Shown here: positions 1-64,000 of the stretch, in pieces
Position numbering within the stretch: the first letter of the stretch is position 1
Layout of the letters: each line of letters begins with the position of its first letter
Sequence record: PQ390715.1
Length of the DNA: 64,000 nucleotides
Direction: 5' to 3' (one strand)
Program-made: the position numbers and the translations under genes
Notes under the pieces: generated by a model
Databases searched by the model: none
What the model was told of the DNA's origin: nothing
Seen by the model: the letters and a program-made list of their open reading frames with translations, nothing else

Positions 1-552
1 TTCGGTGGCATTGCGTGAACCAATACCAGTCCAGTTACCATGTGGTGCTGGAACGACGAATGTTTGTGTGAACTCTTTCAGTACTGTATCGAAATAAAAT
101 ACTGAACGTGAATTCATATCATAACAATAAATTTCAGGATTTTCAACTGAATCCATATACATCTGTACTGCCCATGCAGTACCACCACTTACCTTAGTTG
201 GTGATGTGATATTTGCAATACAATATATTCTTTCTGTATTAAGTATCTGATAACTATTCCTTGCAAGTAAGTTGTAAACATAAGAACCAGGTTTTGGTAC
301 TTTTCGCTGCAACGAGTAACATGCAATGTTTAGTTGATTTAATATAGAAATATCAGATAGAATATTGGATGGTATTTCTAATATAGTACTTTCATCTACA
401 CTATGCTCATGACCTTTGAATGAAAAATTAATAACTTCAAATCCATTATTTTTTGCATAGATAGAAAAAAGGCGGTCAGCACCTGCTGCCCCGCCACTAA
501 AACATACATTAGATAAACCTTTAATTGCTTCATCTAATTCATTCTTTTTCAT
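1..552 (-). CDS. SLOG-superfamily nucleotide-binding protein (partial, runs off window start; absent from ORF track)
   Basis: Manual translation from ATG at 552: MKKNELDEAIKGLSNVCFSGGAAGADRLF...SGGTAWAV...WTGIGSR. The GGAxGAD loop and GGT motif are typical of SLOG. Confidence 0.6.
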   Translation of the reverse strand, partial: MKKNELDEAIKGLSNVCFSGGAAGADRLFSIYAKNNGFEVINFSFKGHEHSVDESTILEIPSNILSDISILNQLNIACYSLQRKVPKPGSYVYNLLARNSYQILNTERIYCIANITSPTKVSGGTAWAVQMYMDSVENPEIYCYDMNSRSVFYFDTVLKEFTQTFVVPAPHGNWTGIGSRNATE

Positions 553-555
553 ATT

Positions 556-1212
556 TTATTTTGCTTTACGTTCTGCAAATAGTTGTTTTACTTTCTCAAT
601 AGCTTTAGTCTGTGAAATACCTTCTGGAATTTCTAGATAAATTGTTTTACTATCTTTCGGTTGTTCAACAACTTGTGTTTGCGGACGCAAGCTTGGCTCT
701 AAATTGTATGCACGTTCATAATGTTCTTTAGCCAGTTTTTCATATTTTTGTGCATCAGTGAGAAGTTGTTCTACAATAGTAGCTTCTTCTACTTTAGTGT
801 CCGCTTCTTGTGGATTGAATGGGTTAAAGTCTTTTACTTTACCATCTTCTTGTACTTTCGCTTGATTTTCATCTAATGCTTTGTTTAGAACATCAAGAGA
901 AATTTTATTATTACCACCAGTGTGCATATCAATGTCACAAGTACGAACGCGACGTAGATGCTGCATGTTGTGTAGAACATCTAGCATTTTGCGTCCATCG
1001 AGATAACCAATTTTATGCATTACTTCCCACAAATCAATATTAGATTGACCATGACCCATAACAATATCAGTTACTGCGTGTACATATGCTTCTGGTAGTG
1101 AATCACGATAAACGATAAGGCAGTGTTCAGGATCATCTGGTAGTGAACGCCAAACAACAAAAACACGAGAACCTGTATTACGCATTACACCAACATGACG
1201 AATAGCTGCCAT
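556..1212 (-). CDS. hypothetical protein (218 aa)
   Basis: ORF track; GGAG RBS; abuts neighbours; no recognisable motif. Confidence 0.8.
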   Translation of the reverse strand: MAAIRHVGVMRNTGSRVFVVWRSLPDDPEHCLIVYRDSLPEAYVHAVTDIVMGHGQSNIDLWEVMHKIGYLDGRKMLDVLHNMQHLRRVRTCDIDMHTGGNNKISLDVLNKALDENQAKVQEDGKVKDFNPFNPQEADTKVEEATIVEQLLTDAQKYEKLAKEHYERAYNLEPSLRPQTQVVEQPKDSKTIYLEIPEGISQTKAIEKVKQLFAERKAK

Positions 1213-1214
1213 AA

Positions 1215-1475
1215 TTATTCTCCTTTATCTTCTTGAGTTTCACTATCTTGTGATTCAGCTTCTTCTTTAGCTGCATCTTCTTGTGCTTTAATATCTTCAA
1301 GAGCTACATTTGCAAAAGAAACAAATTTAGATACAACTGGAGCAACCTCAACAAGTTCTTCAACTTTAAAGGTGTTTCGTGCAACAGCAGCTTCCATGAT
1401 TTTTGCAGCATTGATTAGGTCTAGAAGGGTTAGTTGAATTTGATTATTTTCTTGTTCCATTTTAATACTCTCCAT
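1215..1475 (-). CDS. hypothetical protein, acidic C-terminus
   Basis: ORF track; GGAGAG RBS; directly downstream of promoter at 1495-1523. Confidence 0.8.
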   Translation of the reverse strand: MESIKMEQENNQIQLTLLDLINAAKIMEAAVARNTFKVEELVEVAPVVSKFVSFANVALEDIKAQEDAAKEEAESQDSETQEDKGE

Positions 1476-1494
1476 GTATATTGGTACATTAACT

Positions 1495-1523
1495 ATTATA
1501 TCATATTTTTATAAGTTGTCCCA
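1495..1523 (-). promoter_or_regulatory. GGGACA-class promoter
   Basis: Minus strand TGGGACA, 16-nt spacer ending TGA, TATAAT; same pattern at 20504, 31604 and 55435. Confidence 0.65.
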
Positions 1524-1526
1524 CTT

Positions 1527-1557
1527 ATAAAAGAAGAGAACGGAATTTTCCGTTCTC
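1527..1557 (-). terminator. Rho-independent terminator
   Basis: GAGAACGGAA/TTCCGTTCTC stem followed by T-rich tract on minus, just after the VWA gene. Confidence 0.8.
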
Positions 1558-1569
1558 ATTATTTAGTAC

Positions 1570-2994
1570 TTAACTACGTTGACGCTTTTTATCAGCTTCA
1601 TATTCGTAGTGTACAGTCTCACCAAATGGTGCAACTTTATTTGGGTTACTGTGAATCACGAACAGTGTTTTACAGTAGTTTGGATCACCCCATGACTGCC
1701 ACGGTTCACCATCAGTAAACATTACAAGCTGTTTAGGCTTGTAGTTGTCGTTCTTCATATGAACCCATACTGCTTCAAAGTCAGTACCACCACCACCTTT
1801 TACTGGATATTCCAGAATCTTACGTTCTTCGCCAGTTTTGTAATCCTTTACAGTATAAACTTCAGTATCAAAAGTCATGATACGAATCTTAAACTGTTTG
1901 AATTGTTTAGTGATGCCAAGAACTTCACTAATGAAATCACGAAGCATATCTTCAGAAATAGACCCAGAAGCATCTAGTGCAATCGCAATATCAATATCAT
2001 CATCTGGTTTCATCCCTGGGTAAATTGGATTACCATAGAATGAGCCATTAGAACCAAAACCTGCACCCCAAGAACGACGATTCGGATTTTGATATGTTGC
2101 ATCAGACTTCAACCAACTACGAAGTGTACGTTGAAGTTTTGAACGCCAGTCAATCTTTGGTTCTTTAAAGTTGTTAATCATACGAGCGATTTCTGCTGGT
2201 GTACCACCTGCACGAGCAGCATTCATCATTGCTGTTTTGAAATCATCCATGTAATCACGTTTTTGCTGTTCACTTGAACCACCCTCTTGACCTTCTTGTG
2301 GAACGTCATGCTGGTCAATGGTAGTACCTTTTGGTTTACCCTTACCATCTTTAATATCGCCAAAAGTACCGCGATTTTTACCTTCACCTTCACCGCCGCC
2401 ACTTTGTGGTTGACCTTCACCTTCACCATCTTCTTTTTGTTCTTCTTCTTCAAGAAGAATGTAAATCTCTTCTGCGGTCATGCCTTCATATTTTTTATCA
2501 TACAACCATGAACTTTGGATTTTCCCAATTTTCTCACGAACGATGATTTGGTTAATGGCATAATCCGCTGCACGGTTATAACGTTGTGGATCACGCATAC
2601 CACGACGAAGGAAGTGATCGTAAGCACAGTGTAGAATTTCATGACAAATTACAGCAACAAGGTTTTCATCAGTCAAACCTTCAGTCATTTCTTTTAATTG
2701 TTCGTCTGTAACTTCAGGGTGCTTTTCACGAATAGCTTCTTCATATTCTTTCTTTTTAGATGGGTCTTGAATGCCCATTACAAATTCTACGTTGTAGAAT
2801 AGATGTTTACCATCCACTGCTAGAGTACGACACCATGTATTATTAGGAACTGGACGTAAACGTGAAGCGAGTACACCAAAGAATGGTGCAGTTAACATCA
2901 AAGATGTACGAGCCAGAACCAGACGTTCTTGACATTCTTTCTGGAGTGCCGGAGATACTTCATTGAATCTTGAAGTAGATTTGTTATCTGACAT
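1570..2994 (-). CDS. DUF2201-type metallopeptidase plus VWA-like domain protein (MoxR partner)
   Basis: HEILH zincin motif after LAVDGKHLFYN; C-terminal MIDAS motif DASGS, GGGTDF and FTDG. Confidence 0.85.
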   Translation of the reverse strand: MSDNKSTSRFNEVSPALQKECQERLVLARTSLMLTAPFFGVLASRLRPVPNNTWCRTLAVDGKHLFYNVEFVMGIQDPSKKKEYEEAIREKHPEVTDEQLKEMTEGLTDENLVAVICHEILHCAYDHFLRRGMRDPQRYNRAADYAINQIIVREKIGKIQSSWLYDKKYEGMTAEEIYILLEEEEQKEDGEGEGQPQSGGGEGEGKNRGTFGDIKDGKGKPKGTTIDQHDVPQEGQEGGSSEQQKRDYMDDFKTAMMNAARAGGTPAEIARMINNFKEPKIDWRSKLQRTLRSWLKSDATYQNPNRRSWGAGFGSNGSFYGNPIYPGMKPDDDIDIAIALDASGSISEDMLRDFISEVLGITKQFKQFKIRIMTFDTEVYTVKDYKTGEERKILEYPVKGGGGTDFEAVWVHMKNDNYKPKQLVMFTDGEPWQSWGDPNYCKTLFVIHSNPNKVAPFGETVHYEYEADKKRQRS

Positions 2995-3018
2995 GTATAT
3001 TTCCTCGTTTAGTTAAGA

Positions 3019-3049
3019 TAAAAGAAGGATACCATTAGGCATCCTTCTT
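3019..3049 (-). terminator. Rho-independent terminator
   Basis: AAGAAGGAT/ATCCTTCTT stem plus T tract on minus. Confidence 0.7.
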
Positions 3050-3068
3050 GTCAACAACTCTTTGTTAA

Positions 3069-4394
3069 TTAGCCAAGAGAGCGTGCTTTACGTACAAGAT
3101 CAGAGTACTTAGCGATGAAATCTTTAAACGCTGGTACATCTTTAATGGAAATCGCAACCTTATGAAGCGTGATGGTACGAATTGCCAGTACTGCCAGTTC
3201 TGCTTGAGTTGCAGAGAAGTTATGGTCTAGGAAGGTGATGAAGTTGTTACACAGTTTACCCCATTCTTCCACTGGTAGACGTTGTTCTTGCTTCTCATTG
3301 AACAGGTCGATAATTTTATAAACCAAGTTCAGAGTGATAAAGTAGTTCGCAGAAATATCCAGCGTTGCGTCGATTTCTTTGATTTCACCAGACAGAATAG
3401 ACATAGTATCTGGTAATTTAGCAACGTTCTCAACGTACTCAATGTATTCAGTTGCAACACCTTCACCAACACGACCAGCAATCATTGCACGGAACACTTC
3501 TTTATCAATTGTCTTAGTTTTCTTGAGATCTTCGTAGCGTGCTACTGCTTCCCATGAACGTGGAGAAGTACCACCACTGTGAGAAGGATCTTGTGGACTA
3601 AGTGTGTTAAAGTACTTAGAACCAGTGTTGTTGATGAACGCAACAGTTGCTGGGTTCAAACGTTTTGCAATCGCATAATCGTTAATCCAATCTTGATGAT
3701 AAGGAATCATCTCAATGTGAGTCATACGGTCACGCAGTGGTGTAGCAAGAGAGAAAGTTACACCGCCATCAGTTTCACGGTTACCTGCTGCAAGAATCAG
3801 TGCAGTCTTAGGTAGCTTCATCTCACCAACACAACGGTCGAGGATTAGCTGATAAGACGCTGCCTGAACAATAGGCATTGCAGAGTTAATTTCGTCAAAC
3901 AGAATAACACCTTTCCAATCTTCGGACAATTTCAGAACTTTAGGTGCAGCCCATACTACCGCAGTTTCAGCTACATAATCTTTTGCTTCGGCAAGCTCAG
4001 ATTCTTTCAGAAGAGAACCGTCAGTTTTACGGAAAAGCTTCTCTGGTACTGGAATACCGCGAAGGTCACTTGGTTCGATTTGAGACAAACGGAAATCGAT
4101 AAAGTTAGTATCTTGGTCGATTAGTTTTGCTTCAAATGCAGCCAGTTCACGGCGTAGCTGATCAGCATTTTCAGGGTCAGCTTCGATTTGTTGTTTCATG
4201 AACTCGATTTTAGCTACGTTATCTTTACGCAGTGGGTAATTTTCATCAGCGTATTGACGAGCGATTGCAGACTTACCGATACCTGGGCTACCCCAAATCA
4301 TCAGGCTATCTTGAATCATGTCAGCTAGTGCCATTGCTTCTTTAGCTTTCTTTGGAGTCAGTTTAACGTTCAGGATATCGTTTTGAGTAGTCAT
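3069..4394 (-). CDS. MoxR-like AAA+ ATPase
   Basis: Walker A GSPGIGKS, Walker B ILFDEIN, ILAAGNR, arginine finger LRDR, SPRSWE; adjacent to the VWA gene. Confidence 0.9.
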   Translation of the reverse strand: MTTQNDILNVKLTPKKAKEAMALADMIQDSLMIWGSPGIGKSAIARQYADENYPLRKDNVAKIEFMKQQIEADPENADQLRRELAAFEAKLIDQDTNFIDFRLSQIEPSDLRGIPVPEKLFRKTDGSLLKESELAEAKDYVAETAVVWAAPKVLKLSEDWKGVILFDEINSAMPIVQAASYQLILDRCVGEMKLPKTALILAAGNRETDGGVTFSLATPLRDRMTHIEMIPYHQDWINDYAIAKRLNPATVAFINNTGSKYFNTLSPQDPSHSGGTSPRSWEAVARYEDLKKTKTIDKEVFRAMIAGRVGEGVATEYIEYVENVAKLPDTMSILSGEIKEIDATLDISANYFITLNLVYKIIDLFNEKQEQRLPVEEWGKLCNNFITFLDHNFSATQAELAVLAIRTITLHKVAISIKDVPAFKDFIAKYSDLVRKARSLG

Positions 4395-4435
4395 GTATAT
4401 ATTTCCTTTTGTTGGATAAAATCGTTTAAGTTTCT

Positions 4436-4464
4436 ATTATAGCCAATCCGTGGGCAAAAGTAAA
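4436..4464 (-). promoter_or_regulatory. sigma70/T4-early-like promoter of the MoxR gene
   Basis: Minus strand TTTACT-N17-TATAAT. Confidence 0.65.
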
Positions 4465-4502
4465 GGAACTGTGTTAAAATAATTTAACTTATCAGTTCCT
4501 TT
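4462..4502 (-). terminator. long imperfect hairpin, probable terminator
   Basis: AAAGGAACTG...GTTAAA/TTTAAC...CAGTTCCTTT followed by ACTTTT on minus. Confidence 0.55.
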
Positions 4503-4563
4503 GTTACTTCATGAATCATCCGTGTGTTTAAAAGGTAAATCTCTTTGCTGTCTTGATGTGAAC

Positions 4564-4591
4564 ATTATATCACATCGTTTCAACTTGTCAA
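4564..4591 (-). promoter_or_regulatory. strong sigma70 promoter (tandem copy 1)
   Basis: TTGACA-N16-TATAAT with TG extended -10 and A-tract UP element. Confidence 0.8.
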
Positions 4592-4656
4592 TCACTTTTT
4601 TTCTTTTTTTTCAAACTCACATCTTGTGTCGCTTGAAAACTTTATGTCTGATGCTT

Positions 4657-4684
4657 ATTGTATCACATCATTCTATCTTGTCAA
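4657..4684 (-). promoter_or_regulatory. strong sigma70 promoter (tandem copy 2)
   Basis: TTGACA-N16-TACAAT with TG extended -10; spacer similar to copy 1. Confidence 0.75.
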
Positions 4685-4707
4685 CATTTATTTTTAATTC
4701 ATTTTTC

Positions 4708-5088
4708 TTACATATGAATAGAAAATAACTGTTTAAAATCATCACAACACAATGTTAATTCAGTTATTATCATTGCATCTGTCAGATATATGTACTGACC
4801 TTCAACATAATAAGGTGAAGTACATATTCTGTCAAGTGATGTAAACATTATAGAACTTTTAAATTCTCTTTGCAAGGGGATTTTGGTAAATTCATAAAGA
4901 TTATTTTCTTTACAAATTCCATACCCAAACTTGCTAAGACGTAAACCACCGCCAGTTCTGAAATTTTCAAAAATTGACATCAGAAGCATACGGTCTGTTA
5001 TTTCTGAATCTGATTCATGTACTTCCCTAACTTTGGAAAGTACATTATTTTGATATTCAGTACTGTTATGTGATGGTTCTGGAAACAT
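4708..5088 (-). CDS. hypothetical protein
   Basis: ORF track; GGAG RBS. Confidence 0.75.
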   Translation of the reverse strand: MFPEPSHNSTEYQNNVLSKVREVHESDSEITDRMLLMSIFENFRTGGGLRLSKFGYGICKENNLYEFTKIPLQREFKSSIMFTSLDRICTSPYYVEGQYIYLTDAMIITELTLCCDDFKQLFSIHM

Positions 5089-5091
5089 ATA

Positions 5092-5487
5092 TTAGTCTCC
5101 AACAAAACCTTGACGTGCAGCATAAGATGGTGCACCAGGCTCATTATAGTGTTGTACGCCTTCTTTGTCAATTGTTGGTCCCATACCTTCAGTTCCAAAA
5201 CAACCTGCAATGGCTTCCAACACTTCTTCATCAGCAACTTCAGTACTTTCATCATTATATCGAATGTCAGACAAAATGTCACAGGCTTTTTGTAGTTTAT
5301 CTACAATTTCTTTTTGGTCTTCACCAGATTTAATCTTATCAACAATATCAATAAGACATTTGGTAATATCCTTAAGAACATCAACTGCTACAACATCGGA
5401 TTCAACTTCAACTGAAAAACTTTCGTCTTCATCTCTTCCGGTAATTTCGTCTAACGCTTCAACTAGTTCACGATAATTATATTGCAT
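5092..5487 (-). CDS. acidic hypothetical protein
   Basis: ORF track; GGAG RBS; tight packing. Confidence 0.8.
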   Translation of the reverse strand: MQYNYRELVEALDEITGRDEDESFSVEVESDVVAVDVLKDITKCLIDIVDKIKSGEDQKEIVDKLQKACDILSDIRYNDESTEVADEEVLEAIAGCFGTEGMGPTIDKEGVQHYNEPGAPSYAARQGFVGD

Positions 5488-5488
5488 A

Positions 5489-6466
5489 TTATTTGTCTCC
5501 TAAAAATTTCTTGTATTTTTCTTGGAGACTTTCAAAAATATCTTCTACTTCTTCATCAGAATCATCTTCCAAGTCAATGTTACCTTCAGGTGAATCATCT
5601 TCTTCACTTTCATTAACATTTAGTGGGTTATCTCCTAATGCAGTGCCTGGGAATTTTGGTTCAAATTTATGAACACGATTTTCGTTCCCTTCATTATCAT
5701 AATACTCAGGTTCTGGACGATTGTCAAGATCTTCATCTACAACACGTCTCCAATAAAATTGATTGCCTTTTGCAATTACAACAAAATGGTCACCTTCAAC
5801 ACCATTAGTCTTTAGTTGCCCATCACGAACGGCATCAGCTTCGGTTTCATATGGACCATAATCAGTACTGTTAGATGGTTCTTCATCTTCAGAGATACTT
5901 AGATCTGGTAGAAATTGGGTATCTTTCATTTCTTTATCGGTAGCAGGATTACCCTCTACTGAAAAATCTTCGTCTTCTTCTTCGTTAATACCAGCAAGAG
6001 ATAGCATACGACTAAAATCGAATTCTTCTTCAATAATTTCTTCTTCCTCATCGTCTTCTTCAACTGATTCTAGTTGAGGTTGACCACTAAGGTCAAGAGA
6101 AAAATCTTCTTCACCTTCTACACCTGGTTCTGAAAATTCAGCATCCATACTAACTTCATCTGTGTCAGCACCAAAATCACCAACATCAGCGGAAAGATCA
6201 TCAACTGCCGCTGCTAGTGGGTCTTCAACTGAAGTTTCAATTCCACCAATTTCTTCTTCAGCACCAATAGAATCGAGATCTAGTGGAGCAATAGGTGGAA
6301 GAGATGGAGTCATAGACCCCATAGATGGTACTGGAGCAGCAACTACTGGGTCTTGACGTTCAGCTTGACCAGCAAGAGCTAACATACGTGATAGAGTTTC
6401 CAAATCATCAGATTCTAAACCTGCGATATCGATTTTAACTTGTGCTTCATTAATTTTTTTAGCCAT
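5489..6466 (-). CDS. very acidic, low-complexity protein (possibly head scaffold or internal protein)
   Basis: D/E-rich throughout; lies in the morphogenesis block; function inferred only. Confidence 0.75.
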   Translation of the reverse strand: MAKKINEAQVKIDIAGLESDDLETLSRMLALAGQAERQDPVVAAPVPSMGSMTPSLPPIAPLDLDSIGAEEEIGGIETSVEDPLAAAVDDLSADVGDFGADTDEVSMDAEFSEPGVEGEEDFSLDLSGQPQLESVEEDDEEEEIIEEEFDFSRMLSLAGINEEEDEDFSVEGNPATDKEMKDTQFLPDLSISEDEEPSNSTDYGPYETEADAVRDGQLKTNGVEGDHFVVIAKGNQFYWRRVVDEDLDNRPEPEYYDNEGNENRVHKFEPKFPGTALGDNPLNVNESEEDDSPEGNIDLEDDSDEEVEDIFESLQEKYKKFLGDK

Positions 6467-6488
6467 TTTAAATAAATCCTTTTAGTTA

Positions 6489-8006
6489 TCAATCATTATT
6501 ATTTAATGATTTTAAAATTTGCACTGTTTCATCCTTTTTACCTGAAAGTAAAATGTCAGCAGCAAGTAGAGAAACCTCATCACCACGAGTTAGTAGTACT
6601 GTGATTTTTTTAGCATAAGGTGACTCTTTAATTTTAGAAGCTAATGATTGTACATCATCACCAGCAATTGTTTCAGATTTAGTTTCTGGTTCAGAAACTT
6701 CGTCTGGTTTTTGTTCAGATTCTGGTTCTTTCTTAGGTTCTTCTTTTGATTGAATTTGCTCAGTACCAGAGTCTACTTCAGGTGTTTCATCACTTTTAAC
6801 TTCTTTATCTTGTTCATATTTGGCAAGTAATTTAGCAGCAGTTGCTTTTGGTATAAACTTACCATCAGCACTAATGAATCTGTCACCACCAACATACGAA
6901 TATTCTTTGCCTTGTTTGGATTTAACTTTTGTACCGATTTTCATAGCACCGGAATTGTTATGACGGAAAATATCACGCTGTGCTGCTCGTTCAACACTTT
7001 TAGAAGCACTTGTGTTAAGTTGCTTTTTACTTTCGATATCATACCACAAGTTATTTTTCTTAGCGTATGTTTTTCCTTTAGAAGAAGTCATTCTATAACC
7101 GTCAGGAACAGTAATGCTTTCAAATTCTTCAATTTCTTCATCTGCTTCATTAATTGATTCTTTAGTTGCAAATACTGGCTGTTTAGCAGGTTGTGAAGCT
7201 TGTTGTGGCTTTTCACCTGAACCAAAACGTTGCTCACTATGTTCTTGTTCACCCGTTAATGTTGGAAAATCACTTGGGTTATTCTTAACAAATTGCTGAT
7301 ATGCATTAATAATTGCATGTGCATTTTGTTCTGGAATTACTACATTACCATCATTATCACAAAATTCTTTACCATTCCACTCACAACGTGTATTGCCTTG
7401 TACTAAGGTTGATTTGATTGGAATTAGTTTATTTTTAGAAGCTAACTGACGAGCAATACGCATACCTTCATCTGATAGTTTACGGGTCATTGCTGGATCA
7501 ACTGCTCGGCCTGATTTCATATCAACAAAACGGTGATTCTTTGGAACAAATTTAAAACCACTTACTTCCATACCTGCTGGAATTGATATATCATCAGCAT
7601 ATGGTGGAAGAATGTAAAATTTTAATGCATTCCATTCTTTTTGTAGTGTTTCTTTAGAAACATTATATACTCGATGATCATCTGCCATTAATTCAGTGAT
7701 GAATTCACTTTCAGTTAATAGAATTCCATCTTTTGAATTGAAACGGTTTTCACCAATAAATGTACACTCTTTACCTTCAACAATATATTTGTTACCAATC
7801 TTATATTCATTTGAAGCTAGATTGTGCTCGACAATCTGTTGTCGAGCACTTGCGTACATGGATGGGTATTTTCTAGGGTCTACCATTAACATATTATTGT
7901 CATTGAACCAGAATCCTTCAAGAAATACATATTTTGCACCAGTATGTGACGTATATACATATCCATTAGGAACTGTGGTAGTTTCAGTACTGAAAAAATT
8001 ATCCAT
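6489..8006 (-). CDS. protein with internally repeated modules, probably virion-associated
   Basis: Repeat TVPxGY..TS..G..Y....W...KIG.K....GKE....G..RF.S.DG near both ends, plus a degenerate middle copy. Confidence 0.8.
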   Translation of the reverse strand: MDNFFSTETTTVPNGYVYTSHTGAKYVFLEGFWFNDNNMLMVDPRKYPSMYASARQQIVEHNLASNEYKIGNKYIVEGKECTFIGENRFNSKDGILLTESEFITELMADDHRVYNVSKETLQKEWNALKFYILPPYADDISIPAGMEVSGFKFVPKNHRFVDMKSGRAVDPAMTRKLSDEGMRIARQLASKNKLIPIKSTLVQGNTRCEWNGKEFCDNDGNVVIPEQNAHAIINAYQQFVKNNPSDFPTLTGEQEHSEQRFGSGEKPQQASQPAKQPVFATKESINEADEEIEEFESITVPDGYRMTSSKGKTYAKKNNLWYDIESKKQLNTSASKSVERAAQRDIFRHNNSGAMKIGTKVKSKQGKEYSYVGGDRFISADGKFIPKATAAKLLAKYEQDKEVKSDETPEVDSGTEQIQSKEEPKKEPESEQKPDEVSEPETKSETIAGDDVQSLASKIKESPYAKKITVLLTRGDEVSLLAADILLSGKKDETVQILKSLNNND

Positions 8007-8019
8007 GTGTTGATTCTCC

Positions 8020-8562
8020 TTAAGAAAGCATACGTAACAGTTGGTCGCGTTGCTCTGGACTTAATTTTTGTAGAGCATCAGGGATACTGGAACCTTGTGC
8101 TTTTGGTTGTTCTTGTTGTGCTGGTTGCTCAGTTGAGGTCGATTGTGATGGTTGTGATTCTGAACTTTCTTCGCCACCTTGTTGGTCACGGTAGTCATTC
8201 ATTATATCACGAGCAGCATTTAATAGAGCAGTACCTACATCTTTTGGTGTAAAAGAACGACGAGGATTGTTCCCTAAATGTTTAATATCAAGATTGTTAC
8301 CTTTAAAAAACTGTGCCACATCAGCGTAAGGTACTGATGGTTGAGCTTTACCATATTTACGTCCAACATAACGTTTAAACTCTGCCCATAAGCGGTTGGC
8401 TTCAGCACCAACTTCTTGTGCACCTTGTTCAATCTGTCCACTACCAAAAAAGCCTTTTACTTTTCCTTTTGCACTATCAACTGCACTTTGTGAACGACTA
8501 TAAGGACGAGCTTCATTTAACTCATTGTCTTCATAATCTAACATTTCATTAAGTATACTCAT
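8020..8562 (-). CDS. hypothetical protein
   Basis: ORF track; AGGA RBS. Confidence 0.8.
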   Translation of the reverse strand: MSILNEMLDYEDNELNEARPYSRSQSAVDSAKGKVKGFFGSGQIEQGAQEVGAEANRLWAEFKRYVGRKYGKAQPSVPYADVAQFFKGNNLDIKHLGNNPRRSFTPKDVGTALLNAARDIMNDYRDQQGGEESSESQPSQSTSTEQPAQQEQPKAQGSSIPDALQKLSPEQRDQLLRMLS

Positions 8563-8565
8563 GTG

Positions 8566-9102
8566 TTAATCCTTTTTACCAAAACCAGCACTCATATATT
8601 GAGAGTATTTATTGTCTTTTTTCGATGCTTCAATTGCATCATCAACGGCAGTGTCTGCACGTTGTTGTCCAGCTAAGTCATAACTGTCTTCTGGTTTGCC
8701 AAAATCCACTCCAATAACTGGTTCATCAACATCATCAAAATCGATATCATCTTCCAAATCAGTCATTTCAATTTGACGAGGTTCATCTTTACTACGAACA
8801 CGAATCAATGCTTCTGTCATGCTTAGTAAATTGCCAATTTCATACATTAGTACATTTGATTGAACGCCACGATGACATTTAAAGTCAAACATCCAAATTT
8901 CACCACAATCTAATTCATAGAAATCTAATGGTTTTTCCATAAAAATTGTTTTCTTTAGTGCTCCAATTTCAAACGCATCATAGCGATCCATTAGTCGCTG
9001 TGTTACTTTACTAAGTTGTTCAGGTGTTGGTTCAACTGCAAACTTAACTCGGTATTCATAAACTGGTTTCTTTTCAGTTAGGATTTGTTGTAATCTATTC
9101 AT
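8566..9102 (-). CDS. hypothetical protein
   Basis: ORF track; GGAG RBS. Confidence 0.8.
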   Translation of the reverse strand: MNRLQQILTEKKPVYEYRVKFAVEPTPEQLSKVTQRLMDRYDAFEIGALKKTIFMEKPLDFYELDCGEIWMFDFKCHRGVQSNVLMYEIGNLLSMTEALIRVRSKDEPRQIEMTDLEDDIDFDDVDEPVIGVDFGKPEDSYDLAGQQRADTAVDDAIEASKKDNKYSQYMSAGFGKKD

Positions 9103-9129
9103 TTTAATAACTCCATAAGGTCGTTTAAG

Positions 9130-11237
<2,108 letters not shown>

Positions 11238-11248
11238 TCATTATCTCC

Positions 11249-12025
11249 TTAAAATCCTACACTACCAAAAACACGATCAATGATATCTAAACCTTGATTG
11301 ACATTTTCAGGTAAAAGTGAATTAATTCTGGTACTATACATTTCTTCAATATTATCAAATTGTATACAATTATCTGGTTTGATAGTCACTACCATTTCAA
11401 CTGGAGAACTTGAGCTATAATCTAATGAATCGTATGATATGTTTTGAATAACACATCCGGTTAAAACAAAGTATTCCATAACACCAGCACTGTTATATGA
11501 AGAACCACCAATAAATTGATCTACTGCATTTACTAAGCCAGAATTATTTGTTGCAGCAGTTGCAGCATCTACTAGAGTATCTCTTCCTAGATTTCCTAGT
11601 GTATCATCTGAGTTACGTCCACTCAACATCTGTATAACCAAACCAAATTTATAAGAACCATAATCTTGGTCACTTCTTGAAGTTATTCTGCGTTGAAAGT
11701 CAAGTTGTTTTTGTAATTGGCGTGATAATGCTTTTGCTGATGCATTACCAACTGAATCACGGATAGATATTGTAATTGGTTCCCAATCATGACTACCTAT
11801 ATAGGAAGTATTAGTAGTAAATTGATATAGTTTATGAGTACTAAATGTTACAGTAGGTCTATCAATTTTATCAACATCTAATGCGATGTGATCACGTTCA
11901 TCTATATCAGTACCGAAATTATACACAATAACACGAAACTTGTATTTTGCTTTCGGTTGTAGCATTGAACGATTACGCCCCGATGGTAAAGGAACGCCAT
12001 ATTTATTAATCATGTTATTTGCCAT
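11249..12025 (-). CDS. tail tube protein paralogue 2 (gp19-like)
   Basis: QPKAKYKFRV, W..IT..IRD motifs; clearly paralogous to 12121-12807. Confidence 0.75.
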   Translation of the reverse strand: MANNMINKYGVPLPSGRNRSMLQPKAKYKFRVIVYNFGTDIDERDHIALDVDKIDRPTVTFSTHKLYQFTTNTSYIGSHDWEPITISIRDSVGNASAKALSRQLQKQLDFQRRITSRSDQDYGSYKFGLVIQMLSGRNSDDTLGNLGRDTLVDAATAATNNSGLVNAVDQFIGGSSYNSAGVMEYFVLTGCVIQNISYDSLDYSSSSPVEMVVTIKPDNCIQFDNIEEMYSTRINSLLPENVNQGLDIIDRVFGSVGF

Positions 12026-12071
12026 AGCAACCTCTTTTTTATTTTATAAGGCATTATACTTTATTTAGCAT

Positions 12072-12099
12072 AAAAAAAGCCCCGAATAGATTCGAGGCT
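12072..12099 (-). terminator. Rho-independent terminator
   Basis: AGCCTCGAA/TTCGGGGCT stem plus T7 on minus. Confidence 0.85.
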
Positions 12100-12120
12100 A
12101 TATATTAAGTTTAAATAAAA

Positions 12121-12807
12121 TTAATTTTCGTAGAAGTTACTATCTGGTAGAGTAGTACTACTAATATTAGTTTGTGCACCAGAAATAGAGGTAGCAGTTG
12201 ATGGATTACCGAAGCCACTAACTTCATCACCGAACGCTTCGCCATTTGGACCCAATTTAGCACAACCATCTGGTTGAACAGTCATTGAAATAACTTGTGC
12301 TTCACTTGAGGAATAATCCCAATCACCAAAGTTACTGGATTCAATAAAGCAACCTTGACATACCCAAGTACTCAATGTTCCTTCAAACAAGTTTGTTGTA
12401 TTTTCACTATTAGAACCATCAAGCTCTTGAATCCACATTTCAAATTTAAATTGTGAATCTGTCATGCGAGATTCTTGACTGTAGTAGTTAAATTCTTTAC
12501 GCATTTGGTTGTATAGTGCTTTAGCAGAAGCATTACCTACAGAGTCACGGAAAGCAACATCAATTGTATCCCAAGTGTATTTCCCTTTGTAGTGTGCAGA
12601 ACTGTTGTAACTATGAACAGTGACGTTTTCATGTGATACAGATACTGCCCCAACTGTATTGGTGTCTAGTGTAATCATATTACCATCATCATTAGTACCA
12701 AAACCAAAGAAAATAACACGAAATTTGTATTTTGCTTTTGGTTGTTTCATAGAGATACGACCACCGCCAGCGAGCGGTACGCCATATCGATCAAGCATTG
12801 TAGCCAT
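12121..12807 (-). CDS. gp19: tail tube protein (gp19-like)
   Basis: Downstream of the sheath gene; QPKAKYKFRV, GKYTW, GCF......GDWDYSSS motifs. Confidence 0.8.
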   Translation of the reverse strand: MATMLDRYGVPLAGGGRISMKQPKAKYKFRVIFFGFGTNDDGNMITLDTNTVGAVSVSHENVTVHSYNSSAHYKGKYTWDTIDVAFRDSVGNASAKALYNQMRKEFNYYSQESRMTDSQFKFEMWIQELDGSNSENTTNLFEGTLSTWVCQGCFIESSNFGDWDYSSSEAQVISMTVQPDGCAKLGPNGEAFGDEVSGFGNPSTATSISGAQTNISSTTLPDSNFYEN

Positions 12808-12842
12808 TTATATTCTCCTATTATGGAATGACATCTTTATAT

Positions 12843-12850
12843 TATTTATC
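12843..12850 (-). promoter_or_regulatory. T4-type late promoter (TAAATA core)
   Basis: GATAAATA about 36 nt upstream of the tube gene; same core precedes other structural genes. Confidence 0.6.
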
Positions 12851-12867
12851 TATCTGGAAGTATATTT

Positions 12868-13123
12868 TTAATTAACTAAAGTGTCATCAACAGGGAACCA
12901 ATTAATATTAACACAATATAAGTATCTTTTTCGTTTAGTGTGGTCAATATAGTTTACTGATATAGACCATTTTCCATTTGTGTATACTTCGTATTTTTCA
13001 ATTATACCGACAATCTTCCAAATTTTTTAAAAATATATTTAGTATGTGTACTGATTCCAACTGAGTTAAAACTATTTTACTGACATCTTGTATTGTTTTT
13101 TTTAGTATTTCTTCCATATCCAT
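12868..13123 (-). pseudogene. small gene broken by a one-base excess (41-aa ORF, or 84 aa if corrected)
   Basis: AAAGGA RBS and ATG at 13123; span is 256 nt (85 codons plus 1); +1 frame is open after the A6 run at 13023-13028. Confidence 0.45.
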
Positions 13124-13170
13124 AATGTTCCTTTATAACATCAATATAAAGGTATTTAATTTTAATCAAT

Positions 13171-13196
13171 AAAAAAGGGAACCTTTTGGTTCCCTT
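13171..13196 (-). terminator. Rho-independent terminator
   Basis: AAGGGAACC/GGTTCCCTT stem plus T tract after the sheath gene. Confidence 0.85.
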
Positions 13197-13202
13197 AGTG
13201 TT

Positions 13203-15866
13203 TTATTGAGTTTTCTCGATACGGATTGGTACGTAAATGAAGTTAATACTCTTAGTTGGTTGAATTGCAATATCCATCCAAAGTTCATTACGGTCAATAC
13301 GCTCTGCGGTGTTGTTACTTTCATCACAAACCACTGCGAAGTTATAAAGACCCTGTTGTTGAACAATTTCAGCCAAGAAGCTATTAACTACACCACTAAA
13401 TTCCTGACGAGTACTTGGAGTATTCAAACGGAATAGGAATGGTTCGGAAATAATTTCTAGTTGACGACGAATATAAACAACTAAACGAGCAACGTTAACA
13501 CGACTTAGTGCAGAAGTTTGATTAGCAGATAGAGTTTTATCTCCATAAACAAGCAATCCACGGTTAGGACGCATTGCAATTGGGTTAATGTTGTTAGTAT
13601 ACATAACGTCACGTTGACCTTGGTTGTATACTACTGGTTGATATTCACCTTCGCTGTTGATAAAACCAGTACTTGCAGCGTTTGTTACAACACCACGAGT
13701 TGTACCAGCAGGTGGATACCATACATAACTAACACTATCACTGTATGCATATGTACGCATTGCAATAGTACTACCAGGAACTGCAACTTCTTCACCATCA
13801 ACGTTAGTACTTAGACACCAACCCATATACTGAGCAGCATAATCATAAGCAGTTGTACGACCAACTGAACCGTTGCTTGGTGCATTGTTAGCATTAGTAG
13901 CCCATTGTTGTACAGCACTACCGTTTCCGGTTGGATTCAAACGTGCTGGAACGTCAGTAACAATAAATGCAGTTTCTTTACGATCAGTGTTTAAAGTTAC
14001 ACATTCATCAAGTGTTTCAACGTAACCAGGTACACAAATTAGGTTAAAATCAATAAATTCAGAACGAATGTCATCATTACCAATAATAACAGCAGCTAGT
14101 GCTTCAACTACTAGTTGACGTTGTGCAGCACGACCAAATAGGCCAGCACCATCAAGACTTACACCACTAACAACTTCCCATTGACCATTAACCATTTTCT
14201 TAACAACACCTTCAGTGTTACCTAGGTCAACTGCAAGCATACCATTTTGATACAATGCCGCAGCAGGAACTTGGCTTGGGAAATTAAAGTCTTGGAAAAT
14301 CATACCATTTAGTGTACTTTGATCAGTACTGTCAAGTTTAACCCATTCACCATCAACGTTACGATAGAAATCATAACCATCAATGCCTTGAGACAAAGGA
14401 CAAACCCAAATTAAACGGTCAGCCGCTGGTTCATCAACTTGTACATATTTGTTTTCTTCTTGTACTAGATCCCATTGATCATTAGCAACATCAGCAACAT
14501 ACATAGTTACAGTTAGATTATCGGAGTTCCCGAAATCATACCAGAGAGTTCCTTCTTTTGCTACACTACGTGGTACTGAATAACTAACACGGAAGTTATT
14601 AACGTTAATTAGAGAGTAGTTGTTACTATCTACAGTTAGTTTTTGTAGTTCAGGTTCAGCAAAAATATCATCACCACTTTGTGTGATTTTGAAACTGTAA
14701 CCTTTTGTATTGGAAACAACTAAACCACCATTAGTTTCACGTTTAAATTTAAAACCATCGTTAATAATTTCAGCATTTGCATTTAGATTATTGATGATAG
14801 TTTGGGTATTAATAACACCGCCTTGTGGAACTGCTAGTACTTTAACTGATTTATTCAAATAAACAAAAGTCATATAACTATCAGCACCTGCTTGTTCAAT
14901 AATAGTTTCACCAAGTGGCAAAGCAGGAGCACTAATTGTTGTTAGTTTTGCACTTTGAATATAGAAAGAGAAACTCTTACTATCTTCATCAAAACGAGAT
15001 GCGATATAACTATTGTTTAGTACACCACTTTTCGCTTCAATTTCTTGGAATGAATTACCAGTATATGCTGGTACAATATTCCAAACTTGAGTTAGGGATG
15101 CATAACGTTTAATAACAAAACGAGTACCAAAATAGTTTGAACCATTTTGGGTGTAACCATCACGAATCCAAATGTTACCTTTTTCTACAGTTGAGCCAAC
15201 TGGAACTTTGTTAATTGGTGATAGATAAGTTTCCATTTGCACTAGCCCAGAAGCAGAACGTTTATACATTAGCATCTGACCATTGCTTGGTTTGTAACGT
15301 AGAACTAAATCATCAACATTTAAACCTACTAGACTTACATCTTCAACTTCTTCAGCACTTACAATAGTTACTGGCTTAAGTTGCCAATCATAAAAACTGC
15401 TTGGACTATCTTTCTTCGCTACATACGCTTCTACTTGTGATTGTGCGGTATCAAACCACAAAGTACCATTGGATACTGGGCCAGTTGGTGCTTCAGCACT
15501 TGGTGCTAGTTGTGCTAGATCGATATCAGCACGAATTACATATGCACGGTTAGTAATGCCTAGATAAGAATATACTGCATGTAGGCCATATTCGTTTAGT
15601 TCATCACCTTGAACAACAGAACCGTTATTCATTTGAAAAATTGGTGTACCATAGGTATCAAGTGAGCTTTTTTGTGATGTTAGAAGCTGTAGTTTTCCAG
15701 CGTTTGCTTTAGTAGTTCCCGCAGCTATTGCACTGCTTCCTGGGACAAGTTTGTCTTCAGCAGTAGCGATTACAAATAGTGGTACAGTGCCAGGAGCAGC
15801 AGCGGTACTCATACTTTCATCAGTTACTGAAATGGAAACGCCAGGTGAGAGTAGATCTCCTGCCAT
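13203..15866 (-). CDS. gp18: tail sheath protein
   Basis: N-terminal LLSPGVSISVTDES; C-terminal WYPPAGTTRG, GDKTL, ALSRVNVARL, CDESNNT, IQPTKSINFI motifs. Confidence 0.95.
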   Translation of the reverse strand: MAGDLLSPGVSISVTDESMSTAAAPGTVPLFVIATAEDKLVPGSSAIAAGTTKANAGKLQLLTSQKSSLDTYGTPIFQMNNGSVVQGDELNEYGLHAVYSYLGITNRAYVIRADIDLAQLAPSAEAPTGPVSNGTLWFDTAQSQVEAYVAKKDSPSSFYDWQLKPVTIVSAEEVEDVSLVGLNVDDLVLRYKPSNGQMLMYKRSASGLVQMETYLSPINKVPVGSTVEKGNIWIRDGYTQNGSNYFGTRFVIKRYASLTQVWNIVPAYTGNSFQEIEAKSGVLNNSYIASRFDEDSKSFSFYIQSAKLTTISAPALPLGETIIEQAGADSYMTFVYLNKSVKVLAVPQGGVINTQTIINNLNANAEIINDGFKFKRETNGGLVVSNTKGYSFKITQSGDDIFAEPELQKLTVDSNNYSLINVNNFRVSYSVPRSVAKEGTLWYDFGNSDNLTVTMYVADVANDQWDLVQEENKYVQVDEPAADRLIWVCPLSQGIDGYDFYRNVDGEWVKLDSTDQSTLNGMIFQDFNFPSQVPAAALYQNGMLAVDLGNTEGVVKKMVNGQWEVVSGVSLDGAGLFGRAAQRQLVVEALAAVIIGNDDIRSEFIDFNLICVPGYVETLDECVTLNTDRKETAFIVTDVPARLNPTGNGSAVQQWATNANNAPSNGSVGRTTAYDYAAQYMGWCLSTNVDGEEVAVPGSTIAMRTYAYSDSVSYVWYPPAGTTRGVVTNAASTGFINSEGEYQPVVYNQGQRDVMYTNNINPIAMRPNRGLLVYGDKTLSANQTSALSRVNVARLVVYIRRQLEIISEPFLFRLNTPSTRQEFSGVVNSFLAEIVQQQGLYNFAVVCDESNNTAERIDRNELWMDIAIQPTKSINFIYVPIRIEKTQ

Positions 15867-15916
15867 ATTAAATCCTCCAAAAATAATTGGTTATTCGAAA
15901 TATATTCGTATAGTCT

Positions 15917-15924
15917 TATTTATT
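15917..15924 (-). promoter_or_regulatory. T4-type late promoter
   Basis: AATAAATA upstream of the sheath gene. Confidence 0.6.
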
Positions 15925-15960
15925 GAAGGATTTAATTGTCCAGTCCTTATTGTTTATAAT

Positions 15961-16587
15961 TTATGTATTAGAATAAATAATGTCCATTGCTTTTTTATGT
16001 AAATCATCAATAGTACTGTTATTCTGTACAATTATATCAGGATTGTTTATGCCAATCCAAGCCCACTCAGATTCGTGTACTGTTTCTAGTTCAACTGGTT
16101 TAATATTAATATCCCCTTTATTATAAGAGGCCGCCAAACCATACCAATGTGGTAGAACACGTTGAACTTCAATAATAGTCCCATTTTGCGATCTAATCAT
16201 TTTTAATTCATTTGGAAAACGGCAATCAGTGATGATGATATTTCCATCTATTTCTTGCATTGATTTTTCTAAACTGAATACCCAAATATCATTATGAAAA
16301 TACTTACGCAAAATATTAGTACCATAATTCTGCAATACCCATCGAGGGGATACATCACTACGACCTAACTTATCACACCAGTACTGGTCCGGTTCTTCAC
16401 GAATCTTACGACTTTCCTTAGTTGAACCTTCAAGCATTTCACGATCCCATCCAAAAATAGCAGCAACGGAATCTTTAAGATTAGTTGCAAATGACATTCT
16501 GGTGTAACCATTATTAATAAAAGTTTCTCCAAAAGTATCTTTACCACTTCCAATAGTACCGTTAATTGCAATTATTTGTCTTTCCAT
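15961..16587 (-). CDS. gp1: deoxynucleoside monophosphate kinase (T4 gp1-like)
   Basis: P-loop GTIGSGKDT, SPRWVLQ.YGT, ITDCRFPNE, HESE. Confidence 0.9.
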   Translation of the reverse strand: MERQIIAINGTIGSGKDTFGETFINNGYTRMSFATNLKDSVAAIFGWDREMLEGSTKESRKIREEPDQYWCDKLGRSDVSPRWVLQNYGTNILRKYFHNDIWVFSLEKSMQEIDGNIIITDCRFPNELKMIRSQNGTIIEVQRVLPHWYGLAASYNKGDINIKPVELETVHESEWAWIGINNPDIIVQNNSTIDDLHKKAMDIIYSNT

Positions 16588-16605
16588 AATACTTCTCCAT
16601 GTATA

Positions 16606-16875
16606 TTATATAAGTACTACTAAATCCTTTCCTACTAAACATTCAAGGAATTGAACTATAAACTCGCTCCCATAATATATAGTAACATAAGTGATGTAGA
16701 ATGTTTCTCCATTATCATCACGACATATACTCGCCCACGCGTTTATTCGATCTCTACCGAAAACATCAACGATTGATTCTTTTAAAAATTTCCAGAATTT
16801 TTCTGTTGACTCATAATCTAATGTAGGTGCACCACAACTATATTTGTTATACATTGCATTTATGTTATTATTCAT
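16606..16875 (-). CDS. hypothetical protein
   Basis: ORF track; AGGA RBS; extended -10 TGATATAAT at about 16903. Confidence 0.7.
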   Translation of the reverse strand: MNNNINAMYNKYSCGAPTLDYESTEKFWKFLKESIVDVFGRDRINAWASICRDDNGETFYITYVTIYYGSEFIVQFLECLVGKDLVVLI

Positions 16876-16920
16876 GACAAGTTCCTTTAGATTAATAGTA
16901 TCATTATATCACATAATGTG

Positions 16921-16948
16921 AAAAAGACTCCATATAGGAGTCTTTTTT
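16921..16948. terminator. bidirectional-type terminator
   Basis: AAAAAGACTCC/GGAGTCTTTTT. Confidence 0.85.
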
Positions 16949-16951
16949 AAT

Positions 16952-17758
16952 TTAACCAATAATCATACCTAGTGGTTCAGCACCATCTTGATAACGTTTC
17001 AAACGCTCTTTAAGCTGTTCCTGAAGTTGTAATCCTTCATTACGTAATGTATCACCATCCATAGAAAACGTTCCCTGTGGACCTGGAAGAGAAGCAAATT
17101 TGGCACGGTTACGACCCAACATAATCATGGCTTCAGACAATGCCCAATCACGTAGCCAAGGATAACTTTGCTGTCTTTGAAACAACAATGGTTCAGGAAT
17201 ATTATGATATACGTGTAATAGTACTTCTTCAGTACCGCGAATATCACGATCTATAATTAATTTTTTGGTCATTGGGTTAAATTGAAATATAATATCACGA
17301 CCAAACATACGACCTACCAGTTCTTGGAACTGAAAACTAAAATCATATGTAGTTAGATCATATCCACCTGCATTTCGTGCTGAAGTCAATAAGTAAGTGT
17401 TGGTGAATGCTAGAGAAAACGGATCTACTGAGTTCCCACTACCAGAACTTAAGTAACCATTACCATAACGATAAATCTTTTTAACAATTTCAACTTCAGT
17501 TGGTAGCATATATACAGATTGTGAATCATAAAATTTCATATTTAAAAATGCTTCTTCTTTAGAAGCAGAACTCCACGCTCTGTAATTCGATACCGCATTA
17601 TCAATTGCAATTTCTAATTGACCATCAGTAATTTCTACCTCAACGGCCCCAGCACCCAACATTTGAGTGATAACATCTTTCAGTTTTTCACGATGGTCAA
17701 AGTTAGGAGCATCAGGGTTTCCACCCATATAATCGTAAGACATAAAAAAGCACCTCAT
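16952..17758 (-). CDS. gp13: neck protein (T4 gp13-like); start probably 17743
   Basis: LKDVITQMLGAGAVEVEITDGQLEIAID resembles the gp13 N-terminus; late-promoter core at 17775-17782. Confidence 0.7.
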   Translation of the reverse strand: MRCFFMSYDYMGGNPDAPNFDHREKLKDVITQMLGAGAVEVEITDGQLEIAIDNAVSNYRAWSSASKEEAFLNMKFYDSQSVYMLPTEVEIVKKIYRYGNGYLSSGSGNSVDPFSLAFTNTYLLTSARNAGGYDLTTYDFSFQFQELVGRMFGRDIIFQFNPMTKKLIIDRDIRGTEEVLLHVYHNIPEPLLFQRQQSYPWLRDWALSEAMIMLGRNRAKFASLPGPQGTFSMDGDTLRNEGLQLQEQLKERLKRYQDGAEPLGMIIG

Positions 17759-17793
17759 TAATGTTTATATACATTATTTAGAGGTGCTAATAG

Positions 17794-18012
17794 TTATTTT
17801 GAATTATACAAGCAGTACAGGTATACCAATGGAGTAAAATGCTCGGAATCTATTATATATATTAACTGAGTAACATATATTCCATATAGATCTCGTGATT
17901 TATCTCTGTACATTAACAATGATTTATTTAAGTAAGGATCAACCCAGTACTTAATATCATTGTACTTCAACGTGTTATTACGGTAACCTGACAGTTTCGA
18001 ATTTTTATTCAA
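17794..18012 (-). CDS. hypothetical protein
   Basis: ORF track; overlaps upstream stop. Confidence 0.55.
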   Translation of the reverse strand: MNKNSKLSGYRNNTLKYNDIKYWVDPYLNKSLLMYRDKSRDLYGIYVTQLIYIIDSEHFTPLVYLYCLYNSK

Positions 18013-18382
18013 TTTTCTTACAATTACTCAGTAAGTGAATGATATCATCAGCAGTGAATGGTCCCAATACCAGAACTTCTTCACCATTACCGAAAATGCT
18101 CAATGGTACTGATTGCTGACCAGCTAGATATTCAATTTGTTCCAGTTCGAAAATGTCATCAGCAGCATAAACTACCTGCTCCATTTCATTATCTTTAATC
18201 CATGACTGCCAATGTTCTTTAAACTTCTTAGCTTCGTATTCTTGAACATAGTTAGGTGATTCAGGGTTGTATTGATGTAACATAGTCATCCCAGCCATTA
18301 CTAATTCTTTAGGGGATGGTGTAGAATCTTTCAGTACTACGATAGCTTGGATAGTTTTTACTTTAACGTCATTAGCAGCCAT
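18005..18382 (-). CDS. degenerate peptidyl-tRNA hydrolase 2 (Pth2)-like protein
   Basis: QAIVVLKD start, W..W....EQVVY, C-terminal VLVLGP....I..L...KKI follow the Pth2 layout; DAGxT loop absent. Confidence 0.45.
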   Translation of the reverse strand: MAANDVKVKTIQAIVVLKDSTPSPKELVMAGMTMLHQYNPESPNYVQEYEAKKFKEHWQSWIKDNEMEQVVYAADDIFELEQIEYLAGQQSVPLSIFGNGEEVLVLGPFTADDIIHLLSNCKKIE

Positions 18383-18394
18383 TATATACCTCTA

Positions 18395-18712
18395 TTATAG
18401 AATGATTTTATTCTCAGGAACGAAAACTTTTGGAGTGTTTTCGATTGCTTTAATAGCATCAACATAAGCATCAACTAATGCAGGGTTTGCATCACTAACA
18501 CTAATAATGTTGGATTTATAAAAAATAACATTTTTCTCCATACTAACAAACTCTAGATAATCACGAAGAATGATTTCACCATTTTCGTCAGTCCCTAGTT
18601 GTGCTGGGTAGTTAACTACAACAGCTTCAGCAGAATCGGTTTGTAGAACTGCTAGTACTGGGCCAATGTTATTGATGTTTAGTAGTTTAACGGTCATAGT
18701 CATTTTTGTCAA
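18395..18712 (-). CDS. small beta-rich protein, possible Sm-like fold
   Basis: Pattern similar to small Sm-like proteins of T4-like phages, by eye. Confidence 0.4.
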   Translation of the reverse strand: MTKMTMTVKLLNINNIGPVLAVLQTDSAEAVVVNYPAQLGTDENGEIILRDYLEFVSMEKNVIFYKSNIISVSDANPALVDAYVDAIKAIENTPKVFVPENKIIL

Positions 18713-18722
18713 GTCCTTTTGT

Positions 18723-19199
18723 TTATTTTAGAATGTATAAGTGTTTTTCTGCATTGACCAGTCGGTGATCAATGATTTCTTTGATAACGTTCCAGTTACC
18801 GCCGCCCAAATCGGCTCCAATTTTCGGGAAGTGTACATGAACATCTCGATCAACTTTACAAAAATAATTTAGATGTTTGAACACATCGTCGATTGCATCA
18901 TAACTGACATATTTAGCACCGTCATTACCGTACATTTTTTGGGTAATACAGTTTGCAATAATCAAATTATCGTTAATTGCTGAATATGCAATTTGTCCAA
19001 TTCTAAGAAATCCCATTTCCTTTTCATATGCTTTATAATCATCATATGCCATTGGGTAACGATTTCTTAGCTCTTTTGCAAAACCTGAACCCATTTTACC
19101 CTGTGCGTTACAACCATGAGCAATTATATGTATTGCTGTTTTATCATCTGTAACAGTACTGAATAATTCAAACAGATTACCTCGGTGTTCATGAATCAT
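18723..19199 (-). CDS. macrodomain (ADP-ribose binding/hydrolase; T4 Tk.4-like)
   Basis: IAHGCNAQGKMGSGFA and FPKIGADLGGGNW motifs. Confidence 0.85.
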   Translation of the reverse strand: MIHEHRGNLFELFSTVTDDKTAIHIIAHGCNAQGKMGSGFAKELRNRYPMAYDDYKAYEKEMGFLRIGQIAYSAINDNLIIANCITQKMYGNDGAKYVSYDAIDDVFKHLNYFCKVDRDVHVHFPKIGADLGGGNWNVIKEIIDHRLVNAEKHLYILK

Positions 19200-19248
19200 T
19201 ATATTCTCCGAAAAGAAAGGACTCTGTGATCAGAGTCCTTATTTTAAA

Positions 19249-19506
19249 TTATTCTTCTTCACCGAAACGGATTTTCTTTAATTCTTTTCGATGCTTTCTA
19301 GCTATTGTACTTTTGTGAAGTCTATTACTGCGTTTTGTGTCTTTTGTAATGTACCATGAATCTTCTGGTGCATCATAATCACAAAATCCATCTTCCGTAA
19401 TTGTTCCTAAAAATGCAGATTTTTTAGGAATATTAGTTTGAGCTTTAGCCTGAAATTGACCTTTTGCTAATTGTTCACGAAAACTGAGCATAATAGTATC
19501 TCCCAA
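19249..19506 (-). CDS. small basic hypothetical protein
   Basis: ORF track; start probably at MLSF after GGAG. Confidence 0.65.
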   Translation of the reverse strand: MGDTIMLSFREQLAKGQFQAKAQTNIPKKSAFLGTITEDGFCDYDAPEDSWYITKDTKRSNRLHKSTIARKHRKELKKIRFGEEE

Positions 19507-19537
19507 ATTGTTAAGAAGAACTTTTTGTTCTTCACAT

Positions 19538-19789
19538 TTATTTAGGGTTGCCAGAAACCTTCACATATTTGATAAATGCCAAAATATCATCTTTACTAAA
19601 AGATTTTACAATAAATTCGACAGCGGAATCATACTGTTCTTGTTTAGATAGATATTCTTTCATCTTGTTAATTTTAATCTGGGCTTTTTCTTTAGCTATT
19701 GAAATATCAGGAATTTTGAACTCTACTCCCAACGTATCAGCTAGTTGTTTTGCACGAGATGATACTTTTTCAATATCCATTAGTTCCAA
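19538..19789 (-). CDS. hypothetical protein
   Basis: ORF track. Confidence 0.65.
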   Translation of the reverse strand: MELMDIEKVSSRAKQLADTLGVEFKIPDISIAKEKAQIKINKMKEYLSKQEQYDSAVEFIVKSFSKDDILAFIKYVKVSGNPK

Positions 19790-20028
19790 CGACCTTCTTT
19801 AAGACCTTCAATAAACCCAGTACAACCACCTGGTACATAAATGTCATTTACGAAAATTTGAGGAACTTGACGAACTGGTTCACCACAAATTTCAGACAGT
19901 TTTGAACCATCGATACCTTCAGCAACAATATCTACAAACTCCATTTCAAATTTATTTTGTTCACATACAGCTTTTGCAGTGTCGCAAAATTTACAACCAG
20001 TCTTGCGACCATAAATTTTAACTTTCAT
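19780..20028 (-). CDS. glutaredoxin (NrdC-like)
   Basis: CKFC active site, VPQIF, GG motif. Confidence 0.9.
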   Translation of the reverse strand: MKVKIYGRKTGCKFCDTAKAVCEQNKFEMEFVDIVAEGIDGSKLSEICGEPVRQVPQIFVNDIYVPGGCTGFIEGLKEGRWN

Positions 20029-20029
20029 G

Positions 20030-20462
20030 TTATTTCCTTCTATTTCTTTGAAAAGCTTTAACAGCTTTAATAATACTGTTACACATTCGTTCAGTCAAAT
20101 ACTTTTGACATTCTCGTACATCAATGTACATGAACTTATCCAATTCTGGATGACTCTTACCATATCTATTAGTGTAAGTACTTTTACAAACTAATTCATC
20201 TGGTATTGGTTTGTCTTTGGCAGTATAAAAGAAAAGTACTAACCTTTTTCCCTTTCTATAGGATACATCACCAAGAAACAGAAGATCATCTTCATCGATT
20301 TCGTATCCTGTCTCTTCGAAACATTCACGTACAGCAGCTTCTTTGAAAGTTTCATTACCCTCAGCTTTCCCTTTAGGTAAATCCCAATGATTCTGTCCGT
20401 GTTGTATGTCCGATAAGTATCTGACCATCACGATAAAATATTATACCACAACTATAACGCAT
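20030..20462 (-). CDS. Nudix hydrolase; true start at 20462 is out of frame by one extra base at about 20399
   Basis: Nudix box GKAEGNETFKEAAVRECFEETG; upstream frame reads MRYSCGIIFYRDGQILIGHTT and joins GQNHWDLPKG if one C is skipped. Confidence 0.85.
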
Positions 20463-20503
20463 ATCTTATCTCTTTGTCATCAATCGATGTTCAGATACTA
20501 ATA

Positions 20504-20532
20504 ATTATATCAGTTATTGGTTTTTTGTCCCA
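20504..20532 (-). promoter_or_regulatory. GGGACA-class promoter
   Basis: TGGGACA, N16 spacer ending TGA, TATAAT. Confidence 0.65.
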
Positions 20533-20539
20533 CTATTTT

Positions 20540-21652
20540 TTAGAACATTTGTTTGATTGCTTCGTAACGAAGTTCACAAACAAAATCACGAATTTCTGAC
20601 GTTTCAAGTTCACCATCTTTGACCATTTGCTGAATATCAGGCAATTCAACATCAGTATAACGATCATAAACTTTAATAATTAGATCTTCAAGTTCTAAAT
20701 CAATTTCTTTTCGCAAAATGAAGTATTCCAAAACTTTATAAAGGAATTCTTCACCTCCGTTATTTTTAATATTCATATCCAATAAAATATTACCCATTTC
20801 AATAGGGGTCTTTTTACGGAATGTTTTGATATCATCACGGAAACGTTTGATATAATTACTAAATTTAACATACTTAACTGGAACTTTAATAGCACCGTTA
20901 AGTACTGAATCATTATTTACTTCTTCATTTTCAAGAAGAATAGACCACAGAAAATATGGTTTATATACATCTGTACAGTTCTCTGCAATATAATCAATAA
21001 GGTCTAAATTCTTTTTGGTCAAAGATGTATTAAACACCTTTTCGTAATAACCAAATTTACTTAGCGTCTTAAGGAACTTTGCAGGCTTTTCTTCGGAAAA
21101 TGCTTTTTCGAATTCCACAAACACACGGTCAGGAACAAGATGATTTAGCTCACCACTATTGACCATTCCAATAGCGAGTTCCTCAGTGCTTTCATGGATA
21201 GTAAAGTCAGAATAACGAGTAGCAAATCGAGCAAGACGTAACACACGTAATGGATCTTCTTTAAAATGGTCAGACACATGACGTAGTACCTTGTTCTTGA
21301 TATCAGCTTTACCACCGTATGGGTCAATGTGAATTTGTAGTACTGGATCATACGAAATTGCATTTATTGTTAGGTCACGGCGATACAAATCTTGTTCGAG
21401 TGTTACGCCTTTTGTATCCACTTCAAAGCCACCATATCCAGTACCAGTTTTACGCTCAGTACGGGCTAATGCGTGTTCATTACCTTCTGGACTTAGATAT
21501 ACAGGGAAATCCTTACCTACTTGCTTATAGCCAATACTTTGCAAGTACTTAATATCAGATTCAGTTGCTCCGACAATGACATAATCTTTGTCTTTTGCAC
21601 GAAGACCCATTAAACGGTCACGGACGTAGCCACCAACCAAATACTTTTTCAT
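20540..21652 (-). CDS. cca: tRNA nucleotidyltransferase (CCA-adding enzyme, class II)
   Basis: YLVGGYVRD.L...KDKDY, VGKDFPV, ARTERK, RRDLTINA, EDPLRVLRLARF. Confidence 0.95.
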   Translation of the reverse strand: MKKYLVGGYVRDRLMGLRAKDKDYVIVGATESDIKYLQSIGYKQVGKDFPVYLSPEGNEHALARTERKTGTGYGGFEVDTKGVTLEQDLYRRDLTINAISYDPVLQIHIDPYGGKADIKNKVLRHVSDHFKEDPLRVLRLARFATRYSDFTIHESTEELAIGMVNSGELNHLVPDRVFVEFEKAFSEEKPAKFLKTLSKFGYYEKVFNTSLTKKNLDLIDYIAENCTDVYKPYFLWSILLENEEVNNDSVLNGAIKVPVKYVKFSNYIKRFRDDIKTFRKKTPIEMGNILLDMNIKNNGGEEFLYKVLEYFILRKEIDLELEDLIIKVYDRYTDVELPDIQQMVKDGELETSEIRDFVCELRYEAIKQMF

Positions 21653-21653
21653 A

Positions 21654-21776
21654 TTATTCCCCCATCAACCAATCACGCAAACGTTCCCAGAAGCCTTTGG
21701 GCTTATATTCTGGGTATTCATATTCATCAGTGCCTTGCTCGGAAACACCCCAATCTTCTTCTAACATAGCAATCAT
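21654..21776 (-). CDS. 40-aa small protein (not in ORF track)
   Basis: GGAGG RBS; MIAMLEEDWG...FWERLRDWLMGE; fills the intergenic gap exactly. Confidence 0.65.
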   Translation of the reverse strand: MIAMLEEDWGVSEQGTDEYEYPEYKPKGFWERLRDWLMGE

Positions 21777-21787
21777 AATGCCTCCAA

Positions 21788-22210
21788 TTAAATTAATCTA
21801 TCACGTAGACGGTCGTAATATTTTTCGTGTATAGCTAGTATACACTGATATGCAGAATAGTCAATGCCAAATGTATCATCAATGAACATGTACTGATCAA
21901 GTGTTTCTGGTCCATTATCATCAACTGGTAATGTCCCTTCTTTTTTTGATAGGGTGTGCCACATCAACTCACTTTCAATATGGTGAGTTGCGTATGTCAA
22001 TTCAATCTTACTTTTTCTTAGTAAAATTAACAATTCATCATTGTCGTCGAGTGCATTACGAAATTTAATACGAACAGTACCCTGAAAATTATTAGTGTAC
22101 ATAACACGATGTTGATTATATGTAACTAAACCACGTCTTTCAGTACTGATTTCGTGTTCAGCAAAGTACTTTAACGTTTCATTAAATTTTGGAATTTTAG
22201 TAACGTCCAA
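21788..22210 (-). CDS. hypothetical protein, paralogue family A
   Basis: C-terminal QYMFIDDTFGIDY shared with 22197-22613. Confidence 0.75.
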   Translation of the reverse strand: MDVTKIPKFNETLKYFAEHEISTERRGLVTYNQHRVMYTNNFQGTVRIKFRNALDDNDELLILLRKSKIELTYATHHIESELMWHTLSKKEGTLPVDDNGPETLDQYMFIDDTFGIDYSAYQCILAIHEKYYDRLRDRLI

Positions 22211-22613
22211 TCACATAATCCTCATAAAGTTTGTATACCCTCATTATACTCTGATATGTATCAAAGTCAATGCCAAAGGTATCATCAATGAACTGATATT
22301 GCAAAAACTCTTCCTCTGTAGCAGCAATAGGAAGAGTACCGTTTCGTTGTTCTGTTGATTGAACATCCTCAATATACATCAACACTATACTTTCATCCAG
22401 ATTTATATCTATCATAAAAACATCTTCACTATAAAATATGTTATATGTACGGATGAAGAGATTTCCTGTTCTATCATAACTTGACACGTGTGTTTCATAA
22501 TACATTTTATCTAAACTAAAGAACAAACCTGTACTATCTGGCTTTTTAGTATTTTTTAATTTAATTTCGATAGCATCAATCATAGGTTTAATATCAAACT
22601 TTTTCATAGACAA
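22197..22613 (-). CDS. hypothetical protein, paralogue family A
   Basis: EEEFLQYQFIDDTFGIDF. Confidence 0.75.
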   Translation of the reverse strand: MSMKKFDIKPMIDAIEIKLKNTKKPDSTGLFFSLDKMYYETHVSSYDRTGNLFIRTYNIFYSEDVFMIDINLDESIVLMYIEDVQSTEQRNGTLPIAATEEEFLQYQFIDDTFGIDFDTYQSIMRVYKLYEDYVIGRY

Positions 22614-22789
22614 ATCACATACTTATTACTATGTGGATCGTAACAATATGAATCATTTACCTTAATACCAGGCTTAAGTTCAATAGTTGTTCCTGTTTCT
22701 GTACTGGGTTCTGCATCACAATAAATCATCACACCAACCCCGACTAGTAAGGATATGATACATATAACTATACATATTGTATATTCCAT
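22604..22789 (-). CDS. small membrane protein
   Basis: N-terminal hydrophobic helix. Confidence 0.65.
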   Translation of the reverse strand: MEYTICIVICIISLLVGVGVMIYCDAEPSTETGTTIELKPGIKVNDSYCYDPHSNKYVICL

Positions 22790-22802
22790 AAATTTATCTC
22801 CA

Positions 22803-23198
22803 TTATAAAAAGTAATTATACAGTTTATTGTACAATATAAAAAGGTCTTTCACATTATCATAAGTAATATCAGATACATCATGAATTAATGATAACTGAA
22901 AAAATGAAGCTTCGTCTATTTCTGCTGGAATTATAACATCACCATCTTCTTCGTCCATTTTATTGGTGTAGTATTTTATGTGATCTACATTCAACTCAAT
23001 AGAGAACGCAATGTTGGTTTTTGTATAATCTTCAATTAATCCAATATATTGAGATTTTTCATTAATAAAAAATCCAATCCCAACACAACGGTTATCTGGA
23101 TATGGATAGTACCATCTATTAATAACTAGGTGTTCAGGTAAGTCCATATCATGTGTTGATATTATAGATTTTACAATTTCCATCCAGGAATAATTCAT
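22803..23198 (-). CDS. hypothetical protein, family A-like
   Basis: EASFFQLSLIHDVSDITYD motif. Confidence 0.7.
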   Translation of the reverse strand: MNYSWMEIVKSIISTHDMDLPEHLVINRWYYPYPDNRCVGIGFFINEKSQYIGLIEDYTKTNIAFSIELNVDHIKYYTNKMDEEDGDVIIPAEIDEASFFQLSLIHDVSDITYDNVKDLFILYNKLYNYFL

Positions 23199-23214
23199 AA
23201 TTAAAACTCCATAA

Positions 23215-23243
23215 GAAAAGGGACAGAATTAATCTGTCCCTTT
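23215..23243 (-). terminator. Rho-independent terminator
   Basis: AAAGGGACAG/CTGTCCCTTT stem. Confidence 0.8.
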
Positions 23244-23251
23244 AGTATATA

Positions 23252-23584
23252 TTACTCTTCGTTTTCTGTCAAATCATCAAGAACTGGGTGTTCTGGATGG
23301 TTTCGGCGGTGTAATTTAATGCTTTTGTCTTTACTGAATACAGTTTCCATTTTTTCAAATGAATCACCAATTGCTTTGTATAAATCTGCTGCATCGGCAG
23401 TAACTGATTTACTACCTGATGTTAGAGTCACAGAGTATTGAGACTTATGCTCTTTCTTCACATGAACTTCAATATCCATTACAGTTGAAGTACGGAACTT
23501 TTCAAGACATTTAGCACCATCGTAAATTGCATCTTGAATTGCTGTAGTAAAATCAACATTACCTTGAATATTTAATTTTAGCAT
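23252..23584 (-). CDS. hpf: ribosome hibernation factor homologue (HPF/RaiA, S30AE family)
   Basis: MLKLNIQGNVDFTTAI... and ADLYKAIGDSFEKME align with HPF MQLNITGNNVEITEAL...DMYAAID. Confidence 0.8.
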   Translation of the reverse strand: MLKLNIQGNVDFTTAIQDAIYDGAKCLEKFRTSTVMDIEVHVKKEHKSQYSVTLTSGSKSVTADAADLYKAIGDSFEKMETVFSKDKSIKLHRRNHPEHPVLDDLTENEE

Positions 23585-23600
23585 AATTTACCTACCTTTT

Positions 23601-24527
23601 TTAGAGTGAACTTAACAACAAATCTGCTCGGTTTGTAACTTGACGATACCATAAGGAATTCATTATTTCTTTTTTAAATTTCTTAGGGTTATCATTTTTT
23701 ACACTGTTCCAAAGTTTATTAAACGAAGCTAACTTATCTACTCCCATTGTATAGCACATTTCAAAAAGAATACGTTGTTGTTCTTTGGTCAGATTTACTG
23801 CTTGTTTTTTCTGCATCAATAATAAAAAGTCATCATATGTTCTTTTCATATCTTGCATTAAAAGTTTGTTGGCTTGAGCTTTGGTAATACCGTTTCTGTA
23901 CTTGATAGCATCAGATTCTTTTCTTCCCAAATAATGCCCATAACCGATTGTATAATTACCTTTCATATCCTTGTAAGGATGAAATTTAGAATTGTGGAAA
24001 GGAACTCCGACTTTCCCACCAAGTAAACGGCGTTTGTTCTTGGACTGAAATTCAATTGAACCTTCAGCTTCTTTGATGTGATTGACAATTTCTGGATCAT
24101 TATAATCAAACTGTACAGTCACATCTGGTAACAATACGTTCTTCAAATCCTCTTTTGTTGGGATAAAGATACCCTGAGAAGTATGAAGAGTAGCATTTAA
24201 ATTGATATTTTTCAACAAAATAACATACTCTTCAAGTTGTACATTTTTAGGTTTAAACTTTTTAGCAATAGAATAATAACTATCACCAGGTTGAACCGTA
24301 TAATGCTTCTCGCCGCGTGGAACATCCTTTGATATTTCTACCTTTGGTAATTCCTGCTTTTGAATTTGCGTAACTTGTGGTTTTAAATTGTGTACCTGAC
24401 TTTCGTCCGATGATGATACACGATCATTTTGAGAAAAACCATAAAATCCAATCGCAGCGACAAGTACTGTGCAAACTAGAACACCATAAGTAGTCTTAGT
24501 TTTCAGTGCTTTTTTCGCTTGTTTCAA
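23601..24527 (-). CDS. membrane-anchored LysM plus phage-lysozyme (GH24-like) protein
   Basis: TTG start after GGAGG; TM helix; LysM YTVQPGDSYYSIAKKF; lysozyme motifs EAEG and PYKD.KGNYTIGYGH. Confidence 0.8.
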   Translation of the reverse strand: MKQAKKALKTKTTYGVLVCTVLVAAIGFYGFSQNDRVSSSDESQVHNLKPQVTQIQKQELPKVEISKDVPRGEKHYTVQPGDSYYSIAKKFKPKNVQLEEYVILLKNINLNATLHTSQGIFIPTKEDLKNVLLPDVTVQFDYNDPEIVNHIKEAEGSIEFQSKNKRRLLGGKVGVPFHNSKFHPYKDMKGNYTIGYGHYLGRKESDAIKYRNGITKAQANKLLMQDMKRTYDDFLLLMQKKQAVNLTKEQQRILFEMCYTMGVDKLASFNKLWNSVKNDNPKKFKKEIMNSLWYRQVTNRADLLLSSL

Positions 24528-24695
24528 AACGCCTCCTTTGTTGATTGTTAAGATGGGCAATCACAAAGATGGCAAAGAGGCCATTTGCAAAAGCCTCATC
24601 GGACTTTCTACAGTACAAAAACGTTCTTTTCAAATGTTTAAGTAGTATAGCATATTTTTATTTTATTACAAGACATATTTACTGTAAAAACCACA

Positions 24696-25106
24696 TTAAT
24701 CGTAGTAGGTTCTACCTACAGTGATGTGATATTTAAAGTACTTGGTTGGTAGTCCTAGTTCATTTCTAATATGTGTGATGAAATCATCTTCAAATTCAAT
24801 GATAAAGAATGAACCTGGATTCTTTTTATCTTTTACTATCTCAATACAAGGATTGAACTTTATCTTTACTTTCATTCCATCGTATTTTTTCCAGTACTCT
24901 GGATTTGGTGGCACTTCACCACGAACGATACTGACATGTGCTCCCCATTGTGGGTCTTTAATATCAATATGTAAGTCAGTTCTGATGAAGTACTGGTAGT
25001 ATCTAACCAACTGTAATGGAAGTTGTAGTACTAACCAGAAGTCCTTCTTCTTTTTCATAGTGCCACGATCTGGATCATACACCAGAGTTCCTTCCATATC
25101 AATCAT
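24696..25106 (-). CDS. 2H phosphoesterase family protein
   Basis: Two HxS/T motifs: AHVSIV and YHITVG. Confidence 0.65.
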   Translation of the reverse strand: MIDMEGTLVYDPDRGTMKKKKDFWLVLQLPLQLVRYYQYFIRTDLHIDIKDPQWGAHVSIVRGEVPPNPEYWKKYDGMKVKIKFNPCIEIVKDKKNPGSFFIIEFEDDFITHIRNELGLPTKYFKYHITVGRTYYD

Positions 25107-25113
25107 ATGTTAC

Positions 25114-25332
25114 CTATAAAATTACATATATGTTTTTATTTTCAATACGAACATATGTTTCCAAAACATCTTTCGGAATTTTATTACTTGTTTTGAACCA
25201 TGTAGTATTCTCTACTAAAACAAAAGTTTCACCTTCAGTTTCACCAAATGTACTTAGTGCATAAATGAAGTAATTGGGAGATGCACTACAATATATATCA
25301 GCATTAATTTCAATCATACTTTTACACCACAA
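25114..25332 (-). CDS. hypothetical protein
   Basis: ORF track. Confidence 0.6.
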   Translation of the reverse strand: MWCKSMIEINADIYCSASPNYFIYALSTFGETEGETFVLVENTTWFKTSNKIPKDVLETYVRIENKNIYVIL

Positions 25333-25453
25333 TAAAACTTAATACAACAAGTGTAATAAACACACCCACAATAGCAGTCATTTCTGGGTTTGCATCATAT
25401 GTATAGCGTATACATTTTAGAAAATCTTTACCAAATTTCTTTAGTCCATTCAT
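25322..25453 (-). CDS. 43-aa membrane peptide (not in ORF track)
   Basis: AAGGA RBS; MNGLKKFGKDFLKC...AIVGVFITLVVLSFIVV. Confidence 0.6.
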   Translation of the reverse strand: MNGLKKFGKDFLKCIRYTYDANPEMTAIVGVFITLVVLSFIVV

Positions 25454-25464
25454 ATATTTTCCTT

Positions 25465-25821
25465 TTATTTCTTGTGTAAAGGTTCATCACTTTCATAATA
25501 AATTGTATCATTATTTCGCTCTATAGTAAAGCTCTTTTGACACAACTCTTCAGCTAAACCCTTTGCATAGTTTAATACATCTCGGTTGAGATATACTTCT
25601 TCTTTTGGAAAGCGTGGGTACTGAATAATACGAGCACACATCCCACTTTCAAGACCGCCAGTGTAGATATATTCACAGGGAATTAATTGTACACAAAAGC
25701 CATGCTTAAACGCAAACTTTCTTGTGTACTCTCTTGCTGTTTGAATATCACCAGCAATATGGATATTCCAGTACTGTGTCTCCACTGTACCTTTATCGAT
25801 GTATTTCATACTCATCTCCAA
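25465..25821 (-). CDS. hypothetical protein
   Basis: ORF track; YTGGLESG and YPRFP motifs; function unknown. Confidence 0.75.
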   Translation of the reverse strand: MEMSMKYIDKGTVETQYWNIHIAGDIQTAREYTRKFAFKHGFCVQLIPCEYIYTGGLESGMCARIIQYPRFPKEEVYLNRDVLNYAKGLAEELCQKSFTIERNNDTIYYESDEPLHKK

Positions 25822-25838
25822 TTATAGCACTAAAAATC

Positions 25839-26228
25839 TCACTTTCCCAACTCTTCTATGATTCTTTTTATTGAATCATGATTTTCCAGACATAAAGTAC
25901 TGTAATTTCTGCCAGTTTTTTCATTGAGGTCGTCGATTTCAATCATAAGATATCCATATGTAATATCTTGAACCCTACTTCGTTTTACCCTTGAGTACAG
26001 CTTGATTGGTACTGATACACGAGTATTCAAAAAGAATTCTGGCAAATCATAACGATATACCAGGTATTCATTCTTGTAACGTTTACGACTGTACGATTCG
26101 AAACACTGCGGATAACGTCTATCAAACATACTACTTCTTAGTTGAAGTATGATTGGATCTAACTTATGTGAGTAATATTTTTTGATTATTTTATCAAATC
26201 TTTTTACATGTCGTTTACGCCATCTCAT
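25839..26228 (-). CDS. hypothetical protein
   Basis: ORF track; GGAG RBS. Confidence 0.7.
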   Translation of the reverse strand: MRWRKRHVKRFDKIIKKYYSHKLDPIILQLRSSMFDRRYPQCFESYSRKRYKNEYLVYRYDLPEFFLNTRVSVPIKLYSRVKRSRVQDITYGYLMIEIDDLNEKTGRNYSTLCLENHDSIKRIIEELGK

Positions 26229-26722
26229 GTTCTAACTCCTTTCAATAATACAATAGGAAAATACTGTGTATCTGTATCAGAAATACTATTACAGTACTCA
26301 ATAATTTCTTGATGGAGTGTGTTTATATAAATGCTAGGATATGGAATTGGTGTTTGTATTAGTCCAGAACTATAAACACAATCAGTTCTTTGACAATCAA
26401 TATAGTGTGTTGTTGGTATATCTTTACCACGTTCCTCAACTACAATTGAGTACGAGTCAGCAATAAAAATGAACGCATTGTTAATTGATACATATTGTAG
26501 GGAATACACATCATCATGAACTTCAATCAAAGGACCATCAAAATTCATCAATACCGAACGACGATATCCTAACACATCACTCATTGCATCGAACTGTTCT
26601 TGTGATGAAAGATAACAAAAACACGTATCACGACATACGTCAATAAAACGCTTAAATGTTTCTGTTTCTATAAGCATATAATTTTCCTTAAAAAAGACCC
26701 CACATAGTGAGGTCAAATACAT
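26225..26722 (-). CDS. hypothetical protein (start probably MLIET)
   Basis: ORF track; AAGGA RBS before the internal ATG. Confidence 0.7.
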   Translation of the reverse strand: MYLTSLCGVFFKENYMLIETETFKRFIDVCRDTCFCYLSSQEQFDAMSDVLGYRRSVLMNFDGPLIEVHDDVYSLQYVSINNAFIFIADSYSIVVEERGKDIPTTHYIDCQRTDCVYSSGLIQTPIPYPSIYINTLHQEIIEYCNSISDTDTQYFPIVLLKGVRT

Positions 26723-26947
26723 TTAATCGTTATCATCATCCAATGCGTCACGGTAAACATAATAAACATGTGCACCTAGCAGAGCAATAAGTACAATAAA
26801 GATTAACCAGAATGGTACAAAATGCAGTACTAGTGAAAACGCCAGTACTGTAATAACCATTACAACTGAACTGAAAATAAGACTTACTGCTTTTTCAAAT
26901 CCAGATAGTAATTTTTTAAAGATTTTTTTCATAAATGAATCAACCAT
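26723..26947 (-). CDS. small two-TM membrane protein
   Basis: Two hydrophobic segments. Confidence 0.7.
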   Translation of the reverse strand: MVDSFMKKIFKKLLSGFEKAVSLIFSSVVMVITVLAFSLVLHFVPFWLIFIVLIALLGAHVYYVYRDALDDDND

Positions 26948-27290
26948 TTTTAATCCTCAAGAAAGTATGCTTACATTTTAGTTTATTACCATAGAATGAA
27001 ATAGGAACATTAAACATTTCAATCTTATCTTCTTTCAACAAACGTAGAATATCAGGATCGTTTTTTGTTTGAATGCAATGAAGACCATTAACCTGAATTT
27101 CTAAACCTTTCTTTAGATATTCATAAATTTTTTGACGACGCATCCCACCATAACTATCATTATGTACCACATCACGTAATTCTTTATATTCTTGCTTCAA
27201 TGCTCGGTCTACAAGTGTTCCATCTTTCTTCCTGATCTCTGCAATACATTTATATTGATTTGAACCTCTAAGAGCCATGTTGTACCTCAT
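26940..27290 (-). CDS. basic hypothetical protein
   Basis: ORF track. Confidence 0.7.
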   Translation of the reverse strand: MRYNMALRGSNQYKCIAEIRKKDGTLVDRALKQEYKELRDVVHNDSYGGMRRQKIYEYLKKGLEIQVNGLHCIQTKNDPDILRLLKEDKIEMFNVPISFYGNKLKCKHTFLRIKNG

Positions 27291-27747
27291 TAGGGTATTT
27301 TTTCATCAATTCGTGTAAACGCTGAATCTCTTGTTCTTTTTTTCTATCACTCTCGTATTTTCGAGAAAGTTTCTTTTTTGTATTTGCTTCTTCTAATCTA
27401 ATATCAGTACAGAATTTGTCATTTTTAAAAAAATTGATACGCAATGCATCGAAAACAGACTTGAAATCGTTTCCTAATTCTTTAGACGTGTCAGTGTAAT
27501 TATGAAAATACATGTTATTTGTCATATTTACATGTTCAATTACTGCACCATTATGAGTTACGATAAACATTATATCTCCATACTGTTCACGTGGTTCTGT
27601 ACGATATAGATATATATGTTGACGTAAATAATCTTTTAATTCATGTTCAATACCACTTTGTTCATAACTTTGATATACTAAAACCTCACCATCAGTTGAA
27701 CTGTTGTCAGATTCATATGGTTCGCGGATAATTATAAGATTATACAT
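27268..27747 (-). CDS. hypothetical protein
   Basis: ORF track; AGGAG RBS. Confidence 0.75.
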   Translation of the reverse strand: MYNLIIIREPYESDNSSTDGEVLVYQSYEQSGIEHELKDYLRQHIYLYRTEPREQYGDIMFIVTHNGAVIEHVNMTNNMYFHNYTDTSKELGNDFKSVFDALRINFFKNDKFCTDIRLEEANTKKKLSRKYESDRKKEQEIQRLHELMKKYPNEVQHGS

Positions 27748-27755
27748 ATTACTCC

Positions 27756-28037
27756 TTATACCGGAGATACGGTACTCAACATTAGTAAAGCTGTATTTTC
27801 ATCAATTTCATGATAGTTGTCGCATACAAGTGTTTCCAACAAATCAGGATGATAATAATAATGTTCATAATCAGTATCATTAGGAATATGATGATATACA
27901 AATACAATATCAAAAACATCATCATCATTTTCACACTTGAAACGCTTTAATTCATCGACACTTTCAACAAAGCCATATTCTTCAAAAGCAGTTGTACCAT
28001 CTGGTAGTTTCATCCATGCACTTGCAACAATTTTCAT
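27756..28037 (-). CDS. hypothetical protein
   Basis: ORF track; AGGA RBS. Confidence 0.7.
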   Translation of the reverse strand: MKIVASAWMKLPDGTTAFEEYGFVESVDELKRFKCENDDDVFDIVFVYHHIPNDTDYEHYYYHPDLLETLVCDNYHEIDENTALLMLSTVSPV

Positions 28038-28054
28038 AAATTTGTGAATCCTTA

Positions 28055-28639
28055 TTATTTTGTAATGTTTAGTTTAGAAACGAAGTATTCTTTGGCTTCT
28101 TCATATGTCATTGAAGTATACATAGGATTCCATTTATCGTCAATATCGATAAGTACTTTAACTTCCATTACATCTTCTGGTGTATAGAATTGCCATGTAT
28201 TGTGATCTGGCTCATAGTTAGGGTCCAGTACAAAAACCGTACCATCCTGACCATAAACTTCTCCATCCTCTAATAGCTCACGGAAGAAATCTTCTCCAGT
28301 AGTTGGGTCTTCGTATGCATTATAAAAACGAAAAACAACATTCTCAACATCTGTTCGGGTAGTACCATCGTCTTCATCATATTCCACCAAACGGTCCTGA
28401 TGAAATACTAGGTCAATTGCACCAATGCGAGGTTTATTATGTGGAGTTTTGATTTCTTGCTGGGAATTATAATCAATACGTTCAGTACTGATGAATACTC
28501 CACTAGGGGTAATTTCAATACCAGACACATTTTCTGGTGAATAGTAAGCGTCACACATGTCATCAATGTGCATGTGCTCATGATACACTTCCATTTCAGG
28601 ATTCTGCAACAACAGTGCTGCTAAGTCTTTTGCTTTCAA
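28055..28639 (-). CDS. hypothetical protein, paralogue family B
   Basis: MKAKDLAALLLQNP...ITPSGVF...SMTYEEA shared with 29375-30022. Confidence 0.8.
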   Translation of the reverse strand: MKAKDLAALLLQNPEMEVYHEHMHIDDMCDAYYSPENVSGIEITPSGVFISTERIDYNSQQEIKTPHNKPRIGAIDLVFHQDRLVEYDEDDGTTRTDVENVVFRFYNAYEDPTTGEDFFRELLEDGEVYGQDGTVFVLDPNYEPDHNTWQFYTPEDVMEVKVLIDIDDKWNPMYTSMTYEEAKEYFVSKLNITK

Positions 28640-29028
28640 TCTTCAATCTCCATAGAATTATCATCATCATAATCATCACTGGTGTACTTAGTTTTTACCT
28701 CAATACCATTCTCATGTAGATATGTGATAAAACCATTACCATAAACGAATTGATTATAATATGTATTTTCTTCTACATGTGCATCATAATCATCTTCATA
28801 ATATGTGGGTATTGTAACATCATGACCTACACTTTGCAAGTACTGGAACAATTCTTTCAGTACTACTTCGATATCACCTTCTTCTGTGCCATAACAATAT
28901 GCAGGTTCACCGTGAGTGAATTTGAAACCTTTACAGGAAACTGTATAAATATCACTCATTTGTATACCACAATCATCACAGACATGTATAGAACAATGCT
29001 GGTGGAATTTAATCTTTTTGATTTGCAT
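28636..29028 (-). CDS. hypothetical protein with CxxC
   Basis: ORF track; CDDC. Confidence 0.7.
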   Translation of the reverse strand: MQIKKIKFHQHCSIHVCDDCGIQMSDIYTVSCKGFKFTHGEPAYCYGTEEGDIEVVLKELFQYLQSVGHDVTIPTYYEDDYDAHVEENTYYNQFVYGNGFITYLHENGIEVKTKYTSDDYDDDNSMEIED

Positions 29029-29368
29029 TTAGAAAATCCTGTAAAGATGTAGTAGACATTGGACTATCAGCACCATCATACCACAGTGATGTATATGGCT
29101 GAACTGAACTAATATCAATACAGAATCCTTCACGCTCACATTTTCGAGCGAATTCTTCAGTAGTTAGTTTGTTACCAAAAGAAATCTCAAATTCATAACT
29201 AGACATATCAATATCAGTACTGTAAATCAATGCACCATCATATGTAATATGGAGTTTAGAATCTGCGTCAAAAAGACGATCTGAAATAGCTTCATAATCA
29301 TCTTCAGGAACTGCTTCAATAAGACGTGCCATTAGTCCAGATGTTACGCGGTAATCACTCATGTTCAA
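29009..29368 (-). CDS. acidic hypothetical protein
   Basis: ORF track; GAGG RBS. Confidence 0.7.
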   Translation of the reverse strand: MNMSDYRVTSGLMARLIEAVPEDDYEAISDRLFDADSKLHITYDGALIYSTDIDMSSYEFEISFGNKLTTEEFARKCEREGFCIDISSVQPYTSLWYDGADSPMSTTSLQDFLNANQKD

Positions 29369-29374
29369 CCTCTT

Positions 29375-30022
29375 TTATTTTTCAATTTTATCAATCATAG
29401 AAGGTGATACTTTTACATTGAATTCAGAATCAGGAAAATCTTTAGAAAATGATTCATTTTGTTCTTGTGAAAGTTCTTTTTTCGGTGGAAATAACATTTT
29501 GGCTAAATTTTTACCACATTCAATTGCTTCATCATATGACATATTTTCCCATGTTTCATGCCAAGTATTAGGATCATATTCTGTCAGTACTGAAATGAAA
29601 TCAATATCATCAGATGTATAACAAACAGCATGTTGATTAGAGAATTGTGTTGATTTATTTTTACCTAATAAAACAATTGGCTTTTCATAAGGAATGTTAA
29701 ATACCAACCCATATTCTAAGCTAAGAACAGTTTGAATATGTGAACCCTCCAATTTTGGAGTAATAGTACCATCCTTAAAGAAAATTTGCACATGACCCAA
29801 GAGGGGGGTTTCGTATGGTGTAAGTACATTTTCAGAAACTGATGTAGGTTTTACCGTTGTGAAAATACCAGATGGTGTAACCATTAATCTATTATCAAAA
29901 TTCTGATAATGCAAGTCACTCTCTGCATCATAATGATAAATTTCTAGATTTGGTTGAGATAGTAGTAATTTTGCTAACTCATGCGATTTCATATTATTTC
30001 TCCAAAAGAAAAGGAGAGTCAT
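29375..30022 (-). CDS. hypothetical protein, paralogue family B (start probably MKSHEL)
   Basis: MKSHELAKLLLSQP...VTPSGIF...NMSYDEA. Confidence 0.8.
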   Translation of the reverse strand: MTLLFFWRNNMKSHELAKLLLSQPNLEIYHYDAESDLHYQNFDNRLMVTPSGIFTTVKPTSVSENVLTPYETPLLGHVQIFFKDGTITPKLEGSHIQTVLSLEYGLVFNIPYEKPIVLLGKNKSTQFSNQHAVCYTSDDIDFISVLTEYDPNTWHETWENMSYDEAIECGKNLAKMLFPPKKELSQEQNESFSKDFPDSEFNVKVSPSMIDKIEK

Positions 30023-30040
30023 AGCGACTCTCCATATAGT

Positions 30041-30481
30041 TTATTGTAAAACTTTAAGTTTGTAAAGTGTTCCTTCAACAAAACTCATAATATCTTCTAA
30101 TGTGTTTACACTGCCGTAATCACCCGATTCTTCAAGCATATCATGAATTGCTCTGCATTGCTCAACATATTCTTCAAGAATTGGTACACAATCTTCAATT
30201 GGTGTAAAACGATAACTATTACCAGTCCCAACTTGCAAAGCACCACGATTATTCATGATACCTTCAACAAATGCGTCTACATATTCTGGTAATTCTTTAT
30301 ATAGTTCATCTAATTGTAAATGCTTTGTATAAAAATGACATTGTAAGTGCCAGTTATGTGCAGCAGAACTTAAAAACAAACTATTTTCAATAAAAGTTAA
30401 TAGTACTTCATCATATGAATTATCTTCTTCAGTACTTCCGATAAAGTCCATTACGTGTCGTAAATCATTAATATCTTCCAT
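30041..30481 (-). CDS. Dps/ferritin-like protein
   Basis: AHNWH.....Y.KH..LDELY.......D.FVE matches the Dps ferroxidase pattern. Confidence 0.75.
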   Translation of the reverse strand: MEDINDLRHVMDFIGSTEEDNSYDEVLLTFIENSLFLSSAAHNWHLQCHFYTKHLQLDELYKELPEYVDAFVEGIMNNRGALQVGTGNSYRFTPIEDCVPILEEYVEQCRAIHDMLEESGDYGSVNTLEDIMSFVEGTLYKLKVLQ

Positions 30482-30513
30482 AATATCTCTCCTTAGAGTT
30501 ATTCTCTTATTAT

Positions 30514-30942
30514 TTAGTTAATAATAAAGGTAATTTCAGGATTCATTTCCGAAACTGCATTGCGTTTACTTCTATCCCATAGTATTCTGTTATTATACAA
30601 AGAAGAATCACATACTACAAGTAAGCAATTTCTTAATCTACTTACAGTACTTTGATTATTTAAATCAGTTTCTGAAATAAAAAATACATTTTCAGGAACT
30701 ACTAAAGGAATAGATTTATCAAAAAACAAAACTACAATAGGTCTTGTTGTATGAACTGATTTAACGAAATCCAAAATACTATTATAAAAATTAGTTTCTT
30801 TAGTAATTACTGACGGATCTTTAATTCTTTTCAAATATTGCTGTGGTAATTGATGTTCGTCTTTTATCTGAAACTCAAAATATTCTTTGAATAACATTTG
30901 TGTTAATTCGGATTTATCGGATATTTTCGTTGTGTTACTCAT
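30514..30942 (-). CDS. hypothetical protein
   Basis: ORF track. Confidence 0.7.
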   Translation of the reverse strand: MSNTTKISDKSELTQMLFKEYFEFQIKDEHQLPQQYLKRIKDPSVITKETNFYNSILDFVKSVHTTRPIVVLFFDKSIPLVVPENVFFISETDLNNQSTVSRLRNCLLVVCDSSLYNNRILWDRSKRNAVSEMNPEITFIIN

Positions 30943-31082
30943 TCACTTCGTTCTCTCGTAACTCAAGAAGTCACTGCGTTTACTTCGTAAACTAGTTCCT
31001 TCTGAAAATGATAATGTACTTTAAAAACTTGACGGGATTTGTTGAGGACTATTACATCCCCCCGCAGGGGAATGAAGGTAAT

Positions 31083-31108
31083 AAAAAAGAGACAATTAAG
31101 TCTCTCTT
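31083..31108 (-). terminator. Rho-independent terminator closing the candidate ncRNA
   Basis: AGAGAC-TTAATT-GTCTCT followed by TTTTT on minus. Confidence 0.7.
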
Positions 31109-31144
31109 GACGATGATGGCATCGGATATTATCGAATTGCGAAT

Positions 31145-31326
31145 TTCTCAAATTTTGGACGGATCTTTCTTGTACCAAAATTTAGAGAGCGAAAGCGGGT
31201 TGCTCGGTTTCTCTCTATCGCAGTCATATGCAACGGTCGCTGGTCTTTTCATCAACAGCACTCAGTACTAACTCTATTCGATCAAAGTAGTACTTGTTCT
31301 CAAATTTTGGACGCAACTTTCTTGTA
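31145..31326. repeat. two 30-nt direct repeats (31145-31174 and 31297-31326)
   Basis: TTCTCAAATTTTGGACG(GAT/CAA)CTTTCTTGTA, 27/30 identical. Confidence 0.9.
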
Positions 31327-31603
31327 AAAATTGCGTCCGCTATTCTTGAACTCCCTTAGCAAATCTGGTAAGGTGCGAACCTTATACATCTATCTAGGAA
31401 CTCTCTGTATGCTTATCGGAGTTCTTTATACAGCCGTGTCGCCGTGATTCGTGGTCTTACATCGTGTTTGTTTGAATGCCAGTACTCTAACAGGTTTCTT
31501 CTGCTGTTCGCTACAACGGTAAAGCTCATCTATCCTTTACATTTTCAAGAGAAGTAGGTTCTCAGTGTCCATTTTTCAATGTCCGTTGTCATTTTCTATA
31601 TAC

Positions 31604-31632
31604 ATTATATCATTGGAACATATAATGTCCCA
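31604..31632 (-). promoter_or_regulatory. GGGACA-class promoter
   Basis: TGGGACA, N16 spacer ending TGA, TATAAT, immediately after the stop of 31633-32109. Confidence 0.65.
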
Positions 31633-32109
31633 TTACATGTATACTTTTTTTAAATCCTTAGAACAACGATCAAAAATTGTGTTTATGAATTCAACATCTT
31701 CGATAATATTCGAATCGTTAGCAACATTTTCATTTCTTGTCGTGTTCCTATATGTGTGTTCAGGATGATTGTATACCACCTTGACTACATTATTTAGGTC
31801 TATAAAATTTGACGTTTTTTGCGTATAGGAAGCCTGAAGCTTGATGAGTTTACCATCATTCTCAAGATTGGTTTTATGAATTAGTTCTTCAATGCCAGTT
31901 AAATGGCTATAGCTATCTTTTTCTTTTACAAAAGTAATAGTAACAAGAACTGCTTTCTCATCTCCCATATCGGAAATGTTTTTTACAGCACTGATAATTT
32001 CTAAGTTTGAAAAATCTAATTCTTTAAGCATTTTACAAATATTTCCACAAAGTTCGATAAGTGATAATTTCTTCTCTGGTAACAGAAACTTCATTGCACT
32101 TAACACCAT
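31633..32109 (-). CDS. hypothetical protein (start probably MLKEL, about 32030)
   Basis: ORF track; the later start removes the overlap. Confidence 0.7.
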   Translation of the reverse strand: MVLSAMKFLLPEKKLSLIELCGNICKMLKELDFSNLEIISAVKNISDMGDEKAVLVTITFVKEKDSYSHLTGIEELIHKTNLENDGKLIKLQASYTQKTSNFIDLNNVVKVVYNHPEHTYRNTTRNENVANDSNIIEDVEFINTIFDRCSKDLKKVYM

Positions 32110-32389
32110 CAGTTTCAGTACTGAATGGTTGTACTGGTCTATCTTCTGTTAAACCTCGTTCATAAGTACAATGATAAAACTTATTTGTGCTCATGTCAAG
32201 AAATACGAGATCAAATTCTTCAGTCCACCTTCTGTGTCCTTTGCTTTCATTGCAGATGATTTTATATTTTACATCTGGTTTAAAAGTTTCAGTACTGTCA
32301 TCCCATGCACCATAGTCAGTATATTCATCATTTTCATCTAACTCTGCTAGATGCCACATTAATTGTGGTAAAAAGATTTTAGATTTCAT
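32033..32389 (-). CDS. hypothetical protein
   Basis: ORF track; GGAG RBS. Confidence 0.75.
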   Translation of the reverse strand: MKSKIFLPQLMWHLAELDENDEYTDYGAWDDSTETFKPDVKYKIICNESKGHRRWTEEFDLVFLDMSTNKFYHCTYERGLTEDRPVQPFSTETDGVKCNEVSVTREEIITYRTLWKYL

Positions 32390-32400
32390 TTATTTTCTCC

Positions 32401-32430
32401 AAAAAAAAAGGACTTGAATACTCAAGTCCC
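32401..32430 (-). terminator. Rho-independent terminator
   Basis: GGACTTGA/TCAAGTCC stem plus T9 on minus. Confidence 0.85.
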
Positions 32431-32561
32431 TATAATATCATATCAATCATGTTTATTCAATTTCTTCTGTTCTTTTTTCAAAGCTTTCATATGACGACCA
32501 AACTCTCGAACATGCCATAGATGATCAGTTTCCCATAATTCTTGACGTAACCTACGTTCTT

Positions 32562-33101
32562 CTAGTAGTTTTGACTTGTCAATGTTATTTTTCTTTTTTT
32601 TTGTACATTAAAGAAATTATTCATATGTTCTTGGAGAAGATTACGACCTTTAACTTTCTCAAGAAACTCATCAACTGTTTCAGTTTTATTCGAACGTAGT
32701 TGATTACATCTGGAGCACATAGTATTAAAGTTTGACTCTAAATCAGGTCCACCCTTAGATGCCAGATGATTATGGTCAACTGTCATTAAAACTTCATAAA
32801 GACCACATACAGCATATACATTTAAATGTGGTTTACCATATACTGGATCAGAACATAATGAACGTTCAATGCGTACTTCAGTAGCTTCAATCCCACATGC
32901 CACGCATTTTGGATTCTTAACAAAAGTAAGAACTTTTTGTGGGAAATATCGAAAAGTAATACCATTTAAAGTGTAGCGTTTCATCTTAGTACTTCGTTGA
33001 TTTAATTCTTCAAGAAGTGATAATTTTGTCGTATAGTAAACATGATATTTGTTCATTTTATTCCTTGATATTGATTTTAATATCTTTACCTTGTAAATCA
33101 C
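32562..33101 (-). CDS. HNH endonuclease; may extend to 32443 through the A9 run
   Basis: CVACG, TVDH..LASKGG, N....CSRCN motifs. Confidence 0.85.
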   Translation of the reverse strand: MIYKVKILKSISRNKMNKYHVYYTTKLSLLEELNQRSTKMKRYTLNGITFRYFPQKVLTFVKNPKCVACGIEATEVRIERSLCSDPVYGKPHLNVYAVCGLYEVLMTVDHNHLASKGGPDLESNFNTMCSRCNQLRSNKTETVDEFLEKVKGRNLLQEHMNNFFNVQKKRKITLTSQNY

Positions 33102-33366
33102 GAATAGTTTTAATCAATGCGTCATGTTTTAAAGCACATTCATTGTATACTGCATCCCAACGAGTAAGTACTTTAAGAATTTCTGCACCATCATAACCTT
33201 TAAAACCATTTTTGTCAATCATAATTTTTTGTGGTAGAGGTGTATCATCATCACATCTTTCTAACAGAATTTCTTGTTTAATTGGTGCGGGGGATTGTAG
33301 TTTTACTTGCTCGGCACACCCACTTATAATTAAAAAAGAAATCATTGGAACTAATAATTTTTTCAT
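33058..33366 (-). CDS. outer-membrane spanin (Rz1-like lipoprotein)
   Basis: Lipobox IISGC; LLERC...C..KH pattern; overlaps the i-spanin stop. Confidence 0.8.
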   Translation of the reverse strand: MKKLLVPMISFLIISGCAEQVKLQSPAPIKQEILLERCDDDTPLPQKIMIDKNGFKGYDGAEILKVLTRWDAVYNECALKHDALIKTIRDLQGKDIKINIKE

Positions 33367-33737
33367 TTGAATTTATTCCTCGCTGCTTGAGAATTTTGTT
33401 TTAGTTCATTCAGTACTTTTACACCATCTTCATCTAAACATACATTCTTATAAACTTCACGTTCTACAATAAAAGGAACCTTTGTTTCAATAACTTTAGC
33501 ATTATCTTCCATGATTTTTTTAGTTTCAAGGTAATTTTTTGCATTTTCTTGTTGCATTTTATCCAAGGCGGTATCAACTTTTTTAGCTATTTGTTGCTCT
33601 ATGCTTTGTTGATATCCACTGTAATAAGTATTAGCTTCCCAACCAGCATAAGCTGAACCGCCAATTAATAATACAAAAGAAATTGGTTTCCAAAATGGAA
33701 TAAGAATTTTTGAAACAATTATTTCTAACATACTCAT
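33363..33737 (-). CDS. inner-membrane spanin (Rz-like)
   Basis: N-terminal TM, coiled coil, single Cys (YKNVC); late promoter TCTAAATA at 33765-33772. Confidence 0.8.
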   Translation of the reverse strand: MSMLEIIVSKILIPFWKPISFVLLIGGSAYAGWEANTYYSGYQQSIEQQIAKKVDTALDKMQQENAKNYLETKKIMEDNAKVIETKVPFIVEREVYKNVCLDEDGVKVLNELKQNSQAARNKFK

Positions 33738-33790
33738 AATAATATCTCCTATAGTTGATGATATTATTTAGAGTATACAATTGTATAGTT

Positions 33791-34210
33791 TTACAACATT
33801 TTTTGAATATGTTCTACTAGTTCATACAGCTTCGTTTCATTATTCTCGAACTTTTCATCAACTTCAACATTGAATTTTTCTTCTAGTTCCATGACCATTT
33901 CAATCCAATCAAGCCAATCAAAATTGAATTTTTCTTCGACTTCCAATTTAGTAAGATTGAAGTTCGCTGATACCTCATTCTCTGATGTATCACAGTAACG
34001 AGTAGTGATGAATTTGACAATTTCTTTTTCAACATCGTTTAATTCACGAGTTTGATATTCGGGCTGAAGATACCACCATTCTCCCTTATTAATAGATTCC
34101 AATTCTTGTTTGATTTCATGCATTACTTTATAACGGTCAGTACTTTTATCAATAGAATTTACTTCTTGGTTCAATACATGTAGTGCATTTTTAATACGTT
34201 CATTTAACAT
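33791..34210 (-). CDS. acyl-carrier-protein-like protein lacking the phosphopantetheine serine
   Basis: FDWLDWIEMVMELEEKFNVEV aligns with ACP [21 protein letters not shown]; DSL reads DWL. Confidence 0.7.
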   Translation of the reverse strand: MLNERIKNALHVLNQEVNSIDKSTDRYKVMHEIKQELESINKGEWWYLQPEYQTRELNDVEKEIVKFITTRYCDTSENEVSANFNLTKLEVEEKFNFDWLDWIEMVMELEEKFNVEVDEKFENNETKLYELVEHIQKML

Positions 34211-34284
34211 TTTATCACCTTATAAAAAAAGAGAACTCCATATGAAGTTCTCTGATTATACATAATTACTTTTTCTATGTCAAG

Positions 34285-37074
34285 TTATAAATCACGGAAA
34301 CGATTTGGTGTGTTTAAGCGGTACATTGAGTATAATCCCAATCCACGCATAATCTCACCTGCCCAGAAACCAAAAAACATACCATTATCAGTACCTTCTC
34401 TAACTGCTGGACTCCATGAACCATTCATTGGTGAACCTGGATTTACAATAACATAATTCTTTTGAAGTTCGAGAACTAAGTTATCAGCGAGTGTTGTTAG
34501 ACCTTCTATTTTACATCCAGCCAATCCAGCAGCACAAGCCCCAGCTAACCACAACCCACACATATGACCTGTAAAGTCCCAATCTGGACCTTCAACTGTG
34601 CCATCTTTATTGAAGATTGTTGGTGAACGACCATCATTATCTTTTTGAAATTGAATTAAAAAGTGAATCCAATTCTCACAAAATTCAACAAGATCTGCTG
34701 GTGGTTCAATTCCTCTCTCTGCGAGTTCTTGCCATGCTCTGGCAGCCCCAAAGAACGCACGTGGTTCATACCCACTCCATGCTTGATCACCCCAATGTAG
34801 CATAGTAAATGTATCTGGTTCACCATATTTTAAGTTATCCCAGCGGTTCCAAACATATGCTTGTGCACACGGACCAACAGTACCGAATTGTTGAGTAAAC
34901 CATGTTTGGGAATCTTTCATAAAGCTTAACATGTTTCCTAAGCGTGTGTTATCTACCGGCTGGTCTTTAAAACAATATATCACAGGATATTGATAACCTG
35001 GATACGGTAAACCACGCCATCCTGAATACTGGTTCGCATACGGGTCAGTGATGTTAGAAAATGGTATTGTTCCTGGTGTGTAATGCAATGAGTTTAACAA
35101 ATAATCCTTGATTACACAATCCCCTAACTGTGCAGTATATGGTGATTCACCTGCAATTGTTATTGAAAATGTCATAGTATAGTCATCACCGTCAGCATCC
35201 GTGTATAATTCTGGAATGTCATTAATACAATACCAATCAATTATTGCAGCAACACCATCTACTGGGGTTGTATCAGGTAAAATAGTAATATCTTCTAGTT
35301 CACTATAAACTGGTGCATCTGGTCTTGGGTCAGAACTTGGATGATTTGGCTGATACCCAGATAAACGTAATGTATCGGAACTTAGTGTGATTGTAGTCCA
35401 TTCCCCGTGTGTTGCAGGAATCATCCACCACCATCTCCAACCATTATCATCTACAATTCTTATATTGTAATCATCTTCATATGAACGATAGGTAAAAGAT
35501 TTAACTTCAGACTTATTTGTTGCTAATAGCCAAAATCCAATAACAGCACCATCATCTTCACCACAAACTAACTGATTAATGGTATCGCGGCGTGTAACTA
35601 ATATATCAGTACTATATATCATTTCGGACGTAGCTGCACCATAAGGAACAACAATTCTACTATCAGCAATTATATAAGGGGAACCATCTGCTTTCTTTTC
35701 TCTAACAAATGCACTTAAAGGTGTTAATGAATGTGTGATATTTTGGTCTTTACTTTCCGGTAAGCCACAACGATAACGAACAACATCATGGTCATTTTTT
35801 GTTTTTGACAATTCCAGTACTGGTTTAAATGATAACGGATTACCATCATCACATACACCACCATAGTCTACAAGTAATTTAGAATCAGCATTGACCCTGA
35901 ACCAAATAGCTTGTTGTTCCATAGTACTTTGTGCACTTTGGTCTTGCCTGATAGTAATATATCCTAGAGAATTTCTACCAAACTTAGCAATAGCATCACT
36001 AGGATAAAAATATTCATAGGAAATACCATCAGTGAATGGTGTGGTTACAATTGTACTTTGTCTGAAAAATTTATCTCTGGAGTCAATATCACCATAAGCA
36101 TAACACGTTAGTAGTGAACATTTCCAACCCAAATAATGTTTTCTTTCTTTTGTTATTTTATATAACAAATAAGAAGCATCACTAAACCATAATTCTGCAT
36201 CTGATGCGTTATCAGCAAATTCCAAATCAATTGGAACATGAAGAGGGCGGTTGTGTTGCATTTCATTTCGTTGAATTATCACACCACCATATTCTACTGG
36301 TTGACGATTTGCAAAATTTAATTTATATACACCATTAATTGTTGTATTCTTTAATTGAACAGTTCCTTTTTCAGATTCGTCAAAACCTTCTGCTAAAATA
36401 TTACCATCCCAGTCGATTTTTCTACCCATGAAATCGATAATCCAGTCAACATCATATTGTTCACCTGGTGTATCCCAATCAACACTACCATCTGGTAATA
36501 ATGCTTTTACTGAAGCATTTATTTGGTTCCATGCTAACGCACCTTTGAATGCAAATGTCACTTTATCCAAGAACTGACCATAATATGGTGCACCATGTGG
36601 TATTTTACATTGACCATTAGTAAATGTAAATTCTACTCCCTTGAAACCACCATGTGTGGGCCAGCCATCATCAGCTAAAGGCCAGTTAGCCAATATAGGT
36701 TCTTTGGCATTAACTATCCAGTTACATTGTAGTGGTGTAGGTGGATCTGGTAATTCACGTCCAGCATAAAAGTACTGATGATATGCGTCCCAATACCACT
36801 TTGCCTTATCTAAAAACATTGGATCATTTGTTGCCAGATACGCATAAATGTATCCTAAAATTAATAGACTTTGACCTTCTGTTGTCCCGTCACCGTTTGG
36901 TTGACCTTCCATTGCAGAATAGTTAATAAAATGACGGTTGTTCGCCAAAACACCCTGATTATTCACCACATAATGTTGTACTGTTGGGTCTATTGTATCA
37001 CCAGTATTTCTTTCAATAAATTTGTGATGCCCATAAAGAAGTTGTACAATATTATCAATATTATTGTTTAACAT
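34285..37074 (-). CDS. large virion protein with split GH8-like (alpha/alpha)6 barrel and inserted beta domains
   Basis: GTTEGQSLLILG and NASDAELW resemble GH8 (BcsZ) TTSEGQSY and SASDGDVW. Confidence 0.6.
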   Translation of the reverse strand: MLNNNIDNIVQLLYGHHKFIERNTGDTIDPTVQHYVVNNQGVLANNRHFINYSAMEGQPNGDGTTEGQSLLILGYIYAYLATNDPMFLDKAKWYWDAYHQYFYAGRELPDPPTPLQCNWIVNAKEPILANWPLADDGWPTHGGFKGVEFTFTNGQCKIPHGAPYYGQFLDKVTFAFKGALAWNQINASVKALLPDGSVDWDTPGEQYDVDWIIDFMGRKIDWDGNILAEGFDESEKGTVQLKNTTINGVYKLNFANRQPVEYGGVIIQRNEMQHNRPLHVPIDLEFADNASDAELWFSDASYLLYKITKERKHYLGWKCSLLTCYAYGDIDSRDKFFRQSTIVTTPFTDGISYEYFYPSDAIAKFGRNSLGYITIRQDQSAQSTMEQQAIWFRVNADSKLLVDYGGVCDDGNPLSFKPVLELSKTKNDHDVVRYRCGLPESKDQNITHSLTPLSAFVREKKADGSPYIIADSRIVVPYGAATSEMIYSTDILVTRRDTINQLVCGEDDGAVIGFWLLATNKSEVKSFTYRSYEDDYNIRIVDDNGWRWWWMIPATHGEWTTITLSSDTLRLSGYQPNHPSSDPRPDAPVYSELEDITILPDTTPVDGVAAIIDWYCINDIPELYTDADGDDYTMTFSITIAGESPYTAQLGDCVIKDYLLNSLHYTPGTIPFSNITDPYANQYSGWRGLPYPGYQYPVIYCFKDQPVDNTRLGNMLSFMKDSQTWFTQQFGTVGPCAQAYVWNRWDNLKYGEPDTFTMLHWGDQAWSGYEPRAFFGAARAWQELAERGIEPPADLVEFCENWIHFLIQFQKDNDGRSPTIFNKDGTVEGPDWDFTGHMCGLWLAGACAAGLAGCKIEGLTTLADNLVLELQKNYVIVNPGSPMNGSWSPAVREGTDNGMFFGFWAGEIMRGLGLYSMYRLNTPNRFRDL

Positions 37075-37075
37075 A

Positions 37076-37703
37076 TCATACTCCTGCTCTAATTAATGCA
37101 CCGTACCATGTAACTCCTTTATCATATGTTTCTAATGAAATAATATCTTTTTCACCAATTTCATAAGAAAGAACAACTGGTCTGTTATATGACCATTTAA
37201 CATTAGAACCCCAATTAACTAGGTTTGAACCTGTTTGTTGTGTTAATAGGATGGTAATTGAATAAACTTCAGTAGGAGCCGCACCAATCGAAATAGTAGT
37301 ATTTCTATCAGATAAATTAATATTAAAAACAGAATTGCCCGACAGTGGATTAATTAAAATATTATTAGAACTTAATACATTATATAACTTATTACTTGCA
37401 CTATCATATAATGTTACCCATTCAGTTTCATGATTCTCGTTAGTAGCTTTAGCTTTTATCTTAACATTATTTTCAGAATCAGTCATTCCAGTCCATCCAG
37501 ATATAATAAAAGAACTGTTTTTATTAGTTCCGAATGATGCAATCACAGAATCACTAAGAGAACTATCTTCACCATCAATAGATCCGAGTACTGACAATGT
37601 TAAAACCATCATTTTTAATGTCTACACCAGTAGCACCAGAAAAATTATTTTGAAATTTAATAACTCCGGTAGTGTGGATATCTGTGAAAATTTGTTGTGC
37701 CAT
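37076..37703 (-). CDS. tail-associated protein, apparently frameshifted (42-aa ORF 37575-37703 plus 37076-37612)
   Basis: Late promoter and AAGGA RBS at 37703; span is 209 codons plus 1 nt; C-terminal LTQ.TGS..VNW..NVKW...DIISL.TYD.G.TWYG fibre-type domain. Confidence 0.65.
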
Positions 37704-37780
37704 ACTTAATCCTTGTGTTAATTTATATTGAGTATTTATTGAGTGTAATGGCATTTTTAGTACCATTACACTTGTATATG

Positions 37781-39013
37781 TTACTTATACCATTGCATTT
37801 CTCTAATATCAATGATAATTTTTGATGCTAACTTGATGTTTGGTTTTTTAGGAAGTACTGATTTCTTATATAGAACATCACGAATGTATTGTACTTTATC
37901 ATCGAAATATTCTAATACTTCTTCATACTTCCATTTACCATTACGAATATCCATCAACATTTGTGCATCTGGTCGTTTAACTTGAATAATTCCACTTTGT
38001 AATGCTTCTTCTGCACTATTCAAAAGTCGGATTGTGTGCATAGCATGTTTACAATCGTATCCGTGTTGTGATTCTAAAATAGCACGTTTGGCATTACGAT
38101 TTTCTTTCCATTTATGATAACTTTTCCTATTCTCACTATTTTCCTGATATTCTTTTTCGTTAAATTTGACAATTAGTTCTGGTTTGGTTTTCAACTCTTC
38201 AGTACTACGTTCTTTTGAAAAATAACGCAATGAACCATCATGGTTAATAGTGCTTTCATTAGGATTCTTAACAATCGCAAAAATGTTTTCTCCGTAATGA
38301 ATTAGTTCATAACCATTATTAAAATTCAATAAATTGAAATCACGATCTAGAATTTTGTCAGTAGTGTAGTTATGCACTAATTTTACAAAATGATATTGCT
38401 TTAATGGATTTTTCGAAACTAACTGCAATGACGTATCACGCATATATTTTTCAAAATCAATCTTTTTAGCATTAAATGGATGTAAGTTCGATGTATCTAA
38501 ACGTTCAACAAGATATTGTGGAAATGAATCATACATCCACGCAAGAACCTCATCGACTGGGTGTTCTTCTAAAATCTCATTTAAACGTTTTTCAGCAATA
38601 CGCTCTTTATCCATCCAACCGTGGTGATTTGTCATACGCTTAATCTGATTATATGCATATCCAGTATATGAAAATGCAATCTTAGAACTAAGAAGTTTTT
38701 GGTTAAATGAACGAAGATAGTCATAAATCTCAGTACTTTCTACAATGTGTTCTGGTTCGACCCATAGTGATTCCAATATATTAGGGTTGGCTTCAGTGTA
38801 TAATTTTAAATACTGATTTAACTCATAGAATTTAGTATCTTCTTCATTTTTATCAGCTACTTCTTTGACCTTATAGAATGGCGTAAGAATAAATTCTTTA
38901 TTAGCAAGAAAAATACCACGATAATCAGTATCACTTTCAGGTGTACTGGTTCCGTAGGCTTGTGACCCAGCCAAGTGTTTCACTATTGTTTGTTCAACAT
39001 ATTGGTTATTCAT
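37781..39013 (-). CDS. Pol-beta-superfamily nucleotidyltransferase (RlaP-like)
   Basis: GSQAYGTSTPESDTDYRG, NPNILE.LW, GYA..Q, YDCKHAMHTIRLL, IRNGKW. Confidence 0.8.
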   Translation of the reverse strand: MNNQYVEQTIVKHLAGSQAYGTSTPESDTDYRGIFLANKEFILTPFYKVKEVADKNEEDTKFYELNQYLKLYTEANPNILESLWVEPEHIVESTEIYDYLRSFNQKLLSSKIAFSYTGYAYNQIKRMTNHHGWMDKERIAEKRLNEILEEHPVDEVLAWMYDSFPQYLVERLDTSNLHPFNAKKIDFEKYMRDTSLQLVSKNPLKQYHFVKLVHNYTTDKILDRDFNLLNFNNGYELIHYGENIFAIVKNPNESTINHDGSLRYFSKERSTEELKTKPELIVKFNEKEYQENSENRKSYHKWKENRNAKRAILESQHGYDCKHAMHTIRLLNSAEEALQSGIIQVKRPDAQMLMDIRNGKWKYEEVLEYFDDKVQYIRDVLYKKSVLPKKPNIKLASKIIIDIREMQWYK

Positions 39014-39411
39014 AGATAAATTGTTAACTCCTTTAAGAAACCGTTATAATAACGATTAAAGTCATGTTCTAATGTTTTATAATCATCAAAACTAAAACCT
39101 AAATTGATAATTGTATCTTCTTGAAAGAAAGTTTCTTCATTCATACATTCAATTGGTTCGTAATTAATTCCACCTTTAAAAACTTTTGTAAAAAATATTC
39201 CATCATTATTAATTTCAACATACATAAAATTATTTTCTGGGTCACGAGGGCAGACGATATTCAGTGAACTATTTCCACTCGTGTTGTACTCATAAGAAAT
39301 TATATCAAAAGAATCAATACCATAACACTTAGATTTTTCTTTATCACCAAATACTTTTCTATCTGTACTCATATTGCGTATAGTGCTGTAGATATCATCA
39401 ACTGTAGTCAT
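39010..39411 (-). CDS. hypothetical protein, family A-like
   Basis: EETFFQEDTIINLGFSFDDY motif. Confidence 0.7.
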   Translation of the reverse strand: MTTVDDIYSTIRNMSTDRKVFGDKEKSKCYGIDSFDIISYEYNTSGNSSLNIVCPRDPENNFMYVEINNDGIFFTKVFKGGINYEPIECMNEETFFQEDTIINLGFSFDDYKTLEHDFNRYYNGFLKELTIYL

Positions 39412-39413
39412 CG

Positions 39414-39923
39414 TTAACCACCATACTTTGACTTGTATGTTTCAAGTGATAAAGAAATACGATTTTGCTTTTTAATTCTTTCATCAATATCCTTTGAATT
39501 CTTCACACTTCGGTATACGTCAGCTAGTAAATTATAATCTTCTTTATTTGAGCTATGCTGTGCCCAACCTATCTCTGTTTTAATACGAACATTTGCTTTA
39601 TTTGACGAGTAAAAGAAACTGAATCCATTGGACCCATCAAAAATATCAAAAGTATCTACCCAATCACCATAAGGAAAGCTCATTGGAACTGACTCATGGT
39701 CTATTGTGATATCCGATAAATTTTTTGAACAGTACTTCGCAAAGTGATAAACGATTGGATCACATTTTGATAATTCGTATTTGTATTCAATGATAGTTTT
39801 TCTATTAGCATCATTGATAGCATATTCTTTTATCAATGGACTTTTTTTGATGATAAGAGTCCATAGAAACGATTCTAATCCTGTTTCATCAACTTTTTGT
39901 TTCTTTTTGAAAAATGAAATCAT
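39414..39923 (-). CDS. hypothetical protein, paralogue family C
   Basis: KSPLIKEYAINDANRKTIIEYKYELSK. Confidence 0.75.
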   Translation of the reverse strand: MISFFKKKQKVDETGLESFLWTLIIKKSPLIKEYAINDANRKTIIEYKYELSKCDPIVYHFAKYCSKNLSDITIDHESVPMSFPYGDWVDTFDIFDGSNGFSFFYSSNKANVRIKTEIGWAQHSSNKEDYNLLADVYRSVKNSKDIDERIKKQNRISLSLETYKSKYGG

Positions 39924-40441
39924 TTATATAAACCCTTAATTTTCTGTCTATTATGTATATCATTTTGCTGGATTTTCAATTTAGTAAGGTTGTTTCTTAC
40001 ACCTTCAACTCCACGCATTATTTGTAACATAATTAGTGATTCGTCATATGTTAGTACATTGCTATTATTATCGATATATACTTTCACTCCACTTTCAAGA
40101 TAATCATTTTCTTTGGAGTTAAAGTTTCTAATAACAAACTTAACGCCATTTGATGTATCACTGAAAACATATCGTTCCGCACCGTAGAATGTTTTTCCAC
40201 GAAATAAACCGCCGTCTTCCCACTTCCAACGACTAGATTCATAATCATTAACGTAATCAATGATTAAAGAAAGTAAAGGGTGTTTGCTCAATTTATATTT
40301 TGCATCTAACAGGATACGTCTATCATTATCTGTGGTGATAATATCCTTTAGTGAGTAGCTTTTAGATATAATTTTGAAGATAATTTCATGCCAAATTAAA
40401 GTACTGTTTTGTTTTCCAACTGATCCAAAAAACATATCCAT
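39920..40441 (-). CDS. hypothetical protein, paralogue family C
   Basis: KSYSLKDIITTDNDRRILLDAKYKLSK. Confidence 0.75.
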   Translation of the reverse strand: MDMFFGSVGKQNSTLIWHEIIFKIISKSYSLKDIITTDNDRRILLDAKYKLSKHPLLSLIIDYVNDYESSRWKWEDGGLFRGKTFYGAERYVFSDTSNGVKFVIRNFNSKENDYLESGVKVYIDNNSNVLTYDESLIMLQIMRGVEGVRNNLTKLKIQQNDIHNRQKIKGLYK

Positions 40442-40447
40442 TCCTCA

Positions 40448-41014
40448 TTAGTATAAATCAGTAATGTCTTTGTATGCATTAATCTGTTTTTGTTGTAATG
40501 AAAGTTCATTGAGTTTAGTTACCATCTTATCTACACCAACACGTGTATAGAAAATAATTAATGAATCTAAATTGCCTAGAGTAATTCTTGAACTGTAATT
40601 TGAAAGTTTTCTTGCATAAACATAAATTTCTTCTTCACTTGGTAAACGTTTCTCAATCTGCAAGATTTCCTCACCATTCGGCTCATAATCGATTTCAAAT
40701 TCAACTCCCATCACTGTGTCTTGAATGCGATCTGTATATGAACCACCGTAAAAATACTCTCTTGGTTTGGCTCTCCAACGAGGACTAAATGGGTCAGATG
40801 CGTATTCTTTTACAAATTTGTAAAAGGACATTTTACTGAGCATATATTTCATCTCAATTAGTGCTTTACGGTCATCATCAGTTTTAAACTCTGCTTTGAG
40901 CGATGGACTTTTACACAGTAACTTAACTAAATTGTTGTACATCTTTAATGTACGTTGTTCTTTCATTTCTTTGATTTTGTGACGTTTTGGTGGTGGTAAT
41001 AAAGTTTTGACCAT
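40448..41014 (-). CDS. hypothetical protein, paralogue family C
   Basis: KSPSLKAEFKTDDDRKALIEMKYMLSK. Confidence 0.75.
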   Translation of the reverse strand: MVKTLLPPPKRHKIKEMKEQRTLKMYNNLVKLLCKSPSLKAEFKTDDDRKALIEMKYMLSKMSFYKFVKEYASDPFSPRWRAKPREYFYGGSYTDRIQDTVMGVEFEIDYEPNGEEILQIEKRLPSEEEIYVYARKLSNYSSRITLGNLDSLIIFYTRVGVDKMVTKLNELSLQQKQINAYKDITDLY

Positions 41015-41081
41015 AATTTCCTCCTATTTTTATTCAATTATACACATAAAAGAAAAGCCCGTCAATAGACGAGCTTTAAAT

Positions 41082-43811
41082 TTATTTCCAACGTGTACCT
41101 GGACCTGATGGTACACCAGTACTGGCAGGTATCGCTGAACCACGTTTCGTTGTACTTGGACGATATGTCAAAAAACGAGTTACTTTTTCTGTATCAATTG
41201 AAGTTATTCCTGAAGTTCCAGTAACTATCTTACCAATGTAAGTGCTAGTTAAAGATTCATCAATTGTTTCAGTACTAATAACATATGACGCTTTCTTAGT
41301 ATTCCTGTTCATTTGTATATACAAATAGAACGTAGTATTAGCTGGATTACTTTTTACAGTACTTAAATCTACACTTTGTATAGGTAGTCTGTCGAAAATT
41401 CCACCTAAAAACACCGGAACTTCACGTGTAAAGTACACTGAGAATCCTTGTGCAACGTCTTGTGATACTACCACAATCTTTTCTTTAACGCTACCATTTC
41501 CGCTAATTAAACCATCCATTTCAGCAGATGTTGTACCAAAAACGCTGAATACAGATTTGGTTTGATAGTCAGAATCTTGAAAATTGTAATATCCAAAACC
41601 AACACCAGGAATAACACCATGTTGATATGCTGCACCGAGTTGGATGTAACTAGATGATAAAAAACGATTTGATGTTATGACACCATCTACTGTTTTAGCT
41701 ATCATCATCTTAAATTGTGCATTACCTGGTTGTGAAAATTGATGAACTGCATCAACACCAATGTAACCAAATCCTGAATATTTAGCAACTGTTAGACCAG
41801 TACAACGTTTCATATATGCTTCAGTAATAATTCCGGTAACAGAACTAAGTGTCTCATATCTAGTACTTACCAATGTAGCTGAAGTTATGTTAGTTCCAGA
41901 TAATACAACATCAACTTCGGCATAGATTGCATAACCTTGGTTATTGTTAAGATTATATGCTGAAACTACTGCAATGGATTTAGAAAAAGTATTATCAGGT
42001 ACATAATATAATACAATTTGTCCAGATAGTGTACCAACAATGCCAGAGTTTCCTAGATTAGCAAAAATATCTTGTTTTAATGATTCTAATACCGTTGGTT
42101 CTATTGTATATGTTTCATCAAATTCTAAAGTATCTGGGTTTAATAATCCACCACTTGTTTTATATACACCTTCAATGAATGATGTTCCATAACATCTAAC
42201 ACTACCATCGGTATCAACAAGAGAAATCATAGCAGTGTATGTAAAATCATCACCTATTTGTTTACGATTAGATTGTGGTGCAAAACCATTTAATGTAGTA
42301 TTATTTTGAACTGAGTTATATTGATATGTTGGTTGTGAGCCTATTTCAGAAAAAACAGTATTATTATAATTATATGTTACATCATCATACGTACCAGAAC
42401 ATGCTAATAATATTTTTCTATTATCGATGAAACGTACACCTAATAGGTTTGCACCAACAGCACTACCAAAAACTGGTAAAACGTTTGCATTTATAACGTT
42501 ACTTGCGGATCTAGTACTAGCAACCCATGAATCAAACGGTGTACCACTAACCTTATATCGTTGTAGACCATAAAATTCAGTTGAACTCCATCTAAATTTA
42601 GATGCAAATACTAAACCATCTTTGGTTTGACATAAACCACCTGCGTTTCCTAATACACCAGCAGCAGTTGTCCCAGTAAAGTTGACCATATTGATTTCAA
42701 ATGGGTTAGAAACTTGAAATCCATTATCATATGAAACTGTAGCAGGAGCACGAGCAGAACCATCTAGTGACATAGATTTTGAGTTTATATTATAAACAAA
42801 ACTGATACCAGTACCATACACTGTTGAAATATATAAAGGTGTAACCATTCTATGGGTTGGGTATAAAGTTACACGTATTTTGGATAAATCAGTACTAACG
42901 TTTGCTTGTATATTAAAGTCTGTATAATCCGAAAATTCTACACGTGAGACTGGTGATGTAACTTCGAATAATGAATCCGAGCTAGTACCAACACTATATA
43001 ATCTATCAAACACTCTTATGTTATTAGATGCAGAATAACTTGTATTTCGAACAGTTTGCCCTGATAATCCAGTAACTTTTGTTAATGATGCCATTGAGCT
43101 TGCTTTCACATCACTTAGCTCTACTGTATAAATTGAAAGTGCTAATCCTAAATTAGAAACACTTTTATCTTTACACCAAATATATACTTTTGTTCCAACA
43201 ATATGAGTATATATAGGCATATCATTACCAAAAGAAGTACTTGGTACTTTAGCATGAATATGTGATACTTCGTTGAATGTACCATTAGTTATAGTAAAAA
43301 TATAATTATCTTCTGTACTTAAACATCCAAGCATTTCATAACCATTAGAGCCAATAAAATACTTAATATTCTCTGTACTACTCATAATTGAAGGTTTATA
43401 CATTGAATTGGTTGAAATAACACTTTCTTGTGAAATCATGGTTATATTTCTGATTTCTCGTATAAATGAATAATAAAAACCTTTAGTACTACCATTGGTT
43501 CCGCTACGCAGAACAACGGCGGTTCCATCATCTTCAATAATTGTTGGCTGAACTACTTGGTCACTTGACATAGGTGTAGCACCTTCATACGACCCACTTA
43601 CGTTTAATGGCAAGTAATCCATTTCTCCTACACGTGATATAGGCAACATATCTAAAATACTTTGAACTTCTGAACGCTTATATATTGGATATTGAACAAT
43701 TCCAGTATTGGCATTCGGTGAGGTTCCATTAAAAGTACGCATAGCGTACCTTTGTCCAATTGCCAAGTTCCCAAGGATCTCGGCACTTCCTATAATTCGT
43801 TTTGATGACAT
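41082..43811 (-). CDS. large beta-rich virion structural protein (paralogue of 44427-47123)
   Basis: Start MSSKRI after AGGA RBS; shares LRSGTNGS..G.YY and VVSQDVAQGF.VYFT.E with 44427-47123, and the C-terminal P.S.G.PS..GT.W with both partners. Confidence 0.75.
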   Translation of the reverse strand: MSSKRIIGSAEILGNLAIGQRYAMRTFNGTSPNANTGIVQYPIYKRSEVQSILDMLPISRVGEMDYLPLNVSGSYEGATPMSSDQVVQPTIIEDDGTAVVLRSGTNGSTKGFYYSFIREIRNITMISQESVISTNSMYKPSIMSSTENIKYFIGSNGYEMLGCLSTEDNYIFTITNGTFNEVSHIHAKVPSTSFGNDMPIYTHIVGTKVYIWCKDKSVSNLGLALSIYTVELSDVKASSMASLTKVTGLSGQTVRNTSYSASNNIRVFDRLYSVGTSSDSLFEVTSPVSRVEFSDYTDFNIQANVSTDLSKIRVTLYPTHRMVTPLYISTVYGTGISFVYNINSKSMSLDGSARAPATVSYDNGFQVSNPFEINMVNFTGTTAAGVLGNAGGLCQTKDGLVFASKFRWSSTEFYGLQRYKVSGTPFDSWVASTRSASNVINANVLPVFGSAVGANLLGVRFIDNRKILLACSGTYDDVTYNYNNTVFSEIGSQPTYQYNSVQNNTTLNGFAPQSNRKQIGDDFTYTAMISLVDTDGSVRCYGTSFIEGVYKTSGGLLNPDTLEFDETYTIEPTVLESLKQDIFANLGNSGIVGTLSGQIVLYYVPDNTFSKSIAVVSAYNLNNNQGYAIYAEVDVVLSGTNITSATLVSTRYETLSSVTGIITEAYMKRCTGLTVAKYSGFGYIGVDAVHQFSQPGNAQFKMMIAKTVDGVITSNRFLSSSYIQLGAAYQHGVIPGVGFGYYNFQDSDYQTKSVFSVFGTTSAEMDGLISGNGSVKEKIVVVSQDVAQGFSVYFTREVPVFLGGIFDRLPIQSVDLSTVKSNPANTTFYLYIQMNRNTKKASYVISTETIDESLTSTYIGKIVTGTSGITSIDTEKVTRFLTYRPSTTKRGSAIPASTGVPSGPGTRWK

Positions 43812-43827
43812 CTTTCTTTTCCTTAAT

Positions 43828-44415
43828 TTACCAACCAATTGTACCAGTTTCTGATGGTTTTCCAGTACTGACTGGGAATGAAGAACCTTTTTGTGTAACA
43901 CTAGGTCTATATGTACTAAATCTGGATACTTTATTAATGTTTATATTTGTAATACCACTTGTACCAACGGTCAGTGTTCCAATAAACATTATAATTTCAG
44001 ATTCTTGTATTTGTGTTGGTGATATTTTATAAATTGGTTCACCGAGAACTAACGTTGCATATACATATTGTGTTTGTGTTCCAGATGAAACAGTTGAAGC
44101 AAAAATAGAAACTGCTGGAAATTTATAAAGATAACCACCAATAAATGATGGTATCTGTCTATTAAATGTAAGACTATAGCCTGATGAAGTAATATTTAGA
44201 CTAGCGTCATCATACAATTCTCCGTATTGTGTAAGTGGTAATCCATTGACAATAAAGTTAACTTCATCTTTGGTAATAGAGGGGAATGTACATTCCCCAT
44301 TTGAATTTGTTGGGTAATAAGTCATATTATTACCTAATACACCAAGTCCAGTACTTTTACCCTGTACTGTAACTTGTTGCATTGCCTTAAGGTCTGCTCT
44401 TATTTTAAATGCCAT
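43828..44415 (-). CDS. short structural paralogue retaining only N- and C-terminal modules
   Basis: C-terminal SRFSTYRPSVTQKGSSFPVSTGKPSETGTIGW matches both long neighbours. Confidence 0.75.
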   Translation of the reverse strand: MAFKIRADLKAMQQVTVQGKSTGLGVLGNNMTYYPTNSNGECTFPSITKDEVNFIVNGLPLTQYGELYDDASLNITSSGYSLTFNRQIPSFIGGYLYKFPAVSIFASTVSSGTQTQYVYATLVLGEPIYKISPTQIQESEIIMFIGTLTVGTSGITNININKVSRFSTYRPSVTQKGSSFPVSTGKPSETGTIGW

Positions 44416-44426
44416 TATGTAATCCT

Positions 44427-47123
44427 TTACCAGTTTATGGTTCCTGTTTGTGATGGTAGACCGTAGCTAACTGGGAACGATGAACCTGCTGATTCAAGTG
44501 AAGCACCAAATATATCTAAACGTGAACGTTTTTGTATATTAATAGTTTCGATTTGAATTGCGTTAGTTTGAATAGTACCTATCCAAAAAATATTATATGC
44601 AGTTGTTCCTGTTTCGGAAATAACATCAGTAGTTATGTAGTAGTTTGCCAACCCTTGTTCTAATTTAACATATACATAAAATGTTGTATTTGCTGGATTA
44701 GATTTTATAGTTCTCAAATCAATATTTGAAACTGGTAGTGTAAAAGACTTACCTGATAGTATAACTGGTGTTTCCTCTGTAAAATAAACAATAAACCCTT
44801 GAGCAACGTCTTGTGATACTACGTTAATTGGGCTACCTTGTGGAGTCCAGTTATTATAGTCGGCTATCGTTGTTCCATATTTTTGAAATGACATTTTATT
44901 TGTATAATCCAGTGGATCAAAAATACCAAATCCAATACCAGGCAACGCAGTGGGTTGTCTTCCTTGTTCATAACTGGCATGAGAACCAGTAATAACAAAA
45001 CTTGTAAATTGTGCAGTTGATTTAGTTACATATGCTCTAAATTGATGAGTTGCTGTATTTCCTATTGTTGGATGTGTTAATGGGTCAGAACCACCAATGA
45101 AGTAGAATGAACCACCATCATAAATTGTTAACCCAACAGAAGAAGATGCAATCGAACCATTACCATTAGGTGTAAAGTTTTCACCATATGTATTTTCTAG
45201 TACTAAACGCTTAAAGGTAATAGATGTTATATTTCCAACTCTAGTATTAACGTTAACTTCAGCAATTCTAATATAGTTTTTATAGTCATTTGTTATAGTA
45301 CTCAACATAACAAAAGCCGGAATGTCAGTTTGTTGTGGAACAAATAATGTCATATCACGATAAGCTTGTGAAGATAAGTTCCAGTCACTTAGAACTTTAG
45401 CATATTCTGTATTTCTAAAGTTATCTAGAACTGATTGTGTAACACTAATAACACCAGTACCATTTAAGTTTTTATCATATGAAAATGATTGTGAATAACG
45501 TTGACCAACCATAAAAATACCGCCATTAGTTGTTACAGTTGAACCTGAAATACTACTAATGAAAATTCTATTATTGGCATTATCATCTACATAACCACGT
45601 TCAGTTGTAGGTTCATAACCTTGTATGGTTCCTAAAGATAATGATTTAAATGTAAAATTAGGAGTACTTTTATGAACTGCATATGATGGTCTAAACCCAC
45701 CACTACCAGACGCACGTGAATATTGTTTAGTACTATTATCTGGTAACAACTCCACACCATTAATAAATGAACCAACTGCTGAACCAAAGGATGGTCTAAC
45801 AACTCCACCTTTAAAATCAGTTGATTGTACTGCACGAACGTTAATCATACTATAAACAATTTGTATAGGAAACTTTGCTTTTTGCATAAGTAATGGTTCT
45901 GCTAAGTTTGGACACACAGTACAAAAAGCTTCACCTGAACTTAAGTAAAAATAAGAACTATAAATGTTTCTTGCATTAGCATGATTATATAATGGATCAT
46001 TATTTAAAACGTTACCTGTAGGCACTAATGCAGAACCAGTATTGGTTATAACCAATGGTGCTTGATATGAACCTATGTCATTCCCAGCGTCTAGGGTGCA
46101 TTGTTTAGTACTCATATTAAATGCAAAGCTGTAGCTATGTTGTGGTCGGGCATTATATGTCGCCATTGTAAACCATGCATCACCATTCATTCTAAAACGA
46201 AAGTTCTGTGTTCCTGGTTGCTGTGCAACATACAAATCAATGGATGTCATATAAATCCCAATACCACGTAGGTTTTGTGGTACATACACATAAGGCTTAT
46301 CTGCTATATTAGTTGAAGTTACTTGATTAGTAATAACCATGTTATTCTGTGCAGAATAAGTTGTATTATAGAATGTTTTTGTAGTCCATCCTGTAATACG
46401 AGTTGCCGTATATGTTCCATTGCTAATATTATATACAACTCGGACAACAACTAACTGTAGTTGGTTATTTTCATTAAGAACACTAAAGACATAGATTGAA
46501 CCATCTTCAGCCATCATTGCAAATTCTATACCACCTTCAGGGCAAATATCTGCTTGATTTACAAAAAAACCAGTATGTAATTTATCATCTAATGTACCAT
46601 TAGTAATAGAAATAAACAATCCATTAGTACTGTTAGAAGTGTCTACATATCTACCGAGTAAAATATTTGGATCAGTATTGTATAAGCCAATTGCGACGCG
46701 ATTTGAACCGAAAAAACCAGGCTTGTATTGACGACTGGTGTTAATTGTACGGCTCATGTCATCAACTGATAATGCGTTAGCCAAATATGAATAATATAAT
46801 CCCTCAACACTACCGTTTGTACCACTACGTAATAATACGAGTGTACCATCGTTTTCTAATAAAATTTTATTTCTACGTTGGGACTGGTTTTCAGATGCAC
46901 CATTGAAATCACCAGATACACCAGCAGGAAGATAGTTTTGTGACCCATAATGGGAAATTGGCATCATACTGACGATATCTAGTACTTCATCTCTTGAATA
47001 AGTATCTAGCTCCATATTGCCATTAGCATCAAATACTTGATCATTGATACCTTGTATTGTTCTTTTACCATTAACTGTCACATTATGTGTGACATCCAAG
47101 CCACCATATATTTTCTTTGACAT
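44427..47123 (-). CDS. large beta-rich virion structural protein
   Basis: S/T/N/G-rich; consensus late promoter TATAAATA upstream; paralogy as above. Confidence 0.75.
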   Translation of the reverse strand: MSKKIYGGLDVTHNVTVNGKRTIQGINDQVFDANGNMELDTYSRDEVLDIVSMMPISHYGSQNYLPAGVSGDFNGASENQSQRRNKILLENDGTLVLLRSGTNGSVEGLYYSYLANALSVDDMSRTINTSRQYKPGFFGSNRVAIGLYNTDPNILLGRYVDTSNSTNGLFISITNGTLDDKLHTGFFVNQADICPEGGIEFAMMAEDGSIYVFSVLNENNQLQLVVVRVVYNISNGTYTATRITGWTTKTFYNTTYSAQNNMVITNQVTSTNIADKPYVYVPQNLRGIGIYMTSIDLYVAQQPGTQNFRFRMNGDAWFTMATYNARPQHSYSFAFNMSTKQCTLDAGNDIGSYQAPLVITNTGSALVPTGNVLNNDPLYNHANARNIYSSYFYLSSGEAFCTVCPNLAEPLLMQKAKFPIQIVYSMINVRAVQSTDFKGGVVRPSFGSAVGSFINGVELLPDNSTKQYSRASGSGGFRPSYAVHKSTPNFTFKSLSLGTIQGYEPTTERGYVDDNANNRIFISSISGSTVTTNGGIFMVGQRYSQSFSYDKNLNGTGVISVTQSVLDNFRNTEYAKVLSDWNLSSQAYRDMTLFVPQQTDIPAFVMLSTITNDYKNYIRIAEVNVNTRVGNITSITFKRLVLENTYGENFTPNGNGSIASSSVGLTIYDGGSFYFIGGSDPLTHPTIGNTATHQFRAYVTKSTAQFTSFVITGSHASYEQGRQPTALPGIGFGIFDPLDYTNKMSFQKYGTTIADYNNWTPQGSPINVVSQDVAQGFIVYFTEETPVILSGKSFTLPVSNIDLRTIKSNPANTTFYVYVKLEQGLANYYITTDVISETGTTAYNIFWIGTIQTNAIQIETINIQKRSRLDIFGASLESAGSSFPVSYGLPSQTGTINW

Positions 47124-47157
47124 TATATATCCCTTATAAATTAGATATTAGTTAATG

Positions 47158-47165
47158 TATTTATA
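47158..47165 (-). promoter_or_regulatory. T4 consensus late promoter
   Basis: Exact TATAAATA. Confidence 0.75.
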
Positions 47166-47173
47166 TACATAAT

Positions 47174-47196
47174 AAAAAAGCACCCAACGGGTGCTT
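47174..47196 (-). terminator. Rho-independent terminator
   Basis: AAGCACCC/GGGTGCTT stem plus T tract. Confidence 0.85.
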
Positions 47197-47199
47197 ATG

Positions 47200-47670
47200 C
47201 TAAAAATCTTTATTTTTATATAGTATTCTTTGATTATTTGAACCACGGAAAGGTAATTTTAAATTCTTTTCGGACTCAATAAACTTACCATCAACTAATA
47301 CATCTAAGTACTGAAGTATATCTTTAGCATGATTTTTCATAATCTCATCTAAAGTATACCCACTCCAGCACCAAATAGTTTTACTAGGATAAGTTTCTTT
47401 AACTACTTTGCATAGATTTAAAACTTCATCTATATTCTTTTTCATTAATGGATCGCCGCCTAGAAGTGACAAACCACTAACATATGGTTTTTTTAGTTCC
47501 TGTAGTATAATCTCAACTGTTTCAGTACTGAACAATTGACCACTTCTGTAATCCCATGCTTCTTCATTGAAGCAACCATCACATCCGTGCGAACACCCAC
47601 TAACAAATAAAGAGCAGCGAACGCCCTCTCCATTTACTAAATCATCCTTGATTATCGTCTGGTAATTCAT
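47200..47670 (-). CDS. nrdG: anaerobic ribonucleotide reductase activating enzyme (radical SAM)
   Basis: NGEGVRCSLFVSGCSHGCDGCFN, LLGGDP, FRGSNNQR. Confidence 0.95.
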   Translation of the reverse strand: MNYQTIIKDDLVNGEGVRCSLFVSGCSHGCDGCFNEEAWDYRSGQLFSTETVEIILQELKKPYVSGLSLLGGDPLMKKNIDEVLNLCKVVKETYPSKTIWCWSGYTLDEIMKNHAKDILQYLDVLVDGKFIESEKNLKLPFRGSNNQRILYKNKDF

Positions 47671-47974
47671 CTAATATTGCACTCACTATTTCGACAAGAA
47701 CATCGCCGTGACATGATTTTGGTTTACAGAAACAACCAAGGCGTTTCCCTGCGAGTTCAAGTAATTCATCAATCTTAACTTCTCCACAAGAAATACGTTC
47801 AATAATGTATTCTCTGAATTTTTCAATTGATTCTTCTCTTGTACTAACAATGAACTCGGCTTTGGTTTGTTTATCTTTAATATGGGTAAATGGGTTTCCC
47901 CATTTAGACCCACGTCCAATATACACATCATACGGTTCTTTGTATTTGTTAACCACAATTGGCTTTAAATCCAT
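47642..47974 (-). CDS. DUF4326-type protein
   Basis: DVYIGRGSKWGNPF and LGCFCKPKSCHGDVL. Confidence 0.85.
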   Translation of the reverse strand: MDLKPIVVNKYKEPYDVYIGRGSKWGNPFTHIKDKQTKAEFIVSTREESIEKFREYIIERISCGEVKIDELLELAGKRLGCFCKPKSCHGDVLVEIVSAILDELPDDNQG

Positions 47975-47982
47975 AATTTACC

Positions 47983-49788
47983 TTATTTGTGCTGAATACG
48001 CTCACAACACTCTTGTTGCTTGCCTTTATTGAAGCCACGCGAAGAAGGATTACCCAAGTACCCAGAAACACGACGAATCACTGAGATTGTCTTCTCATTA
48101 CGATTATCACATACAGGACAGTGGAAACCATGTTTATCTACACTGAACTCACCCTGGAAGCCACATTCATAACAATGGTCAACTGGTTGGTTAATACCAA
48201 AATATGGTATCTTAGTGTACGCATAGTTAACTAATGTTTCAAGTGCTTGAATGTTGTTTGCTAAGTTTGGAGATTCAACATAACTGATGTTTCCACCGTT
48301 ACTTAGGTAAGCAAACCCTTCTTCATAACTCCATTTATCAAATGGAGAACTTTCTACCCATACTGGTTGATGGAAGGAATTTGTGATGTAATCACGTTTT
48401 AGTACTGAAGGATATTTTGCTTCAATGCAACGTGCAAATTTATAACAAAGCGACTCTGCTGGAGTTCCATATAGACTAAAAGCAATATTACTTTCTTTTT
48501 TGAACTCATCACATTTTACTTTCATATAATTCAGTACTGACATACAAAACTCCTTACTGATAGAACCAGTGAGGATTTCTGAACATTCAACAAGACCAAC
48601 ATAACCAATACTAATACTAGCATAACCATTGTAAAATAGCTTGTCAATGGTTTCTTCTGCACCTAAACGTGCTAATGCACCTTCCATGAACAAAATTGGA
48701 TTCTGCTTCGCTTTAGTGCCTTTTAAACGCTCCACACGGTTCATCTGAGCACGATATGCAATATTCATATGCTCGTCTATCTTATCAAAAAACTCTCCAT
48801 CAGAATCACTCTCAAGAGCAATTAGAGGTAAATTGATAGAAACCACACCTAAATTGAAACGACCGTTGTATTGTTCATTTCCATTTGAATCTTCCCATTT
48901 TCCTAAGAATGAACGACATCCCATCGGTGTTACAGCAGTACTACTACTTCCCGTCACTTTGTGATTTAATGGAACTGAAACAAAGTCTGGGTAGATTCGT
49001 TTTGATGCACAACGCATAGCTAACTGTTTAAGGTCATAATTACTATCATTGGTATTCATGTTTATACCATCTTGTAAAAAGAAAATTACTTTAGGAAACA
49101 CTGGAGTAATCTTATCTTTACCTAAACCATTCTCATGAACTTTTAAGTACTGTTCAGTGATTAATTTACCAAATTTAGAAGTATTAAGCCCTAAACTAAG
49201 AGAAATGAATGCAGCTTGTCCATTAGTGCTAATCATTGAATTAGTCTGGTAAAGTAATGTTTGACATCCATCGTATACTTCTTTTCGTAATTCTTCTTCA
49301 ATGAACTCATCACTTAGATTATATTTCTTTTGTTTTTCTAACAGCTTATCCCATGACTTTTGAACGTAAGGTTCTAAACCGACATCAATGTGAGCCAACG
49401 ATTGACCGCCGTATTGGGAACTAGCTACAGCTTGTACAATCTGTGTCAGTACTGTACATGCTACACTAAAACTCTTTGGTTCTTCAATTTTGGCACAACC
49501 AATGGTAAATCCATTTTTTAGCATATCTGGGTAGTTAACTAAGCAACAGTTGGTTAATGGGCTGATATAGTAGTCTAAATCATGAATATGACCATAACCA
49601 TCATTATGCCACTGCATTAGCTCATTTGGAATAACATCTTGTGAATAATGCTTAGATAGGATACCTGCAAGTAAATCCCTGTGTGTATTGACGCATTTCG
49701 CATCTTTGTTCGCATTTTCGTTGGTAAGATCAGTATTGCTCTGATTGAGGAAATTCGTTACGTCAGTATATAATTTATCTAATTGCAT
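47983..49788 (-). CDS. nrdD: anaerobic ribonucleoside-triphosphate reductase
   Basis: ENANKD, HIHDLDY, NCCL, MGCRSFL, GRFNLGVVSINL, YGTPAESL, glycyl-radical RRVSGYL; start MQLDK after AAGGA. Confidence 0.97.
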   Translation of the reverse strand: MQLDKLYTDVTNFLNQSNTDLTNENANKDAKCVNTHRDLLAGILSKHYSQDVIPNELMQWHNDGYGHIHDLDYYISPLTNCCLVNYPDMLKNGFTIGCAKIEEPKSFSVACTVLTQIVQAVASSQYGGQSLAHIDVGLEPYVQKSWDKLLEKQKKYNLSDEFIEEELRKEVYDGCQTLLYQTNSMISTNGQAAFISLSLGLNTSKFGKLITEQYLKVHENGLGKDKITPVFPKVIFFLQDGINMNTNDSNYDLKQLAMRCASKRIYPDFVSVPLNHKVTGSSSTAVTPMGCRSFLGKWEDSNGNEQYNGRFNLGVVSINLPLIALESDSDGEFFDKIDEHMNIAYRAQMNRVERLKGTKAKQNPILFMEGALARLGAEETIDKLFYNGYASISIGYVGLVECSEILTGSISKEFCMSVLNYMKVKCDEFKKESNIAFSLYGTPAESLCYKFARCIEAKYPSVLKRDYITNSFHQPVWVESSPFDKWSYEEGFAYLSNGGNISYVESPNLANNIQALETLVNYAYTKIPYFGINQPVDHCYECGFQGEFSVDKHGFHCPVCDNRNEKTISVIRRVSGYLGNPSSRGFNKGKQQECCERIQHK

Positions 49789-49947
49789 TGTACATTCCTT
49801 GTATTTTGAAATCATCTGGGGGTGAAGATATTTAATATCACCAGACAACATTATAGCGTCAGAACAGGTTATTTCTCTTGACCTATATCAAGGAAAAGTC
49901 ACATTGGTTTTTATTTGCACAAATAGAAAAAGCACCACTAGGGTGCT

Positions 49948-50064
49948 TTAAAGTACTGCTAATATAACAACTGCCCAAATTAACAGTAATACATTGGTTG
50001 GTGCGGAAAAAAGCATATATGCAGCAAGTGCACTACAACCTATGACAAGTTTAGCTAGTCTCAT
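49948..50064 (-). CDS. 38-aa membrane peptide (not in ORF track)
   Basis: MRLAKLVIGCSALAAYMLFSAPTNVLLLIWAVVILAVL, followed by a terminator at about 49925-49950. Confidence 0.5.
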   Translation of the reverse strand: MRLAKLVIGCSALAAYMLFSAPTNVLLLIWAVVILAVL

Positions 50065-50236
50065 CTGGACTCCATGTAATAGTCACTGTGAAAGTGCCTT
50101 CCTGAAAACCAAACTCATCTTGTGGGATTTGTTCAGCTAATGGGTTAAATCTTGAATCGAAGGCTTCATGTACGTCTCTTTGAATATCATAGAGACTTTC
50201 ACCATCGTATTCTTTTTTGAAGATTTCATTCTGCAT
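50051..50236 (-). CDS. hypothetical protein
   Basis: ORF track. Confidence 0.7.
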   Translation of the reverse strand: MQNEIFKKEYDGESLYDIQRDVHEAFDSRFNPLAEQIPQDEFGFQEGTFTVTITWSPDETS

Positions 50237-50636
50237 TTAAACGTAACGACCCTCGGATTGTATATGGATAATTATCTAATAGATCGATTAGTCTATTAAA
50301 TGTATGAGTACTGATGAATGGATGTTTCTTAGCTAGTTCAATGCGTTTTTCAAAATCCATTATTGTAATCTCGGTTCTATTGAAACTACCTTTACGTCTG
50401 TACGTTAGTAAACGCTCTTTATGTCCATCAAGCTGGAAATCAAAATATGTTGTTGCATTATAATCACTATCATCACTGATAGGCTTTGAAAGATCCAGAT
50501 TATACGTAGTTCCAATCGCAAAAAAGTATCCACCATCTTCCAATGGAATATCTTTGTCGCTTAGATTGAAATCTGTTTCATCACCTAGTATATCAAATAT
50601 CTTGATACTTAGTGACATAAATTCATCAGCTAACAT
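50226..50636 (-). CDS. hypothetical protein
   Basis: ORF track. Confidence 0.7.
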   Translation of the reverse strand: MLADEFMSLSIKIFDILGDETDFNLSDKDIPLEDGGYFFAIGTTYNLDLSKPISDDSDYNATTYFDFQLDGHKERLLTYRRKGSFNRTEITIMDFEKRIELAKKHPFISTHTFNRLIDLLDNYPYTIRGSLRLNAE

Positions 50637-50647
50637 TTCTTTTTACC

Positions 50648-50866
50648 TTATTTGATAACTCTACAGTAGTACTGAATAATGTAAGGAAATAAAGGATTAT
50701 TTACGTATGTTGCAAAATTAGCTATTGTAACTTTTTTATAGTACGAATTATGAATTGTTATAAGAGTGTGGGGATCTATTGATTCTCTATTAGAGAGTTC
50801 AACATAACGCCCACACTTCATATAAGCCTTACCATAATAATCGTAAATTATATCGTATTTTTCCAT
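50648..50866 (-). CDS. hypothetical protein
   Basis: ORF track. Confidence 0.6.
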   Translation of the reverse strand: MEKYDIIYDYYGKAYMKCGRYVELSNRESIDPHTLITIHNSYYKKVTIANFATYVNNPLFPYIIQYYCRVIK

Positions 50867-51271
50867 TTATTCAGGATCTTTATTTTTATCAACTGTGTTG
50901 TTTTTATTCAAATCAATTTGCAAAGCCATTGCAGCTTCAGCATTTTCTTCATGTGTGCCATTGAATTTATACCCATTCTTGATGAGATTCACGGTGTAGT
51001 ACTTATTATAAAGAAATGCCCATACAACCATTGCAATTGTACCCACAATCCAAAATGACACTGCGTTGAGGATGAAGTAAATTACGAATGCACCGATGAA
51101 CGTAATAAAGTCACCACGAAACAATGCAGGGAACGGTCCAAAGAATAATGTTGTCCAAGAAAAACCAAAGAAACCATCTTTGCGTTGTCCTACATTTTCA
51201 TTTTTTAAAGAAATTGTTTTAGCCATTTTTAATCTCCTACTTTTTATTTGGGTTTGGTATACAGTACACAA
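50867..51271 (-). CDS. small membrane protein (start probably MAKTIS)
   Basis: GFSWTTLFFGPFPALFRGD plus two TM segments and YNK.Y....I..GY. Confidence 0.75.
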   Translation of the reverse strand: MCTVYQTQIKSRRLKMAKTISLKNENVGQRKDGFFGFSWTTLFFGPFPALFRGDFITFIGAFVIYFILNAVSFWIVGTIAMVVWAFLYNKYYTVNLIKNGYKFNGTHEENAEAAMALQIDLNKNNTVDKNKDPE

Positions 51272-51458
51272 ATACTAAATGATTAAAATGTTCTGTATTC
51301 GCATACTTTGCTAAGTCGGTTATGAGGAAGTTTGTATCTTTAAATCTGCCATCATTGTATGTTGTGATTTGAAAACGTAGTTCAGGTGCAAAAATATAAT
51401 AATAGAATATATCATTTACACACCCAACAGTATGCTTAGCATATCTTTCAATTTTCAT
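51237..51458 (-). CDS. hypothetical protein
   Basis: Start MKIERY overlapping the upstream stop (ATGA). Confidence 0.6.
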   Translation of the reverse strand: MKIERYAKHTVGCVNDIFYYYIFAPELRFQITTYNDGRFKDTNFLITDLAKYANTEHFNHLVFVYCIPNPNKK

Positions 51459-51823
51459 GTGTGGATAATCTCTTTCACCCCATATTCTTTTATTGCTAAT
51501 GAGCAAATTTCACATGGTTTAGCCGGAACAGGAATTCCATCTTTACTTATCCGTGCAATCAGTAAAGTATGAACATCAGCACGAGCAGCCAGTAAACATG
51601 AAATTTCAGCATGAAGAAACTCACCTTGCGGTCGCCCAGCACGAATGGCGAAACCCTTCTGTACTGGGTGAGTCTGTGTATAAGAATTTGTGCGAGTTGC
51701 CAGTACTCTACCTTTTTTATCAAGTGCACGAGCAATAACACGATACCGTTTGTAATTTCCTACTTGTTCAATAGGTGGCATCTGGCGTAATTCTTCGATT
51801 AGTTTCTCCAATTTACTATTCAT
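51455..51823 (-). CDS. small zinc-dependent cytidine/nucleotide deaminase-fold protein
   Basis: HAE and PCEIC motifs. Confidence 0.8.
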   Translation of the reverse strand: MNSKLEKLIEELRQMPPIEQVGNYKRYRVIARALDKKGRVLATRTNSYTQTHPVQKGFAIRAGRPQGEFLHAEISCLLAARADVHTLLIARISKDGIPVPAKPCEICSLAIKEYGVKEIIHT

Positions 51824-52446
51824 AAGTCTAAGTCTATACCCTTTTCAATAGATTTCTCTAGAACCCAAAGTTTACATTCTTCACTCTCCAAATGTATCTT
51901 TGCCTCTTTCTGTTGTTCTATTGTACAAGACATTATGAATTCACGCAAGGCTTCTATCGTATTTTTTAAATTTTTTATATCATCGATGATTTTTTCTTTG
52001 GTTTCTTCATCGATTACACATGAACTCCAACTGTGTCGTTCCTCCCAAACAGTTTTAGTAGGATTAAAAATTGATGGAGTAGATTTGAATGCATGGATCT
52101 TATTAAATGTGTTATCTGCTTCTTGTTGGGTGTAATCACCATATGTGTTTAGCACATTTTTGTATAATTTATCAATCGCCTCTTCATACGTATCACCACC
52201 ACAATCCAATTGATAATCATGTGCTTGTACCCATTCGTCGTCTTGCTCAATATACATTGGTGAAAGAAATTCTACCCAAAATTGAGTCTTTGTATTCAAT
52301 GCTTTGAAATCTTCAATTCGATTTGTCATTGGACACACATCATGAGGTTCTATATCAATCCTAGCTGGAACCATATCTTTGTTTATGAATTTAGGATGAG
52401 CCAAAATCCACCAGTACTTTTCAGATGTAGTCATAGTAATCTCCAA
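51820..52446 (-). CDS. hypothetical protein
   Basis: ORF track; GGAG RBS. Confidence 0.75.
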   Translation of the reverse strand: MEITMTTSEKYWWILAHPKFINKDMVPARIDIEPHDVCPMTNRIEDFKALNTKTQFWVEFLSPMYIEQDDEWVQAHDYQLDCGGDTYEEAIDKLYKNVLNTYGDYTQQEADNTFNKIHAFKSTPSIFNPTKTVWEERHSWSSCVIDEETKEKIIDDIKNLKNTIEALREFIMSCTIEQQKEAKIHLESEECKLWVLEKSIEKGIDLDL

Positions 52447-52480
52447 TTAAAAAGTACTGCCCACTGTGGTAGTACTGATA

Positions 52481-52840
52481 TTAAATGTAACGTTTCTTTT
52501 TATAATCATACCCTACTGCTTTGTAAAAATCAAACAAAGAAGCATGTTCAAATGTAGGTAATAGGTCATATGGGTGCTGATAGTTCGCAATACCAACAAT
52601 AGCCAGCATTGATTCAGCAGTTCTTACGTTCTCACTATCCCATTCATCCAAACGCCACAGTGAGCAAAGTACCTCTCGTTCATGTTTCTTACCCAGAAAG
52701 AATCCAGCTTCACGGTCACGAAATGCACCTACACTGATAGTACTTTTGTACCAGTCTTTTTCACCATATAATGGCATACGGATAATATGTTTTTCTTTAG
52801 CTTCTCCAAAGCGATGAAGAAATGCTACATAATCACTCAT
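52481..52840 (-). CDS. hypothetical protein
   Basis: ORF track. Confidence 0.7.
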   Translation of the reverse strand: MSDYVAFLHRFGEAKEKHIIRMPLYGEKDWYKSTISVGAFRDREAGFFLGKKHEREVLCSLWRLDEWDSENVRTAESMLAIVGIANYQHPYDLLPTFEHASLFDFYKAVGYDYKKKRYI

Positions 52841-53007
52841 AATTTATAACCCATTACAGGTTTGGTATGATCCGGTTCGTAAGACTTTTCAGTACTGAAC
52901 CCTCTGAAATTACCACGACCTGGATTCGGGCAAGCCATCCCTTGTACTGAATGCTTACCCTTATCTTTGCCACAATTTTTACATTTGTAGTCAATTACTT
53001 CTTTCAT
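52837..53007 (-). CDS. 56-aa putative Zn-binding peptide (not in ORF track)
   Basis: MKEVIDYKCKNCGKDKGKHSVQGMACP...; fills the gap with overlapping start/stop. Confidence 0.6.
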   Translation of the reverse strand: MKEVIDYKCKNCGKDKGKHSVQGMACPNPGRGNFRGFSTEKSYEPDHTKPVMGYKL

Positions 53008-53234
53008 TGTGCATCCTTCGGAACAGTATTAAGACGTTTGCGATTCACAATCTTCCTGCACATGAGGTTAAGATCTTGCCCATGACGCATAGTATGACAT
53101 GCGTATAGTGTTCCTTGATGATTTAGTTTTGTTAAACCTTGACGGATGATTTCAGCATCCATCTCATCAACTTTAGGAGCACATCCACTCAGAAATACAA
53201 TAGAAGAAATAATAAAAATATATAATAATTTCAT
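53004..53234 (-). CDS. small lipoprotein
   Basis: Signal peptide with FLSGC lipobox. Confidence 0.7.
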   Translation of the reverse strand: MKLLYIFIISSIVFLSGCAPKVDEMDAEIIRQGLTKLNHQGTLYACHTMRHGQDLNLMCRKIVNRKRLNTVPKDAQ

Positions 53235-53237
53235 AAT

Positions 53238-53417
53238 TTAATCACCTATACATAAGTACTCGATTGATGGTTTACCATTAACTAACACAATTCCAGTGTG
53301 AGTTAATACACAGTTGTCGGGAGCTTCTTCAAATACTGATACGTAAATGTATGAACCATTACTAACTGAACAAGATAATACCATAAGAACTGCGATTAGT
53401 ACAAGTAAAAATTTCAT
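53238..53417 (-). CDS. small lipoprotein (not in ORF track)
   Basis: MKFLLVLIAVLMVLSC...; 59 aa. Confidence 0.6.
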   Translation of the reverse strand: MKFLLVLIAVLMVLSCSVSNGSYIYVSVFEEAPDNCVLTHTGIVLVNGKPSIEYLCIGD

Positions 53418-53423
53418 ATGAAC

Positions 53424-54074
53424 CTACTTTTTTGATTTATGTAATGCAATTTGTACTCGCGTAATGAACTCACGCTCTACTTCTTCGGCACTGTGTCCTT
53501 CATATTGTGTCTTGAAAAGTTCCATTGCTTTAAGTGCCATCTTTACAGAAATGTCTGTAATACTTTCAGTACTGGTACTTTCAAATACATTTTTGAGGCT
53601 TAGTTCATCATCACTAACATCATCAACTTCAACTGGGGTGTTGTTTTGTTCATCAATGTAACGTAAAGCTTTGTACTCTGCTTTTGTTAGATTTTCATAC
53701 CAACGTGGGTGGTGGAACAAATCATGCATTGTAACTTTTGCTGCTTCCATGAGAAGTAATAGCTCTTCATTTCTGCGAATATGTTTTTCTTCACCTTTAT
53801 GATTTTTGTAAGTATATGCACAACGCATAATGGCTAATCGAACTTCACCTGCTTTGGTGATAGTGTATGAATGTATTGCATTATCATAATCACTTTCCCA
53901 TTTCTGACCAGCATATTCGTACCAAAGTTCATTAGTTTCCCATTTAATGAAATCAAATTCTAACAAACTGTCAATCAACTTAGCCAAATTACCACTGTAC
54001 TCACGGCTAATGATATTGAAACCACCATTGTACTTTGCAAGGTACAGAATCTTTTCTTGAGTTACATTTTTCAT
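53424..54074 (-). CDS. hypothetical protein, possible winged-helix N-terminus
   Basis: LIDSLLEFDFI...YTITKAG pattern. Confidence 0.7.
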   Translation of the reverse strand: MKNVTQEKILYLAKYNGGFNIISREYSGNLAKLIDSLLEFDFIKWETNELWYEYAGQKWESDYDNAIHSYTITKAGEVRLAIMRCAYTYKNHKGEEKHIRRNEELLLLMEAAKVTMHDLFHHPRWYENLTKAEYKALRYIDEQNNTPVEVDDVSDDELSLKNVFESTSTESITDISVKMALKAMELFKTQYEGHSAEEVEREFITRVQIALHKSKK

Positions 54075-54412
54075 TACATGTAATCCTTGATGTATTTTAG
54101 CAGTTTAGATTTCTCTTCGGTACTTAATGATTTCTTGTTCATTAAGTGTTTCATTTCTTGACGTTCAATTTCTTCACATTTTTTAGATTCAGCTTCAATT
54201 CGTGTATTATATTCTTCGTCAGTTTCTTCTCTGGTCCAAATTACATTGTATCCATGAAAACCGCCGTAACCACTGTCTGGTGAAAGACTAATGTGACCGT
54301 TATATTCAGCACGATACTTATCAAGAGTGTCAATAAAGGTATCAATGTCACACGGTTCAATTTCAATATAACCAATCACTACAGTAACGTCAATTTTGTT
54401 CATAAAGTTCAC
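54074..54412 (-). CDS. hypothetical protein
   Basis: ORF track. Confidence 0.7.
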   Translation of the reverse strand: MNFMNKIDVTVVIGYIEIEPCDIDTFIDTLDKYRAEYNGHISLSPDSGYGGFHGYNVIWTREETDEEYNTRIEAESKKCEEIERQEMKHLMNKKSLSTEEKSKLLKYIKDYM

Positions 54413-54430
54413 CTATAAAATTAGGGAGCA

Positions 54431-54988
54431 TTAGCTCCCTTTGTATTGATGTTTACGTTTAGTACTGTATTTCCAGCCAGTACTATGTCTTGTTCTGTTA
54501 TCGTCCCAATACGATGGTAATGAACGCATCTTACGTCTTCCACGTATATCAGGTTCCCCCTCATCCTTCAGTACTGCACAAGCCATACGACGCTCTTGTT
54601 GTGTCTTAGGACGCTTGTATCGGGAGTGGTTATGTTTGTACATATACGAACGCTTATGTCGCCATTCCGTATCACGAGCTTTACGTTTATGTTCCCAGTA
54701 CTCATTATAGAGTATCATGTATTCACCCATAAGTAAATCAGGAGATACAAGTAATCCTTTTTCAGTACAAAGATAATAACCCACAAACTTTTCTGGAAAC
54801 ATTTCGTAATAGAAACGGTTCTTCCAAAATGTTTCACGATTCTTTTTGTTGAATTCAGCTAAATCGAATTTCATCTTACTGTGGAAACGGTCTATACCGT
54901 CATGTTCCGCAATGTACTCTAACAGATTATCAATAATCTCAACTTTACCAGAATCGTGATACAACGTAAATGTTTGGTCAAAAAACAT
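54431..54988 (-). CDS. hypothetical protein with basic C-terminal domain
   Basis: RPKTQQERR...RGRR..SLPSYWDD...WK..KRKHQY. Confidence 0.75.
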   Translation of the reverse strand: MFFDQTFTLYHDSGKVEIIDNLLEYIAEHDGIDRFHSKMKFDLAEFNKKNRETFWKNRFYYEMFPEKFVGYYLCTEKGLLVSPDLLMGEYMILYNEYWEHKRKARDTEWRHKRSYMYKHNHSRYKRPKTQQERRMACAVLKDEGEPDIRGRRKMRSLPSYWDDNRTRHSTGWKYSTKRKHQYKGS

Positions 54989-55214
54989 ATGAAATCTCCT
55001 TTAAGTTAAAATAACCTAATGGAAAGTCATTCTTCCTTTAATACATGTTCTCATGATTTGTTCCTTTTGTCAAGATATAGATATAAAAAATCCCTGCCAA
55101 AAGACAGGGACGAAAAACTGAAATAACACATGGAGTTCTTTTTAATTTAATAAAAAGTATTATTATTCTTATAAAAGTATTTATTAAGAACTCCACAATA
55201 TGTCTTCAAATGAA

Positions 55215-55403
55215 TCAAAAACCTTTCTGAGCTACGAGTTCACGGTACTGTGCACGAGTTAGTACACCTTGTTTGCGTAGAGCTTGTAGACCAGATAGGG
55301 TTTCACTCTTACGTTGTTCGTACATACGTTGTTCTTTAGATTGAATAACTTTCTCTTTCTTAACTTTTGCTACTGGTTCTTTTTTCTTAGGTTGTTTAGC
55401 CAT
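55215..55403 (-). CDS. small basic protein (SHOCT-like tail)
   Basis: K-rich N-terminus; LQALRKQGVLTRAQY; AAGGAG RBS. Confidence 0.75.
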   Translation of the reverse strand: MAKQPKKKEPVAKVKKEKVIQSKEQRMYEQRKSETLSGLQALRKQGVLTRAQYRELVAQKGF

Positions 55404-55434
55404 TTTATATCTCCTTCTGTATTATGATAACAAC

Positions 55435-55464
55435 ATTATATCATGTATGGGACATAATGTCCCA
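55435..55464 (-). promoter_or_regulatory. GGGACA-class promoter overlapping a 10-bp-arm palindrome
   Basis: TGGGACA, N17 spacer ending TGA, TATAAT; palindrome TGTATGGGAC/GTCCCATACA. Confidence 0.6.
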
Positions 55465-55471
55465 TACAATA

Positions 55472-56911
55472 TTACATATTTTCTTCAGCAAATTCAGCTA
55501 GTGGTGAGCGAACAACACCTTCAAGTTCGATGACACGACAACCTGCCCAATCTTTAAACTTCTCAGTTACATATGTCAAACCACTGTTAACAGGACTAAT
55601 AAACTTACTGTCAATCTGACTCAAGTTACCCATAATTACTACTTTACAGTTTAATCCTGCTCGTGTCAAGATTGTTTTGGCTTGTGCAGGTGTAATGTTT
55701 TGGAATTCATCAACTACTAGAATAGTGTTGGTGAATGAACGTCCACGTACAAAGTTTAGTGCTTTAAATTGAATAACATTACGTTTCATAATCTCTTCAA
55801 TACTACCTTGTGGGTTAGCATCATCTTTATGAAGAAACTCTAACGCGTCAATTGCGGCTCCACAGAATGGAATAACTTTTTCTGCTTCTGAACCTGGCAA
55901 GAAACCAATATCTTCAAACTGTGAGTCTTGAGTTTTAGAGAAGATGATTCGGTCGTATTTACGTTTTTCCAGTACTAATTCTAATGCAGTAGCAATCGTA
56001 ATTAGTGTTTTACCAGTACCAGCAGAACCTAGCAGTACTGTTAGATGTACATCAGGATCGAGAATACTGTTGATGGCGAGTGCTTGTTGGATATTCTTTG
56101 CTTTAATATCCCATACTTTAGCACGTAAAGCTACTGATTGTCCAATATCTTGGAATACCAAAATATCTTCTGGTGTTAGTGTTCCATCATCTTCCTCAAT
56201 TGCTGATTGACCTTCGTACACAAATAATACGTCTGCATCATCATATAGATAATCACCGATGCATAGATTTTGTGGAAGCAAATGTTCAATCAAGCTTTTA
56301 GAAATGTAATGATACAAACGACGACCAACTTGTTCGGATTGAATATTAGTATTGGATAAGTTGCTATATACTTCCCAAAAATTAATTTCCAAATGGTGTT
56401 GACCAATGTGAATCAAATCACTATCACCAATAACAATATCATGGCGATAATCTTGTACCTCGACACCATAACTTAGTGCTTTGATACGCATGTTGATATC
56501 ACGAGTTACCAGTACTGATTCTGTTGCTAAAGCTACCAGAATGATTTTATCATCAGGTACTGTGCTTTTGAGAAGGGTTTGAACTTTCTCTTCTGAACCT
56601 TTAGTACGAATTAGTGCCTCAGCTTCTTCGTTTGTAATAACAAACAATTTGCTATCAGGATTCATATTGGTATGAACATCAGCAATATTAACACCAGTAC
56701 TACTAATCTCATCATGTGATGCATCTGCAATAATTGCTTCAATGTTACGAATAGCAACACGAGCATCGCGTGAAACATCTACATTACGACTCTTAATTGA
56801 ATCCAATTCTTCCAGTACTGTAAATGGTAGAATGATTGCAGCACCATCAAAAGCAATAGATGCATTAGGGTCAGATAGTAGTACGTTTGTGTCAATTGTA
56901 TATTTTTTCAT
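55472..56911 (-). CDS. phoH: PhoH-family PIN plus ATPase protein
   Basis: PIN IDTNVLL, VLEELD, LVTRDINMRIKA; GSAGTGKT; VRGRSF; DEFQN; GNLSQID. Confidence 0.92.
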   Translation of the reverse strand: MKKYTIDTNVLLSDPNASIAFDGAAIILPFTVLEELDSIKSRNVDVSRDARVAIRNIEAIIADASHDEISSTGVNIADVHTNMNPDSKLFVITNEEAEALIRTKGSEEKVQTLLKSTVPDDKIILVALATESVLVTRDINMRIKALSYGVEVQDYRHDIVIGDSDLIHIGQHHLEINFWEVYSNLSNTNIQSEQVGRRLYHYISKSLIEHLLPQNLCIGDYLYDDADVLFVYEGQSAIEEDDGTLTPEDILVFQDIGQSVALRAKVWDIKAKNIQQALAINSILDPDVHLTVLLGSAGTGKTLITIATALELVLEKRKYDRIIFSKTQDSQFEDIGFLPGSEAEKVIPFCGAAIDALEFLHKDDANPQGSIEEIMKRNVIQFKALNFVRGRSFTNTILVVDEFQNITPAQAKTILTRAGLNCKVVIMGNLSQIDSKFISPVNSGLTYVTEKFKDWAGCRVIELEGVVRSPLAEFAEENM

Positions 56912-56971
56912 AAAACATCCTTGAGTTATGAGTACATCCTTGTACTCGACTAATGTTATTGACTCGGATTA

Positions 56972-57274
56972 TTACATATTTGGTTCGTATTCAACATAGC
57001 AACGTGAACCTCGAACCTTTTCTTCCCAGCACTCCTGGTAAACAAGTTGACCAATTGAAACTGGTTCTCTTGATAGTCCATTACGTACTTCACCATTTTG
57101 GGTTTTATACATAAATGAACATTTGGACTCGCTACATTGTCCTAAACTAACAACTTCTGCGGTATTGTAGTGAATGTTGGTACGCTTAGTGTTCTCGTGA
57201 TACTGTCCGAACCAAAGAACTCCTGCACCTAACAGAACAGTACAAATAAGACTTTTGATGTGTGTTTGAATCAT
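56972..57274 (-). CDS. small membrane-anchored protein
   Basis: N-terminal TM; four Cys in the soluble part. Confidence 0.7.
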   Translation of the reverse strand: MIQTHIKSLICTVLLGAGVLWFGQYHENTKRTNIHYNTAEVVSLGQCSESKCSFMYKTQNGEVRNGLSREPVSIGQLVYQECWEEKVRGSRCYVEYEPNM

Positions 57275-57591
57275 AATGAGTTAAATCCATTGTTTAAGTA
57301 TGTTTCAATATTAATTTTACCAACAGGATTACTACTGTGAACAAAGTACTCAAACGGTTCTTTAATATTATTATCAAACATATAATCAATAAGAAACTTA
57401 GCAAAAGAATATCCAGTCTTTTCGTCTTCGCTCACATCACCCAAGTCATGGTCGAATGATACAAATGCTGGAATTCCATTTTCAATAACATATTCACATG
57501 CACTTTTAAAGTCACGACATACCACCATATCTTGGTTTGGATAATATAGATTTGCATCACGAATATCATCCAAAAACATTGAGTAAGACAT
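57271..57591 (-). CDS. cyclic-phosphate-processing receiver (cREC)-like domain protein
   Basis: FLDDIR, SFDHDLG, TGY..AK.L, HSSNPVG motifs. Confidence 0.75.
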   Translation of the reverse strand: MSYSMFLDDIRDANLYYPNQDMVVCRDFKSACEYVIENGIPAFVSFDHDLGDVSEDEKTGYSFAKFLIDYMFDNNIKEPFEYFVHSSNPVGKINIETYLNNGFNSL

Positions 57592-57600
57592 GTTAAACTC

Positions 57601-58152
57601 CTATAGATAACTAATTAGTAAGTTTTCTTTTTGAACCAGATACTCCAATTCTTGTTTTGCTGTACCGATGAAGTTCTGTGTCATAAGATTATTATATCCC
57701 GCTTCTCGATTTTGTCCCTTAGAATAACGAGAAATATGACATAAATTTACACCAGCAACTTCTGCACTTGCATGTTTAGCATTAGTGTATCCATCTCTAA
57801 TGTGTTTCAACTCGTCATAGCTCACTTCATAGCTAAAACTATGACTGTTTGCACCTGGGTAAATTTCAAAAGTTTTGAGTGGTCGAAGATGGGAAACAAA
57901 AATATTGTAATCCATTTCTTCTTGAACTTCACGACGCAACGCATCTTCTAGTGAGATATCAGTACTTTCTACGGTTCCACCACATCCACCAAGAAGACCA
58001 TCCCATCGTAATTGCAGTAATACTAAATTTACTTCTGGTATATCATTCAACTCATAGTTTTTGTAAGGGTTGCATTTTCTTGCAAAGAAATAACAAAATA
58101 CAAAATTTGCACGTGTGCCATATTCACCAAAGGGAACTTCTTTAACACTCAT
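57601..58152 (-). CDS. NUDT16-like Nudix hydrolase
   Basis: LLQLRWDGLLGGCGGTVE..DISLEDALRREVQEE; AKHASAEVAG; NFIGTAKQEL. Confidence 0.7.
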   Translation of the reverse strand: MSVKEVPFGEYGTRANFVFCYFFARKCNPYKNYELNDIPEVNLVLLQLRWDGLLGGCGGTVESTDISLEDALRREVQEEMDYNIFVSHLRPLKTFEIYPGANSHSFSYEVSYDELKHIRDGYTNAKHASAEVAGVNLCHISRYSKGQNREAGYNNLMTQNFIGTAKQELEYLVQKENLLISYL

Positions 58153-58907
58153 TTCATACGTTCCTTAATTATAGTCTCTAGATGCGGTATTGCTTTGGTT
58201 GCTGGCTTGATAACTTTTTCATTAAACAAAAAATCATTATCATTTTTACGAATGTTAACATTAACACTATAACATGGTAATGCTGCTGCTAATCTCGACC
58301 ATACCAGTACTGTATCGCTACTACCAATTACAATAACTGTATCATTTTCATTAAGAGATTTCAACACATTATTTCGTTCTTCGTAAATTGGTAAGCGAAT
58401 ACCATCAACATAACGATGATATTCTCCAATCATTACTACATTTGGTTTAGCAAAAACATCATGTTTTGGTATGTATGGTTCGTATCCGCAGTTAATAACA
58501 TTATAATCATCGGAATTGATACTATAATTTTCAATAACTTCGCACAAGTTTCCATGAAGTTTAAGCTCATGACCACCAATACGAGTATAAAGATCGTCCA
58601 TGTTAGAAGTCATATGAAGGAAGCAATCACCATATTGATCTTCTAACGATTTTATAAAATAATGCATTGCATTGGGTTCGCATTGTCCCAATTTTACACG
58701 TAATGTATTATAGAAAGAATGAACAACGTGATATTTCGTAGTTAAACTAGCAATGTTACATACATCATTAATTTTAAATGTATCCCACAAACCATCATCA
58801 AATCGAAAAGGTTCCATACCACTTTCAACAGAAAGTCCTGCACCTGATATAATCAGTAATCGCTTTTTACCTTCATTGCTTATAAATTTTTCTGATATCA
58901 TATTCAA
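58149..58907 (-). CDS. Sir2/CobB-family NAD-dependent deacylase
   Basis: SGAGLSVESG..FR, TSNMDDL, LHGNL, PNVVMIGE, VIGSS. Confidence 0.88.
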   Translation of the reverse strand: MNMISEKFISNEGKKRLLIISGAGLSVESGMEPFRFDDGLWDTFKINDVCNIASLTTKYHVVHSFYNTLRVKLGQCEPNAMHYFIKSLEDQYGDCFLHMTSNMDDLYTRIGGHELKLHGNLCEVIENYSINSDDYNVINCGYEPYIPKHDVFAKPNVVMIGEYHRYVDGIRLPIYEERNNVLKSLNENDTVIVIGSSDTVLVWSRLAAALPCYSVNVNIRKNDNDFLFNEKVIKPATKAIPHLETIIKERMK

Positions 58908-58910
58908 TCC

Positions 58911-59105
58911 TTATAAAAAACCAATTAAATATATTGATAATAACAGAATGATTCCAATATGATAGGCATACATAAAATTATTATCTTTGTGATAACCATT
59001 GGATTTCAAGTCCCTGTATAAGCATTTAGCATTGTTATAAATTACAACAATAAAAAAAACTATAAAAAAACTCAAAACCCATTCATAAATTGTGTATGCC
59101 ATCAT
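58911..59105 (-). CDS. small two-TM membrane protein
   Basis: Two hydrophobic segments. Confidence 0.65.
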   Translation of the reverse strand: MMAYTIYEWVLSFFIVFFIVVIYNNAKCLYRDLKSNGYHKDNNFMYAYHIGIILLLSIYLIGFL

Positions 59106-59131
59106 CTATTCTCTCTTATAATTATATAATT

Positions 59132-59725
59132 TTAATACTTTAAAACATCAAACTCGGCACTTACACTAGTTACATTATCACTGACAATTTTAAAAATTGA
59201 TTTGATGCGTTCATGTAGTGGCACTTTTGATTCATTTTCAACTTCAATATATGCTTGCATTGCTGCAATAGCATGATATGTTCCGCTACCTACGGCTGTG
59301 ATTCGTGTTTTTGGTTGAAGAACTGAAAAATCTTCTTGAACTTCATAAATTGTATGATTGTGAAGAATGATGAACTGTCCACCACCTACTTCTTGTGAAG
59401 GATCACGAGAACCCCATTCCTCTTTGAACATTTGACGAATGATTGGAATAACTTTAAGAACCAAATATTGTGAAAATGTTTGACCAGCAGCTTGTTCAGG
59501 TAAATTAAGGTTATAATTTAACAACTGACCCATACGAAATGATGTAGTATAACCCAATGCTATTACTTCTTTAGTTCTAGTTAGTCCATCATCATGTAAC
59601 TTGATAAATTCTTTCTCGAATACCTTTGGCTCAGTTTGAACAGTTTTTGTAAATCCATTGCTTCCTAACTTATCCCCAGCAATAAAAGAACTTACTCCGT
59701 CAGTGTGTGCAATAATACAGGTCAT
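59132..59725 (-). CDS. HslV/proteasome-beta-like Ntn hydrolase
   Basis: Start MTCIIA (Thr2 nucleophile) after GGAG; AGD, AVGSG...A..AM. Confidence 0.65.
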   Translation of the reverse strand: MTCIIAHTDGVSSFIAGDKLGSNGFTKTVQTEPKVFEKEFIKLHDDGLTRTKEVIALGYTTSFRMGQLLNYNLNLPEQAAGQTFSQYLVLKVIPIIRQMFKEEWGSRDPSQEVGGGQFIILHNHTIYEVQEDFSVLQPKTRITAVGSGTYHAIAAMQAYIEVENESKVPLHERIKSIFKIVSDNVTSVSAEFDVLKY

Positions 59726-59982
59726 AAAATAGCTCCAATTGCAAATAATGTTGTGTATAAGATATAAATTAGTGCTCCTAACAACATTAGGCACACCAAG
59801 TATGAAGTTGATAGTACATAATAAATTATTGCTTCGAATTTTGAATTGAACTTCATTGTAGTTGGATCAATAAAGCCATTACGATAATCTTTGTAAATGA
59901 AAACTGTTAGAAAAATAACTGTAGCATACATTACTACAGTAGCATAAAAAATAATAGATGTCAAGTTTTGGATGTTTGTCAT
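59722..59982 (-). CDS. small two-TM membrane protein
   Basis: Two hydrophobic segments. Confidence 0.7.
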   Translation of the reverse strand: MTNIQNLTSIIFYATVVMYATVIFLTVFIYKDYRNGFIDPTTMKFNSKFEAIIYYVLSTSYLVCLMLLGALIYILYTTLFAIGAIL

Positions 59983-60052
59983 AGTTATATAATCTCAATA
60001 TAATTAATAACAAAGGAAGTACATCATAATCATCCTGTTATTTTAATTATTT

Positions 60053-60661
60053 TTATTGTTTGACTGAACCGTAAAAAACCAGTTCTGGTTTTGTTAATAT
60101 TACAACATCTTCACCACGAGAACGACTAACTCTAAATAGAACTTCTGGTGGGATTCCATTTGCTGCATATAGTGAAAAAAGGAAACCTACCTTTGTTGCC
60201 ATTTCTTCGGTAAAAGTTGATAGCTGTCTTACAGACACAAATGAATTATCACCATCACTAACATTACTTTTAATCGAAATGTTATGAAGACCCAGTACTG
60301 AGCGATTTGTCATATATCGCTTTTCGGGAGATACACTAAAGAATACCACAGTACATGCTGAATTGCAATACCTAGAAACAATTAAATTTATCCCATTGTC
60401 TCTAACAAAGTTTGCCATTCGAATACCTGCATCAAAATCACCACCAGGAGATGTAATTGTGATGGTATCATAGTGTTCTTTATCATACAACTCTATCATA
60501 CGCTTGAGTGACCCATCTGTAATATCTGATATGAAATATACATTTCGGGTTTCAGGATTATACTTTATCACATTTTTACTTTCAATACCAGCACTGGCTG
60601 GAAAATTTATTAACAATAGAAACATCGCTGCTTGTATCACTTCAAGCCATAGTCTTTTCAT
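60053..60661 (-). CDS. exported ClpP/crotonase-fold peptidase-like protein
   Basis: Signal peptide; ITSPGGD, CNSAC, LGLH. Confidence 0.65.
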   Translation of the reverse strand: MKRLWLEVIQAAMFLLLINFPASAGIESKNVIKYNPETRNVYFISDITDGSLKRMIELYDKEHYDTITITSPGGDFDAGIRMANFVRDNGINLIVSRYCNSACTVVFFSVSPEKRYMTNRSVLGLHNISIKSNVSDGDNSFVSVRQLSTFTEEMATKVGFLFSLYAANGIPPEVLFRVSRSRGEDVVILTKPELVFYGSVKQ

Positions 60662-60788
60662 ATAACAAGTCCTCAATTTTGTTTAGGAAGATATAAATAA
60701 TATAGTACTTAAACACTTAAGTCAAACTTTTTCTGTACTTAACTCAAATTTTTAAAAATAAAACTTAAGGTGTACAGTTTATAACAGA

Positions 60789-60817
60789 TCATATCATACC
60801 ACTGATGTTTTGTCAAC
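60789..60817 (-). promoter_or_regulatory. sigma70 promoter
   Basis: TTGACA-N17-TATGAT with TG; a second TTGACT-N17-TATTAT at about 60698-60726. Confidence 0.7.
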
Positions 60818-60886
60818 TAGTTCATGGTGCATCTGATGTAAAAAACAAATATATTTCATACTTATATTTAAAAAAGGAAATAAAAT

Positions 60887-61264
60887 ATGAAAGCTATCGC
60901 AGCACAAGGTAAACTACCATTCAATATCGGCGGGTTTTGTGTAACCGCAGCTAATATAAACGGTGAATTGAAATATAACTTGAACATCTTTAATCAACGT
61001 TCTAGTTGTGTTTACGATCTCATTGATACTGATTTTAATGTTTATCGTTTTGTAACTATCACTAGTTATGATAAAGATAAAATTAGATTAGATGCATCTA
61101 AAACAGCATTGGAAATTGCACCAACTCTAGCCAAAAACACTTTTTGTATTAAGATTGACGATAGTGCATTTGCCGAATCATTCCAGTTTCATAAAATTAA
61201 ATTGAGTACTGGTGCGATGAAATATCACCCTTGGGATTTGTATTATTGCAACCTCCCAGGTTAA
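60887..61264 (+). CDS. hypothetical protein; the only convincing plus-strand gene
   Basis: AAAGGA RBS; not overlapped by minus genes; ends at a bidirectional terminator. Confidence 0.75.
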   Translation: MKAIAAQGKLPFNIGGFCVTAANINGELKYNLNIFNQRSSCVYDLIDTDFNVYRFVTITSYDKDKIRLDASKTALEIAPTLAKNTFCIKIDDSAFAESFQFHKIKLSTGAMKYHPWDLYYCNLPG

Positions 61265-61265
61265 C

Positions 61266-61296
61266 AAAAAAGGAGCCTTATGGCTCCTTTTTTTTT
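61266..61296. terminator. bidirectional terminator
   Basis: A6-GGAGCC-TTAT-GGCTCC-T9 between convergent genes. Confidence 0.9.
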
Positions 61297-61552
61297 ATTC
61301 TACCGTATTAAGCTTCTGACAAATCATATCAGCTTCTACTCGGTCTTTATAATAAATGGTAAATCCAAATCTACTTGTTACCCTTTTCTCACTACGGTGT
61401 ATACAGTTTACAATATAGTACTTATTATTTTGTGCAGAAAAACGAACTTCATAATTTCGAAAAGAAGTATTAGGTTCATCCATAGCAACTATATATAACA
61501 TAAAAATGAAAAACACTGTTATTAGAAAAGCAATAATAATTATTACTGTCAT
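61295..61552 (-). CDS. small membrane-anchored protein
   Basis: N-terminal TM. Confidence 0.7.
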   Translation of the reverse strand: MTVIIIIAFLITVFFIFMLYIVAMDEPNTSFRNYEVRFSAQNNKYYIVNCIHRSEKRVTSRFGFTIYYKDRVEADMICQKLNTVE

Positions 61553-62040
61553 TTATCAAGACCCTTATCATAAATGCAATTAACAATAATTCCAGCATCT
61601 TCCAGTACTTTAATAGCTTCTGGTGGTGTACGAGGATAATTTTTGAGATAAATTACACGTGAAATCCCACTACCTGCGATCAACTTAGAACAAGTATAAC
61701 ATGGTTGTAGTGTTGTGTAAAGAGTAGCACCTTGACGTTCAGTAGGAGAACTATAGAGTAAAGCGTTCATTTCAGCATGGATTTCATGAATATTACTCCA
61801 CTCATGATGTTCATGCTTTGCTTCATCACTAACCCAGTCTTGAAAACACCCATCATTGACTAAGTGTTGATTCACATCACAACAATTTGGTTGTTTTGAT
61901 GGAGTACCATTGTATCCAGTACTCAATACTCGGTTATTTTTAACAATAACACAACCAACTTTTTGTGAAATACATTTACTTTCCTCAGCAACTACTTCTG
62001 CTATCTTCAACCAAGTCGTATGTTTCATTATAAGCTCCAA
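61549..62040 (-). CDS. cd: dCMP deaminase
   Basis: KVGCVIV..NRVLSTGYNG, HAEMNA, TLQPCYTCSK. Confidence 0.92.
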   Translation of the reverse strand: MELIMKHTTWLKIAEVVAEESKCISQKVGCVIVKNNRVLSTGYNGTPSKQPNCCDVNQHLVNDGCFQDWVSDEAKHEHHEWSNIHEIHAEMNALLYSSPTERQGATLYTTLQPCYTCSKLIAGSGISRVIYLKNYPRTPPEAIKVLEDAGIIVNCIYDKGLDK

Positions 62041-62509
62041 TACTTAACAATGCGTTTTTACACAAATCATGAATTTTCATAACTCGAATATAGTTTAACA
62101 CATCTGTTTCATTAATTTCAAATGGTTTATCTGCATATGTGGACCACGTTTGATTTAATTCAATAACAAATGTAATTTTATCTGTATCCATAATATTATC
62201 ACAAAATCTACGAAAATCTTGCTCTTCATCGGAAAGTCTGAAATTTAAATCATTTTTTAAACCATTAACTGTGAAGCAAATACCAGTACTGTAACCGATG
62301 CAAATATCTTCAATATCATATAATCCATAAATTAATTTAGAGATAAACGTTCTATATTTGTTTCTATGATAATAGTTTAATATTTCTTGTTTAATATTAA
62401 TTTCAATATCAGTAGTTTTTTGTAATGTAAGTTTAATTAATTCTAATGTCTTGATTATGTTATCTAACCAGATATTAGTATCATCTATACTTAGGTGTGT
62501 GTATTTCAT
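61985..62509 (-). CDS. hypothetical protein, paralogue family D
   Basis: EILNYYHRNKYRTF...KPFEINE; resembles 62481-63035. Confidence 0.7.
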   Translation of the reverse strand: MKYTHLSIDDTNIWLDNIIKTLELIKLTLQKTTDIEINIKQEILNYYHRNKYRTFISKLIYGLYDIEDICIGYSTGICFTVNGLKNDLNFRLSDEEQDFRRFCDNIMDTDKITFVIELNQTWSTYADKPFEINETDVLNYIRVMKIHDLCKNALLSIGAYNETYDLVEDSRSSC

Positions 62510-63035
62510 TATGTCCCTCTAGATTCCAATCATCAACGAGTTTAGAACAAACTTCCATATGATTATAGTACTTTTCATCCAATACATACGGTTTATTATG
62601 ATATTGTCGTACATCAGTGAATATATCATAATTTCTATATATGAATGACATATTTTTATGCATTAATTCTATAGTTTTCCAAATTTTCTCAATATCATAT
62701 AGAATTGTTTCTAATGACAAACCTGTTAACTTGGAAATTCTTTCAACTTTAAACCCTGATAACATCATAGTACTGTTGTGTTTAGTTAAGTAACTATATC
62801 CAATAGAACTATGTATTAACTCAATACTATCAGTGTATGTGATTGTTTTTAGAAATGATTTTATATTTCTATTAAACCAATACCACTTTTTGTTTTTATT
62901 ATAACAACTATACCATTTCTTCAATATATCAATTGCTTCAGAATTAATTTTTAAAGCAAATTCATCAATTAAAAACATATGATGGTAAAAAATATCACTT
63001 TGTTCTTCAGTTAAATTATATTGCTGCATATTCAC
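62481..63035 (-). CDS. hypothetical protein, paralogue family D
   Basis: DILKKWYSCYNKNK...KPYVLDE. Confidence 0.7.
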   Translation of the reverse strand: MNMQQYNLTEEQSDIFYHHMFLIDEFALKINSEAIDILKKWYSCYNKNKKWYWFNRNIKSFLKTITYTDSIELIHSSIGYSYLTKHNSTMMLSGFKVERISKLTGLSLETILYDIEKIWKTIELMHKNMSFIYRNYDIFTDVRQYHNKPYVLDEKYYNHMEVCSKLVDDWNLEGHNEIHTPKYR

Positions 63036-63155
63036 CTACCCTAGTAACAATGATTCCTTGGGTATTTAGCTCATATAGATCAAAATATGATCAATGGAAA
63101 ATTGATATACAGCAATAAAAATAGGAATCCCATGATAGGATTCCTTTTCACAATA

Positions 63156-63602
63156 TTATTTTTGATATGGGGTGTACTGATATTTTTCACAATCAGCGAC
63201 AGTTAGAACACCTTCATCATAACCATATTGAAGTACAAGGTCAAATGCTTTATCAACCATAGCAACAACATCTTTATAACGAACAATCTTATGAGATTGA
63301 TTCTCAACTGCTTTCATAATCCCCATTAGCAACCAGCGACCTTCATCGGTGTGTAATTTAGCAAAGCGTGGACGCTTTGTCGCTGCCATAATATCAGTCC
63401 ATTCAGCTTTAAAAATGTGTGGACGTTTTGGAATATCATATAGTGTAGTAGGGAAAGTTACATTATTTTTCTTCATTGCTTCTGCTTGTGCTGCACGATA
63501 GCCCTGACGATATAATGGATGCTGCATTTTTAGCTGTTCAGCACTTAGAACTACTTTTGCTTTGTATGCGTCATAACCATCTTTATATTGTGCATTGGAC
63601 AT
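63156..63602 (-). CDS. hypothetical protein
   Basis: ORF track; YKDGYDA/YRQGYRA repeat; terminator at about 63123-63145. Confidence 0.75.
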   Translation of the reverse strand: MSNAQYKDGYDAYKAKVVLSAEQLKMQHPLYRQGYRAAQAEAMKKNNVTFPTTLYDIPKRPHIFKAEWTDIMAATKRPRFAKLHTDEGRWLLMGIMKAVENQSHKIVRYKDVVAMVDKAFDLVLQYGYDEGVLTVADCEKYQYTPYQK

Positions 63603-63603
63603 A

Positions 63604-63894
63604 TTATTCTTTTACCTCATCAGTTTGAATGTATTTTTTGTCAGAGAATGTACCGTGTTCTTTACGCACAGCTTCTGCATGTTGAACCGCATCAACTGGA
63701 TTAATGTTCTTTTTAATTAGTACTTCCTTCATTAATTCAAGTACAATTGCAAAACCATTCAGCACACGCTCAGATTCATCTACATTTTTTAATTCAAGTG
63801 CTACTGCACTAATTTGATCGAACGCAACATTAATAAAATCGGAATCTTCTAATACATTTGCTACTTCCGTATTATTACGTACTAGTACTTTCAT
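63604..63894 (-). CDS. degenerate MazG-like (phosphoribosyl-ATP pyrophosphohydrolase-like) protein
   Basis: MKVLVRNN...LEDSDF...EHGTFSDKKYI frame matches KLVRD...LDDEEY...ERGGF..RI; acidic motifs missing. Confidence 0.45.
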   Translation of the reverse strand: MKVLVRNNTEVANVLEDSDFINVAFDQISAVALELKNVDESERVLNGFAIVLELMKEVLIKKNINPVDAVQHAEAVRKEHGTFSDKKYIQTDEVKE

Positions 63895-63942
63895 ATAATC
63901 TCCACAAAGATGATGCCCCATATTGAGGCATCAAAATCTATC

Positions 63943-64000
63943 TTACACCCACTCTTCCACGCCACCGCGACGCTTAACTAAGTACTTACCTTCTTCATTT
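63943..64000 (-). CDS. 3' end of a gene starting beyond the window
   Basis: Reads ...NEEGKYLVKRRGGVEEWV-stop, followed by a hairpin. Confidence 0.5.
   Translation of the reverse strand, partial: NEEGKYLVKRRGGVEEWV

Follow-up and report, generated by a model that had tools for sequence, protein, structure and literature searches.

The last 64 kb of the giant E. coli virus Escherichia phage SHEFM2K (Asteriusvirus, 348 kb), here called the window, raise the question why a phage should carry one palindromic hexamer, AGTACT, far more often than expected, and what might read it. A preliminary description had put the number at about 130 sites, a 5-6-fold excess. Exact counting against shuffled and Markov nulls raises this slightly: the window contains 137 copies, compared with 18.4 ± 4.5 (maximum 29) in 100 dinucleotide-preserving shuffles and with 21.5 and 17.3 expected under order-0 and order-1 Markov models, i.e. 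a 6.4- to 7.9-fold excess. AGTACT is the most over-represented 6-mer of the window and its sole strongly enriched palindrome, and its one-mismatch neighbours are mildly enriched. Among the 379 GTAC tetramers 137 lie within AGTACT (order-3 Markov expectation 49), and the excess of GTAC follows from that of AGTACT rather than causing it. AGTACT is also the top 6-mer of the whole 348-kb genome, with 902 copies against about 100 expected (~9-fold), and the preferred 8-mer CAGTACTG occurs there 197 times against 4.4 expected. Twenty-two other palindromic hexamers have no copy at all in this genome, and extreme avoidance affects 27 other palindromes. Restriction avoidance would deplete a recognition palindrome, in contrast to the 9-fold enrichment of AGTACT. 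We found no description of AGTACT enrichment in RaK2-like phages in the literature. The principal features of the window are listed in Table 1.

Table 1. AGTACT sites and associated features in the 64-kb window.
Feature	Position	Strand	Remarks
AGTACT array, 137 sites	80..63986		sites 470 bp apart on average; longest gap 2,298 bp
10-bp palindrome CCAGTACTGG	9904..9913		inside minus-strand gene
Tail sheath gene, 6 AGTACT sites	13203..15866	-	Phage_sheath_1C domain
Extended form, 12-bp perfect palindrome ACCAGTACTGGT	16377..16388		preferred 8-mer is CAGTACTG
AGTACT pair 25 bp apart	31264..31294		weak hairpin, -10.9 kcal/mol, z = -1.3, not significant
Intergenic CAGTACT pair 18 bp apart	52453..52476		weak terminator-like hairpin, -9.6 kcal/mol, z = -2.1

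The enrichment is independent of coding. As had been stated earlier, sites occur in all frames: 124 of those in the window lie in genes (57/27/40 over the three frames), and the other 13 lie between genes or overlap them in part. Genome-wide, 763 of 902 sites fall within called genes, so that about 85% are intragenic and without -10/-35 context, and non-coding DNA holds 136 sites in 31 kb. The proposed use of GC-richer, rarer codons is likewise evident, since frame-1 sites of the window, which need NAG + TAC codons (17-30% usage), number 26 against 3.1 expected, and 57 of the 111 Ser-Thr pairs are encoded AGT-ACT against 16.5 expected. The CAG TAC TGG examples quoted for this stand with two corrections: the third lies at 25770 and not at about 25750, and the codons were read on the plus strand although the genes lie on the minus strand, a reading that holds only because the local 10-12-mers (e.g. 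CCAGTACTGG) are palindromes. Synonymous shuffling yields 35 ± 5 sites in the coding sequences of the window, where 124 are observed, and 221 ± 14 genome-wide, where 763 are observed with an excess in all three frames; under a codon-pair Markov expectation frames 1 and 2 retain a ~1.9-fold excess. The surplus of AGTACT also inflates the Ser-Thr dipeptides of the genome, which number 722 against 488 expected. The excess thus persists under codon-aware nulls and is explained neither by GTAC bias nor by amino-acid-pair bias.

The immediate flanks of the window sites favour C at -1 (65 of 137) and G at +1 (59 of 137), and positions further out than ±1 carry no information. The most disfavoured base at -1 is G, which precedes 7 of the 137 window sites and 55 of the 902 in the genome. 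In every region the flank tables are reverse-complement symmetric, as expected if the word is read on duplex DNA. Sites are also more evenly spaced than under random placement: the coefficient of variation of the gaps is 0.79-0.91 in five regions, compared with 0.99 ± 0.08 at random (combined P = 3e-5), and ranks fourth lowest among 376 abundant 6-mers. The sole excess of a particular spacing, at 18-23 bp, is promoter-related. Two site pairs had been taken for hairpin stems; these reflect the trivial pairing of two copies of a palindrome, and their z scores are weak (Table 1). A T-run follows the CAGTACT pair on the gene-sense strand. Hairpins formed by neighbouring copies are uncommon and lack significance.

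Comparison of SHEFM2K with ECO103 (97.5% identity) reveals purifying selection on individual sites, combined with site turnover. Third-codon positions within sites show 8 changes where 33.0 are expected from the same codons outside (P = 2e-7), i.e. synonymous change is about fourfold slower within AGTACT than in identical codons elsewhere. Identity is 98.3-99.6% in the core columns and about 96.5-98% in the flanks. Weak selection maintaining a 10-fold enrichment at equilibrium would give a site loss-rate ratio of 0.26, which the observed 0.24 matches. In rate tests of this kind, biased repair or gene conversion would look the same as weak selection. Ordinary point substitutions account for 34 of the 49 differing sites, the commonest differences being A<->T exchanges at the outer positions; at position 5 there is no surplus of C>T (2 of 34), nor is AGTATT enriched. 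Turnover was followed in the sheath gene across 11 relatives, where one of 16 site columns is conserved in all 11 sequences, and where lineage-specific gains include some that change amino acids, e.g. TCTGTA to AGTACT. Replication and structural genes carry 1.8 sites per kb, small accessory genes 3.4.

Density peaks, at 6-7.6 sites per kb, in the direct terminal repeat of ~20 kb; this region of SHEFM2K maps to the 21-kb terminal repeat that was defined experimentally in fEgEco12. There AGTACT occupies two fixed positions in about 28-30 early promoters of sigma70 type, starting 27 nt before the -10 hexamer in 17 cases and 7 nt before it in 11, in the patterns AAAA-AGTAC-TTGCA-N17-TATAAT and TTGACA-N10-AGTAC-TG-TATAAT. 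The fixed distance to -10/-35 elements that marks a sigma70 promoter element is thus found in the terminal repeat, but the bulk of occurrences lies in genes, and transcription-factor logic alone is therefore insufficient. Chi octamers are over-represented as well, with 25 copies genome-wide against ~1.5 expected, nine of them co-oriented within the repeat.

Immediately inside the terminal repeat there are two conserved blocks free of AGTACT. The first, of 7.7 kb, contains only sense-oriented AGTACA, in all frames (~42 copies against 3.7 expected), an enrichment similar to that of AGTACT elsewhere, and a relative with 56% protein identity has kept it. This block hints at a directional reading or a second reader. 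A homodimer alone does not explain a block that lacks AGTACT and carries this oriented word. In the second block the orientation of AGTACA apparently flips near 54-55 kb, as judged from nine sites at partly paralogous positions. No origin-like repeats or features were found between the two blocks.

Among the phages sampled, AGTACT enrichment is a signature of the RaK2-like clade. All 11 IMG/VR loci with a sheath identity of at least 70% carry 34-56 sites per ~22 kb, where 5-8 are expected, and RaK2 has 42 against 5.2. Relatives at 45% identity or less have no excess, nor does a T4-like coliphage (14 against 18.5 expected). The E. coli K-12 sample contains three copies in 50 kb, again no excess, which makes SHEFM2K about 40 times richer in AGTACT than the sampled host DNA.

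The proposal of a positively selected signal at the DNA level, the opposite of restriction avoidance, is supported by the codon-aware nulls, the fourfold slower synonymous change, the symmetric flanks, the even spacing, the conservation within the clade and the 22 absent palindromes. Our preferred explanation, which we put forward tentatively, is that selection maintains AGTACT/CAGTACTG in RaK2-like jumbo phages as a recognition word, read on duplex DNA by a putative factor of two-fold symmetry. Most simply this reader would be a dimeric DNA-binding protein encoded by the phage, although a host or co-injected factor is conceivable. With about one site per 300-600 bp kept along nearly the whole chromosome, and at such richness relative to host DNA, the factor could tag or coat phage DNA, or load onto it, at any point, and a dimer bound beside the -35 and -10 elements of the terminal repeat would also regulate early transcription. 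More tentatively still, the evenly spaced AGTACT/CAGTACTG sites, a dedicated phage reader and the directional AGTACA confined to a block inside the terminal repeat may together form a previously undescribed genome-wide 'self' system of RaK2-like phages.

A first alternative, which we consider unlikely although the most serious, is a loading, priming or recombination signal of the Chi, KOPS or primase kind that is needed at short regular intervals, with a primase-helicase, a helicase-nuclease, a clamp or condensin loader or a type II topoisomerase as candidate machines. AGTACT would then serve both directions, and the asymmetric AGTACA one direction only, in the block by the terminal repeat. 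Selection targets how densely and evenly the sites are spread, not where each one lies, as such a signal would lead one to expect, and the exclusively sense-oriented AGTACA, the prevalence of A<->T changes at outer positions and the presence of Chi as another oriented word point the same way. The phage furthermore encodes its own primase, a DnaB-like helicase, a T4-type topoisomerase II and an SbcCD-like nuclease, and a staggered 4-bp cut, A|GTAC|T, would suit the geometry of a type IIA topoisomerase. On the other hand, known primase sites measure 3-5 nt, Chi and KOPS are asymmetric, and we know of no system of these types that uses a palindrome. The strand skew of KOPS or AIMS, switching at origin or terminus, is not seen here, and a palindrome cannot be skewed. 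The small number and partial paralogy of the sites behind the flip in the second block, the lack of origin-like repeats between the blocks, and the T4-like phage, which has homologous replication and topoisomerase modules without enrichment, also argue against this alternative, and a bidirectional signal does not account for a block free of AGTACT.

Alternatively, and with a somewhat lower probability, the word might spread by molecular drive without function for the organism: biased repair or gene conversion, acting in replication or mixed infections, would turn near-cognate words into AGTACT until coding constraint halts the accumulation, much as in very-short-patch repair or in the uptake bias that gives rise to DUS/USS. 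Weak effects per site (we infer a scaled S of ~2.3) are what biased conversion predicts; density is inverse to protein constraint, sites turn over continually, and the mildly enriched one-mismatch neighbours could be a mutational shadow. Drive predicts random or clustered spacing, however, whereas the observed spacing is significantly more even, and it explains neither the fixed positions in early promoters nor conserved AGTACT-free blocks that accumulate a different word. Moreover, known repair biases are below 2-fold, compared with 9- to 45-fold here, and the sites differ by single substitutions, not by patches of several bases.

Covalent modification of the sites as a self-mark, by methylation or hypermodification through a phage enzyme, is an improbable explanation. 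The phage has two DNA methyltransferase genes, M2K_0048 (Dam family, PF05869), which adjoins a cytidylyltransferase-like gene, and M2K_0397 (C5, PF00145, with a short target-recognition region), and a palindrome would suit a dimeric or two-strand modifier. A modification target has no need of enrichment, and 5-methylcytosine favours C-to-T decay, yet such changes are not in excess at position 5 and AGTATT is not enriched. RaK2 DNA has been reported to resist methylation-sensitive enzymes, but the RaK2 paper ascribes the restriction pattern to Dam, Dcm, CpG and EcoKI-type methylation and gives bisulfite data that indicate CpG methylation, whereas AGTACT contains neither CpG nor GATC; fEgEco12 DNA gave restriction patterns with ten enzymes as predicted in silico. 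Among the functions suggested at the outset, a methyltransferase target is thus the least supported, and our data do not support it. Pfam scans of 19 candidates for the reader (terminal-repeat proteins, nucleases, sigma factors and primase) detected no DNA-binding or restriction-like domain, which counts against our preferred explanation.

To our knowledge no enterobacterial protein binds CAGTACTG. SlmA, the host nucleoid-occlusion protein, occurs in enterobacteria, the hosts of the RaK2-like clade, and the phage might carry its sites to block division of infected cells, which we judge very improbable. The 12-bp SlmA site GTGAGTACTCAC has an AGTACT core, and DNA-bound SlmA antagonises FtsZ (PMC3020112). 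However, SlmA depends strongly on G1 and T2 and on a purine as third base; in the phage G is the most disfavoured base at -1, 90 of 752 sites have purine/pyrimidine flanks (roughly half of the chance number), and 264 kb of phage sequence contain no full GTRAGYRCTYAC site. Although the core (A4, G5, pyrimidine 6) matches, the flanks largely refute SlmA sites as the explanation. An artefact of composition, codon usage, dipeptides or repeats, which the many paralogous gene arrays of SHEFM2K, the commonness of Ser-Thr and a phage-borne tRNA-Ser with anticodon ACT might suggest, is practically negligible and is refuted by the synonymous and codon-pair nulls and by the T4-like phage, which matches SHEFM2K in GC content and host, as no null model reproduces an excess that spans three frames, intergenic DNA and single-copy conserved genes.

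The recognition word can be compared with several known systems. Virus promoter words such as the Mimivirus early motif AAAATTGA and the T4 late motif TATAAATA are over-represented genome-wide, and AGTACT is likewise fixed in early promoters of the terminal repeat; those words are intergenic and oriented, however, whereas AGTACT is mostly intragenic, without -10/-35 context and with no information past ±1. In restriction-site avoidance the same type of 6-bp palindrome is concerned (AGTACT is the ScaI/Eco255I site), but the sign is opposite here, with enrichment and purifying selection. SlmA (GTGAGTACTCAC), Noc/NBS, MatP/matS and SeqA/GATC resemble our case in that palindromic sites read by dimers are spread along a chromosome and report the location of DNA. 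The SlmA core is literally AGTACT, but the flanks that SlmA requires are disfavoured in the phage. SlmA, Noc and MatP have several dozen sites per bacterial chromosome, and AGTACT is far denser, with ~900 in 348 kb.

The DUS/USS of Neisseria and Pasteurellaceae share with AGTACT a density of about one copy per kb or more, an excess of hundreds-fold above chance for the extended form, a location within genes in all frames, where they bend protein sequences, and conservation within a clade despite site turnover; the AGTACA block recalls DUS dialects. Unlike these asymmetric 9-12-nt words, which often form inverted-pair terminators and are read by the competence machinery of naturally competent bacteria, AGTACT is a palindrome of 6-8 bp, and uptake has no bearing on a lytic phage. 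Chi (GCTGGTGG) in E. coli, like analogous 'self' words that control helicase-nucleases and attenuate degradation, is similarly a short word over-represented throughout a genome (902 against 100 for AGTACT), independent of frame in coding DNA, under weak selection on density and used to tell own from foreign DNA. We found no evidence that RecBCD is involved with AGTACT, whose density in the phage is about 10 times that of Chi in E. coli. Chi is asymmetric and depends on orientation, whereas AGTACT reads the same on both strands and has symmetric flanks, and only the AGTACA block is oriented. If the proposed self system is real, it would be to a virus what Chi, DUS or nucleoid-occlusion sites are to bacteria, and could govern the discrimination of phage from host DNA, the loading of replication, recombination or compaction machines and the shut-off of early promoters.

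The palindrome AGTACT (the ScaI site) is a clade-wide, evenly spaced word, read on duplex DNA and kept by weak purifying selection acting on each of the roughly 900 sites in the genome of Escherichia phage SHEFM2K (PQ390715.1; 348,006 bp). The final 64 kb of this record match the window at 100% identity, window position 1 corresponding to record position 284,007. The phage belongs, together with its close relatives G17, Sharanji, 121Q, phAPEC6 and slurp01, to Asteriusvirus among the RaK2-like jumbo myoviruses. The preliminary description had put the excess in the window at five- to six-fold, and this claim stands: we counted 137 copies against 18.4 +/- 4.5 (maximum 29) in dinucleotide-preserving shuffles, and Markov models of order 0, 1, 2 and 3 predict 21.5, 17.3, 27.1 and 49. 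AGTACT ranks first among the 6-mers of the window, followed by CAGTAC and GTACTG; the sites are preceded by C in 65 of 137 cases and followed by G in 59, while only 7 have a G at -1. The window has 379 GTACs, 137 of them within AGTACT, so that the excess of the 4-mer is a consequence of that of the hexamer and not its cause. Over the whole genome there are 902 copies where about 100 are expected (9-fold), and the preferred extended 8-mer CAGTACTG reaches 197 against 4.4 (45-fold). The flank tables are reverse-complement-symmetric in every region, which fits a word that is read on duplex DNA. Our own ORF calls place 93 of the 99 window genes on the minus strand, the identifiable ones including tail sheath, NrdD, PhoH-PIN and a DUF2201/VWA pair. 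The sites show no helical phasing outside promoters. A hairpin or terminator role for paired sites was rejected, as the stems that had been proposed for such pairs do not fold significantly.

The excess is not a by-product of coding. Sites lie in all three frames (57/27/40) as well as in intergenic DNA of the window, whose coding sequences hold 124 against 35 +/- 5 after within-gene synonymous codon shuffling; genome-wide, coding sequences hold 763 against 221 +/- 14. With the amino acids held fixed, 57 of the 111 Ser-Thr pairs in the window are encoded by AGT-ACT (16.5 expected), and the opportunities in frames 1 and 2 are used for the word 26 and 40 times, against expectations of 3.1 and 9.3. 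A codon-pair Markov model, which itself includes five of the six bases of AGTACT, predicts 79 and 121 sites in frames 1 and 2 of the whole genome, where 154 and 232 are observed. The preliminary description had named dicodon, amino-acid-pair and GTAC bias as what might account for the excess; such a codon, dipeptide or GTAC artefact is ruled out by synonymous shuffles, codon permutation, the codon-pair model and the per-frame opportunity counts, and the failure of the codon nulls means that the signal acts at the DNA level. It is strong enough for more than 200 extra Ser-Thr dipeptides in the proteome (722 against 488 expected; Thr-Ser 476). A tRNA-Ser with anticodon ACT, located by ARAGORN on the minus strand (record 140,547-140,638) beside a tRNA-Thr(TGT), would decode AGU by Watson-Crick pairing, the serine codon inflated by 377 in-frame AGT-ACT sites, and its presence may reflect an adjustment of the tRNA complement to the word.

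Among IMG/VR loci with a tail sheath protein 70-100% identical, in genomes of 348-378 kb, AGTACT is the top palindrome in all, with 34-56 copies per ~22 kb against 5-8 expected; RaK2 has 42 against 5.2. The excess is absent from all loci at or below 45% sheath identity. Distant loci of this kind (L015, L017, L018 and L019) show a mild excess of CTGCAG, 8-14 copies against 1.5-3.3, which may be a codon effect. The clade that bears AGTACT infects Escherichia, Klebsiella and putatively Cronobacter, with further hosts among the matching records, and the word provides a simple sequence diagnostic for it in metagenomes.

Over 145 kb aligned at 97.5% identity between SHEFM2K and its relative ECO103 4-12-1 (OR844650.1), 95.9% of the AGTACT sites are conserved against 89.7% for all 6-mers, and the six core columns are 98.3-99.6% identical, compared to about 96.5-98% in the flanks. 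The cleanest test compares synonymous rates inside and outside the sites: third-codon positions within sites changed in 8 of 748 cases, where the same codons (AGT, ACT, GTA, TAC, NAG and others) outside sites predict 33.0 (P = 2e-7). This test replaced parsimony polarisation, for which each outgroup was too close or else too saturated. At 0.24, the loss-rate ratio is consistent with weak selection at a 10-fold equilibrium enrichment, for which S = ln 10 would give 0.26. Individual sites nevertheless turn over: 19 are unique to SHEFM2K and 30 to ECO103, and 34 of these 49 differences are single substitutions, most commonly exchanges between A and T at the outer positions. For the sheath gene, an alignment of 11 genomes has 16 columns with a site, of which a single one is shared by all, and some gains change amino acids.

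AGTACT stands out in a genome that otherwise eliminates palindromes. Twenty-two palindromic hexamers have no copy in the 348 kb, window included, among them CCATGG (46.6 expected), TGGCCA (42.5), GCATGC (38.9), CTGCAG (35.4) and GGTACC (31.9); 27 of the 64 fall below 0.2 of expectation, and only AGTACT exceeds it more than two-fold. GATC stands at about 0.5 and CpG at about 0.75 of expectation. The word is concentrated in the terminal repeat and holds fixed positions in the early promoters there. Asteriusvirus fEgEco12 has experimentally confirmed direct terminal repeats of 20,993 bp (PMC13070987), whose left end maps to about 80,090 and whose inner end maps to about 60,300 of SHEFM2K; since they coincide with the AGTACT-densest region, that region is the terminal repeat. 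It carries tiny genes with sigma70-type promoters, in which AGTACT begins upstream of the -10 hexamer at a distance of 27 nt in 17 cases and of 7 nt in 11, in the patterns TTTAAAA-AGTACT-TGCA-N17-(G)TATAAT and TTGACA-N10-AGTACT-G-TATAAT; its last T at the same time supplies the first T of the -35 hexamer or that of an extended -10 TG. The early promoters of the repeat (record 60,300-80,090) are highly stereotyped, as TTTAAAA-AGTACT-TGCA-N17-GTATAAT-GTTTTACATC, and AAAAAGTA within them fits the proximal UP-element consensus AAAAAARNR. The phage also encodes a full sigma70-family factor with regions 2, 3 and 4 (Pfam), and a second gene, annotated as late sigma factor, has no Pfam match.

Regional density of AGTACT and coordinates of features in SHEFM2K (record, PQ390715.1; window, positions of the window)
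Feature	Coordinates	Strand	Remarks
AGTACT, 3.4 per kb	record 0-45 kb		
AGTACT, 6-7.6 per kb	record 60-85 kb		
AGTACT, 2.8 per kb	record 100-150 kb		
AGTACT, 1.8 per kb	record 150-284 kb		replication and structural genes
AGTACT, 2.1 per kb	window		
AGTACT-free block, 7.7 kb	record 45,283-52,990		outside the window
AGTACT-free block, 5.0 kb	record 55,436-60,423		array of ~70-residue paralogues (PHROG 4148); outside the window
Sigma-factor gene M2K_0334	record 126,458-127,423		
Sigma-factor gene M2K_0523	record 240,629-241,468		
DUF2201 metallopeptidase-like/VWA protein gene and adjoining AAA-type ATPase gene	window 1570-4394	minus	
RlaP-family nucleotidyltransferase gene	window 37781-39013		
PIN-PhoH fusion gene	window 55472-56911		

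Two further observations concern the repeat and its surroundings. The genome has 25 copies of the E. coli Chi octamer GCTGGTGG against about 1.5 expected; nine of them, in unrelated contexts, fall within the ~20-kb repeat on the gene-sense strand (record 61,655-79,494), and ECO103 has the cluster as well (OR844650.1; 154,677-173,993 of the concatenated sequence starting at record position 147,651). By reasoning, this orientation would act on RecBCD entering via the right physical end. Just outside the repeat, past a short array of tiny paralogous genes, about 14 plus-strand paralogues annotated as 'regulator of chromosome condensation' (RCC1-like repeats) form an array at record 85,291-99,853.

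The reading that we prefer, tentatively and as somewhat short of probable, is that AGTACT is recognised by a putative symmetric DNA-binding factor. Such a factor would mark or organise the phage DNA and would double as an operator-binding protein at the early promoters, where a dimer at either position would overlap the RNA polymerase footprint. A Pfam scan of 10 terminal-repeat proteins plus 9 nucleases, sigma factors and primase found no DNA-binding or restriction-like domain.

The most serious rival, although unlikely, is a directional signal for loading, priming or recombination. It is supported by the co-oriented Chi cluster and by an oriented variant of the word next to the terminal repeat. 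Followed in the gene-sense direction, which is that of decreasing record coordinate, a 5.0-kb AGTACT-free block begins within ~130 bp of the repeat's inner end and is separated by 2.4 kb of mixed DNA from a second one of 7.7 kb, the island; ECO103 has the same two gaps. In the island AGTACA is the top 6-mer, with 42 copies on the gene-sense strand against 3.7 expected, in all three frames and in varied contexts; AGTACC and AGTACG are present as single copies. AGTACA is a strand-oriented 'dialect' of AGTACT, confined to this one block. A recent, un-ameliorated import is refuted, because the same arrangement is kept in 121Q and in a 360-kb contig with an island protein only 56% identical and must therefore be maintained; outside the group the island genes are without relatives. 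Extra conservation of the island AGTACA sites at 97% divergence is not significant (29/33 against 85%). In the 5.0-kb block the opposite orientation is weakly in excess (9 against 1), some of these sites being at paralogous positions, and an orientation flip between the two blocks is tentatively suggested. A replication origin between them is no more than an idea, as we found neither iterons nor a skew switch, only paralogue repeats. Together with the Chi cluster, the AGTACT-free and AGTACA blocks by the terminal repeat suggest a special organisation of the first DNA entering the cell.

Biased conversion, by which the word would accumulate through drive, is rather improbable in view of its distribution. 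The coefficient of variation of AGTACT gaps is 0.79-0.91, against 0.99 +/- 0.08 for random placement, all five regions being more even than random (combined P = 3e-5), and over 248 kb it is the fourth lowest among 376 abundant 6-mers (median 1.07). Such spacing points to selection on coverage and speaks against a mutational drive free of constraint. Less probable still, and unsupported, is a covalent modification with AGTACT as methyltransferase target. The phage does possess methyltransferase genes, the Dam-family M2K_0048 and the short C5 enzyme M2K_0397 (286 residues), for which DNMT3 catalytic domains are the best structural relatives by sequence. RaK2 DNA is CpG-methylated according to bisulfite sequencing, and the only enzymes that digest it are insensitive to Dam, Dcm, CpG and EcoKI methylation (PMC3622015). 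However, these data point to CpG, AGTACT contains neither CpG nor GATC, and the decay signature of 5-methylcytosine is not seen at the sites. The host nucleoid-occlusion protein SlmA, whose site GTGAGTACTCAC has the AGTACT core in common, can essentially be excluded as the reader: it requires a G at position 1, a T at 2 and a purine at 3 (PMC3020112), and 264 kb of the phage contain no full site, the required flanks being exactly those that are disfavoured. A compositional or host artefact has virtually no chance of being correct, given the 14 copies against 18.5 expected in a T4-like coliphage that has the same GC content, and the 3 in a 50-kb sample of E. coli K-12 (0.06 per kb, some 40 times less than in the phage).

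A reader of AGTACT, once found, could explain how a 350-kb phage, its bases taken to be unmodified, distinguishes its DNA from that of the host; it could likewise explain the organisation or replication of the chromosome, or the shut-off of early promoters. The roughly 900 defined sites are a resource for experiments. A search of 8.4 million full texts found no description of AGTACT in jumbo or RaK2-like phages, and to our knowledge no such genome-wide word has been described for any lytic phage. Behind words far above chance, such as Chi, DUS/USS, KOPS and the sites of SlmA and Noc, a chromosome-reading machine has come to light in each case. AGTACT resembles Chi, DUS/USS and the nucleoid-occlusion sites as an over-represented 'self' word, in those cases read by a machine. 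In contrast to Chi and DUS, which are asymmetric, it is without that asymmetry, and it does not have the flanks that define SlmA sites; it is possible, if on balance doubtful, that AGTACT represents a distinct viral system of self-signalling.

Follow-up and report, generated by a model that had tools for sequence, protein, structure and literature searches.

What is kept in a stretch of phage DNA in which no credible gene can be found? This question is raised by positions 30943-31632 of the 64,000-nucleotide stretch of sequence record PQ390715.1 analyzed here (the window, to which all positions refer), a 690-bp gap that separates two minus-strand open reading frames (ORFs), one at 31633-32109 and the other at 30514-30942. 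The region is 100% identical to the Escherichia phages vB_EcoM_G17, SHEFM2K and Sharanji, which belong to the genus Asteriusvirus and have genomes of ~350-370 kb. An earlier note, made from the letters alone, had read the gap as a new structured non-coding RNA of the minus strand with its own promoter and terminator, and all of the sequence features that it listed are indeed present where it had placed them. Covariation in 90 distinct homologs, together with the lack of any Rfam match and of any coding signal, now lends that reading strong support, and we consider it almost certain that the gap holds a genuine gene for a folded RNA, and that this RNA represents a new family. The family is one of previously undescribed, ~450-700-nt, multi-pseudoknotted RNAs.

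Coding potential and transcription signals

No ORF within 30943-31632 exceeds 87 amino acids, in agreement with the earlier assessment that the gap is free of credible genes. Several GenBank records annotate small ORFs over the RNA locus, on either strand. Codon-periodic conservation, which had been named beforehand as an outcome that would speak against an RNA, was looked for and is absent: the three codon phases have even shares of variable columns (92 of 123, 100 of 126 and 93 of 126), and 82-85% of the indel runs in the family alignment are not multiples of three. The RNA region has a G+C content of 40%, compared to 31% in the flanks, and a 518-nt stretch of it folds better than 100 of 100 shuffles (MFE z-score of -3.67).

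All of the features described from here on lie on the minus strand. The promoter (31604-31632), which was recovered by two scans, comprises a -35-like TGGGACA (31626-31632), 14 nt and an extended -10, TGATATAAT (31604-31612), and would place the start of transcription near 31597. It is retained, in a conserved position, by nearly all 42 members of the family alignment, and the same motif is also found upstream of other minus-strand units in the window. When compared with published promoters, it proves to share its class with the 'divergent RpoD-like' promoter of phages CBB and GAP32, which was described as having an unusual -35 and as lying mostly upstream of DNA-synthesis genes (PMC5259590). 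At the other end of the gene, an intrinsic-terminator-like hairpin with a U6 run (31083-31105) has a stem that is 98% paired, with double changes in four of its five pairs, and is absent from about one third of the family members. In the window, this hairpin closes a core of ~515 nt. Both signals that the earlier note had recognized by eye are thus seen to be maintained among relatives. A sigma-70-type promoter, an intrinsic terminator and the lack of a coding signal are what would be expected, as judged from sequence, of a free-standing RNA gene of the bacterial type.

Conserved secondary structure

The structure was derived from a 42-sequence alignment and from 90 distinct full-length sequences. 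Stacked covarying column pairs were sought, and the pairs of each helix were then counted against controls with slid partners, such that covariation was assessed by direct pair counts instead of R-scape. Compensatory changes in the 90 distinct sequences support ~16 helices and two to three pseudoknots. As befits a conserved structured RNA, 12 helices are 89-100% paired, with 3-36 variants each, compared to 10-60% in the slid-partner controls. When all helices are considered across the family, G.U pairs outnumber A.C pairs by 171 to 8. This fixes the RNA strand as minus and extends to the whole family what had been argued from the irregular pairs in two stems of the window. The alignment also contains long invariant stretches that are unpaired.

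At the level of single pairs, P2 (31523-25 with 31510-12; 6 variants, 90 of 90 sequences fully paired), P4 (31503-07 with 31430-34; 10 variants, 87 of 87), P5 (31490-93 with 31442-45; 5 variants, 83 of 83) and the 5-bp PK-H (31230-34 with 31199-31203; 3 variants, 90 of 90) are 100% paired. Values above 99% were obtained for P12 (31218-22 with 31138-42; 16 variants, 88 of 90 fully paired), P13 (31211-15 with 31191-95; 17 variants, 88 of 90) and PK-A (loop 31276-82 with 31131-37; 15 variants, 80 of 82), the latter with double changes in all seven of its pairs. P14 (31185-88 with 31146-49) presents 13 variants and is fully paired in 45 of 47 sequences. For P3, P7, P10 and P11, pairing amounts to 89-96%, and each of these helices has 16-36 variants.

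From the 5' end, the RNA begins with a domain (31510-31589) formed by P1, P2, the variable hairpin P1a (31570-81) and the hairpin P3 (31533-52; 95% paired, 16 variants), which has a conserved 9-nt loop. P1 is the long-range ACAACGG/CCGUUGU pairing that had been noticed earlier (31583-89 with 31513-19), now upheld by more than 20 complementary versions in relatives, and its 3' strand sits in the loop closed by P2. A hammerhead-like junction around P2 was also considered, and is ruled out by the strand topology and by the lack of an Rfam match. The P4-P5-P6 stack (31430-31507) has a variable tip, replaced in some relatives by a 4-nt loop that closes P5. An RNase P-like, long-range pairing of the conserved CCUGUUAG block with GCUAAGGGAG was rejected, as the first block pairs locally, in P5, with compensatory changes and with the 4-nt loop as a cap in some relatives. 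The hairpins P7 (31398-31424; double changes in six of six pairs, 36 variants) and P8 (31369-31384; variants read from the alignment) have conserved linkers between them (31369-31424). The invariant linker GCUAAGGGAG (31352-61) precedes P9 (31348-51 with 31296-99), a variable helix that carries module 1 in the window and is a short hairpin in many relatives. P10 (31264-31294) is the AGUACU-closed stem of the earlier note, the inner part of which is 97.5% paired in the family, and its 7-nt loop is joined by PK-A to a strand 140 nt downstream.

The 3' core (31131-31259) contains the hairpin P11 (31239-59), PK-H, the downstream strand of which lies inside the P13 loop, the three-way junction P12/P13/P14 and the 3' strand of PK-A. 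A three-way junction had been proposed here, and this proposal was right in part. Its closing helix, UGCGA/UCGCA, stands, being P12. The arm UAGAGAG/CUCUCUA does not, as it is 71% paired, exactly as in the slid control (71%), and covariation instead pairs GAGAG (31211-15) with CUUUC (31191-95) in P13 and UCUC (31185-88) with GAGA (31146-49) in P14. The arm AAUUUUGG/CCAAAAUU exists, as the tip of a covarying helix, and a further small hairpin, GAGAA/UUCUC, had to be given up, its register not being conserved among relatives. As far as complementarity alone can tell, P1 and PK-A could each be intramolecular or intermolecular.

Two variable helices each bear a ACAAGAAAG module at the tip, P9 carrying module 1 and P14 module 2. 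They belong to a 30-nt repeat with copies at 31145-74 and 31297-326, which are 93% identical and 152 nt apart. Among the 42 aligned RNAs, 17 have no module, 21 have one and four have two. The repeat, previously taken for a duplicated, protein-binding-like module of the RNA, is thus real, but it is a lineage-specific peripheral insert and not a core feature. The same should be considered for the 13-bp stem at 31309-38, which is present in the window as had been described, but lies in the variable insert (module 1, P9).

Conservation past the terminator

The 3' limit of the RNA, which had been set at the terminator (~31083), was placed too early, as conservation continues for ~140 nt beyond it. 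The terminator hairpin is preceded by the hairpin P15 (31109-23) and followed by P16, a G+C-rich hairpin (31055-74), and by a tail (31028-47) that ends in CGUCAAG, a second copy of the motif with which P15 ends. P16 and the tail are conserved in 42 of 42 homologs, and each is unique in the 64-kb window, which excludes either of them as a general promoter or regulatory site of the phage. The two copies of the motif change in concert, with four states among the 90 sequences and concordance in the first five letters, which points to a putative shared partner or to a possible alternative pairing with the 5' strand of P15.

The remaining 3' extension (30934-31027) comprises an A+T-rich start, two AACG(A/C)AGUGA motifs (30971-80 and 30943-52) that are unique in the window, and the hairpin P17 (30958-62 with 30934-38), the stem of which differs compensatorily among relatives, as read from the alignment. 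The first 40 nt average 77.5% A+T against a background of 66%, and in the window phage the loop of P17 encloses the start codon of ORF 30514-30942. As P16, the tail, the A+T stretch, the motifs and P17 all lie past the terminator, the conserved unit probably spans ~31632-30934.

Distribution in phages and bacterial chromosomes

BLASTN identified the element in 72 phage records. The full-length genomes among the matches listed are all RaK2-like jumbo phages of 310-386 kb, and homologs are found in all RaK2-like genera, in phages of Escherichia, Klebsiella, Salmonella, Erwinia, Yersinia, Cronobacter, Pectobacterium, Serratia and Xanthomonas. The comparison with related jumbo phages that the earlier note had suggested thus yielded the expected homologs, although what it revealed is a multi-copy family and not a singleton. 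In every inspected phage genome, the element lies within a 700-900-bp stretch without a credible gene, with neighbors that vary by lineage, and no neighboring gene family common to the phage loci was found. Pattern scans and a profile search revealed 2-5 diverged paralogs per genome. The paralog types are conserved across genera, and co-resident paralogs differ in their PK-A sequence in 13 of 14 genomes. The window locus is referred to here as copy A. Copy B lies ~79 kb away in the same phage, between the endonuclease VII and baseplate-hub genes, both of which are on the opposite strand, and adjoins recombination genes (gp46/47-like and endonuclease VII). No other kinds of phage carry the RNA in a collection of 50,697 records, and a search for plasmid copies found none.

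Copies are also found in bacterial chromosomes. When one genome per species was scanned with a strict pattern, eight full-length copies were revealed, in Serratia, Enterobacter, Silvania, Buttiauxella and further Enterobacteriaceae assemblies. In five of the eight cases, an integrase gene, of the tyrosine or the large serine type, is found immediately upstream of the copy, and in four of these five a gene for a CI-like S24 repressor follows; one further copy adjoins a repressor gene only. Such island copies retain the core helices and add new compensatory variants, and no replication gene was recognized in the small integrative islands that carry the RNA. Among 5426 complete E. coli genomes, two contain a copy. 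In the one of these that was inspected, E. coli LR-29-1, the copy is found in a ~10-kb island between ffs and ybaA, in a 1.4-kb unannotated gap; it scores 452 bits against the phage profile and has the phage-type promoter, terminator, P16 and tail, and the island also carries candidate defense genes (PDC-M45). For two island proteins that were searched, no homologs were found in jumbo phages, such that the RNA cassette is the only part found in common.

Comparison with known RNA classes

The search of Rfam 15 (4227 families) that had been proposed earlier was run and returned no match in the window at the gathering threshold, the models including RNase P, tmRNA, group I and II introns, 6S, ROOL, GOLLD, OLE, HEARO, raiA, pRNA and small ribozymes. 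Likewise, no match to the RNA was obtained at gathering or E-value thresholds in the window and eleven further homologous loci; as a positive control, the neighboring ffs gene was found in the run on three further loci that hold copies. At E<=10, scattered noise is obtained, none of which recurs at the RNA across homologs. ARAGORN detected no tRNA or tmRNA gene in the window. A CRISPR array or a tandem-repeat RNA, such as a type III antitoxin, should present regular repeats, and here there is a single, two-copy 30-nt repeat. The impression that the sequence resembles neither tmRNA, RNase P, a group I intron nor CRISPR, which had been gained by eye, is thus confirmed by Rfam, ARAGORN and the repeat count. 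A group I or II intron is further excluded by flanking ORFs that are separate and complete and by neighbors that differ between loci, in addition to the lack of a match to any Rfam intron model. Literature searches did not find an earlier description of the family, and what they found of relevance was only the CBB promoter class (PMC5259590).

Some known RNAs nonetheless invite comparison. Like the large ornate RNAs ROOL and GOLLD, which have been studied by cryo-EM (bioRxiv 10.1101/2024.12.08.627333), the present RNAs are several hundred nucleotides long, densely structured, free-standing and found in phages or prophages without a dedicated protein gene, and PK-A, as a loop-mediated helix, could in principle form between molecules. 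However, neither covariance model matches, the architecture differs, and this family resides in Enterobacterales jumbo phages, with 2-5 diverged paralogs in each genome. Bacterial RNase P RNA and tmRNA are similar in size, in having pseudoknots and in their invariant single-stranded blocks, but differ in helix order, and neither Rfam or ARAGORN matches nor a tRNA-like domain are found here. The phi29 packaging RNA is also a phage RNA, the covarying loop complementarity of which proved to be intermolecular, although it is about three times smaller and single-copy, and its Rfam model does not match the family. In PA5oct, a distantly related jumbo phage, RNA-seq revealed abundant non-coding transcripts, ncRNA001-004, from gene-free gaps (PMC7318152). 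For the two that we compared, ncRNA001 and ncRNA002, nhmmer detected no homology at E<=10.

Possible functions

As to what the RNA does, we tentatively favor action in trans, as a folded RNA or RNP, a reading that seems plausible in light of a self-contained cassette, a rigid core with optional inserts, conserved paralog types and otherwise unrelated carriers that share only the host. In such a scheme, host RNA polymerase would transcribe the gene from the phage-specific, sigma-70-type promoter with its extended -10, most transcripts would terminate at the U-tailed hairpin (31083), and read-through would append the conserved 3' extension. The RNA would adopt a fixed three-dimensional core, namely a chain of hairpins locked by P1, PK-A and PK-H around the three-way junction, with the ACAAGAAAG-type modules serving as optional peripheral decorations. 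The invariant unpaired nucleotides would then bind a partner common to all carriers, for which a component of the host, or a further molecule of the same RNA, seems most likely; both the trans action and the kind of partner are what we infer. One should consider that a simple terminated trans-acting RNA does not need the conserved ~140 nt beyond the terminator, that one third of the members have no terminator, and that the promoter class and the multi-copy layout suit an origin transcript equally well.

An origin transcript is, in our ranking, the main rival, although we regard it as somewhat unlikely. Here, the element would be a cis-acting replication-origin unit, with a folded transcript the read-through 3' part of which would form an RNA:DNA hybrid in the A+T stretch beyond the G-rich hairpin and prime phage DNA synthesis, resembling T4 oriF/oriG or ColE1 RNA II, and the islands would carry it so as to have themselves replicated by the replisome of the phage. 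In T4, the origins rely on middle-mode promoters. The class to which the promoter of this family belongs was reported, in CBB and GAP32, to precede DNA-synthesis genes and is thereby linked to replication (PMC5259590). As with T4 oriF/oriG and ColE1 RNA II, a non-coding transcript with a promoter of its own precedes an A+T-rich stretch, conservation running past the terminator into these 40 nt and their repeated short motifs, and several copies are dispersed in each genome, with copy B beside recombination genes and the baseplate hub gene. The presence of the element in small islands in which no replication gene is recognized would also be explained. A primer role, however, leaves the ~16 covarying helices, the pseudoknots and the invariant unpaired nucleotides unexplained, and T4 origin RNAs are not known as conserved folded RNAs. 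Moreover, the intrinsic terminator usually precedes the A+T-rich stretch, standing, in two thirds of the members, between the core and the zone of putative initiation, and the conservation of paralog types across genera also speaks against an origin. No GC-skew inflection is seen at the locus, although this is weak evidence for T4-like phages.

The size of the RNA, its pseudoknots and its strictly invariant junction nucleotides, as well as the absence of a dedicated protein gene, are typical of or compatible with catalytic RNAs, and a new ribozyme could be self-processing, with the two CGUCA(A)G motifs on either side of the terminator and the G-rich hairpin as conceivable sites, or could act on another RNA. 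The concerted change of this twice-occurring motif fits such processing, but is also accounted for if both copies bind one protein partner or pair alternatively with the 5' strand of P15. As a catalytic core is not recognizable and as no Rfam ribozyme model matches, even at E<=10, we judge catalysis to be improbable. We are more doubtful still of the proposal of the earlier note that the RNA acts as a decoy or sponge for a defense or RNA-binding protein of the host. In that case, each paralog would be adapted to a different target. A decoy would be in keeping with the divergence of the paralogs and their variable peripheral modules, with the RNA's own sigma-70-type promoter and with its presence in mobile islands, among them one that harbors candidate defense genes as well (PDC-M45). 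Typical accessory counter-defense genes, however, are unlike an element with clade-wide presence and an extremely conserved core, and a decoy is in any case a special case of the trans-acting RNA rather than a distinct alternative. Finally, it is highly improbable that the locus is a riboswitch or other cis-regulatory leader of the downstream gene, a coding or decayed gene, or an element of DNA only, as, despite the start codon enclosed by P17 and the small ORFs annotated here in several GenBank records, downstream genes are unrelated among paralog loci and have a convergent orientation at copy B and within the islands, coding periodicity and triplet indels are missing, and neither the strand-specific G.U pairs nor the compensatory changes could arise without a single-stranded form.

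Implications

RNAs that are large and intricately folded, yet have no known task, are rare, and they have repeatedly been the source of new biochemistry, as in the cases of RNase P, self-splicing introns, the guide RNAs of IscB and the ROOL/GOLLD cages. It is unlikely, but would be of particular consequence, that the present RNA is a self-sufficient, portable RNA machine, be it a new ribozyme, a self-assembling RNA particle or a folded replicator RNA of T4-like jumbo phages. If it were a replicator RNA, the islands that bear it would represent hitch-hikers or satellites of jumbo phages, the first to be known, or else RNA-mimic defenses against these phages, and the phage-type promoter that the islands share would tie them to the phage transcription program.

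Whichever function applies, the family is clade-wide in jumbo coliphages that are candidates for therapy and in Klebsiella phages, with several conserved paralogs per genome, and in the inspected GenBank records it was overlooked or mis-annotated as tiny ORFs. It is common to phages and to the chromosomal islands of their hosts, and thus offers a testable handle on jumbo-phage biology, as well as a deep covariation data set for work on RNA structure.

Small ORFs and neighboring features in the window

In GenBank records, small ORFs are annotated on top of the structured RNA on either strand. In the window, such an annotation lies at ~31116–31271 on the plus strand, and equivalent places are annotated in relatives too, examples being G17_00407, 121Q gp516, A4_511 and fHe-Yen9-04 g347/g348, as well as 7t3_0445-0448, RaK2 ORF245 and Muenster_135. 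As the substitution and indel pattern of the RNA is non-coding, these ORFs are probably spurious gene calls. At the 3' side of the window copy, the start codon of the ORF at 30514–30942 sits in the loop of P17 (30934–30962), a conserved hairpin beyond the terminator. For this one copy, read-through transcription might therefore affect how the ORF is translated.

The minus-strand ORF at ~32442–33053, the second one upstream of the RNA, sits where phages A4 and 121Q have a gene with an HNH endonuclease annotation; at 612 nt, it equals the A4 gene in length. It may encode a homing endonuclease in the vicinity of the RNA. Elsewhere in the window, coding regions contain direct-repeat pairs of 45–70 nt with 79–88% identity (11899–11968/12684–12753, 21839–21887/22245–22293 and 41427–41471/44778–44822), which probably mark tandem paralogous genes.

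Promoter class

The promoter type of the RNA is also found upstream of other minus-strand units at four sites in the window (1495–1523, 20504–20532, 25821–25849 and 57691–57719, all on the minus strand), each with a TGGGACA-like -35 element, 14 nt and TGNTATAAT. These promoters match the 'divergent RpoD-like' class described for phages CBB and GAP32 (PMC5259590).

Structural variants among paralog types

In one paralog type (L005, ~1400–1440; also L011, L040, L054, L143 and L142), a strong hairpin and U-run directly follow the -10 element, and the terminator after hairpin P15 is lacking. The added hairpin is either a 5' attenuator or stabilizer, or the terminator of an upstream operon overlapping the promoter. 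Another type, from metagenomic jumbo-phage contigs (L188, L218, L233, L238 and L068), apparently lacks P10, the hairpin whose loop forms pseudoknot PK-A, while a sequence at the 3' position of PK-A is still kept; the fold must therefore differ there.

Copies in enterobacterial chromosomes

RNA copies in chromosomal islands have the same promoter type as the phage copy. In E. coli LR-29-1 (NZ_AP027515, 3470142–3488515; L170), an island of ~10 kb flanked by ffs and ybaA carries a full-length copy (8886–9588 of the locus) within a 1.4-kb gap without annotation, together with a tyrosine integrase gene disrupted by IS3, the candidate defence genes PDC-M45 (DuOB, DUF488, DUF4326) and a gene for a small serine recombinase. 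In Serratia fonticola (L167), a serine recombinase along with two ParB/RepB-like genes precedes the RNA, and the locus adjoins chromosomal rof and tilS. In all five loci from Buttiauxella, Silvania, Enterobacteriaceae, Serratia and Enterobacter assemblies (L162, L164, L165, L166 and L169), the RNA instead comes after an integrase. It is followed in L162, L164 and L169 by a CI-like S24 repressor, and L162 has a Cro-like gene plus a small invertase next. These five loci seem to be compact integrative elements, not full prophages.

Follow-up and report, generated by a model that had tools for sequence, protein, structure and literature searches.

A sirtuin, Nudix and cREC gene cassette of Rak2-like jumbo phages with a possible role in NAD+-dependent RNA-end processing

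A coupled five-gene unit in phage SHEFM2K

The DNA analyzed here, a window of 64,000 nucleotides from record PQ390715.1, comes from Escherichia phage SHEFM2K, which belongs to the Rak2-like jumbo phages (Asteriusvirus lineage) and has a genome of 348 kb. Positions 57271-58907 are filled exactly by three intact minus-strand ORFs, encoding a Sir2-family protein, a Nudix hydrolase and a cREC domain protein (Table 1). An original prediction made from the letters alone had described three tightly packed genes with these domains; both the packing and, by Pfam, all three domain calls hold. Transcription runs from Sir2 through Nudix to cREC rather than from cREC as listed there. The Sir2 gene probably starts at an ATG rather than at the TTG that opens the mechanical ORF, given an AGGA ribosome-binding site and agreement with the starts of orthologues. 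An ATGA is common to the Sir2 stop and the Nudix start, a 9-nt gap with GGAG inside separates the Nudix stop from the cREC start, and another ATGA joins the cREC stop to the start of a small membrane protein gene. The unit thus extends downstream of the trio through the membrane protein to a PIN-PhoH gene. A computational scan saw no terminator-like sites between 59918 and 55111. Predicted promoters in the window (39 sites, against 32.2 ± 6.4 in shuffled sequence) are not above expectation, and the T4 late-promoter core is rare there.

Table 1. Genes of the SHEFM2K cassette, in window coordinates
Gene product	Position	Strand	Remarks
Sir2-family protein	58149..58901	-	250 aa from ATG 58901; mechanical ORF from TTG 58907
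NUDT16/X29-clade Nudix hydrolase (by profile and predicted fold)	57601..58152	-	183 aa
cREC (cyclic-phosphate-processing receiver-like) domain protein	57271..57591	-	106 aa
Small membrane protein	56972..57274	-	100 aa; PHROG 14661
PIN-PhoH (PhoH2-type)	55472..56911	-	479 aa; Pfam PIN_4 + PhoH

The small protein has an N-terminal hydrophobic segment and four cysteines in its C-terminal part, and matches its PHROG, annotated 'membrane protein', at 1.2e-44. It is colinear in 6/6 annotated relatives at 40-50% identity; in two metagenome contigs (L010 and L012) PIN-PhoH comes straight after cREC and no gene is called between them. The PIN-PhoH protein joins an N-terminal PIN endoRNase domain (7e-20) to a PhoH ATPase/RNA-helicase domain (7e-44), and matches the NCBIfam model 'RNA 5'-3' helicase PhoH2' at 2e-44, a score under that model's cutoff. 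The PhoH protein of RaK2 was reported among the virion mass-spectrometry matches of that phage (PMC5259590).

We compared the neighborhood across annotated phage records and nine contigs. All Rak2-like genera sampled carry the five-gene cassette in colinear form, and identities to six annotated relatives (from Alcyoneusvirus, Eneladusvirus with two phages, and Mimasvirus, with Salmonella phage Munch and Erwinia phage Hallingskeid) are 43-63% for Sir2, 46-56% for Nudix, 61-66% for cREC and 68-80% for PIN-PhoH, the best conserved of the five genes. Sir2 and Nudix overlap at the Nudix start in SHEFM2K, RaK2 and two more Asteriusvirus-type phages; in the other relatives the two genes abut. cREC is fused to the C-terminus of the Nudix protein in BF, GAP32, Yen9-04 and cluster P0014. 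Contig L010 matches the window in its order of Sir2, Nudix, cREC and PIN-PhoH genes, except that an additional gene of 103 aa separates Sir2 from Nudix. The divergent contig L012 keeps Nudix, cREC and PIN-PhoH with no Sir2 detected; a 248-aa protein upstream of its Nudix gene was considered as a hidden Sir2 and rejected (hhalign probability 0.3%). The cassette is under strong purifying selection, with dN/dS of 0.03-0.22 across the five genes (Nudix 0.08-0.22, membrane protein 0.10-0.14). The Nudix-cREC fusion, the ATGA overlaps, the 9-nt gap, the missing terminators and the low dN/dS together argue for functional coupling. The neighborhood survey proposed with the original prediction therefore finds the genes co-conserved, where scattered occurrence would have told against a shared module.

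The Nudix, cREC and sirtuin proteins

The Nudix ORF matches the Pfam family Nudt16-like (PF22327) at 1.3e-18 and 67.9 bits (cutoff 27), ahead of the generic NUDIX model at 7e-7 and 29.7 bits. In a HMMER search of PDB sequences its best matches are X29 (2.8e-12), human NUDT16 (~1e-11) and TIRR (~5e-7), and the first Nudix protein of another type appears at only 0.05. An AlphaFold model of the protein (pLDDT 93.3) has NUDT16, X29 or TIRR as all of its 39 best Foldseek matches in the PDB (E 1e-14 to 8e-11, TM 0.7-0.8); the next is a CoA pyrophosphatase at 1e-7 and TM 0.56. TIRR is a catalytically inactive paralogue of NUDT16. In the phage protein the R-E-x2-E-E motif of the Nudix box is intact, as is an extra downstream Glu that we take, after X29, to be an additional metal-binding residue. 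Among close relatives R74, E75, E78 and E79 are invariant, and in a diverse family alignment of 35 sequences R49, G55, G58, G59, E75, E78, E79, E131 and G134 are. Profile, modeled fold and catalytic residues agree in placing the phage Nudix firmly in the NUDT16/X29 clade. The same affinity, in preference to MutT, had been proposed from three peptides; all three lie in the Nudix ORF and correspond in the HMMER alignment to three motifs of NUDT16/X29 (Nudix box, downstream Glu and C-terminal F-I-G), and the structural search suggested as a check favors this clade over generic families.

The resemblance to animal proteins reads as family membership, not recent capture. The Nudt16-like family comprises 480 clusters at 50% identity in both phage-like and cellular contexts and is not limited to animals, and its large environmental membership, together with an identity of only ~25%, led us to reject a recent transfer from animals. 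A member of this clade would be expected to hydrolyze ADP-ribose conjugates, IDP or RNA caps; the literature searched gave no biochemical data on any phage Nudt16-like member.

The cREC ORF matches cREC_REC (PF20274) at 1.5e-22 and 80.5 bits (cutoff 27). Across 43 homologues D8, D9, R11, F46-D47-H48-D49-L50, G60, S86, N88 and G91 are invariant and H85 nearly so, which leaves a conserved H85-S86-x-N88 stretch. Its AlphaFold model (pLDDT 96.7; four strands, four helices) finds receiver domains in Foldseek at E about 1e-3 and TM 0.5-0.6, and a search for sequence relatives in the PDB returned none. The profile match, the acidic pair, the weakly receiver-like fold and the lack of a histidine-kinase context all fit cREC membership, from which a cyclic-phosphate phosphoesterase activity is predicted. 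The family is described as uncharacterized, with no protein tested biochemically (PMC9503650). Elsewhere, a cREC gene lies ~2 kb from an RNA ligase gene at one locus and directly adjoins a metallophosphoesterase gene at another.

The Sir2 ORF matches SIR2 (PF02146) at 3.7e-20 and PHROG 2162 at 2e-77, and its top PDB match is CobB (3e-22). Across eight aligned Rak2-like orthologues GxGLS, N102/D104/D105 (N-x-D-D), H118-G119 and GSSD are invariant; the NAD+ pocket is CobB-like and the catalytic His and G-E loop are conserved, so that the Rossmann motifs and active site of a sirtuin are in place. The same alignment holds no conserved Cys in the zinc-module stretch, where two Cys of SHEFM2K are not shared, and the phage sirtuin thus lacks the four-cysteine zinc-binding module of canonical deacylases. 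Its NCBIfam matches are all CobB-type and far below cutoff (NF040867 and relatives; top scores 85-93 bits against 243-320). PADLOC defense-system models gave no match at E <= 0.01, and we dropped an identity as a defense-type Sir2 NADase (ThsA, DSR, Sir2-HerA). Phage sirtuins of this type form a distinct clade according to Iyer et al. (PMC9503650).

Genomic context and candidate functions

The gene neighborhood is already known from comparative genomics, and our finding re-identifies it. Iyer, Burroughs, Anantharaman and Aravind (Viruses 2022; PMC9503650 section 3.7.3) described it, predicted NAD+-dependent RNA repair, and named as exemplar the Sir2 of Serratia phage BF (AQW88637.1), to whose locus the SHEFM2K cassette is orthologous. 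The sirtuin, Nudix, cREC and PIN endoRNase genes of their type 1 are contiguous on one strand of SHEFM2K, and the cassette can be read as the Asteriusvirus version of that sirtuin-centered RNA-end-processing neighborhood. An independent association is found in the unrelated lineage of Vequintavirus rV5, where Rnl1 (PF09511), cREC (4.5e-15) and SIR2 form an operon beside genes for a kinase-only PNK-like protein and a calcineurin-like phosphoesterase, and this operon supports the RNA-repair reading.

Most related genera carry the cassette immediately downstream of a 2H phosphodiesterase gene of the Acb1 family (PF23474, 5.7e-16) and also downstream of a NadM-NadV pair, the NAD+ salvage genes described as NARP2 (PMC13464706). 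Relatives of both the Acb1 and the NARP2 genes have experimentally shown roles in counter-defense. The NARP3 and RyR-domain signal-degrading proteins, considered as well, are unrelated to the cassette. In SHEFM2K the picture differs. Searching the 64-kb window by tblastn found no 2H phosphoesterase, and with the relatives' 2H protein as query Escherichia phages contributed at most 2 of 157 matched records. Among the best 60 of 1076 NadV matches there was no Asteriusvirus, a statement about database ranking rather than a whole-genome scan; the same kind of search does find Asteriusvirus Rnl1. The SHEFM2K lineage keeps the cassette though it is without the Acb1-like gene and no Rak2-type NadV is seen. 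The phage does encode candidate partners: Rnl1 lies at 11793-12920 of the record, ~17 kb from the cassette, and the window encodes RlaP and a CCA-adding enzyme, while tblastn found in it no relatives of the RNA ligase, PNK or metallophosphoesterase proteins of rV5 and contig L015. In the relative CBB, Rnl1 and Pnkp lie ~20 kb upstream of the cassette.

This context points more to NAD+-dependent RNA-end processing than to counter-defense against ADP-ribosylation. We put at roughly 40% the reading that the trio is the core of a five-gene, translationally coupled, NAD+-using RNA-end-processing ('RNA repair') cassette of Rak2-like jumbo phages. Cleavage of tRNA or mRNA by host RNases, released in the course of infection, would produce ends with a 2',3'-cyclic phosphate. 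The cREC protein, with its invariant acidic/His/Ser site, might open cyclic phosphates, either at the RNA end or in the ADP-ribose by-product, and the zinc-less sirtuin, in the manner of Tpt1/KptA, would transfer ADP-ribose from NAD+ onto the leftover 2'-phosphate, yielding nicotinamide and ADP-ribose 1'',2''-cyclic phosphate. The NUDT16-type Nudix, from a clade that tolerates 1''-substituted ADP-ribose, could then split the pyrophosphate of the ADP-ribose derivative into AMP and a phosphoribosyl product. PIN-PhoH2 would unwind and trim the RNA, and the distant phage RNA ligase 1 would seal the ends. While we infer each chemical step and the substrate in vivo, the domain identities, catalytic motifs, coupling, synteny, fusion and selection, and the separate Sir2-cREC-ligase linkage, are what the analysis shows.

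Several points count against this scheme. The ligase is outside the cassette, the SHEFM2K lineage lacks the 2H gene that the published configuration includes, and one divergent relative has no detected Sir2. Among isolated phages the trio occurs in a single viral lineage (~71/75 Nudix-bearing records are Rak2-like), where synteny could be inheritance alone. The T4-type Pnkp and Rnl1 pathway of these phages leaves no 2'-phosphate, and the sirtuin step is therefore not needed there; PIN nucleases, moreover, are metal-dependent and make no cyclic phosphates. The idea of a sirtuin replacing Tpt1/KptA is itself a published prediction, and RNA 2'-phosphotransferase activity has yet to be demonstrated for any sirtuin (PMC9503650). 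It is more speculative still, and on balance doubtful, that a zinc-less sirtuin in that role, cREC as a new cyclic phosphodiesterase and the Nudix as by-product disposer amount to a complete alternative RNA-healing route of jumbo and rV5-like phages.

The original prediction favored a counter-defense module acting on NAD and ADP-ribose, and as a rival to RNA repair we consider this possible, though rather unlikely. The Nudix, perhaps with cREC, would destroy ADP-ribose-based immune signals or, by cleaving ADP-ribose placed by host toxins, leave only a phosphoribosyl stub on DNA, RNA or protein, while Sir2 would modify or compete with a host component. What stands of the proposal are the Acb1-family and NARP2-type genes directly upstream in most Rak2-like genera, and a Nudix from a clade that cleaves ADP-ribose still attached to its target (PMC8883491); Iyer et al. 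also argued that phage Nudix, Macro and NADAR proteins mainly oppose soluble ADPr signals. Those neighbors are, however, a feature of one lineage only, and the Asteriusvirus cassette stays under purifying selection where they are not found. There are no macro, ARH or NADAR domains, cREC is predicted for cyclic phosphates rather than for the glycosidic rings of Thoeris-type signals, and a sirtuin that consumes NAD+ is a poor fit with defending the NAD+ pool; papers testing these proteins were not found in the literature searched. RNA repair is itself counter-defense in a broad sense, so the earlier reading caught the general idea better than the mechanism.

The sirtuin could instead remodel host or phage proteins as a true deacylase or as a protein ADP-ribosyltransferase, with Nudix and cREC clearing O-acyl-ADP-ribose and ADP-ribose, and with the salvage genes that adjoin the cassette in relatives recycling nicotinamide. 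This agrees with CobB deacylases as the closest solved relatives and as the type of every NCBIfam match, with the retained NAD+ pocket, catalytic His and G-E loop, and with the dissimilarity to defense NADases, and the invariant Ser/His/Asp of cREC might suit an esterase too. We nevertheless think it quite unlikely: the sirtuin lacks the zinc module required by canonical deacylases, the CobB models fall far short of their cutoffs, the clade is a distinct one, and neither PIN-PhoH2 nor the rV5 operon with its kinase and phosphoesterase is explained.

Least probable of all is that the Nudix removes NAD/ADP-ribose-type caps or hydrolyzes IDP/ITP-type nucleotides while PIN-PhoH2 degrades the RNA so exposed and Sir2 and cREC are mere neighbors: NUDT16 and X29 are decapping enzymes (X29 for U8 snoRNA), the NUDT16 type also hydrolyzes ADP-ribose, IDP and non-canonical caps, PDB entries among the Foldseek matches are titled with bound FAD, ADP-ribose or IMP, T4 NudE.1 decaps NAD-RNA in vitro (bioRxiv 10.1101/2024.04.04.588121), no Sir2 is detected in contig L012, genes for dCMP deaminase and anaerobic ribonucleotide reductase are close to the cassette, and a fusion of Ham1(ITPase) with a Nudt16-like domain, encoded among purine genes, shows that some family members clean up inosine nucleotides, but the Nudix-cREC fusion argues for a joint substrate with a cyclic or terminal phosphate rather than a cap or free nucleotide, Sir2 overlaps or abuts Nudix across relatives, and SHEFM2K already encodes a second, generic Nudix elsewhere.

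If the chemistry predicted for RNA-end processing is true, it would be a new sirtuin activity, a first function for the widespread cREC domain and a use of the NUDT16 fold by a bacterial virus, and would reveal how large phages infecting E. coli, Klebsiella, Salmonella and plant pathogens respond to host defenses that cut RNA. To the published neighborhood we add the NUDT16-clade assignment of the Nudix, the absence of a zinc module from the sirtuin, and the identification of the relatives' 2H gene as Acb1-like, none of which we found in the papers searched, together with the NARP2 company of that gene and the retention of the cassette in a lineage without it or a visible Rak2-type NadV. No experimental test of the cassette or its proteins was found in those papers.

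Comparison with known systems

The closest known counterpart is the type-1 locus of Serratia phage BF, from which SHEFM2K differs in encoding Nudix and cREC separately rather than as a fusion, in lacking the linked 2H gene that belongs to the published configuration, and in having neither NadM nor NadV at the locus. The rV5 operon, type 2 of Iyer et al., shares the tightly linked Sir2-cREC pair, its Sir2 being 39% identical to that of SHEFM2K over 191 aligned residues, and is unlike the SHEFM2K cassette in having no Nudix and no PIN-PhoH.

At the level of single proteins, the phage Nudix shares with animal NUDT16 and Xenopus X29 the PF22327 profile, a similar predicted fold (TM about 0.8) and aligned Nudix-box glutamates, downstream Glu and C-terminal F-I-G motif, but identity is only 24-27%, and the phage protein belongs to a sirtuin/cREC/PIN-PhoH cassette, with cREC fused to it in relatives. 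The phage Sir2 keeps the NAD+-binding motifs and catalytic His of E. coli CobB, a class III sirtuin and protein deacylase, but does not conserve its zinc-binding cysteines, and a Leu aligns with the Arg of the CobB Y-x-x-R stretch. That Arg recognizes succinyl groups in CobB. Finally, although the sirtuin, cREC and Nudix are not homologous to its components and the likeness is one of predicted function only, the RNA-end-processing scheme would parallel the route of Tpt1/KptA, 2H and Macro (Poa1) proteins, in which NAD+ is likewise spent on removing a 2'-phosphate and the by-product, an ADP-ribose cyclic phosphate, is then processed (PMC8883491, PMC9503650).

Layout and conservation of the cassette

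The window is 100% identical to Escherichia phage SHEFM2K (PQ390715.1), and its base 1 corresponds to base 284007 of the record. With a genome of 348 kb, SHEFM2K is a jumbo myovirus that belongs, among Rak2-like phages, to the PBECO4/121Q (Asteriusvirus) group. Every gene surrounding the trio of Sir2, Nudix and cREC lies on the minus strand, and none in the region is broken. The tight packing of three genes originally read at 57271-58907 is borne out by the three ORFs that fill this span and by their junctions, bar six bases at one end: Sir2 most likely starts at the ATG at 58901 and not at the TTG six bases upstream, given an AGGA ribosome-binding site and agreement with orthologues. One ATGA is common to the Sir2 stop and Nudix start, another to the cREC stop and the start of the membrane-protein gene, and after the Nudix stop comes GGAG, with the cREC ATG 9 nt on from that stop. 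We found no terminator-like sites on the minus strand from 59918 to 55111, and the result of a promoter scan was not above chance. Across the whole window, the T4 late-promoter core TATAAATA occurs 3 times against 11.1 +/- 3.4 expected from dinucleotide-preserving shuffles, 100 of 100 of which hold at least 3 occurrences.

Cassette genes and other loci discussed (window coordinates unless a record or locus is named; E-values follow the matched family)
Feature	Position	Strand	Basis or remark
Sir2	58907/58901-58149	-	ORF; Pfam SIR2 3.7e-20
Nudix, 183 aa	58152-57601	-	ORF; Pfam Nudt16-like PF22327 1.3e-18
cREC, 106 aa	57591-57271	-	ORF; Pfam cREC_REC PF20274 1.5e-22
Membrane protein, 100 aa	56972-57274	-	hydrophobic N-terminus; 4 Cys in C-terminal part
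PIN-PhoH (PhoH2-type RNase/helicase), 479 aa	3' of membrane-protein gene	-	downstream cassette end
HslV-like peptidase (PHROG 1040) and ClpP/NfeD-like protease	59132-60676	-	upstream of Sir2
RlaP match, 410 aa	37781-39013	-	PF10127, 'RNA repair pathway DNA polymerase beta family', 3e-16
CCA-adding tRNA nucleotidyltransferase	20030-21652	-	PolyA_pol, 3e-18
SHEFM2K RNA ligase 1	PQ390715.1 11793-12920	-	outside window; 59% identical to phage CBB's
Acb1-like 2H protein of GAP32, 148 aa	L006:4500-4946		Pfam Acb1 5.7e-16
Sir2 orthologue of Klebsiella phage RaK2	L002:4264-5001		
'PNK' of rV5_ev156, 136 aa	L021:3196-3606	-	kinase-only, no phosphatase domain
Ham1 (ITPase) and Nudt16-like fusion	L020:5001-6176		cellular metagenome contig

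The gene neighbourhood is also conserved, with all five genes colinear in 6/6 annotated relatives (RaK2, Serratia BF, GAP32, Salmonella Munch, Erwinia Hallingskeid and Yersinia fHe-Yen9-04). The 100-aa protein, which has no known domain, separates cREC from PIN-PhoH in each of them, and Nudix and cREC form a single polypeptide in BF, GAP32 and Yen9-04. Metagenome contig L010 keeps the order Sir2, Nudix, cREC and PIN-PhoH, but a further 103-aa gene separates Sir2 from Nudix, and PIN-PhoH follows cREC with no intervening gene call. A divergent contig (L012) keeps Nudix-cREC-PIN-PhoH with no detectable Sir2. In the window, ph0011 and WPEC5, all three of them Asteriusvirus-type phages, the five genes are intact and of equal length, and their dN/dS of 0.03-0.22 indicates strong purifying selection. 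Of 50,697 phage records, 975 encode the Sir2, 135 the cREC and 75 the Nudix; because ~71 of these 75 are Rak2-like, the trio as such is confined to one viral lineage, and synteny alone therefore has limited proof value.

The Nudix within the NUDT16/X29 clade

The resemblance to animal NUDT16, originally noted from three peptides, was upheld. The Nudt16-like family is clearly ahead of generic NUDIX (7e-7) in Pfam, and a HMMER search of all PDB sequences returned Xenopus X29 first (2.8e-12), followed by human NUDT16 (~1e-11) and TIRR/syndesmos (~5e-7), with the first unrelated Nudix at 0.05. In this alignment the three peptides fall on the Nudix box of NUDT16/X29, on a motif downstream of it that contains a Glu, and on the C-terminal F-I-G motif. 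An AlphaFold model built with 12 relatives as input (pLDDT 93.3) likewise falls with NUDT16, X29 or TIRR in all of its top 39 Foldseek PDB matches (E 1e-14 to 8e-11, TM 0.7-0.8), the first match beyond them being a CoA pyrophosphatase (1e-7, TM 0.56). None of 35 diverse homologues departs from the catalytic Nudix-box residues or from the extra Glu (E131), and thus the phage enzyme looks active.

Judged from its sequence, the relation to animal NUDT16 is one of family membership at ~25% identity, and this divergence, together with the size of the family, led us to reject recent capture from animals. When 1.84 billion representatives were searched with a profile, 480 Nudt16-like clusters were recovered at E <= 1e-3, with phage-like and cellular contexts among those inspected and with cREC, Ham1 ITPase, HD domain and ankyrin repeats as fusion partners. 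One Ham1 fusion is encoded alongside genes for adenylosuccinate synthetase and SAICAR synthase, which suggests inosine-nucleotide cleaning by part of the prokaryotic family. Our literature searches found no paper linking 'Nudt16-like' to phages.

Candidate roles of the cassette

We rank first, at a probability of roughly 0.4, a model in which the cassette would act in RNA-end processing, with chemistry that we infer throughout. This ranking draws on an operon in rV5-like phages, on RNA-repair gene neighbours and on NUDT16 activity towards target-linked ADP-ribose. In the rV5-like phages, a lineage not related to the Rak2-like one, the genes for RNA ligase 1, cREC and Sir2 overlap in a single operon, adjoined by a kinase-only PNK-like protein and a calcineurin-like phosphoesterase. 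This is the best independent clue to mechanism, and by its gene content the cluster amounts to an RNA end-healing and sealing kit. The 'PNK' of rV5_ev156 lacks a phosphatase domain, so that healing of 3' ends falls to the cluster's other genes; it could come from cREC and Sir2. Elsewhere, the neighbors of cREC include an RNA ligase gene at a distance of ~2 kb and a directly adjoining metallophosphoesterase gene. SHEFM2K's own RNA ligase 1 is encoded on the strand of the cassette, ~17 kb away from it on the other side of the record origin, and the relative CBB encodes Rnl1 and Pnkp ~20 kb upstream of its cassette. The RlaP match, ~18 kb from the cassette and annotated merely as 'nucleotidyltransferase', is a further gene associated with RNA repair. 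The window also encodes a CCA-adding enzyme, directly adjoined by a second, generic Nudix (132 aa; NUDIX 1.2e-12) and a thioredoxin-like gene; no tRNA genes were found by ARAGORN anywhere in the 64 kb. NUDT16 can cleave ADP-ribose that is still attached to its target (PMC8883491), an activity that would fit by-products in which ADP-ribose is substituted at the 1'' position.

The original observation is confirmed; its interpretation as a counter-defence module against NAD-derived immunity is partly supported, and we consider it rather unlikely. Neighboring genes lend it real support: most relatives carry, immediately upstream of Sir2, a 2H gene that matches Acb1, the family of anti-CBASS phosphodiesterases (with orthologues, annotated 'RNA ligase', at compared loci L003, L007, L008, L009 and L010), and upstream of this gene lie NadM and NadV, a NARP2-type salvage pair. 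However, the window's lineage keeps the cassette although it lacks the Acb1-like gene and shows no Rak2-type NadV: the former is absent from the window and, judging by database counts (Escherichia phages make up at most 2 of 157 records hit), from Asteriusvirus phages, and no Asteriusvirus appears among the 60 best of 1076 matches to NadV. Moreover, a sirtuin spends NAD+, and no domain that would remove ADP-ribose cleanly is present. The RaK2 locus compared (L002) also yielded no Acb1-like gene. Where relatives hold NadM-NadV and Acb1, the window instead carries its HslV-like (no Pfam match) and ClpP/NfeD-like genes; the former is probably an old neighbor, since in Munch an HslV-like gene separates NadV from the 2H gene.

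A true deacylase whose by-products the other genes clear is improbable. The Sir2 comes nearest to CobB deacylases (3e-22), yet its scores against the CobB family models fall far short of their cutoffs. It matches no defence-type Sir2 models. Across eight orthologues the NAD+ motifs and catalytic His are invariant, and no conserved Cys occupies the canonical sirtuin zinc-binding positions. In the RaK2 orthologue, G-N-G replaces G-A-G and the NAD+ loop lacks Phe-Arg and six adjacent residues, with the catalytic His kept; the RaK2-genus Sir2 may be losing activity. Least probable is RNA decapping or nucleotide cleaning, a reading in which Sir2 and cREC would be unrelated neighbors of the Nudix.

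Comparison with the published prediction

The cREC features agree with the published picture of a divergent, probably enzymatic, receiver-like domain. D-D-x-R, F-D-H-D-L, S-x-N and G91 are invariant across 43 homologues, with a nearly invariant His preceding S-x-N, and the AlphaFold model (pLDDT 96.7; four strands, four helices) is weakly similar to receiver domains by Foldseek, the PDB holding no solved sequence relative. The domain had been defined by the laboratory of Iyer et al. 2022 (PMC9503650) in its 2021 paper on jumbo phages. We found no paper testing any cassette protein in the literature searched, and as a computational prediction the system is not new: Iyer et al. 2022 propose RNA repair that centres on the sirtuin, uses NAD+ and runs parallel to KptA, and the Serratia phage BF locus, their exemplar, is orthologous to the cassette in the window.
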